Assembly: GCA_963848295.1 (NCBI GenBank)
Contig: CAWKDB010000010.1
Location: 32,001-96,000 of the forward strand
Direction of reading: 5' to 3'
Length of the DNA stretch: 64,000 bases
DNA from: an uncultured delta proteobacterium
GTDB taxonomy: Bacteria > Myxococcota_A > Polyangia > Haliangiales > Haliangiaceae
Part shown: positions 1 to 64,000 of the stretch, in pieces
How the letters are laid out: each line of letters opens with the position of its first letter
Numbering within the stretch: the first letter of the stretch is position 1
Notes under the pieces: generated by a model
Told to the model about the DNA's origin: nothing
The model's input: the letters and a program-made list of their open reading frames with translations, nothing else
The model's database searches: none
Position numbers and translations under genes: made by a program

Positions 1-285
1 GGCGCCGATCGACCCGGTCAGGCTCGTCGCGAGCGCCGCGTTCTGGGTCGACCCGACCAGCCGAGATTGGTCGAAGTCGAACGTGGATCCGGTGACCGCA
101 CCACCCGCCCGCGCGGTCACGATCGCGAACCCGGTCGGCGTCGCGACCGCGACCAGCGCGGTCACGTCCGACGCATCGATCTGGAACCGCGTCGCTGCGC
201 TGGTCGACAGCGCCTCGGTGGCGAAGTCCAGTCGTCCACACGCGACGATCAGCGGCAGCACCGCGATGACACCCGTTCTGCCCAC
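1..285 (-). CDS. Putative lipoprotein (partial, runs off window start)
   Basis: Read by hand from GTG at 285: MGRTGVIAVLPLIVACGRLDF..., hydrophobic signal plus lipobox-like IVAC; open to position 1. Confidence 0.6.
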   Translation of the reverse strand, partial: MGRTGVIAVLPLIVACGRLDFATEALSTSAATRFQIDASDVTALVAVATPTGFAIVTARAGGAVTGSTFDFDQSRLVGSTQNAALATSLTGSIGA

Positions 286-357
286 GGTCGCAATTATCGC
301 CCGGGTGCGGGCCGATGTCGACGATCGCCTGGCCGGCGTGGTATCCGACACGTCGGT

Positions 358-2169
358 CTACGGCAGCGTCGCGATGTACAGCCCGTTGCCGGTCGTCCCG
401 ACCAGCAGGCGGCCGGCGCTATCGACCGCGAGCGCGGACGGGTACTTGCCCTCGAGGCCGGGGACGAACGTCCACGACTGCCCATCGTTCGACGCGAACA
501 CGCCGAGGTTCGTCGCGGCGATCACCTGCCCCTGCACCACGAGCAGGTCGGCGACCGCGGCGGGTCCGAGGCCGCTGGGATTCCACGGACCGGTAGGTGC
601 GCTCGCGCGGAACATCCCCTGGTCGGTACCGGCGAGCAGCGTACCGTCCGGGAGGATCGCGACGCACAAGACCCTCGCGTCGAGTCCGGTGTCCGCGGGA
701 ACGAAGGTCGTGCCGCCGTCGCTGGTGTAGAACATCCCGCTGTCCGTGATCGCGAGCAGCTGCATGGCGTTCGCGTCGACCGCCACGACGTCGTCGACGT
801 AGCGCATCTGACCCGCGACATCGTAGTGGGTGAACACCGTCCGGCTCGCGTCGGAGGTGACGATGCCGCCTTGCGTCGCCGCGATCAACGCGCCGCCGAC
901 GACGTGCACCTTGTTGCCGTGGTAGTTGTCCGCGACGCCAGCCAGGTAGAGCGTCGTGAACGTGGCGCCACCATCGACGCTCTGATCGAGGCCGGCGTTG
1001 TCGGCGAACACGAGCGTGTCAGGCGCGCCGGGCAGCTGGACGCCGCCGCCCGTGAACGAGTCCGATCGCATGCCTTGCGTCTCGTCGGTCCAGCTCGCGC
1101 CTGCATCATTCGACCGGAGGACACCCGACGGGGTCGCGAGGTACAAGGCGCCGTCGTCGCCGACGGTGATGTTGTTGATCGTCCAGCCGTCGATGCCGGC
1201 GTCGATCTCGGTCCACGCGAGATCGTGATCGCTGGCGGAGAACACCCCGCGATTCGTCGCGGCGAACAGCTGCGAGCTCGGGCCGAACACCAGCCGGGTC
1301 ACCGCTGCCAGGCTCATCCCCGGGCTGCGCCCGTCGGTCCCGTTGAACGAGCTCCCACCATCGACACTCTCGTACAGCCCGCTCCACGCGCTCTGGAGCA
1401 CGAAGTCGGGGCTGGCCGGATCGATCGCGGTCGTCCAGCCGGGAGAGCCGGTGGCGCTCCAGCTCGCCGCACCGTCACTCGAGTAATAGAGCTCGTTCGA
1501 CACTTGCGCGAAGACGTGGAGCGGGCGCACCGGGTCGAGCGCGACATATGCCGCGTCGACGCCGCCGAATCCGCTGTTCACGAGGTTCCAGCTCGCGCCG
1601 CCGTCGGGCGAGCTCGCGACGCCGTTATCGCTCGCGATGAAGATCCGCGAGCCGCTCGGGTCGACCTCGAGATCGTAGATCGAGTGACCGTCCATCGGCG
1701 TGGCGATGGGGCTCCAAGTCGTTCCACTGTCTTGCCACAGGCCGTCCCACGAGCCCTCGAGGACTCGTGACCCGGCGAGCGCGATGCTCGGCCCGCCTGG
1801 CGCGTCGAGCGACTGCCACGTCGCGCATCCGTCCTGGCTCGCGTAGACCCCCGCGTTCCCGCCGAAGTACACCACGCCGCTCGGATCGACGACGAGGACG
1901 CTCACATCGTGGCCTTGCACCGGTCCACACGCGATCCACGACGCGCCGCTCGAGGTCGATGTCACGACCCGAACGCTGTCGATCGCGACGTACAGCGTCC
2001 CGTCGGGCGCTCGCGCGATCGCAGTCGCCCGTCCGCCCGGAGGCAGCGCGACCTGAGTGAACGCGTTCGGCGGCACCACCGAGGCATCCGGCCCGGCGGG
2101 CGCCCCACCACAGCCGGTGCCCAGCACGCATCCGATCGCGAGGCAGAGTCGCACGACACCACTATACAC
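358..2169 (-). CDS. BNR/Asp-box repeat beta-propeller lipoprotein
   Basis: Signal peptide with GTGC lipobox; many S-x-D-x-G-x-T/S-W/F Asp-box repeats. Confidence 0.8.
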   Translation of the reverse strand: MYSGVVRLCLAIGCVLGTGCGGAPAGPDASVVPPNAFTQVALPPGGRATAIARAPDGTLYVAIDSVRVVTSTSSGASWIACGPVQGHDVSVLVVDPSGVVYFGGNAGVYASQDGCATWQSLDAPGGPSIALAGSRVLEGSWDGLWQDSGTTWSPIATPMDGHSIYDLEVDPSGSRIFIASDNGVASSPDGGASWNLVNSGFGGVDAAYVALDPVRPLHVFAQVSNELYYSSDGAASWSATGSPGWTTAIDPASPDFVLQSAWSGLYESVDGGSSFNGTDGRSPGMSLAAVTRLVFGPSSQLFAATNRGVFSASDHDLAWTEIDAGIDGWTINNITVGDDGALYLATPSGVLRSNDAGASWTDETQGMRSDSFTGGGVQLPGAPDTLVFADNAGLDQSVDGGATFTTLYLAGVADNYHGNKVHVVGGALIAATQGGIVTSDASRTVFTHYDVAGQMRYVDDVVAVDANAMQLLAITDSGMFYTSDGGTTFVPADTGLDARVLCVAILPDGTLLAGTDQGMFRASAPTGPWNPSGLGPAAVADLLVVQGQVIAATNLGVFASNDGQSWTFVPGLEGKYPSALAVDSAGRLLVGTTGNGLYIATLP

Positions 2170-2252
2170 CCCGCGTCCGGCGACCGCGCGTTCTCGAGCG
2201 GAGGCGCCAACCTATGCTGCGCCGAGCCGTTCTCGGCTAGGCTGCCCGCACC

Positions 2253-2897
2253 ATGAAGCTCTATTACAACCCGTTGTCCCCCAACGTCCGCCGCGTCCGC
2301 CTCACCGCGGCCGTGCTCGGGCTCAAGCTCGACGAGCACATCGTCGACTTCGCGAAGGGCGAGCACAAGAGCCCCGCCTACCTCGCGATCAACCCGAACG
2401 GCGCCGTTCCGACGCTCGTCGACGGCGACTTCGCGCTGACCGAGTCGCGCGCGATCATGCAGTACCTCGCGGTGCAGAAGCCCGAGTCCGGCTTGCTGCC
2501 GCGCGACGAGAAGGCGCGCATCGACGTCACGCGCTGGCAGTTCTGGGACGCCGCGCACTGGTCGCCGTGTCTCGCCGCGATCGCGTTCGAGCGGATCATG
2601 AAGGGCATGATGAACCTCGGCGCGCCCGACGCGGCGAAGATCGAAGACAACCTCAAGAGCTTCCGCCGCTGGGGCGCGGTGCTGAACGCGCGCCTCGACG
2701 GCAAGCAGTACGTCGTCGGCAACGCGTTGACGGTCGCCGACCTCACGCTCGCCTCTTCGCTGATGTACGCGAAGCAAGCGGAGATTCCGCTCGCCGAGTT
2801 TCCGAACGTCGAAGCGTGGTTCGGCGCGGATCACCGCGCTCGATGGTTGGAAGGCGACGACCTAGCGCCTTGGGAAGCGGGGCGGCGTGACGGATAG
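2253..2897 (+). CDS. Glutathione S-transferase family protein (probable +1 frameshift at ~2823; corrected stop at 2865)
   Basis: MKLYYNPLSPN, INPNGAVPTL, ESRAIMQYL, LTVAD motifs; removing one G at 2823-2824 gives ...WFARITALDGWKATT-stop. Confidence 0.9.
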   Translation: MKLYYNPLSPNVRRVRLTAAVLGLKLDEHIVDFAKGEHKSPAYLAINPNGAVPTLVDGDFALTESRAIMQYLAVQKPESGLLPRDEKARIDVTRWQFWDAAHWSPCLAAIAFERIMKGMMNLGAPDAAKIEDNLKSFRRWGAVLNARLDGKQYVVGNALTVADLTLASSLMYAKQAEIPLAEFPNVEAWFGADHRARWLEGDDLAPWEAGRRDG

Positions 2898-5037
2898 CGG
2901 AGCTCGTTCACGGTGGTCGCGCGAGCCCGCGCGGCCGTGGCACGTCTACGCGGTCGCCGCCGCGCTCGCTCTCGCGCTCTACATCGTCGTCTACGGCCCC
3001 GGCCACCTGCTCGGAACGAACGCGTACTGGACGCTCCCGGTCCTCGACGAGCGGATGGCGCTGATCGGGTACCGCTACTTTCTCCACGAGCCGTGGCACT
3101 GGCCGGTATTCGTCAGCCACGCGATCAACGTCCCGTATCCGACCAGCGTCGCGTTCTCGGACTGCATTCCGCTGTGGGCGCTGGTCAACAAGACGATCGC
3201 GACCGTGATCCCGCCGTGGCAGTCGTTCAGCTCGCACGCGTATCTCGGGCTGTGGCACGGCCTGACGTACGCATTGCAGCCCTGCTTCGGCGTCGCGATC
3301 TTGCGCCGGCTCGGCCATCGCGGCTGGTCCGCGAGCGTGCTGTCGGCGCTGTTCTTCCTCGCGGTGCCGGCGTGGATCGCGAGGTACGGCCATCCCGGTC
3401 TATCGGCGCACTGGATCGAGCTGTGGGCCATCTACCTCTATCTCGCCACGCCGGCTGGTGGACCGTGGCACCGACGGTTGACGGTCGCCTGGATCGCGCT
3501 GCTCGCGATCGCATCACTCGTCACGCCGTATCACGCGGCGATGGCGCTCGGCGTGTTCATCGCGTCGCTCGTGCGTTCGCGGCAAGCGCGCGCCGCTGCG
3601 ACGTTGTTGCCGTTGGGACTCGCATCGATCGCGATCGCGCTGTGGTTCGCGGGGTACTTCGCTCAGCAGATCGCAACCGCGCAATGGGGCTTCTCGCGCG
3701 AGAGCACGAACGTGTTGTCGTGGCTGATCCCGATTCGCAGCGGAATCCTCGGCGACGCTCGCTGGATCGCAAACGTCGACGCGACCGGTTACGAGTACGA
3801 AGGTGCGGCCTACCTCGGCCTCGGCGGTCTCGCGCTGCTCGCGTTACTCCTGCCGCAAGTCAGGACGCTGCCCGCGGTCGCTCGACGCCATATCGCGCTG
3901 TTTACATTCGCGCTCGCGTGTTGGCTGTTCGCGATGTCCAACCACGTCTATTTCGGATCACACGAGCTCGTGACGTTCCCGATCCCCAAGCTCCTCAGGT
4001 GGCTCACGCTCCAGTTTCGCGCGCCCGGCCGGTTCGTGTGGATTCCGATGTACGTGCTGCTCGCGTACGTTCTGCACCGTTCGCTCACGAGGTTCGCCGT
4101 CGGCTGGCAGCGAGCGATTCCGGTGATCGCGGTCGCGATCCAGCTGCTCGATGCGAGCGGCGAGTGGAAGGCGCAGCGGGCGGAGACCGATGGCGCGCGC
4201 GCGGTCATCCTCGCCAGCGACCGCTGGCGACCGTTGGTCGACGCGCACGACGCGGTGGCGATCTACCCGTCGTACTTCTGCGTGCTCGATAGCGGCTACA
4301 CGAGCGGCCCGCACATCTTGTCGAGCGAGATCCAGCTGCTCGCGTCCGAGCGCGGCACCCCGATCAACGGCACGTACAACACGCGCCCGATCCGCGACTG
4401 CGCGGCCGAGCTCCGGCAATGGCCCAGGCTCGAGCCGCGCCCCGGCACGCTCTACGTGTTGCTCACCGAGGCCACCGCGATCGCGGATCGCTTTGCCGCC
4501 GGGGGTGCACACTGCGCGGCGTTCGACGCCGGACGCGTGTGCTCCAGCGACGCCGCCGCCCTCGCCGACGCGATCCGCGCGGGGATCTTGCGCCCGCCAC
4601 CGGCGCCGATCCGCATGCGCTACGGCGAGCCGCTCGTGCTCGCCGCGCTGCCCGATCCGGCACCGGGCTGGTCCGCGCCAGAGGCGGGCGGTCGGTGGAG
4701 CATCGACGCGATGCCGAGCCTCCTGGTCCAGCTCGAAGGCGACGCGCCGGCGACCGTCGGGCTGCGCATCGCCGCCGCCGCGCGGCTGTGCGGCACGCGT
4801 ACGAGCGAGGACGTCGATGTCCTGATCGACGGCGTCGCGCTGACCACGCTGCACTTCACGCCCGACGCGAACGATGTGGCGACGACGCGCACCATCGCGA
4901 TTCCCGATGCGGGTCGCTTGCGCAACGCCGTCGCGCTCGAGCTCGTCCCGCACGACATTCGATCGCCGGCCGCGCTCAAGTGCAGCGCCGACGCGCGTAG
5001 ACTCGGGGTGTTCGTCGCGAGCATCTCGTTCGAATAG
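2887..5037 (+). CDS. Polytopic membrane protein, DUF6311 / GT-C-like
   Basis: About 10 hydrophobic segments; FSDCIPL, YEGAAYLG and FRAPGRFVW motifs; C-terminal soluble domain. Confidence 0.65.
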   Translation: MTDSGARSRWSREPARPWHVYAVAAALALALYIVVYGPGHLLGTNAYWTLPVLDERMALIGYRYFLHEPWHWPVFVSHAINVPYPTSVAFSDCIPLWALVNKTIATVIPPWQSFSSHAYLGLWHGLTYALQPCFGVAILRRLGHRGWSASVLSALFFLAVPAWIARYGHPGLSAHWIELWAIYLYLATPAGGPWHRRLTVAWIALLAIASLVTPYHAAMALGVFIASLVRSRQARAAATLLPLGLASIAIALWFAGYFAQQIATAQWGFSRESTNVLSWLIPIRSGILGDARWIANVDATGYEYEGAAYLGLGGLALLALLLPQVRTLPAVARRHIALFTFALACWLFAMSNHVYFGSHELVTFPIPKLLRWLTLQFRAPGRFVWIPMYVLLAYVLHRSLTRFAVGWQRAIPVIAVAIQLLDASGEWKAQRAETDGARAVILASDRWRPLVDAHDAVAIYPSYFCVLDSGYTSGPHILSSEIQLLASERGTPINGTYNTRPIRDCAAELRQWPRLEPRPGTLYVLLTEATAIADRFAAGGAHCAAFDAGRVCSSDAAALADAIRAGILRPPPAPIRMRYGEPLVLAALPDPAPGWSAPEAGGRWSIDAMPSLLVQLEGDAPATVGLRIAAAARLCGTRTSEDVDVLIDGVALTTLHFTPDANDVATTRTIAIPDAGRLRNAVALELVPHDIRSPAALKCSADARRLGVFVASISFE

Positions 5038-5087
5038 ATCGGTCGATCACGGACGGTGTGGCAGACCAGACCGCGATCGACGTCGGT

Positions 5088-5933
5088 CTATTTGTTCGTG
5101 CCGCCCGGCGCTGGAGCGAGCAACAGGTCGGAAGCATCGCCATCGACCGTCCCGGCGCCCGAGACCGCAAAGTCTCCGGCGTACTGCCACGCGCGATCGT
5201 GCGCGGTGTAGCGCGTGCCGAGCTGAGTGAGATCGTCCGGCGCGGTCGTGTGGAAGCTCGTGTAGAACCAGCTCGCCGGCCACGCGCCGTCGAACACGAT
5301 GCCAGCGTCGTAGAGCGCGTTGATCGCGGTCGGGTTCGAGTAGAGGTATGCGAGGTAGCCCGCAGAGCGAACGGCGTCTCGCCACGCCCCGGCATACGCC
5401 TTCGCGCCGGACTCGCTGTACGTGTAGGAGCCGGCCTCGAGATCGAGCACCACCGGAATATCGAGGTTCGGCGCCCAATCGTACGTCGCCATCATGGTGG
5501 CGGTCGCCTCGCCGTCGGCTTTGCCTTGCGCCGCCGTCAGCGCGCTGTGACCGCAGATGGTCGGTGCCTGCTGGCCGACCCAGATCGGCATGAAGGTCCA
5601 GTCGTCATCGGTGGCCAGGGTCGTGAGCAAGCTCTTGGTCCAACCCGAACCGGCGCTGCACGCGCCGCCGATGTAGACACCGGTCCACCGCACGCCGTCG
5701 TTGGTCTCGAGGCTGTGGGCTTCGGCAGCGCTGAACGCCGAAGCGCGATCGGCGCCCTGCAGCACCTCGATCACGGGGGGCGACCCGTCGACCGCTCCAT
5801 CGCCGGGGCCGGCCTCGCCGGTCGCGTCGCCGCTCGCGTCGGAGCTTGCTAGCGCGTCCGCATTCGTCCCACTGTTCGGCGAGCCGCAGCCGAGCCCGAC
5901 GAGCAGCGAGAGCGCACCGAGGGGGATCCGCAC
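5088..5933 (-). CDS. DUF1906 / GH25-like glycoside hydrolase lipoprotein
   Basis: GTG start at 5933 with LGC lipobox; GVYIGG, FMPIWVGQQ, LDLE and WQY motifs. Confidence 0.75.
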   Translation of the reverse strand: MRIPLGALSLLVGLGCGSPNSGTNADALASSDASGDATGEAGPGDGAVDGSPPVIEVLQGADRASAFSAAEAHSLETNDGVRWTGVYIGGACSAGSGWTKSLLTTLATDDDWTFMPIWVGQQAPTICGHSALTAAQGKADGEATATMMATYDWAPNLDIPVVLDLEAGSYTYSESGAKAYAGAWRDAVRSAGYLAYLYSNPTAINALYDAGIVFDGAWPASWFYTSFHTTAPDDLTQLGTRYTAHDRAWQYAGDFAVSGAGTVDGDASDLLLAPAPGGTNK

Positions 5934-6180
5934 CGCTTGGATGCTAGCGGGCCGCAAGGGGGCGCCGGACGAACGACTGCTGACAGGCTTGCGCGGTCGA
6001 GGCGGCACGTCACGAGTCGATCGCGAACGCCGCACCGAAGGAGAGTGGCGATTGTGCACGACCGCGCACAACGAGGCGTCGGGACCTCGAACGCGCGGAA
6101 AGATCGGCCGCGATGAACTTCTCTGTTTACGGCGGCCGGGACACGGCTACTCTCCGACGCGACCATTCTCTGGAGGATGT

Positions 6181-9100
6181 ATGGACTCCACCGCGCCGGA
6201 TCGCGACGACGACACGCTCGAGCGGACCGATGAGCTCCTCAGGATAGCCGCGCAAACCCGCTCGCCCCGGATCGCGACCGGCACCGTCGCGCCACCGATC
6301 CCCGACGACGAGCTGCTCGAGAGCCTCGACGACGAGCTCGAGACGCTGCGCGCGCTGGCGAGCGAGCATCGCGAGGCCCGCGCATGGGACGAGCTCGCCA
6401 AGACGCTGCGCCGGATCATCGACGCCGGCCAGCTCCAAGATCTCATCGGCGAGCAAGAGGAGCTCGAGCTCTACGCCGAGCTCGGCCAGCTCGAAGCGAG
6501 CGTGCTCGGGGATGTCGAGGCCGCGATCGACGCGTGGCGCAAGGTCACCGCGATCGACCCGTCCGACCTTCGCGCGCTCGCCGCGCTCGAGGATCTGCTG
6601 TCGCGCGACGGCCGGTGGCGCGAATCGGTCGAGGTGATCGAGCGACGCGCGCTCGTGGTCGACGACGAGGCCGTGCAGCGCGAGGCGCTGCTCGAAGCCG
6701 CCGCGATCTGGGAAGATCGGCTCGCCGACTCGAGCCGCGCGGCCGAGCTCTACGCGCGCGTGCGCGGCCTCGATCCGACCGATCGAGTCGCCGCCGAGCG
6801 TCTCGCCGCGATCTACGCGCAGGAGCGCCGGTGGGCCGAGCTCGTCGAGATCCTGCTCGAGCAATCGGAGTCGCTCGGCGACGCCGAGCCGCAGATCCAG
6901 CTCTTGCTCCGGGTCGCGGGCATCTACGAGCGCGAGCTCGACGATCAGGACAGCGCGTTCTACGTGGTCCAGGCGGCATTCAACCGCGGCTACGCGCACG
7001 AGCGCGCCGGCGCGGAGCTCGAGCGCCTCGCGACCGCCACCGGACACTGGCAGGACGTCCTCGACGAGTACAGCGGGCGCGTCGCCGAGCTCGAGCGCGA
7101 GGATCGCCGAGCCGCTGCCGATCTATGGGCGAGGATGGGCCGCTGGTACTGCGAGCACCTGTCGCAGCTCGACTACGCGGCGCACTCGATCCAGCAGGCG
7201 CTGCGCATCGATCCGACGCACGCGGGCGCGCTCGCCGCGAACGCCAACGTGCAGCGCATGCGAGGCAGCTCGAGCGAGCAGACCCAGGACGTCCGCGGCG
7301 CGATCGACGCCTACGAGCAGGCGCTCGCGCACGATCCGACGTCCGCCACGTCGCTCGAGGCGCTCGATCGCCTGTACCGCCGCGCCGAGGCGTGGCAACC
7401 GCTCGTCGAGATCCTGACCAGGCGCGCGAAGCTCGCGACCGATGACGCCGATGCGACCGGGTTCTGGCTCGAGATCGGCTCGACCCACGAGCTCCACCTC
7501 GCGGACCCGGGCCAGGCGATCACGGCGTACCAGAACGTGCTCGCGCTCGAGCCGTCGAACGGCGTCGCGATGCGCGCGCTCGAGACGCTGTACGAGAAGA
7601 CCGAGCAGAACGACCAATACCTCGCCATCCTCGACACCCGGCTCGCCGCCGCGACCGCGGACAGCGAGCGCATCGCGATCTACGAGCGCATCGCCACGGC
7701 ATGGGAGGAGCGCTTCGGCAAGCTCGATCGCGCCGCGCAGGCGTACGAACGCATCCTCGCGATCGATCCGCGCAACACCGCAGCGCACCACCTGCTCGCG
7801 CGCATGCACCAGCAGGCCGGCCGCTACGACTTGCTGGTCGTGGCCTACCGCAACCACGTGGCCGTGACGGCCGATGTCGAGGCGCGCATCGAGTTGATCC
7901 TCGCGATGGCGCAGATTCACGACGGCCGGCTGCACGACCTCGCCGGTGCGATCCACGCCTACGAAGATGTGCTCGCGCTCGACGCAGATCACGCGATAGC
8001 GCTCGACGCGCTCGGCCGGCTGTACGAGAAGACCGCAGATTGGCAACGCGCGGTCGCGGCGCTGGCGCGGCTTGCCGAGTTGACCGACCAGGCGCGCAAG
8101 CCGGGTCTCTACTGGCGCGTCGCCCGCATTCAGTACAGCGAGATCGGCGACAACGACCAGGCGGAAGCCCATCTGCTCCGCGCCCTCGCCGTCGATCCCG
8201 GGCACGTCCCCGCGCTCGAGCTGCTCACCGAGCACTACGCCGATCGCGGCGACTGGCAGAAGGCCGCGCAGACGATGGAGCGCGCCGCGAGCCACAGCGC
8301 GCTCGCGATCGACACGGTTCGCTTGCTGAACGACGCCGCGGGCATCTACCAGCACAAGCTGCATCAAGACCCGCAGGCGACGCGACTGTACGCGGCGGTG
8401 ATCGCGCTCGATCCCGAGCACGTCGCGGCCGGTCGAGCGCTCGCCGGGCTGTACTTCGCCGCCGGCGAGTGGGCTGCGCTGTTCCCGGTGATCGAGATGC
8501 TCTGCCGCAAGCTCGGGCAGCAGCGCGGCGAGGCGAGCGAGCTCCACGAGCTGTACTTCCGCGCGGCGCGCTGCGCCGAGGAGCTGGGCAAGGACGACAA
8601 GGCGCTCGCTTACTACACGGCGGCGTACGAGCTCGACGCCGCCCACGTGCCGACGCTGATGGGCCGCGCCGATCTCTCGTTCAAGATGCAGGACTGGGCG
8701 AGCGCCCGGTCGCTCTATCAGAACATCCTGGCCCGGCGCCGGGGCAGCCGCGACGTTGCCGACCTCGTCATCTACTACCGGCTCGGCATGGCGCGCAACG
8801 CGCTCGGCGAGCGCAACCCGGCACTCGCGATGTTCGACAAGGCGCTCGACATCGATCCGGACCATAAGGAGACGTTGCTCGCGGTGGTCGATCTGCAGGG
8901 CAAGCGCGGCGATTGGGACGCGGTCGTGCGCGCCAAGCGCGGCCTGCTCGCGAGCGCGACCGGGCGCGACAAGACCGTGCTGCTCGACGACATCGCGGCG
9001 ATCTACAACGACCAGCTGCGCAACGCGCCGAAGGCGACCGCCGCTTATCTCGAGGCGCTCGATAACGCGCCCGACGATCGCCAGCTGCTGCAGAAGGTGC

Positions 9101-10671
9101 TCGACCTGTGCACCGAGACGAAGCAGTGGCACAAGGCGGTCGACACCATCCAGCGGTTCGTCGCGCTCGAGAGCGATCCGTTCCGCAAGGCGCTCTACTT
9201 CCACGCCGCGGCGACGTTGTGCCGCGACGAGCTGAAGGCGCTCCCCGAAGCGATCGATTACTTCGACTGCGCGCTCGACAGCTTCTTCGCGCAACCGGAG
9301 CGGCTCGACGAGCACCAGCTCGCCCGTGCGCTGCGGTCGTTCGAGGCGATCGACGCGGTCCTCACGACGACGCGCGATTGGAAGGGCCAGGAGCGCGCCT
9401 ACCGCGACATGCTCAAGCGGCTGCCGAACGGCGTGAACCCGCTGTTTCACAAGCTGCAGGTCGGCCTGCTCGACGCGCTCGGTGAGATCTATCGGTCGCG
9501 GCTCAAGCAATATGCGGCGGCGACCGAGGTGTTCGAGCTCGCGCAACAGATGGATCCGAAGAGCGAGCTGCGCGCCGGGACCGATCGCGCCGAGATCCTC
9601 GCCGAGCTCTACCTCGTCGCCGGGCCCGACCGCGCCGACAAGGCGATCGAGCAGCACATGGTCATGCTGCACCGCGAGCCGTTCAAGTACGACTCGTACC
9701 AGGCGCTCGCGAAGATCTACGCGGAAACGGGTCAGTGGGACAAGCACTGGTGCCTGTGCAACACGCTCGCGTTCCTCCGGAAGGCCGATGCCGACCAGCT
9801 CGCGTTCTACGAGCAGTACCGGCCGCACGGTCTGGTCAAGGCCAAGGCCGCGATGACCGCGGACAGCTGGGCCAGGCTCGCCCACCGCGACGAGAACCGC
9901 TACATCTCGGCGATCTTCGGCGCGTGCTGGGAGGGCGTCGCGGCGCTCAAGGCGTTCCCGCACAAGGACTTCGGCGTGAAGCGCGAGGATCGCCGCCAGC
10001 TCGACGGCGATCCGCTGACATTCAGCCGGCTGTTCGTGTACGCGGGGCAAGTCATGAACACGCGCTTGCCCGACGTCTACCTCGTCGACGACGGCAAGGC
10101 CGTCGACATCCAGCTCGCGAACGCGATCGATAAGACCGAGCTGTGCCCGTCGTTCGTGGTGCGACCGAACGTGCTGCAGGGCAAGAACGAGCGCGAGGTC
10201 GCGTTCGCGGCCGCGCGCCGGCTCGCGTTCATGCGACCCGAGTACTACCTGCGCCTGCTCCTGCCGACGAACGGCGAGCTGAAGGTGGTGCTGCTCGCGG
10301 CGATCGCGATGGTCCAGCCCGGCTTCCCGGTACCGCCGGCGTTCGCGCCTGCGGTCGCCGAGTACGTCGCCGCGCTGCGCAAGCGCATGCCTACCTACGG
10401 GCTCGAGCAGCTCGGCGTGCTGGTCCAACGCTTCGTCCAGACTTCCCCCGAGACCGACATCGCGAGGTGGAGCCACGCGGTGGAGTTTGCATCGCATCGC
10501 GCCGGCTTCGTCGTCTGCGGCAATCTCGAGCTCACCGCGCGCGCGATCGCGGCGGAGCCGCCGGTGGTGGGCGCGCCGACCGCGAAGGACAAGATCCGCG
10601 AGCTCGTGCTGTTCTCGGCGAGCGATCAGTTGTTCGCGATCCGCGCCCAGATGGGCCTCACGATCGGCTGA
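6181..10671 (+). CDS. Giant TPR-repeat protein (myxobacterial gliding-motility AgmK-like)
   Basis: ATG at 6181 after GGAGGA; continuous TPR repeats (AL.LDP....A..AL..LY). Confidence 0.8.
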   Translation: MDSTAPDRDDDTLERTDELLRIAAQTRSPRIATGTVAPPIPDDELLESLDDELETLRALASEHREARAWDELAKTLRRIIDAGQLQDLIGEQEELELYAELGQLEASVLGDVEAAIDAWRKVTAIDPSDLRALAALEDLLSRDGRWRESVEVIERRALVVDDEAVQREALLEAAAIWEDRLADSSRAAELYARVRGLDPTDRVAAERLAAIYAQERRWAELVEILLEQSESLGDAEPQIQLLLRVAGIYERELDDQDSAFYVVQAAFNRGYAHERAGAELERLATATGHWQDVLDEYSGRVAELEREDRRAAADLWARMGRWYCEHLSQLDYAAHSIQQALRIDPTHAGALAANANVQRMRGSSSEQTQDVRGAIDAYEQALAHDPTSATSLEALDRLYRRAEAWQPLVEILTRRAKLATDDADATGFWLEIGSTHELHLADPGQAITAYQNVLALEPSNGVAMRALETLYEKTEQNDQYLAILDTRLAAATADSERIAIYERIATAWEERFGKLDRAAQAYERILAIDPRNTAAHHLLARMHQQAGRYDLLVVAYRNHVAVTADVEARIELILAMAQIHDGRLHDLAGAIHAYEDVLALDADHAIALDALGRLYEKTADWQRAVAALARLAELTDQARKPGLYWRVARIQYSEIGDNDQAEAHLLRALAVDPGHVPALELLTEHYADRGDWQKAAQTMERAASHSALAIDTVRLLNDAAGIYQHKLHQDPQATRLYAAVIALDPEHVAAGRALAGLYFAAGEWAALFPVIEMLCRKLGQQRGEASELHELYFRAARCAEELGKDDKALAYYTAAYELDAAHVPTLMGRADLSFKMQDWASARSLYQNILARRRGSRDVADLVIYYRLGMARNALGERNPALAMFDKALDIDPDHKETLLAVVDLQGKRGDWDAVVRAKRGLLASATGRDKTVLLDDIAAIYNDQLRNAPKATAAYLEALDNAPDDRQLLQKVLDLCTETKQWHKAVDTIQRFVALESDPFRKALYFHAAATLCRDELKALPEAIDYFDCALDSFFAQPERLDEHQLARALRSFEAIDAVLTTTRDWKGQERAYRDMLKRLPNGVNPLFHKLQVGLLDALGEIYRSRLKQYAAATEVFELAQQMDPKSELRAGTDRAEILAELYLVAGPDRADKAIEQHMVMLHREPFKYDSYQALAKIYAETGQWDKHWCLCNTLAFLRKADADQLAFYEQYRPHGLVKAKAAMTADSWARLAHRDENRYISAIFGACWEGVAALKAFPHKDFGVKREDRRQLDGDPLTFSRLFVYAGQVMNTRLPDVYLVDDGKAVDIQLANAIDKTELCPSFVVRPNVLQGKNEREVAFAAARRLAFMRPEYYLRLLLPTNGELKVVLLAAIAMVQPGFPVPPAFAPAVAEYVAALRKRMPTYGLEQLGVLVQRFVQTSPETDIARWSHAVEFASHRAGFVVCGNLELTARAIAAEPPVVGAPTAKDKIRELVLFSASDQLFAIRAQMGLTIG

Positions 10672-10685
10672 GGCAGCAGCGTCCC

Positions 10686-11081
10686 ATGTTCGATCACCTG
10701 TCCATCGGCGTGAAGGATCTCCCGCGCTCGGCCGCGTTCTACGACGCCGCACTGGCGCCGCTCGGTCACGTCCGGCTGTTCGAGAACCCGCGCTCGGTGT
10801 GTTACGGACCGAAAGGCCTCATCGGCGGCGAGCCGCCGTTCGCGATCCTGCCGGTGGCAGAGGGCGAGGTCGTGACCGCGCGCTTCCATCTCGCGTTCGC
10901 GGCGACGTCTCGCGAACAGGTCGTTCGCTTTCACGCGGCCGCGGTCGCCGCGGGCGGCACCGACGGCGGGCCGCCCGGCTTTCGCGAGAACTACGCACCG
11001 ACGTACTACTGCGCGTTCGTCAATGATCCTGACGGCCATCGCCTCGAAGCCGTCGTTCACGGGCTAGGCGGCCCTACGTAG
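10686..11081 (+). CDS. VOC / glyoxalase family protein
   Basis: MFDHLSIGVKDLPRSAAFY, FHLAF and DPDGHRLE motifs. Confidence 0.9.
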   Translation: MFDHLSIGVKDLPRSAAFYDAALAPLGHVRLFENPRSVCYGPKGLIGGEPPFAILPVAEGEVVTARFHLAFAATSREQVVRFHAAAVAAGGTDGGPPGFRENYAPTYYCAFVNDPDGHRLEAVVHGLGGPT

Positions 11082-11119
11082 AGTGTTGCCACCCCGGACC
11101 TCGCGCGCGACCTTGCGCT

Positions 11120-11806
11120 CTAGTTGTCGGCTTCGCCGGCGAACTGGTACACGCCGCTCACACCGGAGATGTCGTAGTGCACCCAGTCGTACGACAAGAA
11201 TCCCGAGCTGAACGAATACCGAATGAACCCACCGGTGCCCATCGACCATTCGTGATCGCCGCCGGCCTCGTTGGTGATGTGGTAGTCGAGACCGCCGCTC
11301 TTCACGCACACGCCCGCTTCGGTGCTGCTCAGCGAGGACATATGCTTCTGGGCGTTGGCGTTCTGGCTCGTCAGGCACCAGGTGATGGGATCGCCGTCGC
11401 CGAGATGGCACCATGTCGCGCTGAACGAAGACGCGCTGCAACCGTCGAACACCGTCGGCGCGATGAGCCCGACCGGCGCGGTCGCCGGAAACACGCGACC
11501 GGCTGCGACCAGCGATGCGGTGAGGTCGGCGATGGCCGGCGGCACGTCGTGGTCAGTCGCGCTCTCGAGATAGAGCTGGCTCGGCGACAGCGTCTTGGCG
11601 TCGGCGGACGGAATTGCGAGTTGGGTCTGGCTGCTGTCGCCGAGCTCGGCGACCGAGAACGACACGCTGTCTTCGGCGTACAGCTCGATCGTCGTGCCGG
11701 TGCGCGAGACGTACGACGCGACGGGCTTGGCCGGATCGGAATCCGCGCTACCGGTGGTGCAGGCTGCGAGCGAAACGATACTGGAGAGGAGTAGGAGTTT
11801 GGTCAT
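11120..11806 (-). CDS. Hypothetical lipoprotein
   Basis: MTKLLLLSSIVSLAAC lipobox; coherent 228-aa ORF. Confidence 0.7.
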   Translation of the reverse strand: MTKLLLLSSIVSLAACTTGSADSDPAKPVASYVSRTGTTIELYAEDSVSFSVAELGDSSQTQLAIPSADAKTLSPSQLYLESATDHDVPPAIADLTASLVAAGRVFPATAPVGLIAPTVFDGCSASSFSATWCHLGDGDPITWCLTSQNANAQKHMSSLSSTEAGVCVKSGGLDYHITNEAGGDHEWSMGTGGFIRYSFSSGFLSYDWVHYDISGVSGVYQFAGEADN

Positions 11807-11875
11807 GCCCGCTCAACGCTCGTTCCCGGCGATCTTCCCGCGACCTCGCCGGGGCCAGGATTCGGGGCGACTGCA

Positions 11876-12000
11876 GCACCAGCTTCGCGGTGCAACACCC
11901 GATCGGAGGCGAGCAGCGCGTGATTACCGTCGGCCGCTGGGGACCACGGAAGATGCGCGCGCTGCAGCCGCACCTGTTCACCGTCGCGCGCGCCCGCGAT
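11876..12000 (+). pseudogene. Remnant of integrase arm-binding domain
   Basis: 125 bp matching 17249-17373 at 114/125 by hand alignment; encodes EQRVITVGRWGP.KMRALQPHLFTVARARD. Confidence 0.9.
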
Positions 12001-12099
12001 CAGCGCTGAGATGTCCGCGACCTCGGGGGTGGCAGATCCTGCCGCCCACGACGCATTCTATTTGCATGCGCGTCGGGCGCCCATCGGTAGGGTCGCGTC

Positions 12100-12543
12100 A
12101 TGCATCGCAAGCGTATCGCTCTGACGAACCGCAGCTCGGGCCTCGCTGCCGTGGCGTTGTCGATCGCGCTGGGTACGCGCGCCCACGCCGAACCGTCGTC
12201 CGGTGCGTCGCCTGCGGGGGCGAGCGATGAGCGCGCGACCCACCTGCGGGGCCGTGGCTCGCACTACCACGTGGCGGGAGGCATCGTCGCGGCGGTGGGC
12301 GCAGCCACGCTCACGGCGTCGATCATCGCGTTCGTACCGCACTCGTGCGACCCCGCCGGAGGAGACTGTGCGGGCGCCGACCTCGTCGCCGCGATGACGA
12401 TCGGCAGCAGTGCGATCGTATTCGGTACCGGACTACTTCTCTACCATCACGGAACCGAGCTCATCGACCAGGCCAACGCGATGACGGTTGCCGTCACGCC
12501 CGTCGCCAACGGCGTCGAGCTCGTGGTCGCCGGCCACTTTTGA
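12100..12543 (+). CDS. Hypothetical secreted/membrane protein
   Basis: Signal peptide (AHA), two hydrophobic helices, terminal beta-strand ending GHF. Confidence 0.65.
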   Translation: MHRKRIALTNRSSGLAAVALSIALGTRAHAEPSSGASPAGASDERATHLRGRGSHYHVAGGIVAAVGAATLTASIIAFVPHSCDPAGGDCAGADLVAAMTIGSSAIVFGTGLLLYHHGTELIDQANAMTVAVTPVANGVELVVAGHF

Positions 12544-12719
12544 TCCCGATAGCCGACAGAGCGCCAACGATCGCCATGCGTCCATCCGCGGCGAGCCTAG
12601 CCGCGCCCCCAATCGACACTCACCGGGACCAGCGTCAGCGATCCGGCCGGAGTATCGGGATCGCCTGCGTCGTCGCCGATCATGCGAGGATCGGCAGCCT
12701 GATCGCCTTGGAGCCGTTG

Positions 12720-13874
12720 ATGAGATCTTCGAACGGTGCAAGTCGTGCAGTTGCGCTGGCGGTGACCGCGGCAATGCTCGCGACGCAGACGAGCTGCGCC
12801 CACCACAACCCGGCGGGCGCGGTCGAGCTGCCTCGAGCGCGCACGGCCTACATCACGAGCGTGCGCGTCCTGCGCCAGAACGGCGGTCGGGTATCGTGGG
12901 GGAGAGCCCGCGACCTCATCGCGTACGACGTGCTCGGCGCGAAGGGGTATTACGAGATCCACATCATGCGACCCGACGGATCCGAGGATTCGTGTCTGAC
13001 CTGCGGGAAGCCCGGCTTGCCGCAGCGTCACAACGGTCAGCCCGAATGGCATCCCTCCGGTGACTACCTCGTGTTTCAGTCGGAGCAGGCTTCGCATCCG
13101 GGGCGATCGAGCCAGGCGACGCCCGGGTTCGGTCGTTACTCCGACCTGTGGATCGCGACGAGCGATGGACAGCACTTCTACCCGCTCACGCAGGGGCCGC
13201 GAAGTGACGACTATGGCGTCCTGCATCCGCATTTCTCGGCGGACGGCAAGCACCTGTCGTGGAGCGAGATGTACGGAGCGCCCGAGACCTTCACGCACAA
13301 GGGTGCCGGCGGCTACTGGCGACTGAAGGTGGCGGACTTCGCGATCGATCCGGCTGGCAAGCCGGTGCTGACCAATGTGCGCAGCTACGAGCCCGCCGGA
13401 AAGGCGCTGTACGAAAACCACGGCTTCTCGACCGACGGCACGCAGCTCTTGTTCAGCAGCAACTACGAAGCCACGAAGATGTTCCAGTTCAACGCCGAGA
13501 ATATCTACAGCCTCGAGCTCGCGACCGGTCGCGTCGTCAAGCTCACCGCGGACGGTTACAACGAGCACGCGATCGTGTCGCCGAACGGGCGCAAGGTGGT
13601 CTGGATGTCGAGCCGCGGCAACGCCAACCGTGGCACCGATTACTGGCTGATGAACCTCGACGGCACCGACAAGATCCGGCTGACCAACTTCAACGATCCC
13701 GACAATCCGCTGGGCCACGGTGACCGCCTCATCTGCGCGGACAGCGACTGGAGCGCCGACGCACGACACCTCGTCGGCTACGTCCAGACCAGCCTGTTCC
13801 ACCAGCGCGGGATGGTGATCATGATCGATTTCAGCGACGAGATCGCGCACGCGGCGGGCGTGGCGGCCCCGTGA
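12720..13874 (+). CDS. TolB-like / PD40 beta-propeller lipoprotein
   Basis: TSC lipobox; WHPSGDYLVF, FSADGK, FSTDG and VSPNGRKVVW repeats. Confidence 0.8.
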   Translation: MRSSNGASRAVALAVTAAMLATQTSCAHHNPAGAVELPRARTAYITSVRVLRQNGGRVSWGRARDLIAYDVLGAKGYYEIHIMRPDGSEDSCLTCGKPGLPQRHNGQPEWHPSGDYLVFQSEQASHPGRSSQATPGFGRYSDLWIATSDGQHFYPLTQGPRSDDYGVLHPHFSADGKHLSWSEMYGAPETFTHKGAGGYWRLKVADFAIDPAGKPVLTNVRSYEPAGKALYENHGFSTDGTQLLFSSNYEATKMFQFNAENIYSLELATGRVVKLTADGYNEHAIVSPNGRKVVWMSSRGNANRGTDYWLMNLDGTDKIRLTNFNDPDNPLGHGDRLICADSDWSADARHLVGYVQTSLFHQRGMVIMIDFSDEIAHAAGVAAP

Positions 13875-13959
13875 ACGCAGCGATCAGCTTGTTGGCTACT
13901 GCGGTCCGCGAGCGTCGACTCTTGAAACGCGCGGCCATGCCACGTAACCTGGTTTCCTC

Positions 13960-15243
13960 ATGGGGCTTGGGCGGCGTCGGAGCAGTCGATCGATCGCCGC
14001 GCGCGTCGTGTTGTTTGCGTTCGCCGCCGCGTGTGCTTCGATGGCTCGGCCTCCCGAGCCCAACCGGCGGCTCGAGCTCCATACGACCGGTTCGCTGTTC
14101 CGCTCCGAGCGCGCCTACGTGTTCGCGGTGTTGCCGGAGTGGGAGGCGAACGTGGTTCGCATCGACGTGCGCTATCCGGTCGGCTCCGCGAACGATCCGC
14201 CGGGCAAGGAGGGCCTCGCGCACCTCGTCGAGCACATGCTGTTCGCGGTCGAGTATCAGACGAGTGGTCACAAGACGACGATCGCCGCAGAGCTCGGGCG
14301 GATCGCGCTCGGATGGAACGCGGAGACCGCGACCGATTACACCGACTACGAGACCGTCGCGAGCCCGGCCGCGCTCGACGACGTGTTCGCGCTCGAGTCG
14401 GCGCGGATCGCGCTCGGTTGCGGCGGCCTGAGCAAAGACATCTTCGAACGCGAGCGCGAGATCGTGCTCAACGAGCTGCGACAGAATCTCGGGACGACCG
14501 CGTCGTTGCGGCGCGCACCGTTCGAAGCGATCTATCCAGAAGGCCACCCGTACCGGCGGGTCGATTCGGTCGAGAGCGTCGCCAAGCTCCAGCTCGACGA
14601 CGTGTGCACGTTTCTCGCCGACGCGTACCAGCGCGGCACCGTGACGGTCGTCGTGAGCGGTGCTGTCGACGAGGCGTCGGTTCGGACCGGCGCGAAGGCG
14701 TTCGAGCACCTCCGGAAGCGGACGCCCGCGAACGACAGAGTCCCAACGCCGCTCGAGCCGCGCCCTGCCCTGGTGAAAGTCAAAGCCGATGTCGACGAGC
14801 CGATGTGGTTCGCGACGTTCCCGCTGCCACCGATGTCGACGCGCGACTACCGCACACTCGAGTTGGTGTGGCCCTCGATCGGCGCGACCGGTGGGGGCTG
14901 GGGCAAGTGGTGGGGGCACGACGCGAACACGTTCGTGATCGGTGGTGTCTATGCGCCCGTCCTGGTCTCGACGATCACGCTGAGCTCTGCGAGCAAAGCG
15001 GACGATGCGAAGGACGAGCTGCGCCGCTCGATCGACGGCGCCCTCAGGAGCGTCTACTTCAACGGCGACGATGTACGCGGCAGCCGCCGCTGGGAGCTGC
15101 GGTGGCACGCATGGGCGACCGACCTCGTCGCGGATTGGGAATCGCTCGGCGGGCGTAACGCGCTCGCCGCTGACATGTTGATGTACGCCACCGATACGTC
15201 CCTGCTCGTCGGTCGAATCGAAGAGCTCCACGGCCTGGGATGA
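13960..15243 (+). CDS. M16 (insulinase) family peptidase, N-terminal part
   Basis: GSANDPPGKEGLAHLVEHMLF (HxxEH), WNAET, EREIVLNE. Confidence 0.85.
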   Translation: MGLGRRRSSRSIAARVVLFAFAAACASMARPPEPNRRLELHTTGSLFRSERAYVFAVLPEWEANVVRIDVRYPVGSANDPPGKEGLAHLVEHMLFAVEYQTSGHKTTIAAELGRIALGWNAETATDYTDYETVASPAALDDVFALESARIALGCGGLSKDIFEREREIVLNELRQNLGTTASLRRAPFEAIYPEGHPYRRVDSVESVAKLQLDDVCTFLADAYQRGTVTVVVSGAVDEASVRTGAKAFEHLRKRTPANDRVPTPLEPRPALVKVKADVDEPMWFATFPLPPMSTRDYRTLELVWPSIGATGGGWGKWWGHDANTFVIGGVYAPVLVSTITLSSASKADDAKDELRRSIDGALRSVYFNGDDVRGSRRWELRWHAWATDLVADWESLGGRNALAADMLMYATDTSLLVGRIEELHGLG

Positions 15244-16031
15244 GCGAGGCCAGCGTCGACAAACTGCACCACGACCTGGTGATCGGATGGGCGCGCGATC
15301 ATGTCGTCCCCAGCAACGCGGTGTTGATCTCGACCGGCGCCTTCGATCCCGAGGTCGTCAAGCAGCACATCGAGTACGACGCCGGGCCGGCCTCGTCGGG
15401 TAAGCACACCGCGCCGATCACCGTCGCGCCGCGCCGCACAAGCGCACCGCGCTACGTGAGCGGCGTCCAGCAGAAACCGTCGCCGACGATCGAGCTCGAC
15501 GTCTTGTTCCAGGCCGGCAGCGGCGTCGACAAGGACTACGCGAAGCGGCTCGTCCTCGAGGCCGTCCTCGACGAACAGTTGGATCGCCTGCGCGCCAAGC
15601 GAGCGCTGACCTACGGATTCTCGGCCGAATACGCGACCCGCCGTGCCGGTGGCATGTGGACCATCTCGGGTCGCGCGGACGCGAACCGTGCGCGCGAGGC
15701 GGCCGCCGAGCTCGTCGGGATCCTCGCCGACATGCGACGCGACCCCGAGTCCTATCGAGCGTCGTTCGTGCTCGCGCGGCAGAAGGTGCTCGATCGGCTG
15801 CTCGCGGCGACGACCGACTCGTCGGCGATGGCGTCTCGCTTCGCACTTCAGGCGCGTTTCGATCTGCCCGACAACTTCGACGACAAGGTCGCCTCGGAGG
15901 TCGCGCAGCTCACGCTCGCGACGTTCCATCCGTTCGTCGCGAGTGACCTCGCGCTGAGCGCGCAAGTCTTCGGCGCGTTCGGCAACGCCGGCCCCGTCGG
16001 GGCGGCGCTCGAAGCGGCCCAGGGCATGTGA
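15240..16031 (+). CDS. M16 peptidase C-terminal domain protein
   Basis: Starts with M16_C-like SVDKL...PSNAVLISTGAFD; LRAKRALTYG; ATGA overlap with upstream gene. Confidence 0.75.
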   Translation: MSEASVDKLHHDLVIGWARDHVVPSNAVLISTGAFDPEVVKQHIEYDAGPASSGKHTAPITVAPRRTSAPRYVSGVQQKPSPTIELDVLFQAGSGVDKDYAKRLVLEAVLDEQLDRLRAKRALTYGFSAEYATRRAGGMWTISGRADANRAREAAAELVGILADMRRDPESYRASFVLARQKVLDRLLAATTDSSAMASRFALQARFDLPDNFDDKVASEVAQLTLATFHPFVASDLALSAQVFGAFGNAGPVGAALEAAQGM

Positions 16032-16490
16032 TGTCTAGCGGTCAGAATGGACGCAACGTGTTAGTTGGCGGCCTGGTGATCCCGGCGTATGGCCAGCGGC
16101 GGAAACGGCGCAGCGACAAAACCTCGATTCGCTCGTTCCGGCTGAACGGGTACGGCGCGTCGCGAGCAACGAAGATCGCATCTATCTCTACCCCACCGCG
16201 AGCTTCCATACGGTCGGCGACGCGCTCGCATCAACGAGACACTTCTGGGAGACGTTCGGAGGGCTCGATCAGATCGATCCTTCGTTTTCGATGATTATCG
16301 GAGACTTCGGACTTGGTTCGGATGCGGTTATCACCGTCGACTATAGGAGCAGCGCTACGAACCCCACCGTGATGTACCTCTGTTGGTCGAGAACGGCCGA
16401 TCCATCGAGACGGACCAACTGGGTCCAGTGCGCGGCGAGCTTGACGAGTTCGTTGATCGGCTTGGCCTCGACGCTGGTCGAGATGGCTAG
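16031..16490 (+). pseudogene. SMI1/KNR4 (SUKH)-like immunity protein pseudogene
   Basis: Long frame reads GVWP...RIYLY...IDP...IIGDFGLGSDAVITVDYR...W; frame breaks at ~16080 and ~16441 (corrected end AASFDEFVDRLGL). Confidence 0.6.
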
Positions 16491-16588
16491 CTTTCACGCA
16501 CGTCCGCGCTGTATTGCTAGCTCGTTTCTCAGCGCGAGCGAATCCAAGCTTCGCGGTCGATGACGACCCTGGAGGCTAGGGCATCTGC

Positions 16589-16942
16589 TCACCGCGCTGG
16601 AAGCGTCGCTCTGTAGTACGCGATGATCTCTTCGGCGGAGGTCTCACTCCATGCAGCGATCGATCGCGCGAGGTTCCCGCGGTGGCGCTTGATGTCGTCG
16701 TCGTCGATGTCGGTCGGAAGGTCGACGACAAGGTTTTTTGCGCGCAGACATCGAAGATGCGCTTCGCGCACTCTGTTGGCGCTGACGACTAGCTTCGGCA
16801 GCGGCTCGCCGCGCTTGATGGCTCCCACGAGTGTTCGCTCAGCCTTCTCGAGCACCTTCATGGCAGATCCGGGAACTGGCCTTGGACGATGGGACAGCCA
16901 CGTGCGATACGCCTGCTCGAGATCGGGAGCCTTGTTGCCCAT
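16589..16942 (-). CDS. Hypothetical protein
   Basis: ORF from ATG 16942 just beyond the att site; no recognisable motif. Confidence 0.5.
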   Translation of the reverse strand: MGNKAPDLEQAYRTWLSHRPRPVPGSAMKVLEKAERTLVGAIKRGEPLPKLVVSANRVREAHLRCLRAKNLVVDLPTDIDDDDIKRHRGNLARSIAAWSETSAEEIIAYYRATLPAR

Positions 16943-16955
16943 TCCGTACCGATCC

Positions 16956-17002
16956 TGGTGGAGGTTAAGGGGATTGAACCATTGGCCCTCGGCTTGCAAA
17001 GC
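16956..17002 (-). repeat. Displaced 3' half of tRNA-Ala (att site), with CCA
   Basis: 16959-17002 matches 26704-26747 at 42/44; extends into encoded CCA at 16956-16958. Confidence 0.95.
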
Positions 17003-17109
17003 AGCGAGGTCTAGTCTTACGCAGACTTACCTCGTCCCGCCTAGCGGGCATTTTCCGACGACGATCGCGCAATGATGCATTCCGGACACCTCTCGAGTGC
17101 GGTAGGTTT

Positions 17110-17130
17110 GGTGGGCAAATGGTGGGCAAA
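17110..17130 (+). promoter_or_regulatory. Putative integrase arm-type sites (GGTGGGCAAA x2)
   Basis: Exact decamers at 17110-17119 and 17121-17130; same pair at the other island end. Confidence 0.75.
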
Positions 17131-18501
17131 AAGGCAACCGTGGAGCTGACCGACCGCCTTCTCGAGTCGTTCCACTTGGGCAGCAGAGACCGCGTCAAAG
17201 TGTGGGACTCGAAGCTGACCGGTTTCGGCGTGACCATCGGAAAGCTACGCACCAGCTTTATGGTGCAGCACCGGATCGGAAGCGAGCAACGCGTGATCAC
17301 CGTCGGCCGCTGGGGACCGCAGAAGATGCGCGCGCTGCAGCCGCACCTGTTCACGGTCGCGCGCGCCCGCGATGCGGCGGTCCGAGTACTCGCCGACATG
17401 ATGCGAGGCGAGGATCCGCGCGGGCCGCGCGGCGTGCGCCGCCACGATGCGCCGACGCTCGGCAGCGCTTTCGATCTGCACATCTCGCGGATGAAGGCGA
17501 ACCAGGCGAGCGCGCGGAGCATCACGACCGTCAAGAGCGAGGCCGAGAAGTACCTCGCCGACTGGCTCAAGCGCCCGCTCCACGAGATCGAGCGGAGCGA
17601 GTGCCGTGCGCTCCACGAGAAGCTCAGTAAGGGAAACGGCCCTTACATCGCGAACCGGATCATGCGGCACATCCGCGCGGCGTGGAACACGGCACTCAAA
17701 GAGCACGACCTACCCGCGAACCCGACGATCGCCGTGCACTGGAACCGCGAGCACCGGCGCCAGGAGCCGATCGCGTGGGCGAAGCTGCCCGCGTGGCTCG
17801 CGACTGTCTCGAAGCTCGAGCCCGTGATAGTGAACCGCAAGCGGGTGCGCGAGCGGTCTGGGATACGCGGCGACTACCAGCTGTTCATGCTGTTCACGGG
17901 CCTGCGCCGGATGGACGCCGCCACGGTGCGCTGGGACCACATCGATCTCGAGGCCGGTACGCTGCGCCGGCCGAACCCGAAGGGCGGCAAGGATCGCGCG
18001 TTCACGATCCCGCTCAGCTCCGAGTGCGTGCGGATCCTCGCGCGCCGCGCGGCCGAGAACCGCGAGGCCTACACCGAGGGCGACGGCGGATGGGTGTTCC
18101 CGACGCGCGCGATCAAAGATCGCGAATGCGATCTATGCAAGGCGCTCGGGCTTGGCGAGCACAAGGCCGGCGGCGTGTGCCACGTGATCGAGGGCAAGCA
18201 GCAGCGCTATGACAAGGAGCTCGGCAAGGCCAAGAGGATCCTGCCGTCGCCGCACCGGCTACGCGACACGTACACCACCGCGCTGGTCGAGGTCGGCCAG
18301 ATATCGCCGTTCGCGATCGACGTACTCACGAACCACCGCCCGCCCCGCGGGTCGGTGACGGCGGGCTACGTCGACCTGTCGATCGAGCACCTCGCCGAGT
18401 GCCAGGAGCGCGTCACGCAGTTCCTGCTCGCGAAGATGAACCCGCCGACCGAGCCGAAGACGAAGTCGCGGCGCGCGCGTCACCTCCGAGCCTTGCCCTG
18501 A
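17119..18501 (+). CDS. Tyrosine recombinase/integrase with arm-binding domain
   Basis: VWDSKLTGFGV arm-binding N-terminus; catalytic R (TGLRR), K (PKGG), HxxR (HRLRD), H (TNH), Y (TAGY). Confidence 0.95.
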   Translation: MVGKKATVELTDRLLESFHLGSRDRVKVWDSKLTGFGVTIGKLRTSFMVQHRIGSEQRVITVGRWGPQKMRALQPHLFTVARARDAAVRVLADMMRGEDPRGPRGVRRHDAPTLGSAFDLHISRMKANQASARSITTVKSEAEKYLADWLKRPLHEIERSECRALHEKLSKGNGPYIANRIMRHIRAAWNTALKEHDLPANPTIAVHWNREHRRQEPIAWAKLPAWLATVSKLEPVIVNRKRVRERSGIRGDYQLFMLFTGLRRMDAATVRWDHIDLEAGTLRRPNPKGGKDRAFTIPLSSECVRILARRAAENREAYTEGDGGWVFPTRAIKDRECDLCKALGLGEHKAGGVCHVIEGKQQRYDKELGKAKRILPSPHRLRDTYTTALVEVGQISPFAIDVLTNHRPPRGSVTAGYVDLSIEHLAECQERVTQFLLAKMNPPTEPKTKSRRARHLRALP

Positions 18502-18526
18502 TTCGATCAACGCCGTTGATCGAATC
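18500..18526. terminator. Perfect hairpin between convergent genes (terminator or binding site)
   Basis: GATTCGATCAAC-GCC-GTTGATCGAATC, 12-bp arms, overlapping the integrase stop; no U-tract. Confidence 0.45.
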
Positions 18527-18580
18527 GGGCGGCCTTCGCGCAGCTCCGGGCGGCGGCCGCGCGCGAATTCCGGCGAGGCG

Positions 18581-19241
18581 TCAGTGCGTGAAGACTGGGA
18601 GCAGAAGGGTGCGCGCCGATGGCGAGAGGCGGAACGCAGCTCTGCGGTAGTACCGCGCGTCGTCCGGCGGATCCGTCAACAGCTCCTTCGTCGCGTCGAC
18701 GCTGGCCTTGGTGAGCGCCAGGTACCTCGCCTTGGTGAGCTCGAGGCCGCCGAGATCGGTGTCGAGGAAGTGAACGATGCCTTTGTCGAACTTCGTCCAG
18801 TGCGGGTTGTCGTGCTCGCCCGGCCACGCCGCAATGCACACGTACGGCGCACGCCGCGTGACCGGCATCGACGCAAACGGCGCGAACCCCATCACGGATG
18901 AGACCAGACCCTCGCGGACTCGCCAGTCCACGCCGACGAACACGTCGTCGGTCTCGACGCCGTCCGGCGACACCTCGGCGATCCGCCAGCGTTCGCCTTC
19001 GCTCAGGCGCGCGAGTTGCTCGACGAGCGCCGCTTTCGGTGCGAATGCCCGTGAAGATCGCGATCGCCGGCAGCCTCGCTTCCCGGCAAGTATCGAGGAA
19101 GCCGCTGACGTCCGCCTCGTCGGCTACAGCAGGAACCACGAACGAGAGGATCCGATGCCGTTCGCGAGCGATGCGCGCGGCGAACTGGCAGCCGGTCAGG
19201 CCCTGCGCCAGCCAGCGGCGAAGGTGCGCGTCCGCCGACAC
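18581..19241 (-). CDS. Hypothetical ~219-aa protein split by a +1 frameshift at ~19035
   Basis: Removing one T of 19034-19036 joins the ORFs: ...GIRTEAALVEQLARLSEGERWRIAEVSPDG... Confidence 0.65.
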
Positions 19242-19244
19242 GAG

Positions 19245-19424
19245 CTACCGGAATTCAGGAAGGGCGGCGTGCGGGCTCGACACGTGGAAGCGGACGGAAC
19301 CATCGGCGTTCACGACATCGACGCCGCCAGCCTTCTTCGCCGCAGCGATCACCGCGCGGCGATCACGATGAAACTGCTCGATCGTCATCGTGCGGCGCTT
19401 CTTCGCTGTGGGCTTCTTCGCCAT
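19245..19424 (-). CDS. Phd/YefM-like small protein (putative antitoxin)
   Basis: 59 aa: TMTIEQFHRDRRAVIAAAKKAGGVDVVNADGSVRF resembles the Phd N-terminal pattern; ends 3 nt before the next start. Confidence 0.55.
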   Translation of the reverse strand: MAKKPTAKKRRTMTIEQFHRDRRAVIAAAKKAGGVDVVNADGSVRFHVSSPHAALPEFR

Positions 19425-19473
19425 CGGACCTAGTCTACCTCGTCGTCGATCTCGGAGAAAGCGCGGGGATCGA

Positions 19474-19707
19474 TCATGCGACCTGCCCGTGTGTGTTCGC
19501 GCGGAGAAACTCGTCGACGTCGGCGACGCGGTACCGGACCATGCGACCGAGCTTGATGAAGCGTGGCCCGCGCCCGGCGTAGCGCCAGCTCTGTAGCGTT
19601 GACCGGGAGACCCCGAGCTTCGCAGCCAGCGCCGGCTCATCGATGAGCGGGCTCGCGCCACCGGCGATCCCCAAGGTCGGCGACTCGTTCTCGTTCGACG
19701 CGGACAT
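19474..19707 (-). CDS. Excisionase / AlpA-like HTH protein
   Basis: LAAKLGVSRSTLQSWRYAGRGPRFIKLGRMVRYRVADV; AAGGAG upstream. Confidence 0.9.
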   Translation of the reverse strand: MSASNENESPTLGIAGGASPLIDEPALAAKLGVSRSTLQSWRYAGRGPRFIKLGRMVRYRVADVDEFLRANTHGQVA

Positions 19708-19838
19708 GATCGACTCCTTGGACCAGTCTGCACGAAGGGTCTGATCGCGAGCCGGCTCCTGCCATCGCCCATGCCGCGGTACATGTCGCCACCCTGCCGC
19801 GCCGGCATGTCAGACCCGCCAGCTAACCTGCTTTCATC

Positions 19839-20638
19839 ATGTCGCGGGACTTGCCCATCCAATTCCCTTCGAAACCAGAATCAGTACTTACACCCCCGAA
19901 ACCCGCGTCGCCGGCGCAGAAATCACGACATCTATCGGCACTGCCCGGCGGCGATCGCCTCACCCGCGGTCAGGTTGCGGAGCGTCTCGGTGTCAGTATC
20001 TCCACCGTGCGCCGGTACGAGGGCTCGCAGCTGCACCCCACGGTCGATGAGAACGACGTGCGGTGGTTCGCGCAAGCCGAGGTCACCGCCCTCGCGGCCC
20101 GGATCGCAAACGAGCGCAGCGACAAGCCCTCGCGCGCCGTCGGCTCGACCGCAAGCGCGCCGAAACGATCGGCGGGCGAGCTCGCCGCGCTCGTGTTCGA
20201 GCGATTCGAGCAGCGCCAGTCGCTCGCCGAGATCGTGATCGGCCTGCGGCTCGAGCCATCGACCGTGCACGGTCTCTTCGACCAGTGTGCGTTGGCTTGA
20301 CGGAGCAGCACCTGCTCACCGCCTCCGAACCGCGCGTGGCCCGCGAACGCGACATCCCGCGAGCAAGCGCCGCGGAACTCGCGCGCCTTCTGGATGAGCT
20401 TCCGCGCGATGCAGCTACGAGGATCAGCGTCGGTCGTTATCGCGGCACGTACGTGTCCGACAACGTCGACTTTGCCGACATCGTCGAGCTTGGAGGATTC
20501 CACGCCAGCGGCGGGTGCACGCTGAAGGACCTCACGCGGCGATTCGGCCGTGGCGACTTCCGTGTCAGCGCCTACGGCTTCGTGCCGCCCGCGCTGCGCT
20601 GGGAGGTCCTGGTGAAAGACCTCGTGGCAGTCGTGTGA
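19839..20638 (+). CDS. HTH (MerR/HTH_17-like) protein, frameshifted at ~20287
   Basis: LTRGQVAERLGVSISTVRRYEG; adding one G at ~20287 gives DQWCVGLTE and a 266-aa ORF. Confidence 0.65.
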
Positions 20639-20745
20639 ACCCGCGAAAATCTGGGCCGGGCCGATCACTTCGAAGCCTTCGCGCGGCGTGACGCCTTCGG
20701 CTTGTTGAACTCGGCGGGTAGGCCGAGCGCGGCGAGTATGGCACG

Positions 20746-21394
20746 CGCGATCGAGGATCGCGAGCACGTCGGCCCTGGTCGGCACCGGGTGCATCACGAA
20801 CGCGAGGCCGCCGCCATCGGCGGCGACGAACACGCCGTCGGGCACGACCAGGTGAAAGTGCACGTTCAGGTTGACCAACCCGCCGAAGCGCTGCACGAAC
20901 GTGATCGCGCCCGTCTTCGGCGCGCGGATCCCACGCGCTCGTGCAACGCGCCGCTGCCACGCGCCGACCGCCTTGACCGCGAGCCCGCCGACCCAGCTCG
21001 CCCACGCCGGCTCGCGGGCCAGCCGTAGCCGGAGCGCTTTGGGCACGGTGAACACCCACTGTCGATACGGCGCGCGCGGCAGCACGTGATCGACGAGGTG
21101 CGCCGCGGTGTCCGCCATGCGGCGCGCCGTGCACGACGGACAGATCCCGCGCCGCTTGCACGAGAACGCCACGACCAGCTCGTCGGCGCACGCCTGGGAG
21201 CGCACGCGCGCGAACCCGTGCGCGAGGATCCCGCACCGCAGATACTCGGCGAGCTCGCGCTCCACGTAGCGCGGCAGCCCGGTACGCCCGGTGTCGTCGT
21301 CGCGTAGCTCGGCGAACATCGTCTGCGCGTGACCCGCGATCAGCTCGTGCAGCACGGTGCGCTCCGGCGTCCGTCGCCGGTACGCGCCGAGCGG
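20746..21394 (-). pseudogene. IS91-family transposase fragment (N-terminal half)
   Basis: YRRRTPERT, YLRCGILAHGFAR, FSCKRRGICPSC, NVHFH (HUH); no start codon, truncated after ILDR. Confidence 0.9.
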
Positions 21395-21398
21395 TTAG

Positions 21399-22550
21399 GA
21401 ACGGCTGGTCGCATTCGCGTGTAAAACGCGAGGATTCTGTCCTTCGTGCACGAGTCGCAGGATGGCTGGAGCCGCGGCGCATTTGATCGACCGAGTTCTC
21501 CCGCCGGTACCCTATCGGCAGTGGGTCCTGTCGTTGCCGCGTCACGTGCGGTTTCTCCTCGCTCGCGATGAAGCCTTATTCGGTGAGGTCCTCGGTGTGT
21601 TCTTGCACAAGGTGTTCGCCTGGCAGCGTCGACGCGCGCGCGCCCATGGCATCGCCGACCCTCGCTGCGGCGCCGTTTCGTTCTTGCAGCGGTTCGGCTC
21701 CTTGTTGAACTTGAACTGCCATATCCATGCGCTGCTGCCCGATGGGGTATTCGCGACCGGCCCTGACGGTGCCGTAGCATTCCACGCCGTGCCACCGCCG
21801 TGGGACGACGACGTCGTCCGGTTGCTCGGCCAAATCGGCCGCGCGATTCACCGTCTCATCGAACGGCGCCTCGCCGACCACGGCGACGATCCGCCGGCGG
21901 ACCTGCGTGCCGCCGAGCAAGCGGAGGCAATCGCCCGTGTCCCAGCGTTCGGCAATGCATCACGCCCGACGGCCGGTCGCCGCTCCGCGTTCTGCGACGG
22001 CTATTCGCTCCACGCGGAGCGGCTGGTCGACGCCGACAATCGCGACGGCCTTGAGCGGCTGTGTCGCTACGGCGCGCGTTCGCCGGTCGCGAACTCGCGG
22101 CTCGCGCGCGATGGCCGTGGTCGCGTCGTGATGTCGCTCAAACGCCCGCTGCACGACGGCCGCACCGAACTCGCGTTCGAACCCGTGGAGTTCTTGCGCC
22201 GGCTCGCGACGCTGATCCCGCCACCGCGCACCCACCTCACTCGCTTTCACGGCGTATTCGCACCTCACCACGCGTTTCGCGCGGCCGTGATTCCCGCGGC
22301 CCCCGAGGTCACCGCGCCCAGGCGATGCCGGCGGTTTGACTGGGCGGCGTTGATGAAGCGCGTGTTTGCCGTCGACGAACTCGAGTGCGACGGCTGCGGC
22401 GGCCCGATGCGTATCCTTGCGGTCCTTTCCGAGGGCGACGCCACACGCGCCATTCTCGAACACCTCGGCCTGCCCACGCAGACTCTACGCCCCCAGGCGC
22501 ATGCACCACCCGCGTGCTTCGACGACCCGATGAACGAGTTCGACGCTTGA
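21399..22550 (+). pseudogene. IS91-family transposase lacking its N-terminus
   Basis: Frame opens after TAG mid zinc domain (ERLVAFACKTRGFCPSC); NCHIH (HUH), RLCRYGAR, RFHGVFAP, CDGCGGPM. Confidence 0.9.
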
Positions 22551-22711
22551 TCCGCGACCCTTGTCGTCGGAATCGCGGGGTGCGGCTGGCTTCGACCTGG
22601 ACCGGCCTTCTGTGATGTAGCTGGCATCAGATACGCGCCGAGCCGCGCTGCTCTGGGCCTACTCGAGGGCTCGACCTCCCCGCTTCTTCCCGGGGAGCCC
22701 TCACAATTGCT

Positions 22712-22732
22712 GCTTTATTTTACTTATCCGCA
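22712..22732 (+). repeat. oriIS-like end motif, copy 1
   Basis: GCTTTATTTTACTTATCCGCA, ~160 bp downstream of the IS91-like transposase; 18/21 identical to copy 2. Confidence 0.55.
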
Positions 22733-22889
22733 ACGCGGTAGACTCGAACCGATGGTGCGTCGTGACGACGACGGAAGCCCCGCCCTGCCACCCCGCCAGT
22801 TTGTTAGGTAGCTTATAATCGACTGGCGCTTAACCAGGTGACTCCCAACGATGTGCTTGCGGCTCACGATTGCCGTTTCCCAAATACCC

Positions 22890-22910
22890 GCTTTGTTTTA
22901 CCTATGCGCA
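22890..22910 (+). repeat. oriIS-like end motif, copy 2
   Basis: GCTTTGTTTTACCTATGCGCA; coincides with the stop of the adjacent minus-strand ORF. Confidence 0.55.
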
Positions 22911-23162
22911 TCGGGCCAGCAGGTTCTGTTTGGGATCCGCGCCACTTGGCGGCGCCGGCTGTTCGCTTAGGCGGAGCATGTCGAGTATCGAGTGAGTTCC
23001 GTCTTCAGCTTGCGCTTCGAGCAACTCCTCAATCGAGTTAAAGGACGCACCTTCATGCGAGTAGAAATCACGACGGGTGAAGACGTCGCGTTGCAGTCTC
23101 GAGAACGCCGCTGAAATACCGGTCTCGTATGGCACAAAATACGACCAACCTGAGGCACCCAT
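22902..23162 (-). pseudogene. Hypothetical protein, probably 3'-truncated
   Basis: MGASGWSYFVPY...GTHSILD looks like a conserved N-terminal domain; stop lies inside the oriIS-like motif. Confidence 0.55.
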
Positions 23163-23290
23163 GCCGGATTTGTAGCACGTTGGAATCGGTCGTGATCATG
23201 CGCCCTTCAGAAAATGCGAATCTGCTACGCTTTGCGAGTGGCGAGTTCCCGCGACGCTCGAGCGGTGCTCCAGACTTCGGGACGCTGATC

Positions 23291-25549
23291 TCATTGGAGT
23301 TGGGTTTCGAAGCGTAGGGGAAGGCGCTTGTGATCACTCGGCAGGATCAGGCCGCGCTGGGTAAGATGACCGAGCAGATGATGAATCGCGTCGAGCTCGG
23401 ATCGATTGGCTGCGGGCGCGAGGCGGACGATGATGGCGTGTTCGGTGATTGCCACCTTTGCCGGCGCGGCGAACAGGTTCGCGACGAGCTTCTTCGCCTC
23501 TCGGGGCCGGCTCATGTGCGGTGCGGCGATCGCGGCCAGCTCGGACTCGGCGTTGGCGCAGACGACGCGGATGACGTCGATGACAGTCTTGAGCTTGCCC
23601 GTGTGGCGGACGAGCTTGCCGGCGAGCTCGGTCTCTTCGACGGCGGCGTGCTTCGGAAACAGCGGGCGGAGCGCCTCGAGCTGCCGCTGCCATTCGAGCG
23701 ACTCTGCGAGCTCGCGTTCGACACGCTCGCGTCGCTTGTCGTCCGCGGCCAGCCGCGCCAGCTCGCGGCGTGCGTCGCCCTCGGCGGTGCGCCAGACCCG
23801 CAGCGCGCGCTCGAGCTTTCGACGTGCCGGGTTCGGGATGATCGTCCCGGGTGGATACGGTTCGACGCGCCGGCCGTCGAGCTGGTTGATGCCCCAGCGC
23901 TCGACCCCGTGCTTGAAGCCGTTCTCCTGGCGCCAGCGGAGCCACAGGATCTCGACGAGCCGCTCCGCGGGCAGCTTCGAGGCGGCGAGCAAGCTCACCT
24001 GTCGACCATCTTCGGTGCAGACCATGATGCGACGAAGGCGCCCGCGACCCTCGCCGAGATTTCGCAATCGGCTCTCGTGCAGCCCGACCTGTTCGCCCGC
24101 GATCGTCGCCGCTGTAAACGCCGTCGCCGGCAGCTCGGCGTAGGGCTTTCGCTCGTACGTGACGAAGTCGAAGTGGGCCTCGCGCAGCGCCGCGAGTTGC
24201 GCGGCAAACGCACCACCGCGATCGAAGGCGAGCAGGATCGTCTCGTCGGGGCCGAGCGCTTTGCGCAGGCGCTGGCCCAGGGGCAGCAGCCACTCGGTCA
24301 GGTGATCGTGCGACGGCACCGGCACGCGAAACATCGGCCGGCCGTCCTCGTCGTGGACGTAGTAGTCGGTCGTCCCGGGCAGCACGCGCTTGGCCTGCAT
24401 CCGCCAGCCCTTTCGCACGACATGCTTGCCCGTATACGGCCGTAGATGGTTGTCGACGTAGAAGATCGCCGGGGCGCCGTCGCTCGCTGCGGTTGCGATC
24501 AGCCGCTCGGCCATCCGTGCCTCCAGCGCGGCGCCGGCGTCGGTCTGTGCGAGCAATCGACCGAGGATCTTGCGGACCCCGCTGGCCGTGGGCACGCGCT
24601 CGGCGCGCAGCAGCGTCGCGCCGGTCGGTGTCGCGAGTCGGCGCACACCCTCGACGACGAATTGCTTGAGCGCGAGCGCACAGATCACCGCGTCGAGCGC
24701 GATCCGCAGCCCATCGGGATGCCGGCCCTCGAACGCGCGCTGCGCCTCTTCGTGCAGCCCCATCTCGCCGGCAAGCGCGAGCAAGATCCAGCAGCCGGCG
24801 TGCTGCACGAGCTTTCCGCCGCGGACCGGCTGCGCCGTCATCGGCACCTGATCCTTGTCGTCGAATTCGTCGGCCGTGACCGGATCGTCGCCGAGGTCGA
24901 CATCGCGATCCGGTCCGGCGATCAGCAGTGCGAGCTGCCCGGCGATCGCGGTCGGCGCGGCCTGCCGTGCCGCCTCGACAGGGCTCCCGGCGGCGCGCTC
25001 ACGACGCCAGTCGTCCCAAACGCGCCACACCGTCGAATACACGAGGCGCTGTTTGCGCGGCTGTTCGCGGTGCGCGTCGATCGGCATTCGCCCCGCGTCG
25101 AACATCGCGTACCAAACAGTTCGCAACTCCCGCGTTACCTTCGTAACTCCTCCGCGTCGCGGTCCCAGCACCGCAGCAAACCCCGCGGCTTCTTCCTTCC
25201 GCCGCAGGCGCCGCAAATGTTCGTCCGTGATCCCGAATGCTGTTGCCAGTCGCCCGAGGTGGAACTGATCGGTTTTCGCGAGCGTCACTGCCAGTACGTT
25301 GCGAGGGCCGCGGTCATCGTCGTCCAGATCGAACCCGCCGATCAGCGTCCCGCCGATGTACACGCTCGCGATCGTGTCCCGGACGATCACCACCCCGTCC
25401 GACGAGAAACGCCGGATTTCGTGGGCGGGCTTTGGCGACGGCTCAGGCAAGGCGAGGTCGAGAGCTTCCATCGTTGCCAAGACAACCGCCAGCGATCCGA
25501 AATTCCCACAATCCATCGATCTAATCGAATTCTCGTAAACCCGCGTCAT
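23291..25549 (-). CDS. Large putative DDE transposase (alternative start 25471)
   Basis: N-terminal HTH-like region, then YVDNH, AFDRGG and RWRQENGFK motifs. Confidence 0.8.
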   Translation of the reverse strand: MTRVYENSIRSMDCGNFGSLAVVLATMEALDLALPEPSPKPAHEIRRFSSDGVVIVRDTIASVYIGGTLIGGFDLDDDDRGPRNVLAVTLAKTDQFHLGRLATAFGITDEHLRRLRRKEEAAGFAAVLGPRRGGVTKVTRELRTVWYAMFDAGRMPIDAHREQPRKQRLVYSTVWRVWDDWRRERAAGSPVEAARQAAPTAIAGQLALLIAGPDRDVDLGDDPVTADEFDDKDQVPMTAQPVRGGKLVQHAGCWILLALAGEMGLHEEAQRAFEGRHPDGLRIALDAVICALALKQFVVEGVRRLATPTGATLLRAERVPTASGVRKILGRLLAQTDAGAALEARMAERLIATAASDGAPAIFYVDNHLRPYTGKHVVRKGWRMQAKRVLPGTTDYYVHDEDGRPMFRVPVPSHDHLTEWLLPLGQRLRKALGPDETILLAFDRGGAFAAQLAALREAHFDFVTYERKPYAELPATAFTAATIAGEQVGLHESRLRNLGEGRGRLRRIMVCTEDGRQVSLLAASKLPAERLVEILWLRWRQENGFKHGVERWGINQLDGRRVEPYPPGTIIPNPARRKLERALRVWRTAEGDARRELARLAADDKRRERVERELAESLEWQRQLEALRPLFPKHAAVEETELAGKLVRHTGKLKTVIDVIRVVCANAESELAAIAAPHMSRPREAKKLVANLFAAPAKVAITEHAIIVRLAPAANRSELDAIHHLLGHLTQRGLILPSDHKRLPLRFETQLQ

Positions 25550-25814
25550 TCGATCAGTTCACGAAATGCGGCCCGAACTCTGGTGATCGCCTTGCTCGCG
25601 ATCGCGCCGGACTGACCGGATTCCACGCACTCAACCTGCGCTTCTTCCGGGAGACCGACATCCCGCGATCGATCGTCGCCTATGTGCGCGACGAGCCCGG
25701 GGCCTTCGTCAGCGATTGATCATGAGCCGTGCGACAGCGCGTCTCGCGCTGCGATCCAGCCGGCGGCCTTGATCTCAATCTCGGCAAGCTCCGCCCGGGT
25801 CGCAGTCCGCGACC

Positions 25815-26377
25815 ATGCCGCCTTCGAGCTGTCTAACCCCTCATCACCAACCATCCGCCGCTCGCGCACGATGCCCAGGGCTCAGGGTCGCGGTCCCGAA
25901 CGGGACCACGCACTGGCGCATCCAGCGTTTCACCGGCGGCGCCCGAGGACCCTGCCGGGCCGCTTCGAGCTCGACCTCATGCCCGAGCAGTTGCTCGAGA
26001 TGTGCGGATCTGGCCAGTACCGCATCGAAGCGCTCGACGAGTACGGCAAGCCGCTCGCGGAGGTCGCGAAGATCGTCGTCGGAATCCCGAACGACGGGTC
26101 GACCGCTAAGACCGCCGCGAATCAGAACATGCGCACGATCGCGTCGCCGACCGACTCGCGCTTGATGCTCGAGACGATCGCGCAGATGTCGCGCGCGCAT
26201 TCGGAGTCGCTGCAGTCGCTCGCAAACGCGCAGGCGGATTGGATCAAGACGCTCGCGACGGCGAAGCAGCTCCCGCGCAACGTGAATGCGGCCGTGACAG
26301 CGCTTGAGACAAGGGTCCATGAGCTCGCCGGGCGGACACTGCGGCGCGTCCGAGGGAGAGCCCGAAGCGCCCGGTGA
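25815..26377 (+). pseudogene. Hypothetical island protein with frameshift at ~25943
   Basis: Adding one C joins GTTHWRIQRFTGGA to PRTLPGRFEL...GQYRIEALDEYGKP; C-terminus uncertain. Confidence 0.45.
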
Positions 26378-26657
26378 CGCGGTGGCAGCGCTATCCGCTC
26401 GTGGTAATACTCGCGCCAGAACGCGACGAACACCACCTGCTGCTCGTCGAGCGAGCGCCGCCTTCGTCGCTTCCGCCTTCAGCCTGCGGCGGGGTGACCG
26501 AGCGCGATCCGCTCGGGTGCGATACCGAGCTTCACCCACCACTCCGAGCGCCTCCACCTCGCTCGGACCCGCTTGGTCCTGCGCTCATCGGGGGCGGCCG
26601 AAACGCGCTGCGCTTCGCTGCGATGATTGTTCGGGCCAACGCCACCAGGTTACAACC

Positions 26658-26678
26658 GGTGGGCAAACGGTGGGCAAA
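26658..26678 (+). promoter_or_regulatory. Putative integrase arm-type sites (GGTGGGCAAA x2)
   Basis: Exact decamers at 26658-26667 and 26669-26678, 25 bp from the tRNA 3' end. Confidence 0.75.
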
Positions 26679-26703
26679 TCCCGCTTCCGATCGTCTAACT
26701 ACG

Positions 26704-26775
26704 TGGAGGTTAAGGGGATCGAACCCTTGGCCCTCGGCTTGCAAAGCCGATGCTCTCCCGCTGAGCTAAACCCCC
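26704..26775 (-). tRNA. tRNA-Ala (anticodon UGC), CCA not encoded
   Basis: GGGGGTT-TAGCTCAGCGGGAGAGC-A-TCGGC-TTTGCAA-GCCGA-GGGCC-AAGGG-TTCGATC-CCCTT-AACCTCC-A; full cloverleaf with G3:U70. Confidence 0.97.
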
Positions 26776-26785
26776 GTCGGCTGAC

Positions 26786-26815
26786 ACCTTGCCCGCAGCG
26801 CGGGCGGTTCGTCAA
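26786..26815 (-). promoter_or_regulatory. Possible sigma70 promoter of tRNA-Ala
   Basis: TTGACG-18 nt-CAAGGT ending 10 nt upstream of the tRNA. Confidence 0.4.
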
Positions 26816-26816
26816 G

Positions 26817-27722
26817 TCACTCGGACTTCGGCTCGGTCCCGGGCAGGGCTTCGTCGAGGACGATGTCGACGAGGTCCTCTTGCGGGCGCTCGAGCGGGCG
26901 CACCGGTTCCTTCTTCGGAAACAGCGGCGGCGGGTACATCGCGCGCGCGGTCGGCGACGCCTGGCCCCAGATCAAGAACATGACGCTCCAGATCGTCGGC
27001 ATGCCGAAGCAGATCTCGGGGTAGTGCATCGCGAAGCCGCAGGTGTAGCCGAGCGCGAGCAGCGCGAGCAGCAGAGCGCTGACCAGCTTGTTCTTGGTCA
27101 TGCCGACTTTTGGCATCGGGAGGCGAGAGGCCATCAGATAGCCGCCGACCACGAGCGCGATCGGGAAGTACTTCCACACGCCGAGCGGGGTGTGGAGGTT
27201 GTCGCCGAACAGCTTCGCGCCGCCGAACGACGGCGTCGTGGTGACGTCGTACTTGAGGAACAGCAGCATCCAGATCGCGATCAACCCGCCGGTCAGCGTC
27301 GTCGGGAAGCCGAAGAACATCTTGGTGGCGACCTGATCGTCGGTCAGCACGTTGTAGCGAGCGAGCCGGAACACCGCGCACAGCATGTACGCACCGCACG
27401 CCATGAACAGCAGCGTGTGGCCGGTGCCCTGTTGGAACGGCAGATCGGGGCGCGATGACAGATACGACAGGACGAGGAACGCCGGCGCGACGCCGAAGTT
27501 CAAGAAGTCGGCGAACGAGTCGAGCTGCATGCCGATCTCGCTCGTCGCCTTGAGCGCGCGCGCGACCAGGCCGTCGACGCGATCGGTGAGCACGGCATAG
27601 ATGATCATCCACGCGGACAGCGGGGCGTCGCCGCGCGACGCCGCCCACAACGACACGAGGCCGAAGATCATCGACGACAGCGTGATCAGGTTCGGTGCGA
27701 GGTAGCGCAGGACGCGGGTCAC
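26817..27722 (-). CDS. pssA: CDP-alcohol phosphatidyltransferase (PssA-like)
   Basis: PNLIT and D..DG..AR.......G..LDS.AD signature; FRLARYN, FFGFP. Confidence 0.8.
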   Translation of the reverse strand: MTRVLRYLAPNLITLSSMIFGLVSLWAASRGDAPLSAWMIIYAVLTDRVDGLVARALKATSEIGMQLDSFADFLNFGVAPAFLVLSYLSSRPDLPFQQGTGHTLLFMACGAYMLCAVFRLARYNVLTDDQVATKMFFGFPTTLTGGLIAIWMLLFLKYDVTTTPSFGGAKLFGDNLHTPLGVWKYFPIALVVGGYLMASRLPMPKVGMTKNKLVSALLLALLALGYTCGFAMHYPEICFGMPTIWSVMFLIWGQASPTARAMYPPPLFPKKEPVRPLERPQEDLVDIVLDEALPGTEPKSE

Positions 27723-28126
27723 GGTGACTTTCGCTTGTGCGCGTGATCCATCAGCTTCGCGTACAACCGCGGGCCGAGGCTGTCGCTCATCATGGCTTCG
27801 ACGGCGCGTGCGATTTCGGCCTGCGCGTCGCCTTGGCGGTAGACGAAGCGGATCGCCATGCCAGGCTCTTCATCCGTGCCGACATCGATGATGCGCTGGA
27901 CCTCGCCGTGGATGGTCAGCGGCTCGTCGCGGCCCGGCACGAACAGCTTGAACAAGAACTCGGTGCCGATCGGTAACGGTCGGCTTGTCTTGATGAACGT
28001 TCCGCCGCGCGAGATGTTCTTGGTGTAGTCGGCGAAGAACGTGTTGAGCCGCTTGTATTCGACCTTGAGCTCGATCGGTTGCCGGTCGTCGGCGCGCCGT
28101 TCGGGCGGAGAGTCGTCGTCGGGCAC
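27719..28126 (-). CDS. PilZ-domain protein, TIGR02266-type
   Basis: ERRADDRQP (RxxxR), NISRGGTFI, PGMAIRF. Confidence 0.9.
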   Translation of the reverse strand: MPDDDSPPERRADDRQPIELKVEYKRLNTFFADYTKNISRGGTFIKTSRPLPIGTEFLFKLFVPGRDEPLTIHGEVQRIIDVGTDEEPGMAIRFVYRQGDAQAEIARAVEAMMSDSLGPRLYAKLMDHAHKRKSP

Positions 28127-28162
28127 GGCACACTCTACCAGGACCGCGGGTCACCGGCGGTC

Positions 28163-30541
28163 ATGAGCGAGGGTCAATCGCGCACCGCCGTGCGCCGGAT
28201 GTTGCGACACGCACGGCTGTGGATCTGGGTCGCGCTGACCACCGCGGTCGCCCTCGGGCTCGGCCGGGTGCCGCTGTTCGGGACGCTCGGCTACGAGCTC
28301 GCGCTGGCGTCGTGCGTGCTCGCGATGATCGGCGGGCTCGATCTGGGCGCGGCGCTCGCGCGCGAGCTGCAACGCATGCCGGCCGTCGGCATCGCACGCG
28401 CGACGTATCCCGGGCGTAGCCTCGCGCGGTCGACGGCCGTCGCCGCCGGGCTCGCGGTCGCGGTCGCGGCGATCCCCGGCGTGATCGCGGCAGTGCGCGG
28501 GCTGTGGCTGACGACGTGCGACTGGACGTTCGGCTTGGAGTGTTACATCGCGATGCCGCTCGCGACCGCGGCGCTCGCCGGGGCACTCGGCCACATCATC
28601 GGCGTCGCGGTCGGGCCGCGGCGGTTCTGGTGTGCCGCGCTCGCGCAGCTGCCGTGGCTCCTCATCGGCGCGCATGCGCTGTGGTGGTTCTACGTGACGC
28701 CTCCGGTGTTCAGCTACAACGCGGTGCTCGGGTATTTTCCGGGCAACATCTACGACGAAAACCTGCAGCTGACCGCCGCGCTCGTGTGGTCGCGGCTCGA
28801 GCAGCTCGCGTGGCTGGTCGCGCTCGCCGCGCTCGTCGCGAATCGGCTCGACGTCGCGTCGTTCCGGCTCGTGTGGCGCGGGCCGCGGCCGTACGGCCGG
28901 CGGGTGTTGCCGCTCGTCGTCGCCGCGCTCGCCACCGCCGGCGCGGTGACGTTACGCTGGAACGGCGGCGCGCTCGGCTACGCGATCGACGGCGACGACG
29001 TCGCGGAGGCGCTCGGCGGCCGGTACGAGACCGCGCACTTCGTGATCCACTACGCGAAGACCAAGGCGATCGACGACGAGATCGAGCTGATCGCCGAGGA
29101 TCACGAGCTGCGGTACGCACAGGTCGTGGCGCAGCTCGGCGTCGAGCCCGATGGCAAGATCGAGTCGTATTACTTCGCCGACAACGATCAGAAGGCGCGG
29201 TGGTTCGGGCCGAAGAACGTCGACATGGCCAAGCCGTGGCAGCGCGCGATCTTCATCGACCATCGCGCGTTTCCGCATCCGACGCTGCGCCACGAGATCG
29301 CGCACGCCGTCGCCAGCGAGTTCGGCGATCCATGGTTCGGCGTGTCTGCTCGGCGCGTGCTCGGCATGCCCTTGCTCGTCAATCCCGGGTTGATCGAAGG
29401 GCTCGCGGTCGCGGTCGACTGGCCGGGCGACTACGACCGGATGACGCCGCACGAAGCGGTGCGCGCCCTCGAGGCGATGGGCAGCACGCCGGACGTGAGC
29501 GAGCTGATGTCGCTGCGGTTCCTCGAGGTGTCGGCGAGCCGCAGCTACATGACCGCCGGCTCGTTCCTGCGGTACTTGCTCGAGCACTACGGCGCGGCTC
29601 GGCTGCGCGCGCTCTATCACAACGGCGGCGATTTCCTGGCGGCGTACGGCGAGTCGTTCGCGCAGCTCGAGGACGCGTGGCGCGCGATGATCGAGACGAT
29701 CGCGGTGCCGCCCGAGGCGATCGAGGCGTCGCGCGAACGGTTTCGCGCCGGCTCGGTGTTCTCTCGACCATGTCCGCACGCGACCGCGGCGCGACGCGAA
29801 CGCGCCGACGAAGACTTCCTCGCCGGGCATCGCGAGCGCGCGATCATGCTGATGCGCGAGAACTGCAGCGAACAGCCGGAAGAGCCGCAACACCGGATCC
29901 ACCTCGGCGAGATGCTGTCGGCCGGCGACGCGAGCGAACGCGCCGAGGCGCTGCGGTTGTGGACCGCGATCGCCGACGACGCGGCCGGCGCGACGTCGAC
30001 CGTGCGCGTCGATGCGTTCGATCACCTGATCCGCACCGCCGCCCAGGCCGGCGACCTCACGCGCACCGCAGCGCTGCTCGCTCGCGCGTCCGAGCTACCG
30101 GTCGAGGGTCAGCGCGCGCGCACGGTCGAGGCCGAGCGGTTCGCGCTCGATCACACCGGGCCTGCACGGGCCGCCCTCGTCGCCTACTTCTTTGCGGGTC
30201 GCGTGCTCGATCCGCAGCTCGCCGCGTGGCTCGCGACGGTCGCCGAGCCCGATCTCGGCCTCGGCCACTATCTGCTCGGGCTTCGCCGCGACGGTGCGAG
30301 CGATTGGAGCGGCGCCGCGACCGAGCTCGACCGCGGGCTGACGCTCGGCCTGCCCGGCCCGCTGTTCGTCAAGAACGCGGCGCGCCAGCTCGCGATCACG
30401 GCGTACCGCGCTCACCGCACCGAGCTCGTCGAGCACGCGATCACCGCGCTGCGCGAGTCGCCCGGCATGGGCATCGTCGACGGCTTGCTAGCGACGGATT
30501 GGGAGCAGCGGCTGACGTTCGACCGAACCGGGCATCTCTGA
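28163..30541 (+). CDS. Membrane protein with gluzincin (peptidase MA-like) domain and TPR-like tail
   Basis: N-terminal TM helices; HEIAH followed by LIEGLA; YMTAGSF. Confidence 0.75.
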   Translation: MSEGQSRTAVRRMLRHARLWIWVALTTAVALGLGRVPLFGTLGYELALASCVLAMIGGLDLGAALARELQRMPAVGIARATYPGRSLARSTAVAAGLAVAVAAIPGVIAAVRGLWLTTCDWTFGLECYIAMPLATAALAGALGHIIGVAVGPRRFWCAALAQLPWLLIGAHALWWFYVTPPVFSYNAVLGYFPGNIYDENLQLTAALVWSRLEQLAWLVALAALVANRLDVASFRLVWRGPRPYGRRVLPLVVAALATAGAVTLRWNGGALGYAIDGDDVAEALGGRYETAHFVIHYAKTKAIDDEIELIAEDHELRYAQVVAQLGVEPDGKIESYYFADNDQKARWFGPKNVDMAKPWQRAIFIDHRAFPHPTLRHEIAHAVASEFGDPWFGVSARRVLGMPLLVNPGLIEGLAVAVDWPGDYDRMTPHEAVRALEAMGSTPDVSELMSLRFLEVSASRSYMTAGSFLRYLLEHYGAARLRALYHNGGDFLAAYGESFAQLEDAWRAMIETIAVPPEAIEASRERFRAGSVFSRPCPHATAARRERADEDFLAGHRERAIMLMRENCSEQPEEPQHRIHLGEMLSAGDASERAEALRLWTAIADDAAGATSTVRVDAFDHLIRTAAQAGDLTRTAALLARASELPVEGQRARTVEAERFALDHTGPARAALVAYFFAGRVLDPQLAAWLATVAEPDLGLGHYLLGLRRDGASDWSGAATELDRGLTLGLPGPLFVKNAARQLAITAYRAHRTELVEHAITALRESPGMGIVDGLLATDWEQRLTFDRTGHL

Positions 30542-30543
30542 CG

Positions 30544-31026
30544 CTACATTCCGGACAGCATCAGCCAGCGATGCCCGTCCCACTCCCACGCGAGCTGATT
30601 CTGATCGCGCTTGTCGGGGCGAATCGGCTTACCGAGCGCGTTCGTCAACGTGAAGCTCGCATCGATCAGCACGTCGACCTGGGCGCGGCATCCGGGCTTG
30701 AGCTCGACGCACGATTGGTGGACCGCGACGTACCGCATCGAGTAGCGGATGTCGCTCGCCTTTTGGAACCGCGAGTCGAGGACGTTGCGCAGGCCGTCGT
30801 AGCCATAGTCGTCACTGCCCGACGGTGTCCCCGAGTCTTCCCAGTACTGCTTGTGCGCCATCAGCATCAGCGCATCGATGTCGCCGCGCTCGACCGCGAG
30901 GCGATATTCCTCGCAGGCATCGAGCACCGACTTGTTCTCCGAAGAGAACGGGATGCGTGTCCCTGGAACGTAGTGAACCGGAGCGGCGCACGCGCACATC
31001 AATAAGAGGACAACCAACCGCTTCAT
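30544..31026 (-). CDS. Lipoprotein, NTF2/DUF4440-like
   Basis: Lipoprotein signal; YRLAVERGDIDAL; terminal WLMLSGM. Confidence 0.7.
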   Translation of the reverse strand: MKRLVVLLLMCACAAPVHYVPGTRIPFSSENKSVLDACEEYRLAVERGDIDALMLMAHKQYWEDSGTPSGSDDYGYDGLRNVLDSRFQKASDIRYSMRYVAVHQSCVELKPGCRAQVDVLIDASFTLTNALGKPIRPDKRDQNQLAWEWDGHRWLMLSGM

Positions 31027-31068
31027 TCGCGAGGAGCACCTTTGCAGAACACGCGCCAGCGCGGGACG

Positions 31069-32043
31069 CTACACCGCGGCCGTAAGTTCGCCAAGCGCTT
31101 GGCCCTGCCATGCGTGCGTACGCGCCAGAAAGGCACGGAAGTCCTTCTCGGGGTTCGCGACCCTTGCCAAATAGACATCCGTGATTCGCGTGATCGTAAA
31201 TCGCAGGGCGGCGGCTCGCAGCTCGATCGGCAGCGCGGCGCGATCGGCCTCGGTCAGCGCCCTCACCGATTGATAGCCGGCGATCAGCGCCGCCGCGAGA
31301 TCGATGCGCGGCCGATCGGTCCAGCACCAATCGTTGATCGCGACCGCGAGATCGTAGACGAGGCTGCCGCCCGACGCCTGCTCGAAGTCGAGCACCGCGG
31401 TGATCGCGCCGTCCTGCCACAGCACGTTGTCGCGAAACAGATCGCCGTGGATCATGCCGAACGCGGCGCGCCGGCGCACGGACGACGAGCTCTCGCAGTA
31501 CGCGAGCTCGTCGCCGATCGTCGCGATCGCGTCGGCGAGCGCAGGATCGTCCCGGTCCGCGAAGCGATCGTAGCGCGCGACGAGGTGCGCGTGATCGTAG
31601 ATGCTGCCGCGACGCCACGCGGGCGGTAGCTCGAGCCCGATGCGATGGAGCTCGCCGAGCGTCGCGCCGAACGCCTGGGCGATCGCCTCGGTGATCTCGC
31701 CCGCCGCGAGGTGACCTCCGGCTCGCCACGGGAAGATGCTGACCCACTTGCCGAGCGCACCGGCGAGCGGAGCATAGGGCCGCCCGTCGCGCGCGATCAG
31801 TGGCGGCGGGGTCACGAACCCACTGGCGGCGAGCGCGGTGACCAGCCGGGCCTCCCACGCGACATCGACCTCGGCCTTGCCCTCGTTGACCCGCGCGAAG
31901 TAGCGACCGCGATCGGTCGTCACGTCGAAGTTGGTGTTGATCGTGCCCGCCGCGATCGCTCGGTGCCCGCAGATCGAGCCCAGGTCGAACGCCTCGCCGA
32001 GCGCTCCCCATTCCTCGACGCCGAGCGCCGTGAACACACCCAC
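31069..32043 (-). CDS. thrB: Homoserine kinase type II (APH family)
   Basis: GTG at 32043: MGVFTAL; GTINTNF, IHGDLFRDNV, LDFE, RFTITR. Confidence 0.85.
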   Translation of the reverse strand: MGVFTALGVEEWGALGEAFDLGSICGHRAIAAGTINTNFDVTTDRGRYFARVNEGKAEVDVAWEARLVTALAASGFVTPPPLIARDGRPYAPLAGALGKWVSIFPWRAGGHLAAGEITEAIAQAFGATLGELHRIGLELPPAWRRGSIYDHAHLVARYDRFADRDDPALADAIATIGDELAYCESSSSVRRRAAFGMIHGDLFRDNVLWQDGAITAVLDFEQASGGSLVYDLAVAINDWCWTDRPRIDLAAALIAGYQSVRALTEADRAALPIELRAAALRFTITRITDVYLARVANPEKDFRAFLARTHAWQGQALGELTAAV

Positions 32044-32085
32044 GGGCGGGAACCTAACAGAGATCTGATCTGATAGCTTCACTCG

Positions 32086-32778
32086 GTGGAGGCTCGCGAT
32101 CGGTCGCGGTTGGTCGAGCAAAACCTCGCGCTCGCGCACAAGGCCGCCGCGATGATCTACCCGCGCGTCCGCGATCACATCGAGCTGGACGAGCTCGTCG
32201 CCCTGGGCAACACGGGGCTCGCCGAGGCCGCGCAGCGCTTCGATCCCGATCGCGGCGCGTCGTTCGCGACCTTCGCGTGGTATCGAGTCAACGGCGCGAT
32301 CGTCGACGGCTTGCGCCGACAGACCCAGCTGCCGCGCCGGACCTGGGCCAAGCTGGTCGCGCTGCGCGCCGCGGGCGAATACCTCGAGCAACGCGGCGAG
32401 GCGCAAGCAGGTGCGATGCAACGGGGCGCCGCTCCGGTCGAGGGCAGCGATGCGCTGCGCGAGATCCGAGACGCGATGTCCGCGATCCGGACGATGTACG
32501 TGACCTCGCTCGACGCGATGCGCGACCGCGGCTTCGACACCGCCGACGGCGCCCCGGCGAGCGACGCCCAGCTCGACACGAGTCGGTTCGCGGCGAAGCT
32601 GCGCGCGGCGATCGAAGGCCTGCCCGATCGCGAGCGCGCGCTCGTGACCAAGCACTACTACGAGGGAAAGAATCTGCTCGAGGCCGGCGCGGAGCTCGGG
32701 ATCTCGAAGTCGTGGGCGAGTCGGCTGCACGCGCAGGCCGTGGAGAAGCTGCGCATGATCGTCGACGATCCGGGTTAG
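32086..32778 (+). CDS. Sigma-70 family sigma factor, FliA/WhiG-like
   Basis: GLAEAAQRFDPDRGASFATFAWYRVNGAIVDGLR; region 4 LGISKSWASRLH. Confidence 0.9.
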   Translation: MEARDRSRLVEQNLALAHKAAAMIYPRVRDHIELDELVALGNTGLAEAAQRFDPDRGASFATFAWYRVNGAIVDGLRRQTQLPRRTWAKLVALRAAGEYLEQRGEAQAGAMQRGAAPVEGSDALREIRDAMSAIRTMYVTSLDAMRDRGFDTADGAPASDAQLDTSRFAAKLRAAIEGLPDRERALVTKHYYEGKNLLEAGAELGISKSWASRLHAQAVEKLRMIVDDPG

Positions 32779-32836
32779 ATGTCGGGGCGCTGCCTACATC
32801 GCAGATCGCACACCGGTCGATCTACAATATCGAGGC

Positions 32837-35925
<3,089 letters not shown>

Positions 35926-35929
<4 letters not shown>

Positions 35930-36888
35930 AGAGCATCGCGATCGCACTCGCCATCCTGTTCGCAGCGGCGGCCCCGGGCCACGCGGACACGCCGTGGGCC
36001 CAAGGCGTCTCGAAGGCGACGCAGGATCAAGCGAACAAGCTGTTCGATGAAGCGAACACGCTGTTCGCGCAGCAATCGCACACCGCCGCGCTCGAGAAGT
36101 ACAAGGCCGCGATCGCGCTGTGGGACCACCCGCTGATTCGCTACAACATGGCGGTCACGTTGATCCGGCTCGAGCGATTTCTCGAGGCGTCCGACGCGCT
36201 CGAGAAGGCGCTGCGATTCGGCGCCGCGCCGTTCAACAAGGACCTCTACCAGCAGGTGCTGACGAACCAGAAGCTGCTCAACGCGAGCGTCGGCTTCATC
36301 GACTCGAGCTGCGACAAGAAGGGCGCCCACGTCTTGCTCGATGGCAAGCCCTGGTACGACTGCCCCGGTACGAAGAAAGAACGCGTCCTCGCCGGCGAGC
36401 ACGCGGTGATCGGCGAGCTCCAAGGTTATCTCACGAGCTCCGAGAAGATCGTCGTCGCGGGCGGCGCGACGGTGACCGAGAAGGTCAAGCTCATCCCGAT
36501 CGACAGCGCGGTCGCACTCAAGTATCCCCACCCGCGCTGGCAGTCGTGGACGGTCGCCGCCGGCGGCCTGGCGGTCGCGCTCGGCGGCGTCGGCGTCTGG
36601 CTGAACGGCAAGTCGACGATGGACAACTTCGAGGCCGACTTCGCGCGCCAGTGCGCGAACGGCTGCCCGAGTGCGCTCGACACGCCGGACCTCGCGTCGC
36701 TCGAGCGCGAACGGTCGAGCGCCGAGCTGCAAGGTAAGATCGGCGTCGGCTTGATGATCGGCGGTGGCGCGGTCGCGGTGACCGGTATCGTCATGACGAT
36801 CATGAACCGGCCGCGCCGCGTCCTGCCGAACATCGAGGTGATGCCGCAACCCGGTGGCATGGCGGCGAGCTACAGCGGCCATTTCTAG
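35926..36888 (+). CDS. Secreted TPR/PEGA-like protein
   Basis: Signal peptide, TPR helices, PEGA-like beta region, C-terminal hydrophobic hairpin ending GHF. Confidence 0.75.
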
Positions 36889-36901
36889 CTACGCTGCGGG
36901 C

Positions 36902-37879
36902 ATGAAACACACCACGAAGCTCGGGGCGAACGGGCCCGAGGTCGGTCGCGTCGGCCTCGGCTGCATGGCGATGTCGGGGATCTACGGCGAGACCGACGAC
37001 GCCGCGAGCATTCGCGCGATCCACGCCGCGCTCGAGCTCGGCGTCAACTTGCTCGACACCGGCGACTTCTACGGCATGGGCCATAACGAGATGCTGCTCG
37101 CCAAGGCACTCGCCGGCCGGCGCGACCGGGCGATCGTGTCGGTGAAGTTCGGCGCGCTGCGCGGGCCCGACCACAGCTGGGGCGGCGTCGATACCCGGCC
37201 GGTCGCGGTCAAGAACTTCGCGGCGTACAGCCTCAAGCGGCTCGGCATCGACGTGATCGACATCTACCGCCCTGCCCGACTCGATCCGGCGGTGCCGATC
37301 GAAGACACGGTCGGCGCGATCGCCGATCTCGTCAAGGGCGGCTACGTCCGCTACATCGGGCTATCCGAGGTCGGCAGCGAGACGATCCGGCGCGCCGCCG
37401 CGGTCCATCCGATCGTCGACGTCCAGCTCGAGTACGCGATCGCGACCCGCGGGCCGGAGACCACCGTGTTCCCGACCCTGGCCCAGCTCGCGATCAGCGC
37501 GACGCTGTACGGCGTGTTCTCGCGCGGCCTGCTCACCGGCGGCAAGACCACGGGCAAGGGCGACATGCGCGGTCACCTCCCGCGGTTCGCCGGTGGCAAG
37601 AACGCCGACGTCGTCGGCCGGTTCGCCGCGTTCGGCAAGCAGCGCGACCTGACGCCGGCCCAGCTCGCGATCGCGTACGTGCTCGCCAAGCAGCCCGCGC
37701 TCGTGCCGCTCGTCGGCGCCAAGACCGAGGCCCAGCTGCGCGACGCGCTCGGCGCGCTCGACAAACCGCTCTCGGCCGCGGACGTGACCGCGCTCGAAGC
37801 CGTGGTCCCCGCCGATGCGATCACCGGCACGCGCTACGCACCGGCGCAGATGGCGCACCTCGACAGCGAGCGCGGCTAG
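36902..37879 (+). CDS. Aldo/keto reductase
   Basis: VGLGCMAMS, LDTGDFYG, SLKRLG, YIGLSE. Confidence 0.92.
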   Translation: MKHTTKLGANGPEVGRVGLGCMAMSGIYGETDDAASIRAIHAALELGVNLLDTGDFYGMGHNEMLLAKALAGRRDRAIVSVKFGALRGPDHSWGGVDTRPVAVKNFAAYSLKRLGIDVIDIYRPARLDPAVPIEDTVGAIADLVKGGYVRYIGLSEVGSETIRRAAAVHPIVDVQLEYAIATRGPETTVFPTLAQLAISATLYGVFSRGLLTGGKTTGKGDMRGHLPRFAGGKNADVVGRFAAFGKQRDLTPAQLAIAYVLAKQPALVPLVGAKTEAQLRDALGALDKPLSAADVTALEAVVPADAITGTRYAPAQMAHLDSERG

Positions 37880-37991
37880 CGTGCCCGACTGCAGCTGGTC
37901 TCGTTGCGCAGCACGAACTGGCCCACGTGCGATCAGCTCTTCGGCGTACGCAGCGGCCCCACCGACGAAGCTTCGACGAGGAGATCCTCGC

Positions 37992-38486
37992 CTACCTCCG
38001 CGCCATGCGAGTCGCAATTCGGTACGTGCTCACGACGAGATCGAAGTGTTTCCGAACATCGACTCGAAACCCATGCCGGACCTGCGGATCGATGATCTCG
38101 AAGCCGTGAGCATCGACCTTTTCGAGCAAGCTCCAGATCGGGGAGAATCGCTCCTCGTCGCCGTCATGAGGGACCGCGATGCCGCCGGTCCCGTCGATGC
38201 AGACTTCGATCGTGAAGCCGGCGAGCGAATGGTGAAATTCGACAGGCTGCCGTCGCGCTTCGATCTCAGCGTCGCGCTCGAAGCTATCGGCAATGCGCGC
38301 AACTCTTCGCGCAGCATCCTCGGTTGACATCCCACGGCCGACAAGCTCGGCGATCCGCGCATCAGCCGTGGTCGCGGGCCGCGGGACCAACGTCAGCTGT
38401 GGCTCGCTGGCCCGGAGCGCGTCCAGCAAGCTACGCTGGACGGCTTGGCCCGGCGGACCGGAGAAGAATTGAAGATCGTAGCTCAC
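37992..38486 (-). CDS. Hypothetical protein
   Basis: 164-aa ORF filling the intergenic gap; no recognised motif. Confidence 0.5.
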   Translation of the reverse strand: MSYDLQFFSGPPGQAVQRSLLDALRASEPQLTLVPRPATTADARIAELVGRGMSTEDAARRVARIADSFERDAEIEARRQPVEFHHSLAGFTIEVCIDGTGGIAVPHDGDEERFSPIWSLLEKVDAHGFEIIDPQVRHGFRVDVRKHFDLVVSTYRIATRMARR

Positions 38487-38570
38487 CTACGCGTCAACCT
38501 AACATGCCTCAGTCCTGCCCTTCGCCCGCGCGCCGCGCGCGCTAGCGGGCGCGCGCTACCGCCTTGCGCG

Positions 38571-39701
38571 TCAGCCGACGCGCGCGACGTCGGCCGGCGC
38601 GAGCGTGCCGTGCGACTGGTAGTGATCGAACAGCTGGCCCCACGTCGTGCCGGCTTTCCATTGCTCGAACACGTGGCGATCGCGCAGCGGCCAGCGGTAG
38701 TAGTCGTGATAGGCCTCCGAGCCCATCACGAACAAATTGACGAGTGGCGTGTGGAAGAACAGCTTCTGGAACCGCTTGAGCGGCCCGAACCACATCACGT
38801 CGCCGACCATCGACGCGCCGTTGTCGCCGACCGAGAACCCCCAGCGCTGATCGGCGAGCGCCTCGTCGCCGACGATCTCGATGTTCTCGCGCCGGCCGTT
38901 GCCCAGGCCCTGCTCGTCGGCGAGCTTGATGTACTCGAGCGCCATCGGATCGAAGCCCATCATCGACGCCGCGACCGCATCGATCGCGACCTGATCGGCC
39001 GACGCGAGCATGACGTCCTTGATCACCGGGCGCATCGTGCGCGGGCCCGGGCCATCGCCAGCGGTCGTGCCGTCCATGATCGCGAACAGCCCCGAGTGGA
39101 TCTCGCGCTGGATCGCGAGCAAGTCGACCAGCGTCGCGTGGATCCACGAGTGCGTGTAGTGCCGCTTCGTGTTGAGCAGGCCGCCGAACGCGTTCTTCAT
39201 CGCGCCGGTCGTCGTCGTGTAGATGTGGCACTTGACGGTCGGCAGGTGCACGATGTTTGCGCCGTGGAACGCGTCCGGGATCTGGATGCCCTCGGGGAAG
39301 ATCGTGTCGAGCACGTTCATCTTCGCGCGCGGCCGATACACCGACCAGGTCATGTCCTCGGGCTTGAAGTTGTAGCGGACCGGGATATCGTAGCGCTTGA
39401 AGATCGGGACGTAGCCGTTGAGATCCTCGCCTTTGAACGCATCGGTCACGACGGTCTTGTTCTGCACGCAGATCTGGTCGGCGTAGCCGCGCGCCTTGAG
39501 CGAGCGCACCGTGCCCTCGAGCTGCCACGGCGTCGTGTTCGCCCCGGGGAACGGGAAGTGCCACGAGATGTTGTCCTTGAGGATCGTCTGCGCCCCCGGG
39601 GCGAGCGCCTGCTCCACCCCGGCCAGGCCACACAGGCGATCGACATCGTCGAGGACGCGGTCGGGATGAACGCGGAGGACCGCGACCTTGGAACGAGCCA
39701 T
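38571..39701 (-). CDS. DUF362 domain protein
   Basis: ILKDNISW, LPTVKCH, TGAMKNAFG, DGTTAGDGPGP, DQVAIDA. Confidence 0.85.
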   Translation of the reverse strand: MARSKVAVLRVHPDRVLDDVDRLCGLAGVEQALAPGAQTILKDNISWHFPFPGANTTPWQLEGTVRSLKARGYADQICVQNKTVVTDAFKGEDLNGYVPIFKRYDIPVRYNFKPEDMTWSVYRPRAKMNVLDTIFPEGIQIPDAFHGANIVHLPTVKCHIYTTTTGAMKNAFGGLLNTKRHYTHSWIHATLVDLLAIQREIHSGLFAIMDGTTAGDGPGPRTMRPVIKDVMLASADQVAIDAVAASMMGFDPMALEYIKLADEQGLGNGRRENIEIVGDEALADQRWGFSVGDNGASMVGDVMWFGPLKRFQKLFFHTPLVNLFVMGSEAYHDYYRWPLRDRHVFEQWKAGTTWGQLFDHYQSHGTLAPADVARVG

Positions 39702-39756
39702 CTCGAGAACTTAGCAAAAACTTGCCCGCGTAGATCGCAGGTACGAGGCTGGCCTG

Positions 39757-39963
39757 GTGTCCGAGACCCTCTACAGCAGCACCTATACGCCGGATCCCAA
39801 GAGCGCGCGCGACGTGCTCGCGTTCGTGCTGACCCCCGCCGGGGCGTTCGCGCACGCCGACGATCCCGAGGAGCTCGCCGCGGTCGAGGAGCTGCTCGGC
39901 GAAGCGAAGGTCGAGGCCGTCAAGCGTTGGTATGCGCTGCGCGGCGAAGACGTGCGGAGCTAG
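39757..39963 (+). CDS. Small hypothetical protein
   Basis: 68-aa ORF with host-like codon usage between two minus-strand genes. Confidence 0.5.
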   Translation: MSETLYSSTYTPDPKSARDVLAFVLTPAGAFAHADDPEELAAVEELLGEAKVEAVKRWYALRGEDVRS

Positions 39964-39982
39964 CCCCGGCCGGTCCGAACCG

Positions 39983-40921
39983 CTAGACCGTCTTCGCAGG
40001 CGTCGGCGGCGCGTAGGTGAACGACATCCGCTCGGTGTAGAGCTCGACCTTGACCATCTTGTGCTCGTCGGTGCCGGCGTCGGACTTGTCGGGCGTGACC
40101 GCGATGATATCGGCGTTGAAGAACTCGAGCGTGAACAAGTCCTTCTTGCCGTTGTCGTAGGTCTGGAGCATGCCGTGCAGTCGGCCCGGCATGTTGCCGT
40201 CGTTGATCATCCGCTTCGTGACGTGATCGAAGAACGGTTGGGCGTCCGCCTCCGGCAAGTAGAACGCGATCGTCGGCCAGTCGATCTGGCTCGGAGTCTT
40301 CGTCGGAGCCTTCACACCACCCATGTGGTACTCGAGCACGTTCTGCTTGATCGTGAACGAGTCGACCTTCGTGATGCGGTGACACGCGTCTTCGAACGTG
40401 TCGACGTGGAACCGGAAGTTTCGCGCGGTCCACAGCTTCTGCTTGTTGAACCCAGCCGGTTGCGGCAGCGCGTGACCGTCGCCCTTCTTGAACACGATGC
40501 CTTCGACCGACAGCCCGATCGTCATGTAGACCGCGGTGCCGTCGTGACCTTCGAGCTTCGGGAATGTCAGCTCTTTGATCATCGCCGCGGTGAACTCGCG
40601 GCGCGCGCGCTCTTTGTAATAGAAGTCCGCGGCGACGATCGCGCCGCTCTTGCGGACGGCGTCACCGGTGAAGAAGTTCGAGATCCAGGTATAGAACGGC
40701 GCGGACATCGCCATGCCGACTTGCAGCTTGATGTCCTCGAACTTCGGCTTGCCGAGCTGACGCCAGCGCTCGTAGGTCGTGCCGTTCTGGTAGGTCATGA
40801 CCTCGGCTTTGACGCCGCCGCCTTCGATCGACCGGAACAGGCCAACGTTGTCCTTGTGGTCGAGCTCGAGCGCGAAGTGCGCGGCGGCGTAGGACCGGTT
40901 CTCGGTGGTGGGTAGTGGCAT
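39983..40921 (-). CDS. Phage tail tube (T4 gp19/Afp1-like) protein with two tandem domains
   Basis: Domain 1: HFALELD..F.SIEG..GKPKFEDIKL..W..RKSGAI; domain 2: NFRFHVD..EY..P..I.W.TI..LEFFNA..VELYTE. Confidence 0.8.
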   Translation of the reverse strand: MPLPTTENRSYAAAHFALELDHKDNVGLFRSIEGGGVKAEVMTYQNGTTYERWRQLGKPKFEDIKLQVGMAMSAPFYTWISNFFTGDAVRKSGAIVAADFYYKERARREFTAAMIKELTFPKLEGHDGTAVYMTIGLSVEGIVFKKGDGHALPQPAGFNKQKLWTARNFRFHVDTFEDACHRITKVDSFTIKQNVLEYHMGGVKAPTKTPSQIDWPTIAFYLPEADAQPFFDHVTKRMINDGNMPGRLHGMLQTYDNGKKDLFTLEFFNADIIAVTPDKSDAGTDEHKMVKVELYTERMSFTYAPPTPAKTV

Positions 40922-41044
40922 GCGGGTTAGGCCTCGCGAACAGTGTACACGGGGGCGTTTCTCGCCTCGCGAGCTAGGCGTGACCTCCCCATGCTACGGT
41001 GATCGGGCGGTTGGTCTTCCTAGAGCGATGGCGCATATCCAGCT

Positions 41045-42067
41045 ATGCATGATCCCGGCGCTGATAACGGATCTGCTGGAAATCTAGACGGAATTCGCGA
41101 AGGGCTGCCCCGCTGGGGGATGGTCAAAGGCGTCGCGACCGGGGCGGTCATCGAGGTCCCGGCGATCGCAGGCGCGGTCTGGTTGCTCGCACGTGTCGGC
41201 GTGGGCAATCGCGCGGAGCCGTACCTGGCCGATCTGAGGCTGACCGCGGTGTTCGCCGGGGTCGCCGCGCTCGTCACCGCGGCCGGGCTCGGCCGGCTCG
41301 CTGCGGTCGCGTCGCTCGACGGCGGCCGCCGGCACGCGATGACAGTCACCGCGCGAGCTCATGCCGCGGCGTCGGCCGCACTCGTGCTGATCGCTGCGAT
41401 CCCGCACGGCGAGCTGCCCGATCACGCGCTCGGCTATGTACCGTTCTTGCTCGGCGGCGCGGTCGTCGGCGCGCTGTGCGGCGCGGTGATCGGCGCGATA
41501 TGCGGCGGCGCGGCGCCGGTGGGAATCGCCGATGTCGTCGCGCTCGCCCGCCGGCCTAGCGAAGCGTTGCGCCAGCTCCTCGATCCGGATGACCTCGTGA
41601 AGATCGGCACGGCGCTGCGCGAACGCACGAGCCACTTGTTGAGCGGGATGTTCGAGCCCGGCCCCAAGCCGCCGAGCGAGCACGACGAAAAGCCACCGCC
41701 CGACGACAAGTCGGGCGAACGCCCGACGCGTAGCGCCGCCGAAGGCGGAGCGAAGGTCGACGACAAGTCGGGCGAACGCCCGACGCGTAGCGCCGCCGAA
41801 GGCGGAGCGAAGGTCGACGACAAGTCGGGCGAACGCCCGACGCGTAGCGCCGCCGAAGGCGGAGCGAAGGTAGACGACAAGTCGGGCGAACGCCCGACGC
41901 GTAGCGCCGCCGAAGGCGGAGCGAAGGTCGACGACAAGTCGGGCGAACGCCCGACGCGTAGCGCCGCCGAAGGCGGAGCGAAGGTAGACGACAAGTCGGG
42001 CGAACGCCCGACGCGTAGCGCCGCCGAAGGCGGAGCGAAGGTAGACGACAAGGTCGAGCCGCCGTGA
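41045..42067 (+). CDS. Membrane protein with C-terminal 19-aa tandem repeats
   Basis: Four hydrophobic helices, then (DDKSGERPTRSAAEGGAKV)x6. Confidence 0.75.
   Translation: MHDPGADNGSAGNLDGIREGLPRWGMVKGVATGAVIEVPAIAGAVWLLARVGVGNRAEPYLADLRLTAVFAGVAALVTAAGLGRLAAVASLDGGRRHAMTVTARAHAAASAALVLIAAIPHGELPDHALGYVPFLLGGAVVGALCGAVIGAICGGAAPVGIADVVALARRPSEALRQLLDPDDLVKIGTALRERTSHLLSGMFEPGPKPPSEHDEKPPPDDKSGERPTRSAAEGGAKVDDKSGERPTRSAAEGGAKVDDKSGERPTRSAAEGGAKVDDKSGERPTRSAAEGGAKVDDKSGERPTRSAAEGGAKVDDKSGERPTRSAAEGGAKVDDKVEPP
41702..42052 (+). repeat. 57-bp tandem repeat x6 plus 9 bp; double-hairpin unit
   Basis: Units start at 41702, 41759, 41816, 41873, 41930, 41987 and differ at one base; stems GTCGGGCG/CGCCCGAC and CCGCC-GAA-GGCGG. 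Confidence 0.95.
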
Positions 42068-42921
42068 CGAACGAGCAGTCCGATCGAACCGCGCCGCCCT
42101 TCGCCGGCGCGGCTGGTCGGGGGCGAGCCTCGACCGTCGAGGTACGCACGCTCGCGATCGCGTTGCTCGCTTCGCTGCTGCTGTGGAACCTGCCGTTCGG
42201 CGGCGTCGTGCTCTACCCGTTCAAGCTGCTCGCGACCTGGCTACACGAGCTGTCGCATGGTCTCGCGATGATCGTGACCGGCGCGGGGCTCGACCACGTC
42301 GAGATCTATCGCGACACGAGTGGGCTGGCGTATCCGAGCGCCGGCACCGGCGCGTTCGGCAGCGCCGTGATCGCGGCGGCCGGCTACATGGGCACGCCTC
42401 TGTGGGGCGCGCTGCTGCTCGTGATCACGCCGACGCCGCGCGCGGCGCGAACCGCGTTGCTCGTGCTCGCCGGGTTGTTGCTGCTGACCGTCGTCACCGT
42501 GATCACGCCGACCCCGCAGGGGGACGTGCTCGGCCGGTGGGCGCTCGTCGCGATCGCCGCGGCGTTCGCGGTCGCCGCGACCGTCGTACCGGCGCGCTGG
42601 CGGCTCCACGTCGCGCACTTCGTCGCCGCGCAGGCCTGCGTCAACGCGCTACTCGACATCCGCGTGTTGCTCCGGCCATCGCAGGTCGTCGGCGGCAACG
42701 TGACGAACGCGTCGGACGCGCAGAACATGGCGGCGGCGACGTTCGGCACGACCGCGACCTGGGCCGTGTGGACGTGGGCGATCGTGTGGCTCCTGTGGTC
42801 GCTCGCGGTGCTGTTCGTCGCGCTGCGGCTCGTGCGCGCTCGAGCGACGCCGAACGACGATGGCGAGGACCGTCAGCGCGACGAGGCGATCGCGACCGAA
42901 CCGAGCAGTCCACCGAAATAG
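42064..42921 (+). CDS. M50B family membrane metallopeptidase
   Basis: HELSHG, AAGY, SDA motifs; multiple TMs. Confidence 0.85.
   Translation: MTNEQSDRTAPPFAGAAGRGRASTVEVRTLAIALLASLLLWNLPFGGVVLYPFKLLATWLHELSHGLAMIVTGAGLDHVEIYRDTSGLAYPSAGTGAFGSAVIAAAGYMGTPLWGALLLVITPTPRAARTALLVLAGLLLLTVVTVITPTPQGDVLGRWALVAIAAAFAVAATVVPARWRLHVAHFVAAQACVNALLDIRVLLRPSQVVGGNVTNASDAQNMAAATFGTTATWAVWTWAIVWLLWSLAVLFVALRLVRARATPNDDGEDRQRDEAIATEPSSPPK
42080..42140 (-). repeat. Coding double-hairpin element, copy in M50 peptidase N-terminus
   Basis: Reverse strand TCGACGGTCGAGG...CCCCCGACCAGCCGCGCCGGCGAAGGGCGGCGCGGTTCGATCGG; closely similar to 56676-56724. Confidence 0.8.
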
Positions 42922-45050
42922 CCTGGTGCGGCGCGAACGATCGTCTCGGGTGCGTACAGCGTCGCGAGCGCCACGCCGTTGCCGAGCGGTCGGGCGGCGA
43001 CGATCATGCGATAGCGCTGGCGATTGCCGAACGCGTCGGGGAGCTGCGCGACGAGCTCGCTACCGTGCCACGGCGCTGGCAAGGTGACGAGTGGATCGCC
43101 GGCCGCCTCGGTGGTCTCGAACTTGCGCTCGCGCGCTTCGCCCGGCGCACCCTTGGTCAAAGCGGCGAGCGGGCCACGGAGGTCGACCGAGCCCGGGGTC
43201 CAGCCGAAGCGACCCAACACCCACACATCGGGCGCGTAGATCTCGGTACCGGCGACGATCCACCCGGTCGGGGCGACGACGCTGAGGTCGCCAACCGTGC
43301 GGCGCGCGGTGGGCAGCGACGCGTAGCTCTCTGCGACCGACGTCCTCACGACGAGCACCGCGGTGGCGGCGACCGCGGCGGCGAACGCCAGCGCGATGAG
43401 CGGAGCGAGATAGCGCGACACGATCGCCCAGCGCGCATGCGGGGTCAGGGCGGCGCCCGCGAGCGCACCGACCACGAGGCCCGCGCCGTGCGCCCAGTTG
43501 TCGACCATCGGGTACAACATGCCGAACCCGACGAGCGCGACCAGCACGACGCCGATCCGCGCCCACATCCCGCGGCGCATCGCGGTGCGATACAGCCGGC
43601 GATACAGCGTGAGCTCGACGAACCCCGCGCCGAGCAACCCGAAGATCGCGCCCGACGCCCCGGCGGTGACGTCGATATCGCCGTAGTAGCTCGCGATCGA
43701 GCCGGCGATCCCGGCGAGCGCGAAGATCGCGATCGTGCGCACCGCGCCGAACATCTCCTCCGCGAAGCGGCCGACGAACCACAGCGCGATCGCGTTGAGC
43801 ACGAGGTGCACCGTGCCGACGTGGATGAAGATCGCCGCGACGATCCGCCACGGCTCCGCCGGGACGAAGCCATGCACGATCGCCCCGCCGCGAGTCAACG
43901 CGCCGAGATCGCTACCGTCGCCGATAAACAGCGAGATGCACGCGGCAGCGGCGATCATGATCGCGAGCAACGCCTGGGTCGCCCACGGTCCTTGTACGCG
44001 CGGCGGCCGGATCACCTTCGGCGCGGGCGCGGCCTCGACTCTCGCGACGATCTCTGTTGCCGCGCTGCCGAGCTCGGCGCGGCGAGCCGTCGGGAGCTCG
44101 GCGAGCGCTTTTTCGATCATGACGCGCGGCCGGCCACGCGATCGCGAGCGCGCCTTGTCGTAGGCGTCGCGGGCGGCGGGCTCGTCACCCCTGCGCTCGT
44201 GAGCGACCGCGAGCCAATACGTCCGCGCCGCCGCCGTCATGTGGCGCGAGCGCTTCGGCATGACGAGCGCTTCGACCGCATCGACCCGACCGGCGAGCGC
44301 GAGGAACATCAAGCGCCCGCGATGCAGCCACACCGCGGCGTCTTGCCGGCCCTCGCAGACATCTTCGAGTCGGGCGAGCATCGTCGCCGCGCGATCGAGA
44401 TCGCCTTTGCGGCCGTAAGCGCCGAGCAACTCGATCCACACCGGTGGTGCGATGCCGAGCGCGCGGCGCAGCGCGTTGCCGCCGTCGTCGGGAGGCGTCG
44501 CGCCGAACAGGTTTGCTTCAGCGTGAGCGATCGCTTCGTCCCAGCGATACGCGGCGAGGTACAACATCGCGATCCGCTCGTCGATCGCGAGCTTGGCTTC
44601 GGCCGGCGCGCGCTGCTTCGCCATCGTCAACGCGTCGACCGTCCGCTCGATCTTGCCGTCGCGGATCTCGCGCATCGCACCGAGCATGGCCTTCTCGTCG
44701 CCGGCGCCCGAGCCGGGTGCGAGCACATCGGCGACGTCGAGCAAGCGCGCGGCAACGCCGAAATGCTCGGCCGCCGCGAACCGGCGCGCGAGCGTGCGCA
44801 GCACGGGCCCCACGACGAACAAGCAGGCGCCCGCACCGACGCCGATCGCACCCGCGATGCCGAGCAGCTCGCTCTCGGTGTGGCGCCCGATCCAGCCGAG
44901 CGTCGACAGCGCCGCGGACGCCACGAGCATCAGCCCGAACGTGGGCGTGCCCTGCGGCTGCCGGCGGATGAAGAACCAGCCCCAGTAGCCGCCCGCGATC
45001 GCGACCGACATGAGCGCGAGCTCGTAGAGCAGCGACGCTTCGGAAGTCAT
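42873..45050 (-). CDS. Rhomboid intramembrane serine protease with TPR-like N-terminal region
   Basis: WRIV..IFIH....HLVLN, GASGAIFG, AHGAG. Confidence 0.9.
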   Translation of the reverse strand: MTSEASLLYELALMSVAIAGGYWGWFFIRRQPQGTPTFGLMLVASAALSTLGWIGRHTESELLGIAGAIGVGAGACLFVVGPVLRTLARRFAAAEHFGVAARLLDVADVLAPGSGAGDEKAMLGAMREIRDGKIERTVDALTMAKQRAPAEAKLAIDERIAMLYLAAYRWDEAIAHAEANLFGATPPDDGGNALRRALGIAPPVWIELLGAYGRKGDLDRAATMLARLEDVCEGRQDAAVWLHRGRLMFLALAGRVDAVEALVMPKRSRHMTAAARTYWLAVAHERRGDEPAARDAYDKARSRSRGRPRVMIEKALAELPTARRAELGSAATEIVARVEAAPAPKVIRPPRVQGPWATQALLAIMIAAAACISLFIGDGSDLGALTRGGAIVHGFVPAEPWRIVAAIFIHVGTVHLVLNAIALWFVGRFAEEMFGAVRTIAIFALAGIAGSIASYYGDIDVTAGASGAIFGLLGAGFVELTLYRRLYRTAMRRGMWARIGVVLVALVGFGMLYPMVDNWAHGAGLVVGALAGAALTPHARWAIVSRYLAPLIALAFAAAVAATAVLVVRTSVAESYASLPTARRTVGDLSVVAPTGWIVAGTEIYAPDVWVLGRFGWTPGSVDLRGPLAALTKGAPGEARERKFETTEAAGDPLVTLPAPWHGSELVAQLPDAFGNRQRYRMIVAARPLGNGVALATLYAPETIVRAAPGYFGGLLGSVAIASSR

Positions 45051-45065
45051 CGGGCCAAACCTAGA

Positions 45066-46061
45066 TCAACCCGTCTGCTCGACGAACTGGCCGATGCGGC
45101 GGAACTTCTGGTAGCGACGCTCGATGAGCTCGCTCGGCGTTAGCTGCGATAAATCTTTGAGGTGCGCCTTGATCGACTGCCGCAACTTCGCTGCGGTCAG
45201 CGCCGCGTTGCGGTGCGCGCCGCCGGGCGCCTCCGGAATGATCTCGTCGCAGATGCCGAGCTCGAGCAGGTCGGGTGCGGTGAGCTTGAGCTGCGAGGCC
45301 GCCTCCGCGATCTTCGCCGGGTCGCGCCACAGGATCGAAGCGCAGCCTTCGGGTGAGATCACCGAGTAGATCGAGTACTCGAGCATCAGGATCTTGTCGG
45401 TCACGCCGAGCGCGAGCGCGCCACCCGAGCCGCCTTCGCCAATCACGACCGAGATCAGCGGGCATTCGAGGCTCGCCATCACCTGCAGCGCCTTCGCGAT
45501 CGCCTCGGCCTGGCCGCGCTCTTCGGCGCCGAGCCCGGGATACGCACCTGGCGTATCGATGAAGCACAGGATCGGCCGGCGGAACCGCGAGGCCATCCGC
45601 ATCAACCGCGTGGCCTTGCGGTAACCCTCGGGCCGCGCCATCCCGAAGTTGCGATGCATGTTGTCCTTCGTGTTGCGGCCCTTCTGGTGGCCGAGCACGA
45701 GCACTTCCCATTCGTCGAATTGAGCGAGTCCGCCGATGATCGCCGGATCGTCGCGGAAGCTGCGATCGCCGTGCAGCTCGATGAAGTCGTCCATCAGCAG
45801 GCCGACGTAGTCCATCATGTACGGCCGCCCGGGGTGGCGAGCGAGCTGGACCTTCTGCTGCGCGGACAGGTCGGCGAACACTTCTCGTTGCAGCTTGCGC
45901 GCCTTCTGCTCGAGCTTGCGGATCTCGGACGAGAAGTCGACCGACTCGGTCGAGAGGTGATGCAGCTCGTGGATCTTGCGCTCGAGCTCGATGATCGGCC
46001 GCTCGAACTCGAGGATCATCCGGTCGGTGAGCAGCGGAGGCGGTTCGGTCGTCGTCGACAT
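45066..46061 (-). CDS. accA: Acetyl-CoA carboxylase carboxyltransferase alpha subunit
   Basis: LEFERPI, ARHPGRP, NFGMARPEGYRKA, IDTPGAYPG, GEGGSGGA. Confidence 0.97.
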   Translation of the reverse strand: MSTTTEPPPLLTDRMILEFERPIIELERKIHELHHLSTESVDFSSEIRKLEQKARKLQREVFADLSAQQKVQLARHPGRPYMMDYVGLLMDDFIELHGDRSFRDDPAIIGGLAQFDEWEVLVLGHQKGRNTKDNMHRNFGMARPEGYRKATRLMRMASRFRRPILCFIDTPGAYPGLGAEERGQAEAIAKALQVMASLECPLISVVIGEGGSGGALALGVTDKILMLEYSIYSVISPEGCASILWRDPAKIAEAASQLKLTAPDLLELGICDEIIPEAPGGAHRNAALTAAKLRQSIKAHLKDLSQLTPSELIERRYQKFRRIGQFVEQTG

Positions 46062-46067
46062 CGCGTT

Positions 46068-46979
46068 CTAGCGCCCTGCTAGGTACCGCCCAAGCGCGTC
46101 GGGGTCAACGGCCGCCGGGTCCGGGTACCAAGCGATGGCGGGATCAGGACGGTACCAAGATAGCTGACGCCGGGCGTAATGCCGTGAATTCCTTTTGACC
46201 AGCTCGATCGCGCGCGTGCGGTCGAGCCGCCCCTCCGCCACCGCGTGCAGCTCGGCGTAGCCGATCGCCTGCTGGCTGCGCAGGGGCGGCGTGTAACCCC
46301 GCGCGCGCAACGCGCCGACCTCGGCCTCGAGCCCGGCGGCGAGCATCGCGTCGACCCGCGCGTCGATCGCGGCATACAACGCCTCGCGCGGCGGCGATAG
46401 ACCCACGAGTTGCGCCGGATAGCGCGGCGGCTGCTTGCGATGGTCGTGGCGCGCCTGGTGGGCGCTCATCGGCTCGCCGGTGAGTCGGAACACCTCGATC
46501 GCGCGGATCATCCGCTTGCCGTCGTGCGGATCGATCTTCGCGGCGGCCGCGGGATCGACGCGCACGAGCTCGGCGTGCAGCTCGGCGGTCGGCAGCTGCG
46601 CCAGCTCGGCGCGCACCTCGGGAGACGCCGGCGGGCCCTCGAACAGGCCGAGCAGGAGCGCGCGGACGTACAGGCCGGTGCCGCCGCATACGATCGCCGG
46701 CACGTCGCGCACCGCGAGACTCTCGATCGCGGCGTCGGCGAGCGCGATGAACCGCGCCGCCGTCATCTCGTCGTCGGGATGCGCCACGTCGAGCAGATGG
46801 TGCGGCACCCGCGCGCGCTCGTCCGCGGTCGCCTTGCCGGTGCCGATGTCCATGCCGACGTAGACTTGCTGACTGTCGGCCGACACGACCTCGCCGCCGA
46901 TCTTCTCGGCGAGCGCGAGGGACAGGCGCGTCTTGCCCGCGCCGGTCGGCCCGACGATCACGACGAGGCGCGGCGCCAT
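46068..46979 (-). CDS. miaA: tRNA dimethylallyltransferase
   Basis: GPTGAGKT, DSQQVY, GGTGLY, QAIGY, YARRQLSW. Confidence 0.96.
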   Translation of the reverse strand: MAPRLVVIVGPTGAGKTRLSLALAEKIGGEVVSADSQQVYVGMDIGTGKATADERARVPHHLLDVAHPDDEMTAARFIALADAAIESLAVRDVPAIVCGGTGLYVRALLLGLFEGPPASPEVRAELAQLPTAELHAELVRVDPAAAAKIDPHDGKRMIRAIEVFRLTGEPMSAHQARHDHRKQPPRYPAQLVGLSPPREALYAAIDARVDAMLAAGLEAEVGALRARGYTPPLRSQQAIGYAELHAVAEGRLDRTRAIELVKRNSRHYARRQLSWYRPDPAIAWYPDPAAVDPDALGRYLAGR

Positions 46980-47112
46980 CCGCGCATTGTGGCACGGCGG
47001 CGAGAACCGCGGTTCGCCGTGGCCCCTCGCGCGCCGACTGTCAGATCGCGACGCTCGACCGGCTTGCGGGCCGAGCGTAGACCGACCGCGCACGTCGCGC
47101 GTTTCATCGCAC

Positions 47113-47589
47113 ATGCGCTTCCTCGCGTTCGCCTTGCCGCTGTGCCTCGTCACGTCGTTCGCGCATGCGTCACCGGCGTTCACATTCGCACAGCTGCTCC
47201 GGCGCGCCGACACGGTCGCGGTCGTGACGCTGACCCACCACGACGCGAAGCACGTCACCCTGTCGCAGACGACGGTCGTGCGCGGCGCGTTCGGCAAGGG
47301 CATCGTGTTGAAGGTCATCGGCGAGATCGCGCCGCCGGCTGACGTCACGACGTTCGTGGTGCTGTCCCAGCTCGATCCGCACATCGGCGCGCCGGAGCCG
47401 GTGGTGCGCATCGGCCAAGGCCTCGAGGGCCAAGCCGGCTATCTCGGGTTCTTGCTCTACCCGGTGCGGACGATCGGTGGCCGTGCGCAGATCGACCCGG
47501 CGTTCCTGATCAAGGCGGACGGCGCGATCGCGATCGACCAGCTTCCCGCGATCGCGAAGCGCGCGCCGTTTCGCCCGATCGGCGGCTAG
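47113..47589 (+). CDS. Secreted hypothetical protein
   Basis: Signal peptide MRFLAFALPLCLVTSFAHA. Confidence 0.6.
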   Translation: MRFLAFALPLCLVTSFAHASPAFTFAQLLRRADTVAVVTLTHHDAKHVTLSQTTVVRGAFGKGIVLKVIGEIAPPADVTTFVVLSQLDPHIGAPEPVVRIGQGLEGQAGYLGFLLYPVRTIGGRAQIDPAFLIKADGAIAIDQLPAIAKRAPFRPIGG

Positions 47590-49577
47590 CGCCCGAACCG
47601 GCGCGCGATCTCGGCGAGCGGCAGGCGCAGCATCAACGGGCGGCCGTGCGGGTTCGGCGCGTCGCCGACGCCGTCGAGCGCGCGCAGCAGCGCCTCGGTT
47701 TCGCCCGCCGACAGTCGATCGCCCGCGCGCACGACCGAGTGACACGCAATCTCGGCGAGCGCACTCTCGAGTTGCTCGGCGTCGCTCGGCGCACCTTCTT
47801 CGGCCCACCGGGCGAGCAGCGCACGCAGCAGCTCCGCCGGATCGCCGTGGCGGATCCCCGCCGGCACCGCGAGCAACGCGAGCGAGCCATCGCCGCCGAG
47901 ATCGGTCTCGAAGCCGACCTGCGCGAGCACGCCGCGCAGATCACTCGCGAGCTTCGCGAGCTCCGGCGCGACATCGATCGTCGCCGGGAACAGCATGCGC
48001 TGCATGCCGACCGCATGATCGGCATCGGCGGCCTTGAGCCGAGCGAGCTCGACGAGCTCGTGCGCGACGTGCTGATCGATCAGCACGAGCCCGGCGCCGG
48101 CCTCGCACACGAGGTATGTGAGATCCAGCTGGCCGAGGTAGCGCAGCTGCGCGAAGTAGCCCGGCTCGAGCTCGGCGCGCTCGGCCGCGGCATGGTCGAC
48201 CGGCCCGCTACCGAACGCGAGGGCCGGCGCCCGGTCGGCGACCGCCGCGGGCCGCGCGTAGGCGGCGCGCGCGTACGCCGCGGCTTCAGCAGCGCGCGAG
48301 CTCCGGCCGCGATCGCGGATGCCTTGGGCCCACTCCCGCGGCCCCGGGCCAGGAGTAAACCCGAGTTGCGCCTGCGCACCGCCGGACGCCCAACCGCGCT
48401 CGCGCGCGTGCTCAAGCTGGGCGCCGTAGCGCTGCGCTAACGGCGTCGCGACTCCGCCGTCGGGTAACGCGGGCGGCTGGACGCTCGTGATCGCGGTCAT
48501 CATCACCGGCGCCGCCGCATCGCTTCGCCACCCTGCCCGCGCGACGCCTGCTTGCACGACGTGGCGCACCGCCGCTGCGACCGCAGCCGCGTCGGCAAAT
48601 CGGACCTCCGACTTCTGCGGATGGACGTTGATATCGACCGCGCCAGCGGGAACATCGACGATCGCGATCGCGAGCGGATAGCGGCCGCGAGGCACGAGCT
48701 CGCCATAGCCCATCGCGATCGCGTGCAACAACCCACGGTCTTTCACCGGCCGGCGCCCGACGAACAGCTGAACGCCCCGCGCCGTCGTCTGCGCGAGATC
48801 CGGCGCACCGAGCAACGCGTGGACGCGGGTCGCACCGTCTTCACCTGATACCTCGACGAGCCGCGCGCTGACTCGCGGTCCGAGCAGCGCGCGCGCACGA
48901 GCCAACCGATCGCGATCCGGCGGGAGGTCGAGCGCGACTCGCCCGTCGTACGCGAGCTTGAGGTGAAGCTCGGGATGCGCCATCGCGACGCGCGCGACCA
49001 GGTCGGTGACGTGGGCCGCTTCGGTCGCCTCGCCGCGCAAGAACTTGAGCCGAGCCGGCACCGCGCGAAACAGCTCGTGGACCTCGACCGTCGTACCGAC
49101 CGGGGCGCCGGCCGCGCTGACGTCTGCGACCCGCCCCGCATCGACCGTGATGCGCGTCGCCGCGAGCTCGCCGGCGACCCGGGTGGTCAGCACGAGCCGC
49201 GCGACGCTCGCGATCGCCGGCAGCGCCTCGCCGCGAAACCCGAGCGTCGTCAACCCCCACAGGTCGTCGACACTGCGCAGCTTCGAGGTCGCGTGGCGCT
49301 CGAGTGCGAGCACCGCGTCGACCGCAGACATGCCACAGCCGTCGTCGACGACGCGGATCACGCTGCGGCCACCGCCGACGACCTCGACCGCGATCGTGCG
49401 CGCGCCGGCGTCGATCGCGTTGTCGACGAGCTCCTTGACCACCGATGCCGGCCGCTCGATGACCTCGCCCGCGGCGATCTGGTCGATCACGGTCGAGGGC
49501 AAGAGCTCGATCGTGGGGACCTGTGCCCGACGATCAGCACCGCCGGAGGGCGGTGCGGTTGGATCGAACGCGGGCAT
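47586..49577 (-). CDS. mutL: DNA mismatch repair endonuclease MutL
   Basis: QIAAGEVIERPASVVKELVDNAIDAG, HATSK, GFRGEAL, DQHVAHE, ACH, PHGRP. Confidence 0.96.
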   Translation of the reverse strand: MPAFDPTAPPSGGADRRAQVPTIELLPSTVIDQIAAGEVIERPASVVKELVDNAIDAGARTIAVEVVGGGRSVIRVVDDGCGMSAVDAVLALERHATSKLRSVDDLWGLTTLGFRGEALPAIASVARLVLTTRVAGELAATRITVDAGRVADVSAAGAPVGTTVEVHELFRAVPARLKFLRGEATEAAHVTDLVARVAMAHPELHLKLAYDGRVALDLPPDRDRLARARALLGPRVSARLVEVSGEDGATRVHALLGAPDLAQTTARGVQLFVGRRPVKDRGLLHAIAMGYGELVPRGRYPLAIAIVDVPAGAVDINVHPQKSEVRFADAAAVAAAVRHVVQAGVARAGWRSDAAAPVMMTAITSVQPPALPDGGVATPLAQRYGAQLEHARERGWASGGAQAQLGFTPGPGPREWAQGIRDRGRSSRAAEAAAYARAAYARPAAVADRAPALAFGSGPVDHAAAERAELEPGYFAQLRYLGQLDLTYLVCEAGAGLVLIDQHVAHELVELARLKAADADHAVGMQRMLFPATIDVAPELAKLASDLRGVLAQVGFETDLGGDGSLALLAVPAGIRHGDPAELLRALLARWAEEGAPSDAEQLESALAEIACHSVVRAGDRLSAGETEALLRALDGVGDAPNPHGRPLMLRLPLAEIARRFGR
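49507..49567 (+). repeat. Coding double-hairpin element, copy in MutL N-terminus
   Basis: TCGATCGTGGGG...CCCGACGATC-A-GCACCGCC-GGAG-GGCGGTGC-GGTTGGATCGA; TCGA ends 57 bp apart. Confidence 0.8.
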
Positions 49578-49641
49578 AGCGCTGGCGTACCACGGCGATC
49601 TGACGTGGAGCCGGCACTCCCGCTGGTGTATAGAAGCCTCG

Positions 49642-51774
49642 ATGGCGAGCGCCCCGCAACCCGAGTCCGACCGCGTGGTCGCGATCACCGGGGCGTGCAC
49701 GTATCTCGGCAGCGAGTTGCTGCGCCGGCTCGAAGAAGATCCGCGCTGTCGCCGCGTGCTCGCGCTCGACATCCGGCCGCCGGTTGCGGCGAACGGCCCG
49801 GGCAGCAAGGTCGCGTTCGTCAAGATCGACCTGACCCAGCCGACGGTCGACGCCGAGCTCGCGACGTTGCTCGCGCGCGAGCACGTCGACACGCTCGTCC
49901 ATGGCGCGTTCCTGTCGCACCCGACCCACGCGTCGGAGTGGGCGCACGAGCTCGAGGATGTCGGCACGATGCACGTGCTGAACGCGTGCTCCGGGGTCGA
50001 GCTGCGCCGCCTCGTGATGGTGTCGACGACGCTGGTCTACGGCGCGCATCCGAAGAACCCGAACTTCCTGACCGAGGACGCCGAGCTGCGCGGTCATCGC
50101 TCGACCGACGCCGGCCGGTTCATCGACGACAAGCTGCGCGCCGAACGCCAGGTCCAGCGGTTCGCCGCGGAGCATCCCGGCGTGGAGGTGGCCATCCTGC
50201 GGTTCGCGCCGATCCTCGGGCCGACGATCTCGAACATCTTCACGCGCTTCCTGTCGCGGCCGATCGCGCCCGTGATGATGGGCCACGATCCGCTGATGCA
50301 GTTCGTCCACGAGCAAGATGCCGCGAACGCGTTGCAGCTCGCGGTGCAGTCGCACGCGACGGGTGCGTTCAACATCGTCGGCAAGGGCGTGTTGCCGTAT
50401 ACGACCGTGCTCGCGCTGCTCGGCCGCGTGCCGATGCCGTTGCCACAGCTCGTCGCGCGTCCGCTGACCAAGTTGTTGTGGGCGACGCAGCTCGTCGGTT
50501 CGCCGCCGACGATGCTCGACCACCTGCTGTATCTGTGCGTCGCCGACGGCAGCAAAGCCAAGCGCGAGCTCGGGTTCTCGCCGCGGCTGTCGATCAAGCG
50601 CACGATCCTCGACTTCCTCGGCGTGGCCCCCGAGGACGGCGCGACCGACGTCGACGAGGGCACAGGCATGACCGACGACGGTCCGAAGCACGACGGCGAC
50701 GACGCCGACGACGCCGAGTGGTTCGGTGATGCCGATCCGCGCGTGCCCGATGCGACCGCGTTCGCCGACGATCCTTACTTGGGAGGCGAAGCGGCGATCC
50801 CCGACGAGCTCGGCGGCAGCCACGTGCCGAGCGAGCGCGGCGAGCGCGAAGCCGAGCTCCGCGAGCTCGAGCGCCGCCTCGAACAGCAGCGCACGCCGGT
50901 GTTCCCGATCGATCTGCGCCGGCACCTGCCGCTCGAAGGCGTGTGGCACCGCTGGCGCGCGCTCGCGATGTGGGGCCGCAGCGACGTCGTCGACGATTTC
51001 GGCCGCGATCCTCGCGCGACCGCTCGCTGGGAGTGGCTGTTCGAGTTCTTGTACTCGCGCTGGTTCCGCGTTCACGTCGAGGGCATCGATCACGTGCCGA
51101 CCCGCGGCCGCGCGCTGCTCGTCGCGAATCACGCGGGCACGTTGCCGTACGACAGCGCGATGGTGATGCACGCGATCCGCCGCGACCATCCCGCGCGGCG
51201 CGACGTGCGACCGCTCGTCGAGGACACCGTGTTTCACCTGCCGTTCCTCGGCCCGTTGATGAATCGGATCGGCGGCGTCCGCGCCGATCCGGCGAACGCC
51301 GAGCGCTTGCTCGAGAAGGACGAGCTCGTCGCGGTGTTCCCCGAAGGCGAGAAAGGCATGGGCAAGCTGTGGAAGGACCGCTATCGGCTGCAGCGGTTCG
51401 GCCGCGGCGGGTTCGTCAAGCTCGCGCTGCGCACGCGCTCGCCGATCATCCCGGTCGCCGTCGTCGGCGCTGAAGAAGCGGCGCCGATGCTCGGCAAGGT
51501 GACGTGGTTCGCGCGCAACATCGGCATCCCGTGGATCCCGGTCACGCCGTTGTTTCCGTGGCTCGGGCCGGCGGGCCTGTTGCCCCTGCCGAGCAAGTGG
51601 TTCGTGCGCTTCGGCACGCCGATCGATCTGTCTGCGACCTACGGCCCGGCCGCCGCGGACGATCGCCTGCTCGTCAACAAGCTCGCCGAGGGCATCCGCA
51701 CCGAGATCCAGGTCATGGTCGACGACCTGCTGGGCATGCGGCGGTCGCCCGTGCTGGCCGCGTTCTTCGGCTGA
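49642..51774 (+). CDS. NAD-dependent epimerase/dehydratase fused to lysophospholipid acyltransferase (possibly two genes, second from 50668)
   Basis: VAITGACTYLG Rossmann motif; NHAGTLPYD (NHxxxxxxD) and FPEG acyltransferase motifs. Confidence 0.85.
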   Translation: MASAPQPESDRVVAITGACTYLGSELLRRLEEDPRCRRVLALDIRPPVAANGPGSKVAFVKIDLTQPTVDAELATLLAREHVDTLVHGAFLSHPTHASEWAHELEDVGTMHVLNACSGVELRRLVMVSTTLVYGAHPKNPNFLTEDAELRGHRSTDAGRFIDDKLRAERQVQRFAAEHPGVEVAILRFAPILGPTISNIFTRFLSRPIAPVMMGHDPLMQFVHEQDAANALQLAVQSHATGAFNIVGKGVLPYTTVLALLGRVPMPLPQLVARPLTKLLWATQLVGSPPTMLDHLLYLCVADGSKAKRELGFSPRLSIKRTILDFLGVAPEDGATDVDEGTGMTDDGPKHDGDDADDAEWFGDADPRVPDATAFADDPYLGGEAAIPDELGGSHVPSERGEREAELRELERRLEQQRTPVFPIDLRRHLPLEGVWHRWRALAMWGRSDVVDDFGRDPRATARWEWLFEFLYSRWFRVHVEGIDHVPTRGRALLVANHAGTLPYDSAMVMHAIRRDHPARRDVRPLVEDTVFHLPFLGPLMNRIGGVRADPANAERLLEKDELVAVFPEGEKGMGKLWKDRYRLQRFGRGGFVKLALRTRSPIIPVAVVGAEEAAPMLGKVTWFARNIGIPWIPVTPLFPWLGPAGLLPLPSKWFVRFGTPIDLSATYGPAAADDRLLVNKLAEGIRTEIQVMVDDLLGMRRSPVLAAFFG

Positions 51775-51847
51775 TCCCCGGAGGTCGTCACCGCACCCAC
51801 ATCGGGTGGCCTTGTGTTTGGTGCCCGAACGAGTCAGCCTGATATGG

Positions 51848-52792
51848 ATGCGGTGCGGGGTGATCGCGTGCCTGCTCTACGCCGGCGTGGCCCATGCCGA
51901 CCCGGCCGGAGACGTGAATCCAGAGGCAGAGAAACTGTTTCGCGATGGCCGGGCGTTTCTCAAGGACGGCAACACCGCCGCGGCATGCGATGCGTTTGCC
52001 GCGAGCGCGAAGCTCGGGCCGTCGGTCGGCACGTTCCTCAACCTCGGTGACTGCCGAGCCCGGCGCGGCGAGGTCGCGACCGCGTGGGCGGCGTTCGTGG
52101 AAGCCGGTCGACTCGCGGTCAAGCTCGACGATCCGCGCAAAGCCGAAGCGGACAGGCGCGCCGCCGAGCTCGAGCCGCAGCTGTCGTACCTGACGATCGA
52201 CGTGCCGACACCGGTCCCAGGCCTGAAGATCGCGCGCGACAACGTCGCGATCGATCCCAGCGTGTGGCACGAGCCCACCGCGATCGATCCGGGCGCGCAC
52301 ACCGTCGTCGCGACCGCCCCCGGGTTCGCGAAGTGGGCGATGACGTTCGAGGTCGCACCGAGCGGAGCTAAGGCGGTCGCGCACGTCCCGGCGCTGCGCG
52401 CGATCCCGGTCGCTCCGGCCGCCGCGCCTGCGGTGCGCACCCCGGATAGGTTCACGACCACGCGGATCATCGGGGTCGTGTCCGCCGGCGCCGGCGTGGC
52501 AGCGCTCGCCGGGTCGCTCGCGCTGGCGCTCGACGCGGAGGGTCTCGAGGACGACGCGCGTACCACCTGCCCCACCGGCACACCGTGCACGAACCTCGGC
52601 GCGAGCCAAGAGAGCGGACGGGCGGTGACGCGCGCGAACATCGCGACGGCGATCGGCGCCGCGGGGATCGTCGCGATCACGGGCGGTGTCTTCTTGTGGA
52701 TCGTCGGGCGGCCGCGCGAAGGAACGCCACCTCCGATCGCGGCGACCGCGACTCGCGACTCGTTCGCGGTCTCGCTCACGGGGCGGTTCTGA
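51848..52792 (+). CDS. Secreted TPR/PEGA-like protein
   Basis: AEKLFRDGR..AC..F..S, GTFLNLGDC, IDPGAH; ends GRF. Confidence 0.75.
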   Translation: MRCGVIACLLYAGVAHADPAGDVNPEAEKLFRDGRAFLKDGNTAAACDAFAASAKLGPSVGTFLNLGDCRARRGEVATAWAAFVEAGRLAVKLDDPRKAEADRRAAELEPQLSYLTIDVPTPVPGLKIARDNVAIDPSVWHEPTAIDPGAHTVVATAPGFAKWAMTFEVAPSGAKAVAHVPALRAIPVAPAAAPAVRTPDRFTTTRIIGVVSAGAGVAALAGSLALALDAEGLEDDARTTCPTGTPCTNLGASQESGRAVTRANIATAIGAAGIVAITGGVFLWIVGRPREGTPPPIAATATRDSFAVSLTGRF

Positions 52793-53474
52793 TGAAGCGC
52801 ATCGCGGTCGTCGTCGTCACCGCCGGCTGCAGCGCGCTGTTCGGCATCGACAAGATTCCGTACGAGGGTGACCCCGGCCAGCCGATCGAGCTGAGCGTCG
52901 CGATCTCGGGATCCGGAACAGGCATGGTGAGCGATGACACCGGTCAGATCGCGTGCTCGAGCGGCGGCAACGGCACGTGTGCCCACGTGTACGATGCCGG
53001 GGCCACGATCACCCTCACGCCAGCCGCCGGCACCAGCAGCGCGTTCTTCGGCTGGGGCCAGGGGTGCTCCGATCAAAACGGCGACGGAGCGGCGCAGTGC
53101 ACGCTGACCGGCGCGAGCGGGTTGGTCTACGTCGTCGCCGACTTCTCACCGTATGCGGCTGGCCAGAACATGCTCACTCTCGCGCCGACGCTTGCCAACC
53201 ATTCCGATCCCAACGCATACATCATGGCGGGCTCGAATCGTTGCGACGACGATGGCCGGCCGTGCGGGTACGCGTTGGATCCGTCGGTCACCTCGGTGAC
53301 GTTGACGCCGGTGGGCGATTCGTGCGCGCCGTTCTTGATGTTCACCGGCGGTGGCTGCGCGCCCGCGACCGCGACGTGCACCGTCACATTCACCCCCGGT
53401 AGCATACAATCGGTCGTGGTCGACTTCGAGTTCGCAGCGAACGCGACGGGGTCCGGCTCGAACACGTGCGGCTT

Positions 53475-53478
<4 letters not shown>
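52792..53478 (+). CDS. Lipoprotein with InlB B-repeat-like domains
   Basis: AGC lipobox; GSGTG.V....I.C...C...Y..G..ITLT....S.F.GW...C pattern. Confidence 0.7.
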
Positions 53479-54884
<1,406 letters not shown>

Positions 54885-54980
54885 ATCGAGGCCGCTCGGG
54901 ATTTGCGCACGCGTGGGTCATCTTGCCTGGCCGCGCGATATCGCGGGCGCGTTGGAACGGCCGTGTTATCGTGGACGCAA

Positions 54981-55523
54981 ATGCCCGCGCGTCACGTGAC
55001 CGAGCTAGAGCAACTGCTCGACCGCGCGCGCGAGTTGCTCGGCACCGGCGACGACGGCGAGCTGTTCGACGCGAACACCGCGGTGAATCACGCGCTCCAG
55101 CTCGACCCGGTGTCGGTCGAGGGCTGGCTGTTGAAGTGCCAGGTCGCGTCCGCCGCGGGCGACGACCTCGCCGCGCTCGCCTCGGTCGAGATGGCGTTGC
55201 GGCGCGCACCGGCCCGGCCCGAGGCCTTGTATTGGCGCGGCGCCGTGCTCGGCGATCTCGGCCGATCCCGCGAGGCGCTGCGCTCGATCGAGGCCGCGTT
55301 CGCGGCGCTCGGCGATGACGATGGCTGGCTGGTCGAAGATCTGTTCTACGAGAAGGCGACCGTGCTCGAAGCGCTCGGTCTCGGCGAAGCGGCGGTCAAC
55401 GCGATCGCCGCGGGGCTCGACCGCTGTCCCGGATCGGCGCTGCTCCGCGCCGCGCTGTCGCCGGCCGAAGCCGAGCCGACCCGGCCGCGCACGGTGCTCA
55501 AGGTCCTGCGCGGCGGTCGTTAA
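54981..55523 (+). CDS. TPR protein
   Basis: ALQLDP and ALYWRGAVLGDLGR TPR motifs. Confidence 0.75.
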   Translation: MPARHVTELEQLLDRARELLGTGDDGELFDANTAVNHALQLDPVSVEGWLLKCQVASAAGDDLAALASVEMALRRAPARPEALYWRGAVLGDLGRSREALRSIEAAFAALGDDDGWLVEDLFYEKATVLEALGLGEAAVNAIAAGLDRCPGSALLRAALSPAEAEPTRPRTVLKVLRGGR

Positions 55524-55599
55524 ACGAGCTCCCCGCGTCCGGCGATCGCCGGGACGCTACGAACAGGCGCGGCGATCCGTCACTTGCTATGATCCAGAC

Positions 55600-56523
55600 G
55601 TGCATCGCGCTCGCATCGCCGTGGTCGCCACGCTCGGCGTGGTCGCAGCCGCCGGCGTGTGGGCGCTCGCGGCCGGTCCGCCCGCAGCCGCGCCCGCACC
55701 CATCGACGCGCCGAATCCGCTGACGATCGCGGTCAACGGCGGTCGCCACGTCCGGATCGACGGGCCGCGCGGTGCGATCCACGTGTGGATTCCGCCGAGC
55801 TTCCACTCCGATACCGGCGCGACGATCATCTACTTGCACGGCTACTACGACGACGCCGACTCGTCGTGGGTCGGCCATCACCTGCCCGAGCAGTTCGCGA
55901 TGAGCGCGCTCGACGCGATGTTCATCGTGCCGGAGGCGCCGGTCGCGGCAAAGACGCCGATCAACTATCCGAACCTCAGCGAGCTGCTGCGCATCGTCGA
56001 GGACAAGACCGGCGTGCAACGCGGGATGGCGTTGACCGTGGTGGTCGGCCACTCCGGTGCGTTTCGCACGATCGAGAGCTGGCTCGACGAGCCACTCGTC
56101 GATCAGCTCGTGATGATCGACTCGATGTACGCGGACGAAGAACAGATCGAGGCGTGGCTGCGTGCGTCGCCGCGCCATCGGCTGATCACGGTCGGCGAGG
56201 ATACGTTGCAGTGGAACGAGCAGTTCCTGCGCGACATCCCCGACACCGTCGTCGTCGATCGCGTGCCGCCGACCTATGACACGTGGCCGCCCGAGGCGCG
56301 GACCGCGCGCTCGGTCTACGTCCGCGCGCAGTTCGCGCACATGCCGCTCGTCACCGATGGCATCGTGCTGCCGGCGCTGCTCCGGCTCTTGCCCGTCGAG
56401 CTGCTCGGCGACGAGCCGTGGCAACAGCCGCTCGGCGCATTGCCGTCGAACGAGCTGGCTCCCGACGATGGTGGCGTCACCGGCTCGGGCTCCGGATCCG
56501 CGCTGCCGGCGCCGGCGAACTAG
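55600..56523 (+). CDS. Secreted alpha/beta-hydrolase-like protein
   Basis: Signal anchor; YLHG, GHSGA nucleophile elbow, IDSMY. Confidence 0.65.
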   Translation: MHRARIAVVATLGVVAAAGVWALAAGPPAAAPAPIDAPNPLTIAVNGGRHVRIDGPRGAIHVWIPPSFHSDTGATIIYLHGYYDDADSSWVGHHLPEQFAMSALDAMFIVPEAPVAAKTPINYPNLSELLRIVEDKTGVQRGMALTVVVGHSGAFRTIESWLDEPLVDQLVMIDSMYADEEQIEAWLRASPRHRLITVGEDTLQWNEQFLRDIPDTVVVDRVPPTYDTWPPEARTARSVYVRAQFAHMPLVTDGIVLPALLRLLPVELLGDEPWQQPLGALPSNELAPDDGGVTGSGSGSALPAPAN

Positions 56524-56527
56524 CGCC

Positions 56528-58075
56528 ATGCAGCGCGCGGGCTTCGCGATCGGCGCGGCGCTGATCGCGGTCGGCTTCGCGCTCCCGCACCTGCGCCGCG
56601 TGTTGATCGCCGACGTCGTGACCTGGGACGCCGAACCGAGCGAGCCAGCGCAGCTGCCGGTGGGCGCCGGTCGGGGCCTGCCCCCGGCCGGCAGCGCCGC
56701 CGAAGGGCGGCGCGGTTCAATCGACGGTCCGGGGCTGGCGCCGACCGCCCGCACGCGCGTGCTCTTGATCGACGGGCTCGCTGCCGACGTCGCCGCGACC
56801 CTCCCGGCGTGGACCGAGACGTGCGCGCGCGGCGTCGCGGTGACCGTCGACGTCGGGTTCCCGACCGTGTCGCTGCCGGTCGAGGTCGCGCTGTGGTCGG
56901 GGCTCACCCAGCAGCAGACCGGCGTCGTCGGCCATCAGGGGCGGCCGCTCGTGCCGCCGCTCGATCGCCGCGCGATCCCGGCGCAGGTCGCGGGCAGCCG
57001 TGCGCTCGCGGAGAACCACGGTTACATCGTGCGCTCGCTCGGGTTCGCGACCGCGGAGCCGGCCGCCGCCGCCGATGGCCTCGGCGACGCCGATCTCGAG
57101 CATTGGGCGGCGCAGTTCGAGCCGCGCGCGATCGCTGCGGTCGCGAGTGATGCGGCGCTGGTGTTCGTCCACATCTTGCGCGTCGATAACGCCGGCCATC
57201 GCTCCGGCAAGGACTCGGATCAGTACCGCGACGCCGCACAGCGAGCCGATGCGCTGCTCGCGAGGCTCGTCGCCGCGGCGGGCAGCGACGCGCGCTGGTT
57301 CTTGCTGTCCGACCACGGCCACCTGCCGGGCGGCGGTCACGGCGGCGCGGAGCGCGTGATCCGTCAGGTCGCCGGCTGCATTGTCGGCCCCGGGCTCGCG
57401 CCGAACGCAGCGCATCCGGTGATCCACGTCGTCGACATCGCGCGCGCGATCGCCGATTCGGTCGGCGCGAAGCTCGACCCGGCGTCGCGCGGTCGCCCGC
57501 TGTCGGTCGCGTTGCGGGTTCCGCTCGTCGATGACGAGGCGCTGCCGAGTCAACCGATCGTGCCCGCCGCGCTCGCGATCGTGATCGTCGTGCTCGGGGC
57601 GGCGGCGATGGCGTGGGCCAGCGCGCGGTGGTGGCTCGCCGCGTGGTGGTGGCTGCTCGCGTGCGCCGCGCTCGTCGTCGTCCGCGGCGTCCCGACGCTA
57701 TCGAGGCCGATGATCTACTCGCCGGAAGGCCGCACGATGTGGCTCGCGTGGTCGCCGCTGCTCGCGGTCGCGTGCGTGATGACGTACGTCGCGCTCGGGC
57801 GCACGACGCTGTGGCGCGCGGTCACCGCGCAGCTCGCGCTACCGTTCGCGGCGGCCGCGGCGGCGATCACGGCGTGCGGCGGCTGGCCCGCGGTGTTCGG
57901 TGCCGAGGTCGCGCCGGTCGTGCCGCACTACACCGCGTGGATGTCGCCGCTCGTGCTCATGGCTGCGCAGGGGGCGGCGGCGGTCGGCCTTGCTGTTCTC
58001 GGAAAGTCTTGCCGGCAGGCGATCGATCGACGCGGACGTCCGGAATCGCCGCGTACATCGAGAGCAGGCGCTTGA
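56528..58075 (+). CDS. Alkaline phosphatase superfamily membrane protein
   Basis: LLIDGL, FPTVSLP, VDNAGH, LSDHGH, GGHGG; C-terminal TMs. Confidence 0.8.
   Translation: MQRAGFAIGAALIAVGFALPHLRRVLIADVVTWDAEPSEPAQLPVGAGRGLPPAGSAAEGRRGSIDGPGLAPTARTRVLLIDGLAADVAATLPAWTETCARGVAVTVDVGFPTVSLPVEVALWSGLTQQQTGVVGHQGRPLVPPLDRRAIPAQVAGSRALAENHGYIVRSLGFATAEPAAAADGLGDADLEHWAAQFEPRAIAAVASDAALVFVHILRVDNAGHRSGKDSDQYRDAAQRADALLARLVAAAGSDARWFLLSDHGHLPGGGHGGAERVIRQVAGCIVGPGLAPNAAHPVIHVVDIARAIADSVGAKLDPASRGRPLSVALRVPLVDDEALPSQPIVPAALAIVIVVLGAAAMAWASARWWLAAWWWLLACAALVVVRGVPTLSRPMIYSPEGRTMWLAWSPLLAVACVMTYVALGRTTLWRAVTAQLALPFAAAAAAITACGGWPAVFGAEVAPVVPHYTAWMSPLVLMAAQGAAAVGLAVLGKSCRQAIDRRGRPESPRTSRAGA
56666..56724 (+). 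repeat. Coding double-hairpin element, copy in alkaline-phosphatase-family gene
   Basis: GCCGGTCGGGG..CCCCGGCCGGC-A-GCGCCGCC-GAAG-GGCGGCGC-GGTTCAATCGA; encodes AGRGLPPAGSAAEGRRGSID. Confidence 0.8.
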
Positions 58076-60101
58076 CGATGTCGGGGTGCTGGGCGGCGAG
58101 GTCGTCGTGCTCGGCCGGATCGCGCTCGAGGTCGTAGAGCTCGGTCAGGTTGTCGGCCGGCTTGACGATGAGGTGATACGGCCACACGACCGCGCCGTGC
58201 TGCTTCTCTTCGTGCAACGCGATCGCGCGCTCGGTGACGCGCAGCGCGGGGGGCGCATCGAGCAACGCGGGCACGAGATCGACGCCATCGAGCGGCGCCA
58301 TCGCGGTCGCCGCGCCGAGCAGATCGAGCAACGTCGGCGCGATGTCGACCAGCGACACCGGATCGACGCGCTGGCCGGGCGCGACGCCGGGCACGTAGAT
58401 CGCGAACGGGATCCGCACGAGCGGGCCATAGGTCACCTCGCCGTGGGTCTCCGGGAACCGCGGATCTTCGCCGAGCGACTCGCCGTGGTCGCTGAGGAAC
58501 ACGACGATCGTGTGATCCGCCTCGTGCCGCGCGTCGAGCTCGGCGAGGACCTCGCCGACTCCGTCGTCGATCGCGTGGAGCAGCGCGCGATAGCCGTGAG
58601 CGACCGGCGAGCCGCCGTCGTGAACGAGCGCGAGCAACGGCTTCGGCACATCGATCTGATGGTGCTCGTGGACGTCGAAGTAATGCAGCCAGATGAAGAA
58701 CGGCTCGGCGGCGACCGCCTGCACGCCGACCTCGGTCGTCGCGGCCGCGCTGACGTGGTCGCCGACATCCGCGACCTGGCCGTCGGTGCGCACCGTCGTG
58801 AAGTGATCGACGCCGCGGCGGATCAGCGTGTCGCCGACGAACCGCGTGACCTCGCCAGGAATCGCCGCCGAGGTCTGGCGGCCGAGCGCGTGCAGCGCGT
58901 CGATCAGCGTGGCGCGCGTCGGCTGGTACGGATCGAACCGGCCGGTGAGCAACGTGGACAGCGAGACATCGGTGCCGGAGGCCGGCGCGATCGCGTGGGT
59001 GAACCATACCGAATCGTCGAGTAGCTTCGCGATATGCGGGAAGTCGGCGCGATCGGGGGCACCCGGCGCGAGTGGATCGAAGCGCAACGCGTCGACCGTG
59101 ATCAGGAGGACGTTCATCGTCTTGGTGCGGGCCAGCACGCTCTGGACCGCCGGCGATGCGCGCCAGCCCTGGAGATCGAGCGGTTTCGGCTTCGGCGGGG
59201 GTGGCGGTGCCGGCATCGCATCGAGCCCGTCGCAGTTTTGATCGATGCCATCGCCGGGGATGTCGATCGCGCCGGGATGGATCGCGGGATCGAAGTCATC
59301 GCAATCGCCACCGCCGAGGATCGGCGACGCCCCATCGCGATCGAAGTCGACGAGCCAGCGCCAGGTCGCGACCAGATCGCGGCTCTGGTCACCGAACGTC
59401 GCGAGTTGCTCGCGATCCGCCGGCACCTGTAGGCCGTAGCACGCCGCCGCCGCGCCCGTGCCCACCGCGAGCCCCGCGATCACGGCCGCAAACGCCACCG
59501 GCACGGTCGCCCGCCGCGTGATCCGCAGCGCGACGCCGAGCACGACGATGATCGCGATCGTCACGCCTTGATGCGCGCTCGGATAGCCGGTGCGCAACAG
59601 CTCGCGCTCGCCGTAGATCAGCCCGGACGCGGTCGCGGCGAGCAGCAGCACGACCGTCGCGCGCCACATCAGATCGCCCGAGCGCAGCATCCGCCGGCCG
59701 ATCGCGATCGCGACCGCCGAGATCAGCCACAGCACGAGCGGCAACGCCCACGGCGCGTACTTCGCATAGGACAACGTCTGCGCGAACGCCCCGTCGAACA
59801 GCGTGGCACACACCGGCGCGGTGACCGCCGCGGTCGGCGCGCTCAACGCGAGCGCGACGAACCACCACGGCGCGCGCCGGACGAGCAGCGAGATCACCGC
59901 GATGACGCAGCCGACGATCAACCCGGTGAACGCGAACACCGGCGGAATCGCTAGGCTCAGGCCGACGCGATCGAGCCGGACCGCTTCGAGGACCCCGACC
60001 GCGAGCGCGGCGAGCACGTGGGCGCTGATGATCCAGCCGATCGGGATGGGGTCGGGTCGCGCCGGGGTGCGACCGGCGACGCCGGCTGCGCGCGAGGACA
60101 T
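57957..60101 (-). CDS. Sulfatase-like hydrolase/transferase with TM region and Asp/Cys metal-binding motif
   Basis: DCDD..PAIHPGA..IPGDGIDQNCDG; NVLLITVDALRFD, WLHYFDVH, SDHGE. Confidence 0.85.
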   Translation of the reverse strand: MSSRAAGVAGRTPARPDPIPIGWIISAHVLAALAVGVLEAVRLDRVGLSLAIPPVFAFTGLIVGCVIAVISLLVRRAPWWFVALALSAPTAAVTAPVCATLFDGAFAQTLSYAKYAPWALPLVLWLISAVAIAIGRRMLRSGDLMWRATVVLLLAATASGLIYGERELLRTGYPSAHQGVTIAIIVVLGVALRITRRATVPVAFAAVIAGLAVGTGAAAACYGLQVPADREQLATFGDQSRDLVATWRWLVDFDRDGASPILGGGDCDDFDPAIHPGAIDIPGDGIDQNCDGLDAMPAPPPPPKPKPLDLQGWRASPAVQSVLARTKTMNVLLITVDALRFDPLAPGAPDRADFPHIAKLLDDSVWFTHAIAPASGTDVSLSTLLTGRFDPYQPTRATLIDALHALGRQTSAAIPGEVTRFVGDTLIRRGVDHFTTVRTDGQVADVGDHVSAAATTEVGVQAVAAEPFFIWLHYFDVHEHHQIDVPKPLLALVHDGGSPVAHGYRALLHAIDDGVGEVLAELDARHEADHTIVVFLSDHGESLGEDPRFPETHGEVTYGPLVRIPFAIYVPGVAPGQRVDPVSLVDIAPTLLDLLGAATAMAPLDGVDLVPALLDAPPALRVTERAIALHEEKQHGAVVWPYHLIVKPADNLTELYDLERDPAEHDDLAAQHPDIVKRLLSMYAAIPDVRVDRSPAGKTFREQQGRPPPPPAQP

Positions 60102-60230
60102 CGGTCGATCTGACCACGGCGTGGCTCGCCGTGGCAACTAGCCTACGCCTCCGTACCGGAGGGCCTTCGGACCAGGGATTCGGCCATCCTTGCTGCGCCG
60201 GACCGCCGAGCGATCGATCGTCCTGGGACC

Positions 60231-60785
60231 TCAGGCCTTCGGCGGATACTTCTGGAGCTTGCGCTGCAGGCTGCGGCGGTGAATTCCGAGCCGGCGCGCG
60301 GCCTCCGAGATATTGCCGCCCGCGTCGGACAGCACGCGGTTGATGTGCTCCCACTCGGCGCGAGCGAGCGACGGGGCGCGATAATCGCCGGAGTCGGGCG
60401 GCGGCGGCTCGAGCGGCGGCGCTTCACCTCGGGCGAATGCGCCGATGATGTCGTCGGCATCGGCCGGCTTCGACAGGTAGTAGGTCGCGCCGAGCCGCAC
60501 CGCGTCGATCGCGGTCGCGATGCTGCCATACCCCGTCAACACGACGATCTTGGTCGCCGGGTCGATCTCGCGCAGCGCCTTGACCAGCTCGAGCCCGCTC
60601 TTGCCCGGCATCTTGAGGTCGACGACCGCGAGCTCCGGCGAATCGCTGGCCGCAGCCGCCACGCCGGCGTCGTAGTCACCGCCGGTCCGGACGTCATAGC
60701 CGCGGTCGGTGAACGCGCGGCCGAGCCGGGTGCGATAGACCTCATCGTCGTCGACGATCAGGATCGATAGCTCTTGCTCGCCCAT
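60231..60785 (-). CDS. regA: RegA/PrrA-type response regulator
   Basis: VDDD, LTGYGSIATA, WEHINRVL...GNISEAARRLGIHRRSLQRKL. Confidence 0.9.
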   Translation of the reverse strand: MGEQELSILIVDDDEVYRTRLGRAFTDRGYDVRTGGDYDAGVAAAASDSPELAVVDLKMPGKSGLELVKALREIDPATKIVVLTGYGSIATAIDAVRLGATYYLSKPADADDIIGAFARGEAPPLEPPPPDSGDYRAPSLARAEWEHINRVLSDAGGNISEAARRLGIHRRSLQRKLQKYPPKA

Positions 60786-60862
60786 GGCCGTTGGATACCA
60801 CCACCTGTGAGATCGATGCACGCATAGTGAACGCCCCTGCACGACCGCGACATCGCTGGTGT

Positions 60863-62149
60863 TCACGGGATCGATCGCGCCGACCTAGCGGCATCGGTCG
60901 GCAGCTCGACGCGGACCTCGGTGCCGTGCGCGCCCGAATCGATCCGCAGCGTGCCGCCGACGCCCTCGATCACCGCGCGCGCGAGGAACAGCCCGAGCCC
61001 CATGCCGCGGCCCGGTGCCTTCGTCGTGTAGAACGGCTCGCCGATCCGCGCCATGACGTCGGCCGGGATCCCGGGCCCGCGGTCGCGAATGGCGACATCG
61101 AGCACGTCGCCGCGGCGGCCAGCAACGACGACGACCGCGGCGGCCGCCGGCGAGGCATCTTGCGCGTTCGTCACGAGCGACCGCAACGCTTGGCTCACCG
61201 CGCGAGGCGGCAAGCGCAACGGTGATTGCCCGACATCGTCGCTGAGCTCGCGCACCACGCTCGGCGATTCGCGCACGCCCACGAACGCCTCGTCGAGCAG
61301 CTCGCGCACGGTGCAAGACGCGACGTTCTCCCCGACCGTCCCGGCGCCCTGCGCCATCTGCTCGAGGATCGTCCGGCACCGGCCGACCTGCTCGCGGATC
61401 AACCGCGCATCCGCGGCGAGCCCGGCCTGATCGCCGAGCGCGTGCTCGAGCTCCTTCGCGGCGAGTGCGACCGTGCCGAGCGGCGTCGATAGCTCGTGGG
61501 CGGCACCGGCGGCCATCGTCGCGAGCGAGGCGAGTCGCTCTTGGCGCGCGGCGAGGCTACGCGCGAACGTCAGCTCGGTCTCCCGCGTCGCGAGCGCGCC
61601 GGTGATCCGCAGCAAGAAATACACGACGAACGCGGACGCGACCCCGAGCGCGACCCACATGCCGATCATCCGGCTGTCGTCGGGAATCACGAGCGGTTCG
61701 TGCGACAGCAGCAACAACCCGAAGCCGAGGAACGACAGGCCGACCAGCATCCACGTCCACCGCGCGCGCATCAGCACCGCGGCGAGCGCGATCTGCACGA
61801 GATAGAGAAAGCTGAACGGATTGTTGGGGCCGCCGGTGAAGTAGAGCAGCGCGGTGAGCAGCGCGATGTCGAGCGTCATCACCCCGGCGAGCTGCCACTC
61901 CGCAACCTCGCGGTGCGCGATCGCGTCCCCGCGACCGAAGAACCGCCCGCGATCACCGAAGTAATAGAGCTCGATCACGAGGTTCGACACCAGGCCGATG
62001 CCGATCACTGCGAACAGCGGAGCGATCGGGAGCCTGCCCCCGAGCAGGACCTGGCCGACCAAGACGGTCGCAGCCTGGCCCGCGAGCTCGGCCCAGCGCA
62101 GCCGCGCGAGCCACTGAATATTGACCCAGTTGCGTGCAGGAATGCTCAC
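60863..62149 (-). CDS. regB: RegB/PrrB-type sensor histidine kinase
   Basis: LRW, TGGPNNPF, AAHELSTPL, GEPFYTTK, GMGLGLF. Confidence 0.88.
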   Translation of the reverse strand: MSIPARNWVNIQWLARLRWAELAGQAATVLVGQVLLGGRLPIAPLFAVIGIGLVSNLVIELYYFGDRGRFFGRGDAIAHREVAEWQLAGVMTLDIALLTALLYFTGGPNNPFSFLYLVQIALAAVLMRARWTWMLVGLSFLGFGLLLLSHEPLVIPDDSRMIGMWVALGVASAFVVYFLLRITGALATRETELTFARSLAARQERLASLATMAAGAAHELSTPLGTVALAAKELEHALGDQAGLAADARLIREQVGRCRTILEQMAQGAGTVGENVASCTVRELLDEAFVGVRESPSVVRELSDDVGQSPLRLPPRAVSQALRSLVTNAQDASPAAAAVVVVAGRRGDVLDVAIRDRGPGIPADVMARIGEPFYTTKAPGRGMGLGLFLARAVIEGVGGTLRIDSGAHGTEVRVELPTDAARSARSIP

Positions 62150-62171
62150 GCCGCACCCTGCACGGCTAACC

Positions 62172-63050
62172 CTACTTGGCCATCGTCGGCTCGAGCGACT
62201 TCAGTCCCTTGTCCAGCACCCACTGCTGGTAGTACTGCGCCGCCGGGGTCCCGGACGCGATCCGGTCGTTCGCCTTCTTCAGCTCCTCGTCGATCAGCGT
62301 GGTGAAGTTCTCGATCGGCATCGCGCCCGACATGAACCGGCCGTTGATGAAGAACGACGGGGTCGCGGCGACGCCGAGCTGCTGCAGGTCTTTCTGATCC
62401 TTCTGGATCAGGGCGTTGCATTCCTTCATGTCGGCTTTGAACTTGTCGGCGTTCATCCCGAGGTCGGTCGCGAACCCGAGGACGATCGGGCAACCCGCCT
62501 CGCTGTCCCAGCACCGCTTGGCCGGGCCACCGCCTTCGCCCGGTGCGTCCTTGTCGAACTGACGGCCCTTGAACCCCTTGTCCCACAGCGCGTTGTCCAT
62601 CTGATCGAACTTGCCCTGCCGGCTCGCGGCGCACGACGCCAGCGCGCCCGCGGTCGCGACCTGCGGATGGACGACGTACTGCTTGTAGACGATGCGGAGG
62701 TCGTTGCCGTACTTCTTCTTCAGCTCTTCCATCGTGTCGCGCACCCTCTCGCAGTACGGACAGGCGTAGTCGTAGGCCTTGACGAGCGTGACCTTGGCAT
62801 CGGCCGGGCCGTCGAACGGGTCGCCGTCGATCGGCATCGCGTAGGTCTTCGCGCGATCGGGCTCCGGGCGCTGGGGCCGCTGCTGGCCGCCGGCGCCGCG
62901 GCCGCCGTTCGCGATCAACTGGTCGAGCTTCTTGTCGACGCGCTCGAGTAGCGCGTGATCGGCCTTGAGCTGATCGTGGTCGGCCTCGTTCCCGTCGGCG
63001 GTACACGCGACCAACGACAACGCGGCAATGGTCATAACTAGTTTGTTCAT
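62172..63050 (-). CDS. DsbA / thioredoxin-fold lipoprotein
   Basis: LVAC lipobox; CPYC; ATPSFFING. Confidence 0.88.
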   Translation of the reverse strand: MNKLVMTIAALSLVACTADGNEADHDQLKADHALLERVDKKLDQLIANGGRGAGGQQRPQRPEPDRAKTYAMPIDGDPFDGPADAKVTLVKAYDYACPYCERVRDTMEELKKKYGNDLRIVYKQYVVHPQVATAGALASCAASRQGKFDQMDNALWDKGFKGRQFDKDAPGEGGGPAKRCWDSEAGCPIVLGFATDLGMNADKFKADMKECNALIQKDQKDLQQLGVAATPSFFINGRFMSGAMPIENFTTLIDEELKKANDRIASGTPAAQYYQQWVLDKGLKSLEPTMAK

Positions 63051-64000
63051 CGCACGACTCCTTCGACTTGCTGACAAGTGTTCACGGACGGGGTCCCGGC
63101 GTTCATCAGCTCCGGGGTTGTAGCCTCAGGCTGGTCGCAATTGCAACACAGCGGTTCGTCGAGCAAAGACTCGAGCTCGGCCGCAGCATACGGATCGAGC
63201 GTCGATACGAGCTCGTCCTGGCGGGCGCGCAGCTGCGCTTGCAGCTCGCACGCTTCATCGCGCGACAACACCCCGTCGCCATCGAGGTCGGCCTCGGGGT
63301 GCGCGAGCATGAGCTTCGCGGCGAGCTGCGGGGTGTACCGACACGCGATGCGAGCGGCGGACGCGCCGGCGGTACGGGCGCCGCCGAGCACGACCGCGAC
63401 CCACGCAGCGAGCGCGAGCGTGTAGCCGAGGCCCGAGCGACGTGCCGCAGGCGGCCCTAGCACGGCGCGGACGCGGGCGTCGAGCGCGCGCGGCATCGCG
63501 AGCGCGAGCGAGCCATCGATCCACCCGCGCCGGCGTTCGGCGGCGCTGCCGGCGAGGGTTCCCTCGCCGTCGAGGTGGAGCGCGGCCATCCGCACGAGCA
63601 ACCGCGCGTAGGTCGGACGCGGCAACTCGCCCGCCTCCACGGCCCAGGCATCGCACGCGGCCTCGCGTGCGAGCTCGAGCCGGCGACTCGCGAGCAGCGC
63701 GACCGGCCACCAGAAGAACGCGGCGCACGCGACGAGCTGAAATGCGCGACCGATCGCATCGCGGCGCCGCACGTGCGCGAGCTCGTGCAACAGCGCCGCG
63801 CGCAGCAACGCGGGCTCGGCGACGAGCACCGCCGGAACGACGATCGTCGAGTGCCACCCGCCGACGACATGCGGCCCCGATGCCGCGACGACCAGCCGCG
63901 GTACGGGCAACTTCGCGCGCCGAGCGAGCTCTGCGAGCAGCGCGAGGGCAGCAAACGGAGCTGGCTTCGCGAGCCGCGCGGCGCGGGCGAGCCGGTGCGA
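63047..64000 (-). CDS. M56 (BlaR1/MecR1) family peptidase with EF-hand-like motif (partial, start beyond window)
   Basis: LLHELAHVRRRD, REAACD; DLDGDGVLSRDE. Confidence 0.85.
   Translation of the reverse strand, partial: SHRLARAARLAKPAPFAALALLAELARRAKLPVPRLVVAASGPHVVGGWHSTIVVPAVLVAEPALLRAALLHELAHVRRRDAIGRAFQLVACAAFFWWPVALLASRRLELAREAACDAWAVEAGELPRPTYARLLVRMAALHLDGEGTLAGSAAERRRGWIDGSLALAMPRALDARVRAVLGPPAARRSGLGYTLALAAWVAVVLGGARTAGASAARIACRYTPQLAAKLMLAHPEADLDGDGVLSRDEACELQAQLRARQDELVSTLDPYAAAELESLLDEPLCCNCDQPEATTPELMNAGTPSVNTCQQVEGVVR
63516..63573 (-). repeat. Coding double-hairpin element, copy in M56 peptidase gene
   Basis: TCGAC-GGCGAGGG-AA-CCCTCGCC-GGCA-GCGCCG-CCGAACGC-CGGCGC-GGGTGGATCGA; TCGA ends 54 bp apart; encodes GSAAERRRGWID. 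Confidence 0.8.

Follow-up and report, generated by a model that had tools for sequence, protein, structure and literature searches.

How do short palindromic sequences come to lie in frame inside unrelated genes, and by what route do they move? The window analysed here, a 64,000-nt stretch of the genome (G000) of an uncultured soil myxobacterium of the Haliangiaceae, raises this question with four dispersed double-hairpin repeats and a tandem array, all within open reading frames. The same question applies to protein-coding palindromes such as the Rickettsia palindromic elements (RPEs). An earlier note on this DNA had read the repeats as a non-autonomous mobile element that adds peptides to proteins, and had named three outcomes that would speak against this: orthologues aligning without a gap, no further copies in the genome, and equally good matches in shuffled sequence. 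None of the three was found, and the reading is supported.

All five features lie where the earlier note had placed them (dispersed coordinates are registered core to core, and strand is that of the element top strand). The first dispersed copy (42080–42140, − strand) is antisense to a Peptidase_M50B gene (42064–42921, +), where it occupies codons 7–25; G113, a relative that is ~90% identical and whose assembly is 90% complete, has an exact 57-nt gap there. The second (49507–49567, +) is antisense to mutL (47586–49577, −), the only mutL found in the assembly, and separates the start MPA from the conserved IxLLP motif. At this site G113 reads MPAPIAVLPS, with a net gap of 54 nt. The third (56664–56724, +) lies in sense orientation inside a Phosphodiest/alkaline-phosphatase-like gene (56528–58075, +), and its left end is GCGC, not TCGA. 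It is a clean 19-aa insertion relative to 13 of 13 orthologues of its host, and G113 shows an exact 57-nt gap with GGCGAC as the empty site. The fourth (63516–63573, −), also in sense, is a 54-nt variant with a shorter stem 1, internal to a Peptidase_M56 (BlaR1-like) gene (63047–64000, −, ending at 63047 and with its 5′ end beyond the window); the gap is exactly 54 nt in G113, and amounts to 18 aa in four of five M56 orthologues and 13 aa in the fifth. All four dispersed sites are empty in G113. The earlier note gave spacings of 57, 57 and 54 nt; the mutL site is 54 nt, and not 57 nt, longer than in the relative.

The fifth feature is an array (41701–42052, +) that Tandem Repeats Finder (TRF) resolves into 6.2 head-to-tail copies of period 57, 98% identical. 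It reads in frame as DKSGERPTRSAAEGGAKVD close to the 3′ end of an ORF (41045–42067, +) encoding a membrane protein with no Pfam family above cut-off. Under its own model, the unit is a 57-nt double hairpin with a GTAG tag and GACAA ends. The array is missing in 10 of 10 distant orthologues, and G113 has an array at the same site.

Further copies occur throughout the genome. A profile HMM built on the four dispersed copies gave 122 matches (E ≤ 1e-4), and an iterated model (E ≤ 0.01) defined a family A of 57-nt double hairpins with 193 copies at 168 loci; the reversed genome gave 0 in both cases. The tandem unit had been thought related to the dispersed copies, and it does share their 57-nt geometry, but the family A model gives no match to it. 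It seeds a separate family B, a sister of family A with GACAA ends and 36 copies at 20 loci. Of the 91 genomes of the genus, 53 contain matches to related subfamilies, and outside this one genus the family is nearly absent. The exact family A pattern occurs at only 65 loci in GTDB, under the titles Kofleriaceae (52), Deltaproteobacteria bacterium (11) and Acidobacteriota bacterium (2). Viral contigs gave no match to the elements, and an Rfam search of the window at gathering score returned tRNA only, with no known structured RNA at the repeats.

The two-stem layout is confirmed by covariation: when 20 copies from several genomes are aligned, 87% of cells pair and 13 of 19 pairs show two-sided changes, a level equalled by 0 of 500 shuffles and compared with only 28–52% in slid controls. 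The earlier description of a short linker and a variable stem 1 needs correcting: a single base separates the two stems of family A, and a consensus is clear in stem 1. The build is asymmetric, without terminal inverted repeats. In family A the stem-2 foot tetranucleotide reads GCAG (62/95 loci) or TCAG (19/95); in family B it reads GTAG. Loop 2 matches cGNABg in 84 of 95 loci and RNA-type GNRA in one; by the title of a reference in PMC3201870, cGNABg is a stable DNA tetraloop. The G111 subfamily lacks GNAB in loop 2, and a gCNNGc DNA tetraloop for loop 1 was set aside, fitting just 48 of 95 loci. An excess of G-T over A-C (70:39) is caused entirely by two positions, without which it is 32:31. 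The tag, stem 2 and their spacing are conserved across diverged 54-, 57- and 60-nt subfamilies. The tail is not, and we therefore dropped its likeness to the tRNA T-loop and a likeness to the integron core. Lengths divisible by three, as claimed earlier, are the rule, but relatives contain arrays with periods of 56, 58 and 61. Groups of copies are head-to-tail arrays and not inverted dimers. No two loci in G000 are identical, nearest neighbours differing at 1–15 of 53 nt. A test for in-place rewriting of shared copies gave no support (14 sites, p 0.33).

Family A is real and mobile. At the orthologous sites of 61 G113 copies, G000 has exact 57-nt gaps in 27 and gaps of at least 45 nt in 7 more; for family B, 8 of 12 orthologous sites are empty, 5 of them by exactly 57 nt. 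The target of family A is TCGA (T 18, C 25, G 23 and A 23 of 27 empty sites), with the junction falling within the CG core, and that of family B is GACAA. Agreement between the left and right cores at positions 0, 1 and 4 does not exceed expectation, so the variable target bases are not duplicated. Of 111 family A loci, 106 have CG at the left end (5 depart from it), and 17 depart from it at the right end. Agreement with the empty site is lower over the four bases left of the core (75 of 108) than further out (122 of 135; p 6e-5); such alteration beside the core is not predicted for a precise enzyme. In four low-depth sequencing runs no listed joint skips an element, which at such depth is evidence neither way.

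Most of these insertions are in genes: 82 of 92 full-length family A loci (89%) lie in called genes, a frequency like that of random TCGA sites. As the earlier note had seen in the window, the host frames stay open with copies on either strand. Classed by an excision test, 82 of 82 genic insertions are open, compared with ~89% per insertion expected by chance (p ~7e-5). Host genes include MutL, EF-G, Era, RecG and CobA, and the CobA insert is a 19-aa gap against solved CobA/NirE structures, in line with the clean gaps found in the window's own genes. Judging translation from the open frames, host proteins, MutL and EF-G among them, are likely to gain a loop of 19 residues. Of the earlier reading, mobility is borne out by empty and filled sites, while the added peptides stand as a prediction.

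The phenomenon itself has precedents, and the behaviour seen here is that of RPEs and intragenic REPs. RPEs (Ogata 2000, 2002, via PMC10969869) were first reported as about 150 bp long, with 44 copies, nearly half in ORFs. In that account they are palindromic repeats lying in frame in unrelated genes and read as peptides, with no mobiliser named; family A is likewise inserted in frame in unrelated genes and missing from orthologues. Compared by description, it differs in that its unit is 57 nt long and built of two hairpins that abut, its loci number 168 and are genic in 89% of full-length cases, its target is TCGA and its host is free-living. Intragenic REPs are known in Opitutus terrae and Thauera (PMC3733652, PMC6006769, PMC8266576), and as portrayed in these sources they share in-frame copies in repair and translation genes, a short GC hairpin with GTAG or GYAG at its 5′ foot, and singletons together with tandem groups; the cut dinucleotide may also follow the guide rule discussed below. 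The GT[AG]G-type tetranucleotide at the hairpin foot is represented by GTAG in family B and by GCAG/TCAG in family A. However, the same sources describe REPs as mostly intergenic, in inverted pairs and flanking a RAYT gene, whereas the unit here is of fixed length and has an additional hairpin unrelated to the first, with no avoidance of genes and no Y1 gene flanked by copies. REP/RAYT (REPtron) membership therefore fails because no transposase gene is flanked by copies; the loci are also predominantly genic, and inverted dimers (BIME/REPIN) are absent. Cyanobacterial SDRs (Elhai 2008, via PMC4390886, PMC2884548) are described as similarly very small, possibly mobile and tandem-forming repeats, of ~20 bp, with SDR5 inserting precisely inside the common palindrome HIP1. 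They differ in length, target and structure, and neither TCGA nor HIP1 is over-represented here beyond its sub-words (observed/expected 0.99 and 0.98). Fungal mitochondrial DHEs (Paquin 2000, via PMC10085805) are also small, GC-rich, potentially mobile and built of two hairpins, but by their description in that source are organellar and lie mostly between genes or within rRNA genes. Ssn nucleases with NTS/SRM repeats, as presented in PMC11893778, offer a further likeness, as there a small enzyme reads ssDNA hairpin repeats that are dispersed; membership was rejected, as the small GIY-YIG genes of the five element-rich genomes have no adjoining copy.

The searches for a mobiliser covered Y1, Y2/IS91, IS110, reverse transcriptase (RT) and GIY-YIG genes. 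The earlier note had suggested an HUH transposase flanked by the same hairpins, and none was found. Y1 genes are present in five of five rich genomes, yet a copy adjoins 0 of the 25 matches. A scan of 55 Y1 loci gave one partial B-like match (E 8e-4) and one marginal match only, and 429 element-bearing loci gave no Y1 match. Of the 91 genomes of the genus, 89 have the searched Y1 family, whether they carry elements or not; the genomes are 77–96% complete, so a gene may be missing from them. Membership of the IS91/rolling-circle group was rejected: among the five rich genomes Y2/IS91 matches occur only in G000, at loci without an A or B match. Close copy pairs (21 vs 11 expected) enclose no mobile gene recognisable in translation, and recurrent neighbours of element loci, in genomes and metagenomes, are just kinases, ABC and sigma-54 families; an apparent neighbour cluster of 12 loci was the element's own peptide. 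No multi-copy IS element of G000 has these ends, leaving no autonomous parent there, and G000 has no stray stem-2 motif outside the two catalogues. IS608 inserts with a lagging-strand bias. Such a bias is also stated in PMC6006769, and on contig C10 replichore strand bias is absent (31:29 and 23:19). With no parent sharing the ends and no replichore bias, derivation from IS200/IS605 was rejected, as was membership of the DDE-type MITEs, given asymmetric ends and variable core bases that are not copied.

From the dispersed copies, exact empty/filled sites, CG-core junction, covarying stems and open frames, we propose that these are non-autonomous 57-nt mobile elements with short targets, moved as folded single-stranded DNA by a Y1/HUH (RAYT-like) enzyme acting in trans, a reading to which we give about an even chance. 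Family A has entered TCGA and family B GACAA across the genome; cutting and joining would be the work of a transposase probably encoded elsewhere and acting on a passenger element. Stem 2 and its foot tetranucleotide may bind and guide the enzyme. By folding the left junction onto this guide (C2-G31, G3-C29, A30 bulged), stem 1 would keep its pairing despite sequence drift, and the right cut would fall ~10–14 nt beyond stem 2. With a unit length divisible by three and few stops, insertions in genes would survive in tolerant places and would probably be translated as Gly/Ala/Pro/Arg-rich loops of 18–20 residues. Arrays probably form later, by local slippage or by recombination between repeated ends.

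The tag offers a view of targeting. GYAG is given as a GTAG variant in PMC3733652, and in PMC8266576 tag positions 2 and 4 select the cut dinucleotide (GTAG to CA, GTAC to GA); applied here, the rule gives CG for NCAG, the family A core, and CA for GTAG. A CA-containing end repeat is found in 33 of 46 GTAG-tagged elements vs 7 of 41 GCAG-tagged ones, a contrast that represents one lineage split (A, B′ vs B). Several GCAG-tagged B copies are exceptions that retain CAA ends, and plain stem pairing also makes the base 5′ of CAAG vary together with the tag. By analogy, the GCAG/CG and GTAG/CA pairing is consistent with the RAYT guide rule, as a single evolutionary contrast with an ambiguous cut side. 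A bolder form of the proposal, which we regard as rather doubtful, is a self-guiding minimal ssDNA transposon of 57 nt, in which one hairpin would bind a free-standing HUH enzyme (no REPtron) and the other would fold the left end onto the guide; a GCAG-to-GTAG change would retarget it from CG to CA with length unchanged, and without gene avoidance it would have placed loops in hundreds of proteins within one genus.

Against an enzyme in trans, the strongest alternative, still unlikely but a serious contender, needs no dedicated enzyme: the hairpins would stall replication or draw a host structure-specific nuclease, and template switching between target and donor cores would copy the unit. Among the genes searched no mobiliser adjoins any copy, the targets resemble the element's own junctions (TCGAY in A, GACAA in B), bases beside the junction are altered more often than distant ones, and array copy number differs between G000 and G113, all as this route would have it. 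However, insert length is exact in most empty/filled pairs, B′ copies begin CGCAAG yet have targets without CAAG, the family is nearly confined to one genus, and the conservation of tag, stem 2 and spacing across subfamilies points to a protein reading them. An RNA route, with a short structured transcript serving for reverse transcription or as the template for break repair at TCGA, is improbable. The top strand folds more stably under both DNA and RNA parameters, copies are diverse and G000 has reverse transcriptases, but RT matches are missing in two of five rich genomes, including G113, no copy adjoins an RT gene, of the 82 genic copies 54 run antisense to the host gene, the loops are unlike GNRA or UUCG on either strand, and Rfam gives no match.

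A double-strand recombinase or transposase, whether acting by an IS110- or serine-type crossover at the CG core or on a MITE that duplicates a short target, is in our view very improbable. A 2–3-bp core common to both ends fits a crossover, but IS110 has no match in five of five rich genomes, terminal inverted repeats and duplicated variable target bases are lacking, neither a G000 IS with these ends nor a stray stem-2 motif exists, and such enzymes do not need hairpin covariation. Least credible is an immobile peptide module or RNA signal held by selection at fixed sites. Every genic copy keeps frame, antisense copies exceed the 49% expected from target composition (p 0.003), and shared copies diverge no faster than their coding flanks (0.12 vs 0.09, p 0.33), as selection might produce. 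Yet copies are read in both orientations and three phases at the ratio of TCGA itself (62:17:3 vs 2116:527:66), about half of the G113 sites are empty in G000, and the empty/filled pairs largely refute this explanation.

For the study of protein-coding palindromes, this system offers dozens of exact empty/filled pairs and, within a single genome, two sister families that differ in target; its guide prediction is concrete and open to a cleavage assay. The inserts will mislead the annotation of start codons and domains in these genomes. For the organisms themselves, the family is probably a steady source of new 18–20-residue loops in core proteins such as MutL, EF-G, Era, RecG and CobA.

The five features that the earlier note had placed in the window, four dispersed copies and a tandem, were re-located at their positions, and further copies, which it had expected genome-wide, proved numerous in the source assembly (GCA_963848295.1, here G000; 7.78 Mb, 85% complete), in which the window is C10:32001-96000. 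A profile built from the dispersed copies gave 122 matches (E ≤ 1e-4; reversed genome 0), and the iterated profile of this family, family A, gave 193 vs 0 in the reversed genome (E ≤ 0.01), in 168 loci, 11 of them arrays. Family A is laid out as TCGA, a stem 1 of 11 pairs, a single A, a stem 2 of 8 pairs capped by four loop bases, and a tail GGTTNGA, with the following TCGA 57 nt from the first. The distance between these cores is 57 in 99, 54 in 6, and 60 in 4 of the 139 measurable copies, in a measurement that favoured values close to 57. Pairing covaries, with 87% of cells paired and two-sided changes at 13 of 19 pairs; 0 of 500 shuffles were as high, kindred sequences being able to beat such shuffles, but slid controls reached only 28–52%. 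Watson-Crick pairing of stem 1 was 0.79 vs 0.61 permuted (95 family A loci). Rfam holds no match to the element.

The family A model has no match to the tandem (41701–42052). As sole seed, the tandem unit instead defines family B (36 matches at E ≤ 0.01 in 20 loci of G000, 0 reversed), which has the length and layout of A, but carries GTAG as the tag at the 5′ foot of stem 2, has three bases in loop 2, and is bounded by GACAA. Every period-57 array of G000, 12 in all, belongs to A or B. The earlier claim that the tandem is akin to the dispersed copies was right, because in relatives there are both intermediates (B′, which joins a B-like body to the tag GCAG and has ATCG at its ends) and subfamilies whose units are 54 or 60 nt long; the tandem is, however, of a sister family and not of A itself. 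Units of 60 nt occur at L448, L468, L472, L477, and L482 in G074 and at L545–L569 in G111, where stem-2 loops vary from 1 to 5 nt. G000 also carries 7.7 tandem copies of a GC-rich 50-nt unit (C10:2935754-2936149) that is neither A nor B, and a separate genome-wide repeat family with cores GACAAAAGAGACAGCGTC (an 18-mer, 75 copies) and CAAAGTGAACACCGTCCC (49).

Of the order’s 147 genomes, 20 carry the family A pattern, every one in a single genus (backwards control 0), with counts of 107 in G000, 92 in its relative G113, 59 in G052, 45 in G056, 25 in G067, and 1–5 in fifteen others. The family B pattern occurs in 25 of the 147, in that genus alone; G010 and G061, counted in these tallies, match neither. 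Within the genus, a corrected covariance model matched 53 of the 91 genomes at E ≤ 1e-4, with no more than 34 candidates scored in any one genome; beyond it, six genomes from other genera gave a single weak match apiece. In GTDB the exact family A pattern has 65 loci, 52 titled Kofleriaceae; it is absent from viral contigs, and among the metagenome matches listed the full unit is present in 120 of 122 loci.

Comparison with G113, which is ~90% identical to G000, bears out the earlier reading of a mobile repeat. From 76 of its 92 pattern matches we took 79 distinct copies, 61 with an orthologous site in G000 on both sides; there, 27 sites are exact 57-nt gaps, 7 are other gaps of at least 45 nt, and 27 are shared or partial. 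Conversely, the sites of the window’s four dispersed copies are empty in G113, by 57, 54 net, 57, and 54 nt. Judged by the sequences of distant orthologues, the empty state is ancestral at the tested sites, and the insertions are clean: the insert is absent from 13 of 13 distant orthologues of the 56.5-kb gene, and at the cobA site solved methyltransferases are shorter by exactly 19 residues. For family B, 12 of 15 G113 loci have orthologues in G000, 8 of them empty, five by exactly 57 nt. Arrays at one site differ between genomes (four vs one, two vs three copies), and therefore grow or shrink after insertion.

In 27 exact empty–filled pairs (3 further pairs, of non-standard register, were omitted), the empty target reads T in 18, C in 25, G in 23, and A in 23. 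Upstream junction bases are those of the left flank and downstream bases those of the right, and the switch between them falls inside TCGA. Replacement of the left T leaves the right one in place, and at positions 0, 1, and 4 the two sides agree as often as expected; the variable bases are therefore not duplicated. The cut is located only to within CG(A). Bases −3 to 0 agree with the empty site in 75/108 cases vs 122/135 further out. Empty family B sites carry CAA in 8 of 8, and ACAA in 7.

Full-length registered units (92 of the 168 loci) were excised in silico, genes were called with a self-trained dicodon model, and the units were restored. Fifty-seven were internal to genes, 18 lay no more than 30 codons from the start as called, 7 lay close to the stop, and 10 were intergenic, no different from random TCGA sites, 90% of which are genic (p 0.72). 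The reading frame stayed open in 82 of 82 genic cases (chance ~89% each), in keeping with the earlier remark that copies lie inside ORFs without breaking them; the inserts’ reading phase is that of TCGA itself. N-terminal sites were over-represented (p 3e-5) and 54 of 82 copies were antisense to the host gene (p 0.003 vs target composition), counts that are only approximate because the caller errs at starts, the mutL copy having been assigned to an opposite-strand ORF. Among 16 hand-picked host proteins, NCBIfam matches exceeded the cut-off for Era, RecG, EF-G, TrpB, CinA, PhzF, PgeF, CobA, and MutL, and fell under it for a UvrD/PcrA-like helicase. Alignments of EF-G and Era to solved structures are interrupted where the insert sits, and the inserts are probably translated as loops. 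Two adjoining siroheme-synthesis genes (C10:2342473-2343935; L145 in G113) hold a family A copy each, common to both genomes, and genes at C2:116226 (which we take, from its motifs, to be Lhr-like), C10:1625306, C10:2876722, and C2:1211701 hold two each.

No mobiliser adjoins any copy (Y1, Y2, IS110, RT, and GIY-YIG sought), and the HUH transposase flanked by the element’s hairpins that had been suggested did not appear. Y1 genes are present in all five element-rich genomes, none flanked by copies, and no Y1 match lies within 429 element loci; 55 Y1 loci, one from G010, showed nothing beyond one partial B-like match (E 8e-4) and one marginal match. The Y1/HUH family, with a YVLNNWRKH-type motif, is present in 89 of the genus’s 91 genomes, each with 1–40 matches; in G000 (C10:3806686, C10:3657430, C2:329944, C2:1374078, C10:261569, C10:1439320, and others) its members have a common AT-rich upstream word, and no A or B hairpins flank them. 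Y2 occurs among the five only in G000, unflanked, on an integrative island (window 17119-26775) with a tyrosine integrase (17119-18501), two divergent IS91-type genes (19970-21355, minus strand, matching the first 31 Y2 profile positions only; 21462-22550, plus strand, without a zinc-finger match), a Transposase_29 gene (23291-25549, minus), and a tRNA (26704-26775). A second multi-copy group, with an HHH motif (C2:1134452, C10:3663593, C10:3947029, C10:3189404) and outside the PF01797 matches examined as proteins, is possibly another HUH family. About ten copies of a cassette of two divergent 106–107-aa genes lie beside simple repeats (C2:610202, C2:860408, C2:1180068, C2:1461442, C10:511332, C10:727190, C10:1501135, C10:4854344, C11:317012, C11:441373).

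We give an even chance to movement by an HUH enzyme acting in trans. The tag at the foot of stem 2, GYAG, would choose the cut dinucleotide, as in a TnpA-REP for which tag positions 2 and 4 set it (PMC8266576). Under that rule NCAG specifies CG, which A and B′ have as their core; GTAG specifies CA, which the GACAA ends of B contain. CA-repeat ends occur in 33 of 46 GTAG elements vs 7 of 41 GCAG elements, for which Fisher’s p of 4e-7 is too strong, since the contrast comes from a single split between lineages and has exceptions. In family A the left CG faces tag positions 2 and 4, extending stem 1 (G3-C29 in 92/95), and loop 2 reads cGNABg in 84/95 loci, though not in the G111 subfamily; this is a DNA-stable motif, by the title of a reference in PMC3201870. 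Against an HUH enzyme stand the absence of replichore bias among copies, G-T pairs that are weak as strand evidence, a right CG less conserved, and bases altered at the left junction. Enzyme-free template switching is the unlikely but foremost alternative; an RNA route is improbable, RT being present in 3 of the five rich genomes and not flanked by copies, and a double-strand recombinase is more improbable still, with IS110 in 0 of the five. No copies flank the small GIY-YIG genes of these genomes. GC skew of C10 flips sign near 3.0 Mb, likely a replication origin or terminus.

In its behaviour the element is like Rickettsia palindromic elements (PMC10969869) and intragenic REPs (PMC3733652); SDRs (PMC4390886, PMC2884548) and mitochondrial double-hairpin elements (PMC10085805) offer further parallels. 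The element resembles a REP in its tag and hairpin, but no RAYT gene flanked by it was found and it is not mainly intergenic, two points on which it falls outside the REPs. We found no report of such repeats for Kofleriaceae or Myxococcota in the literature searched, most subscription journals lying outside it. The present analysis delineated family B and the subfamilies across the genus, and in it the junctions were analysed and the tag rule worked out. Family A is a genuine mobile repeat, restricted to one lineage and active recently, which inserts in frame without avoiding genes.
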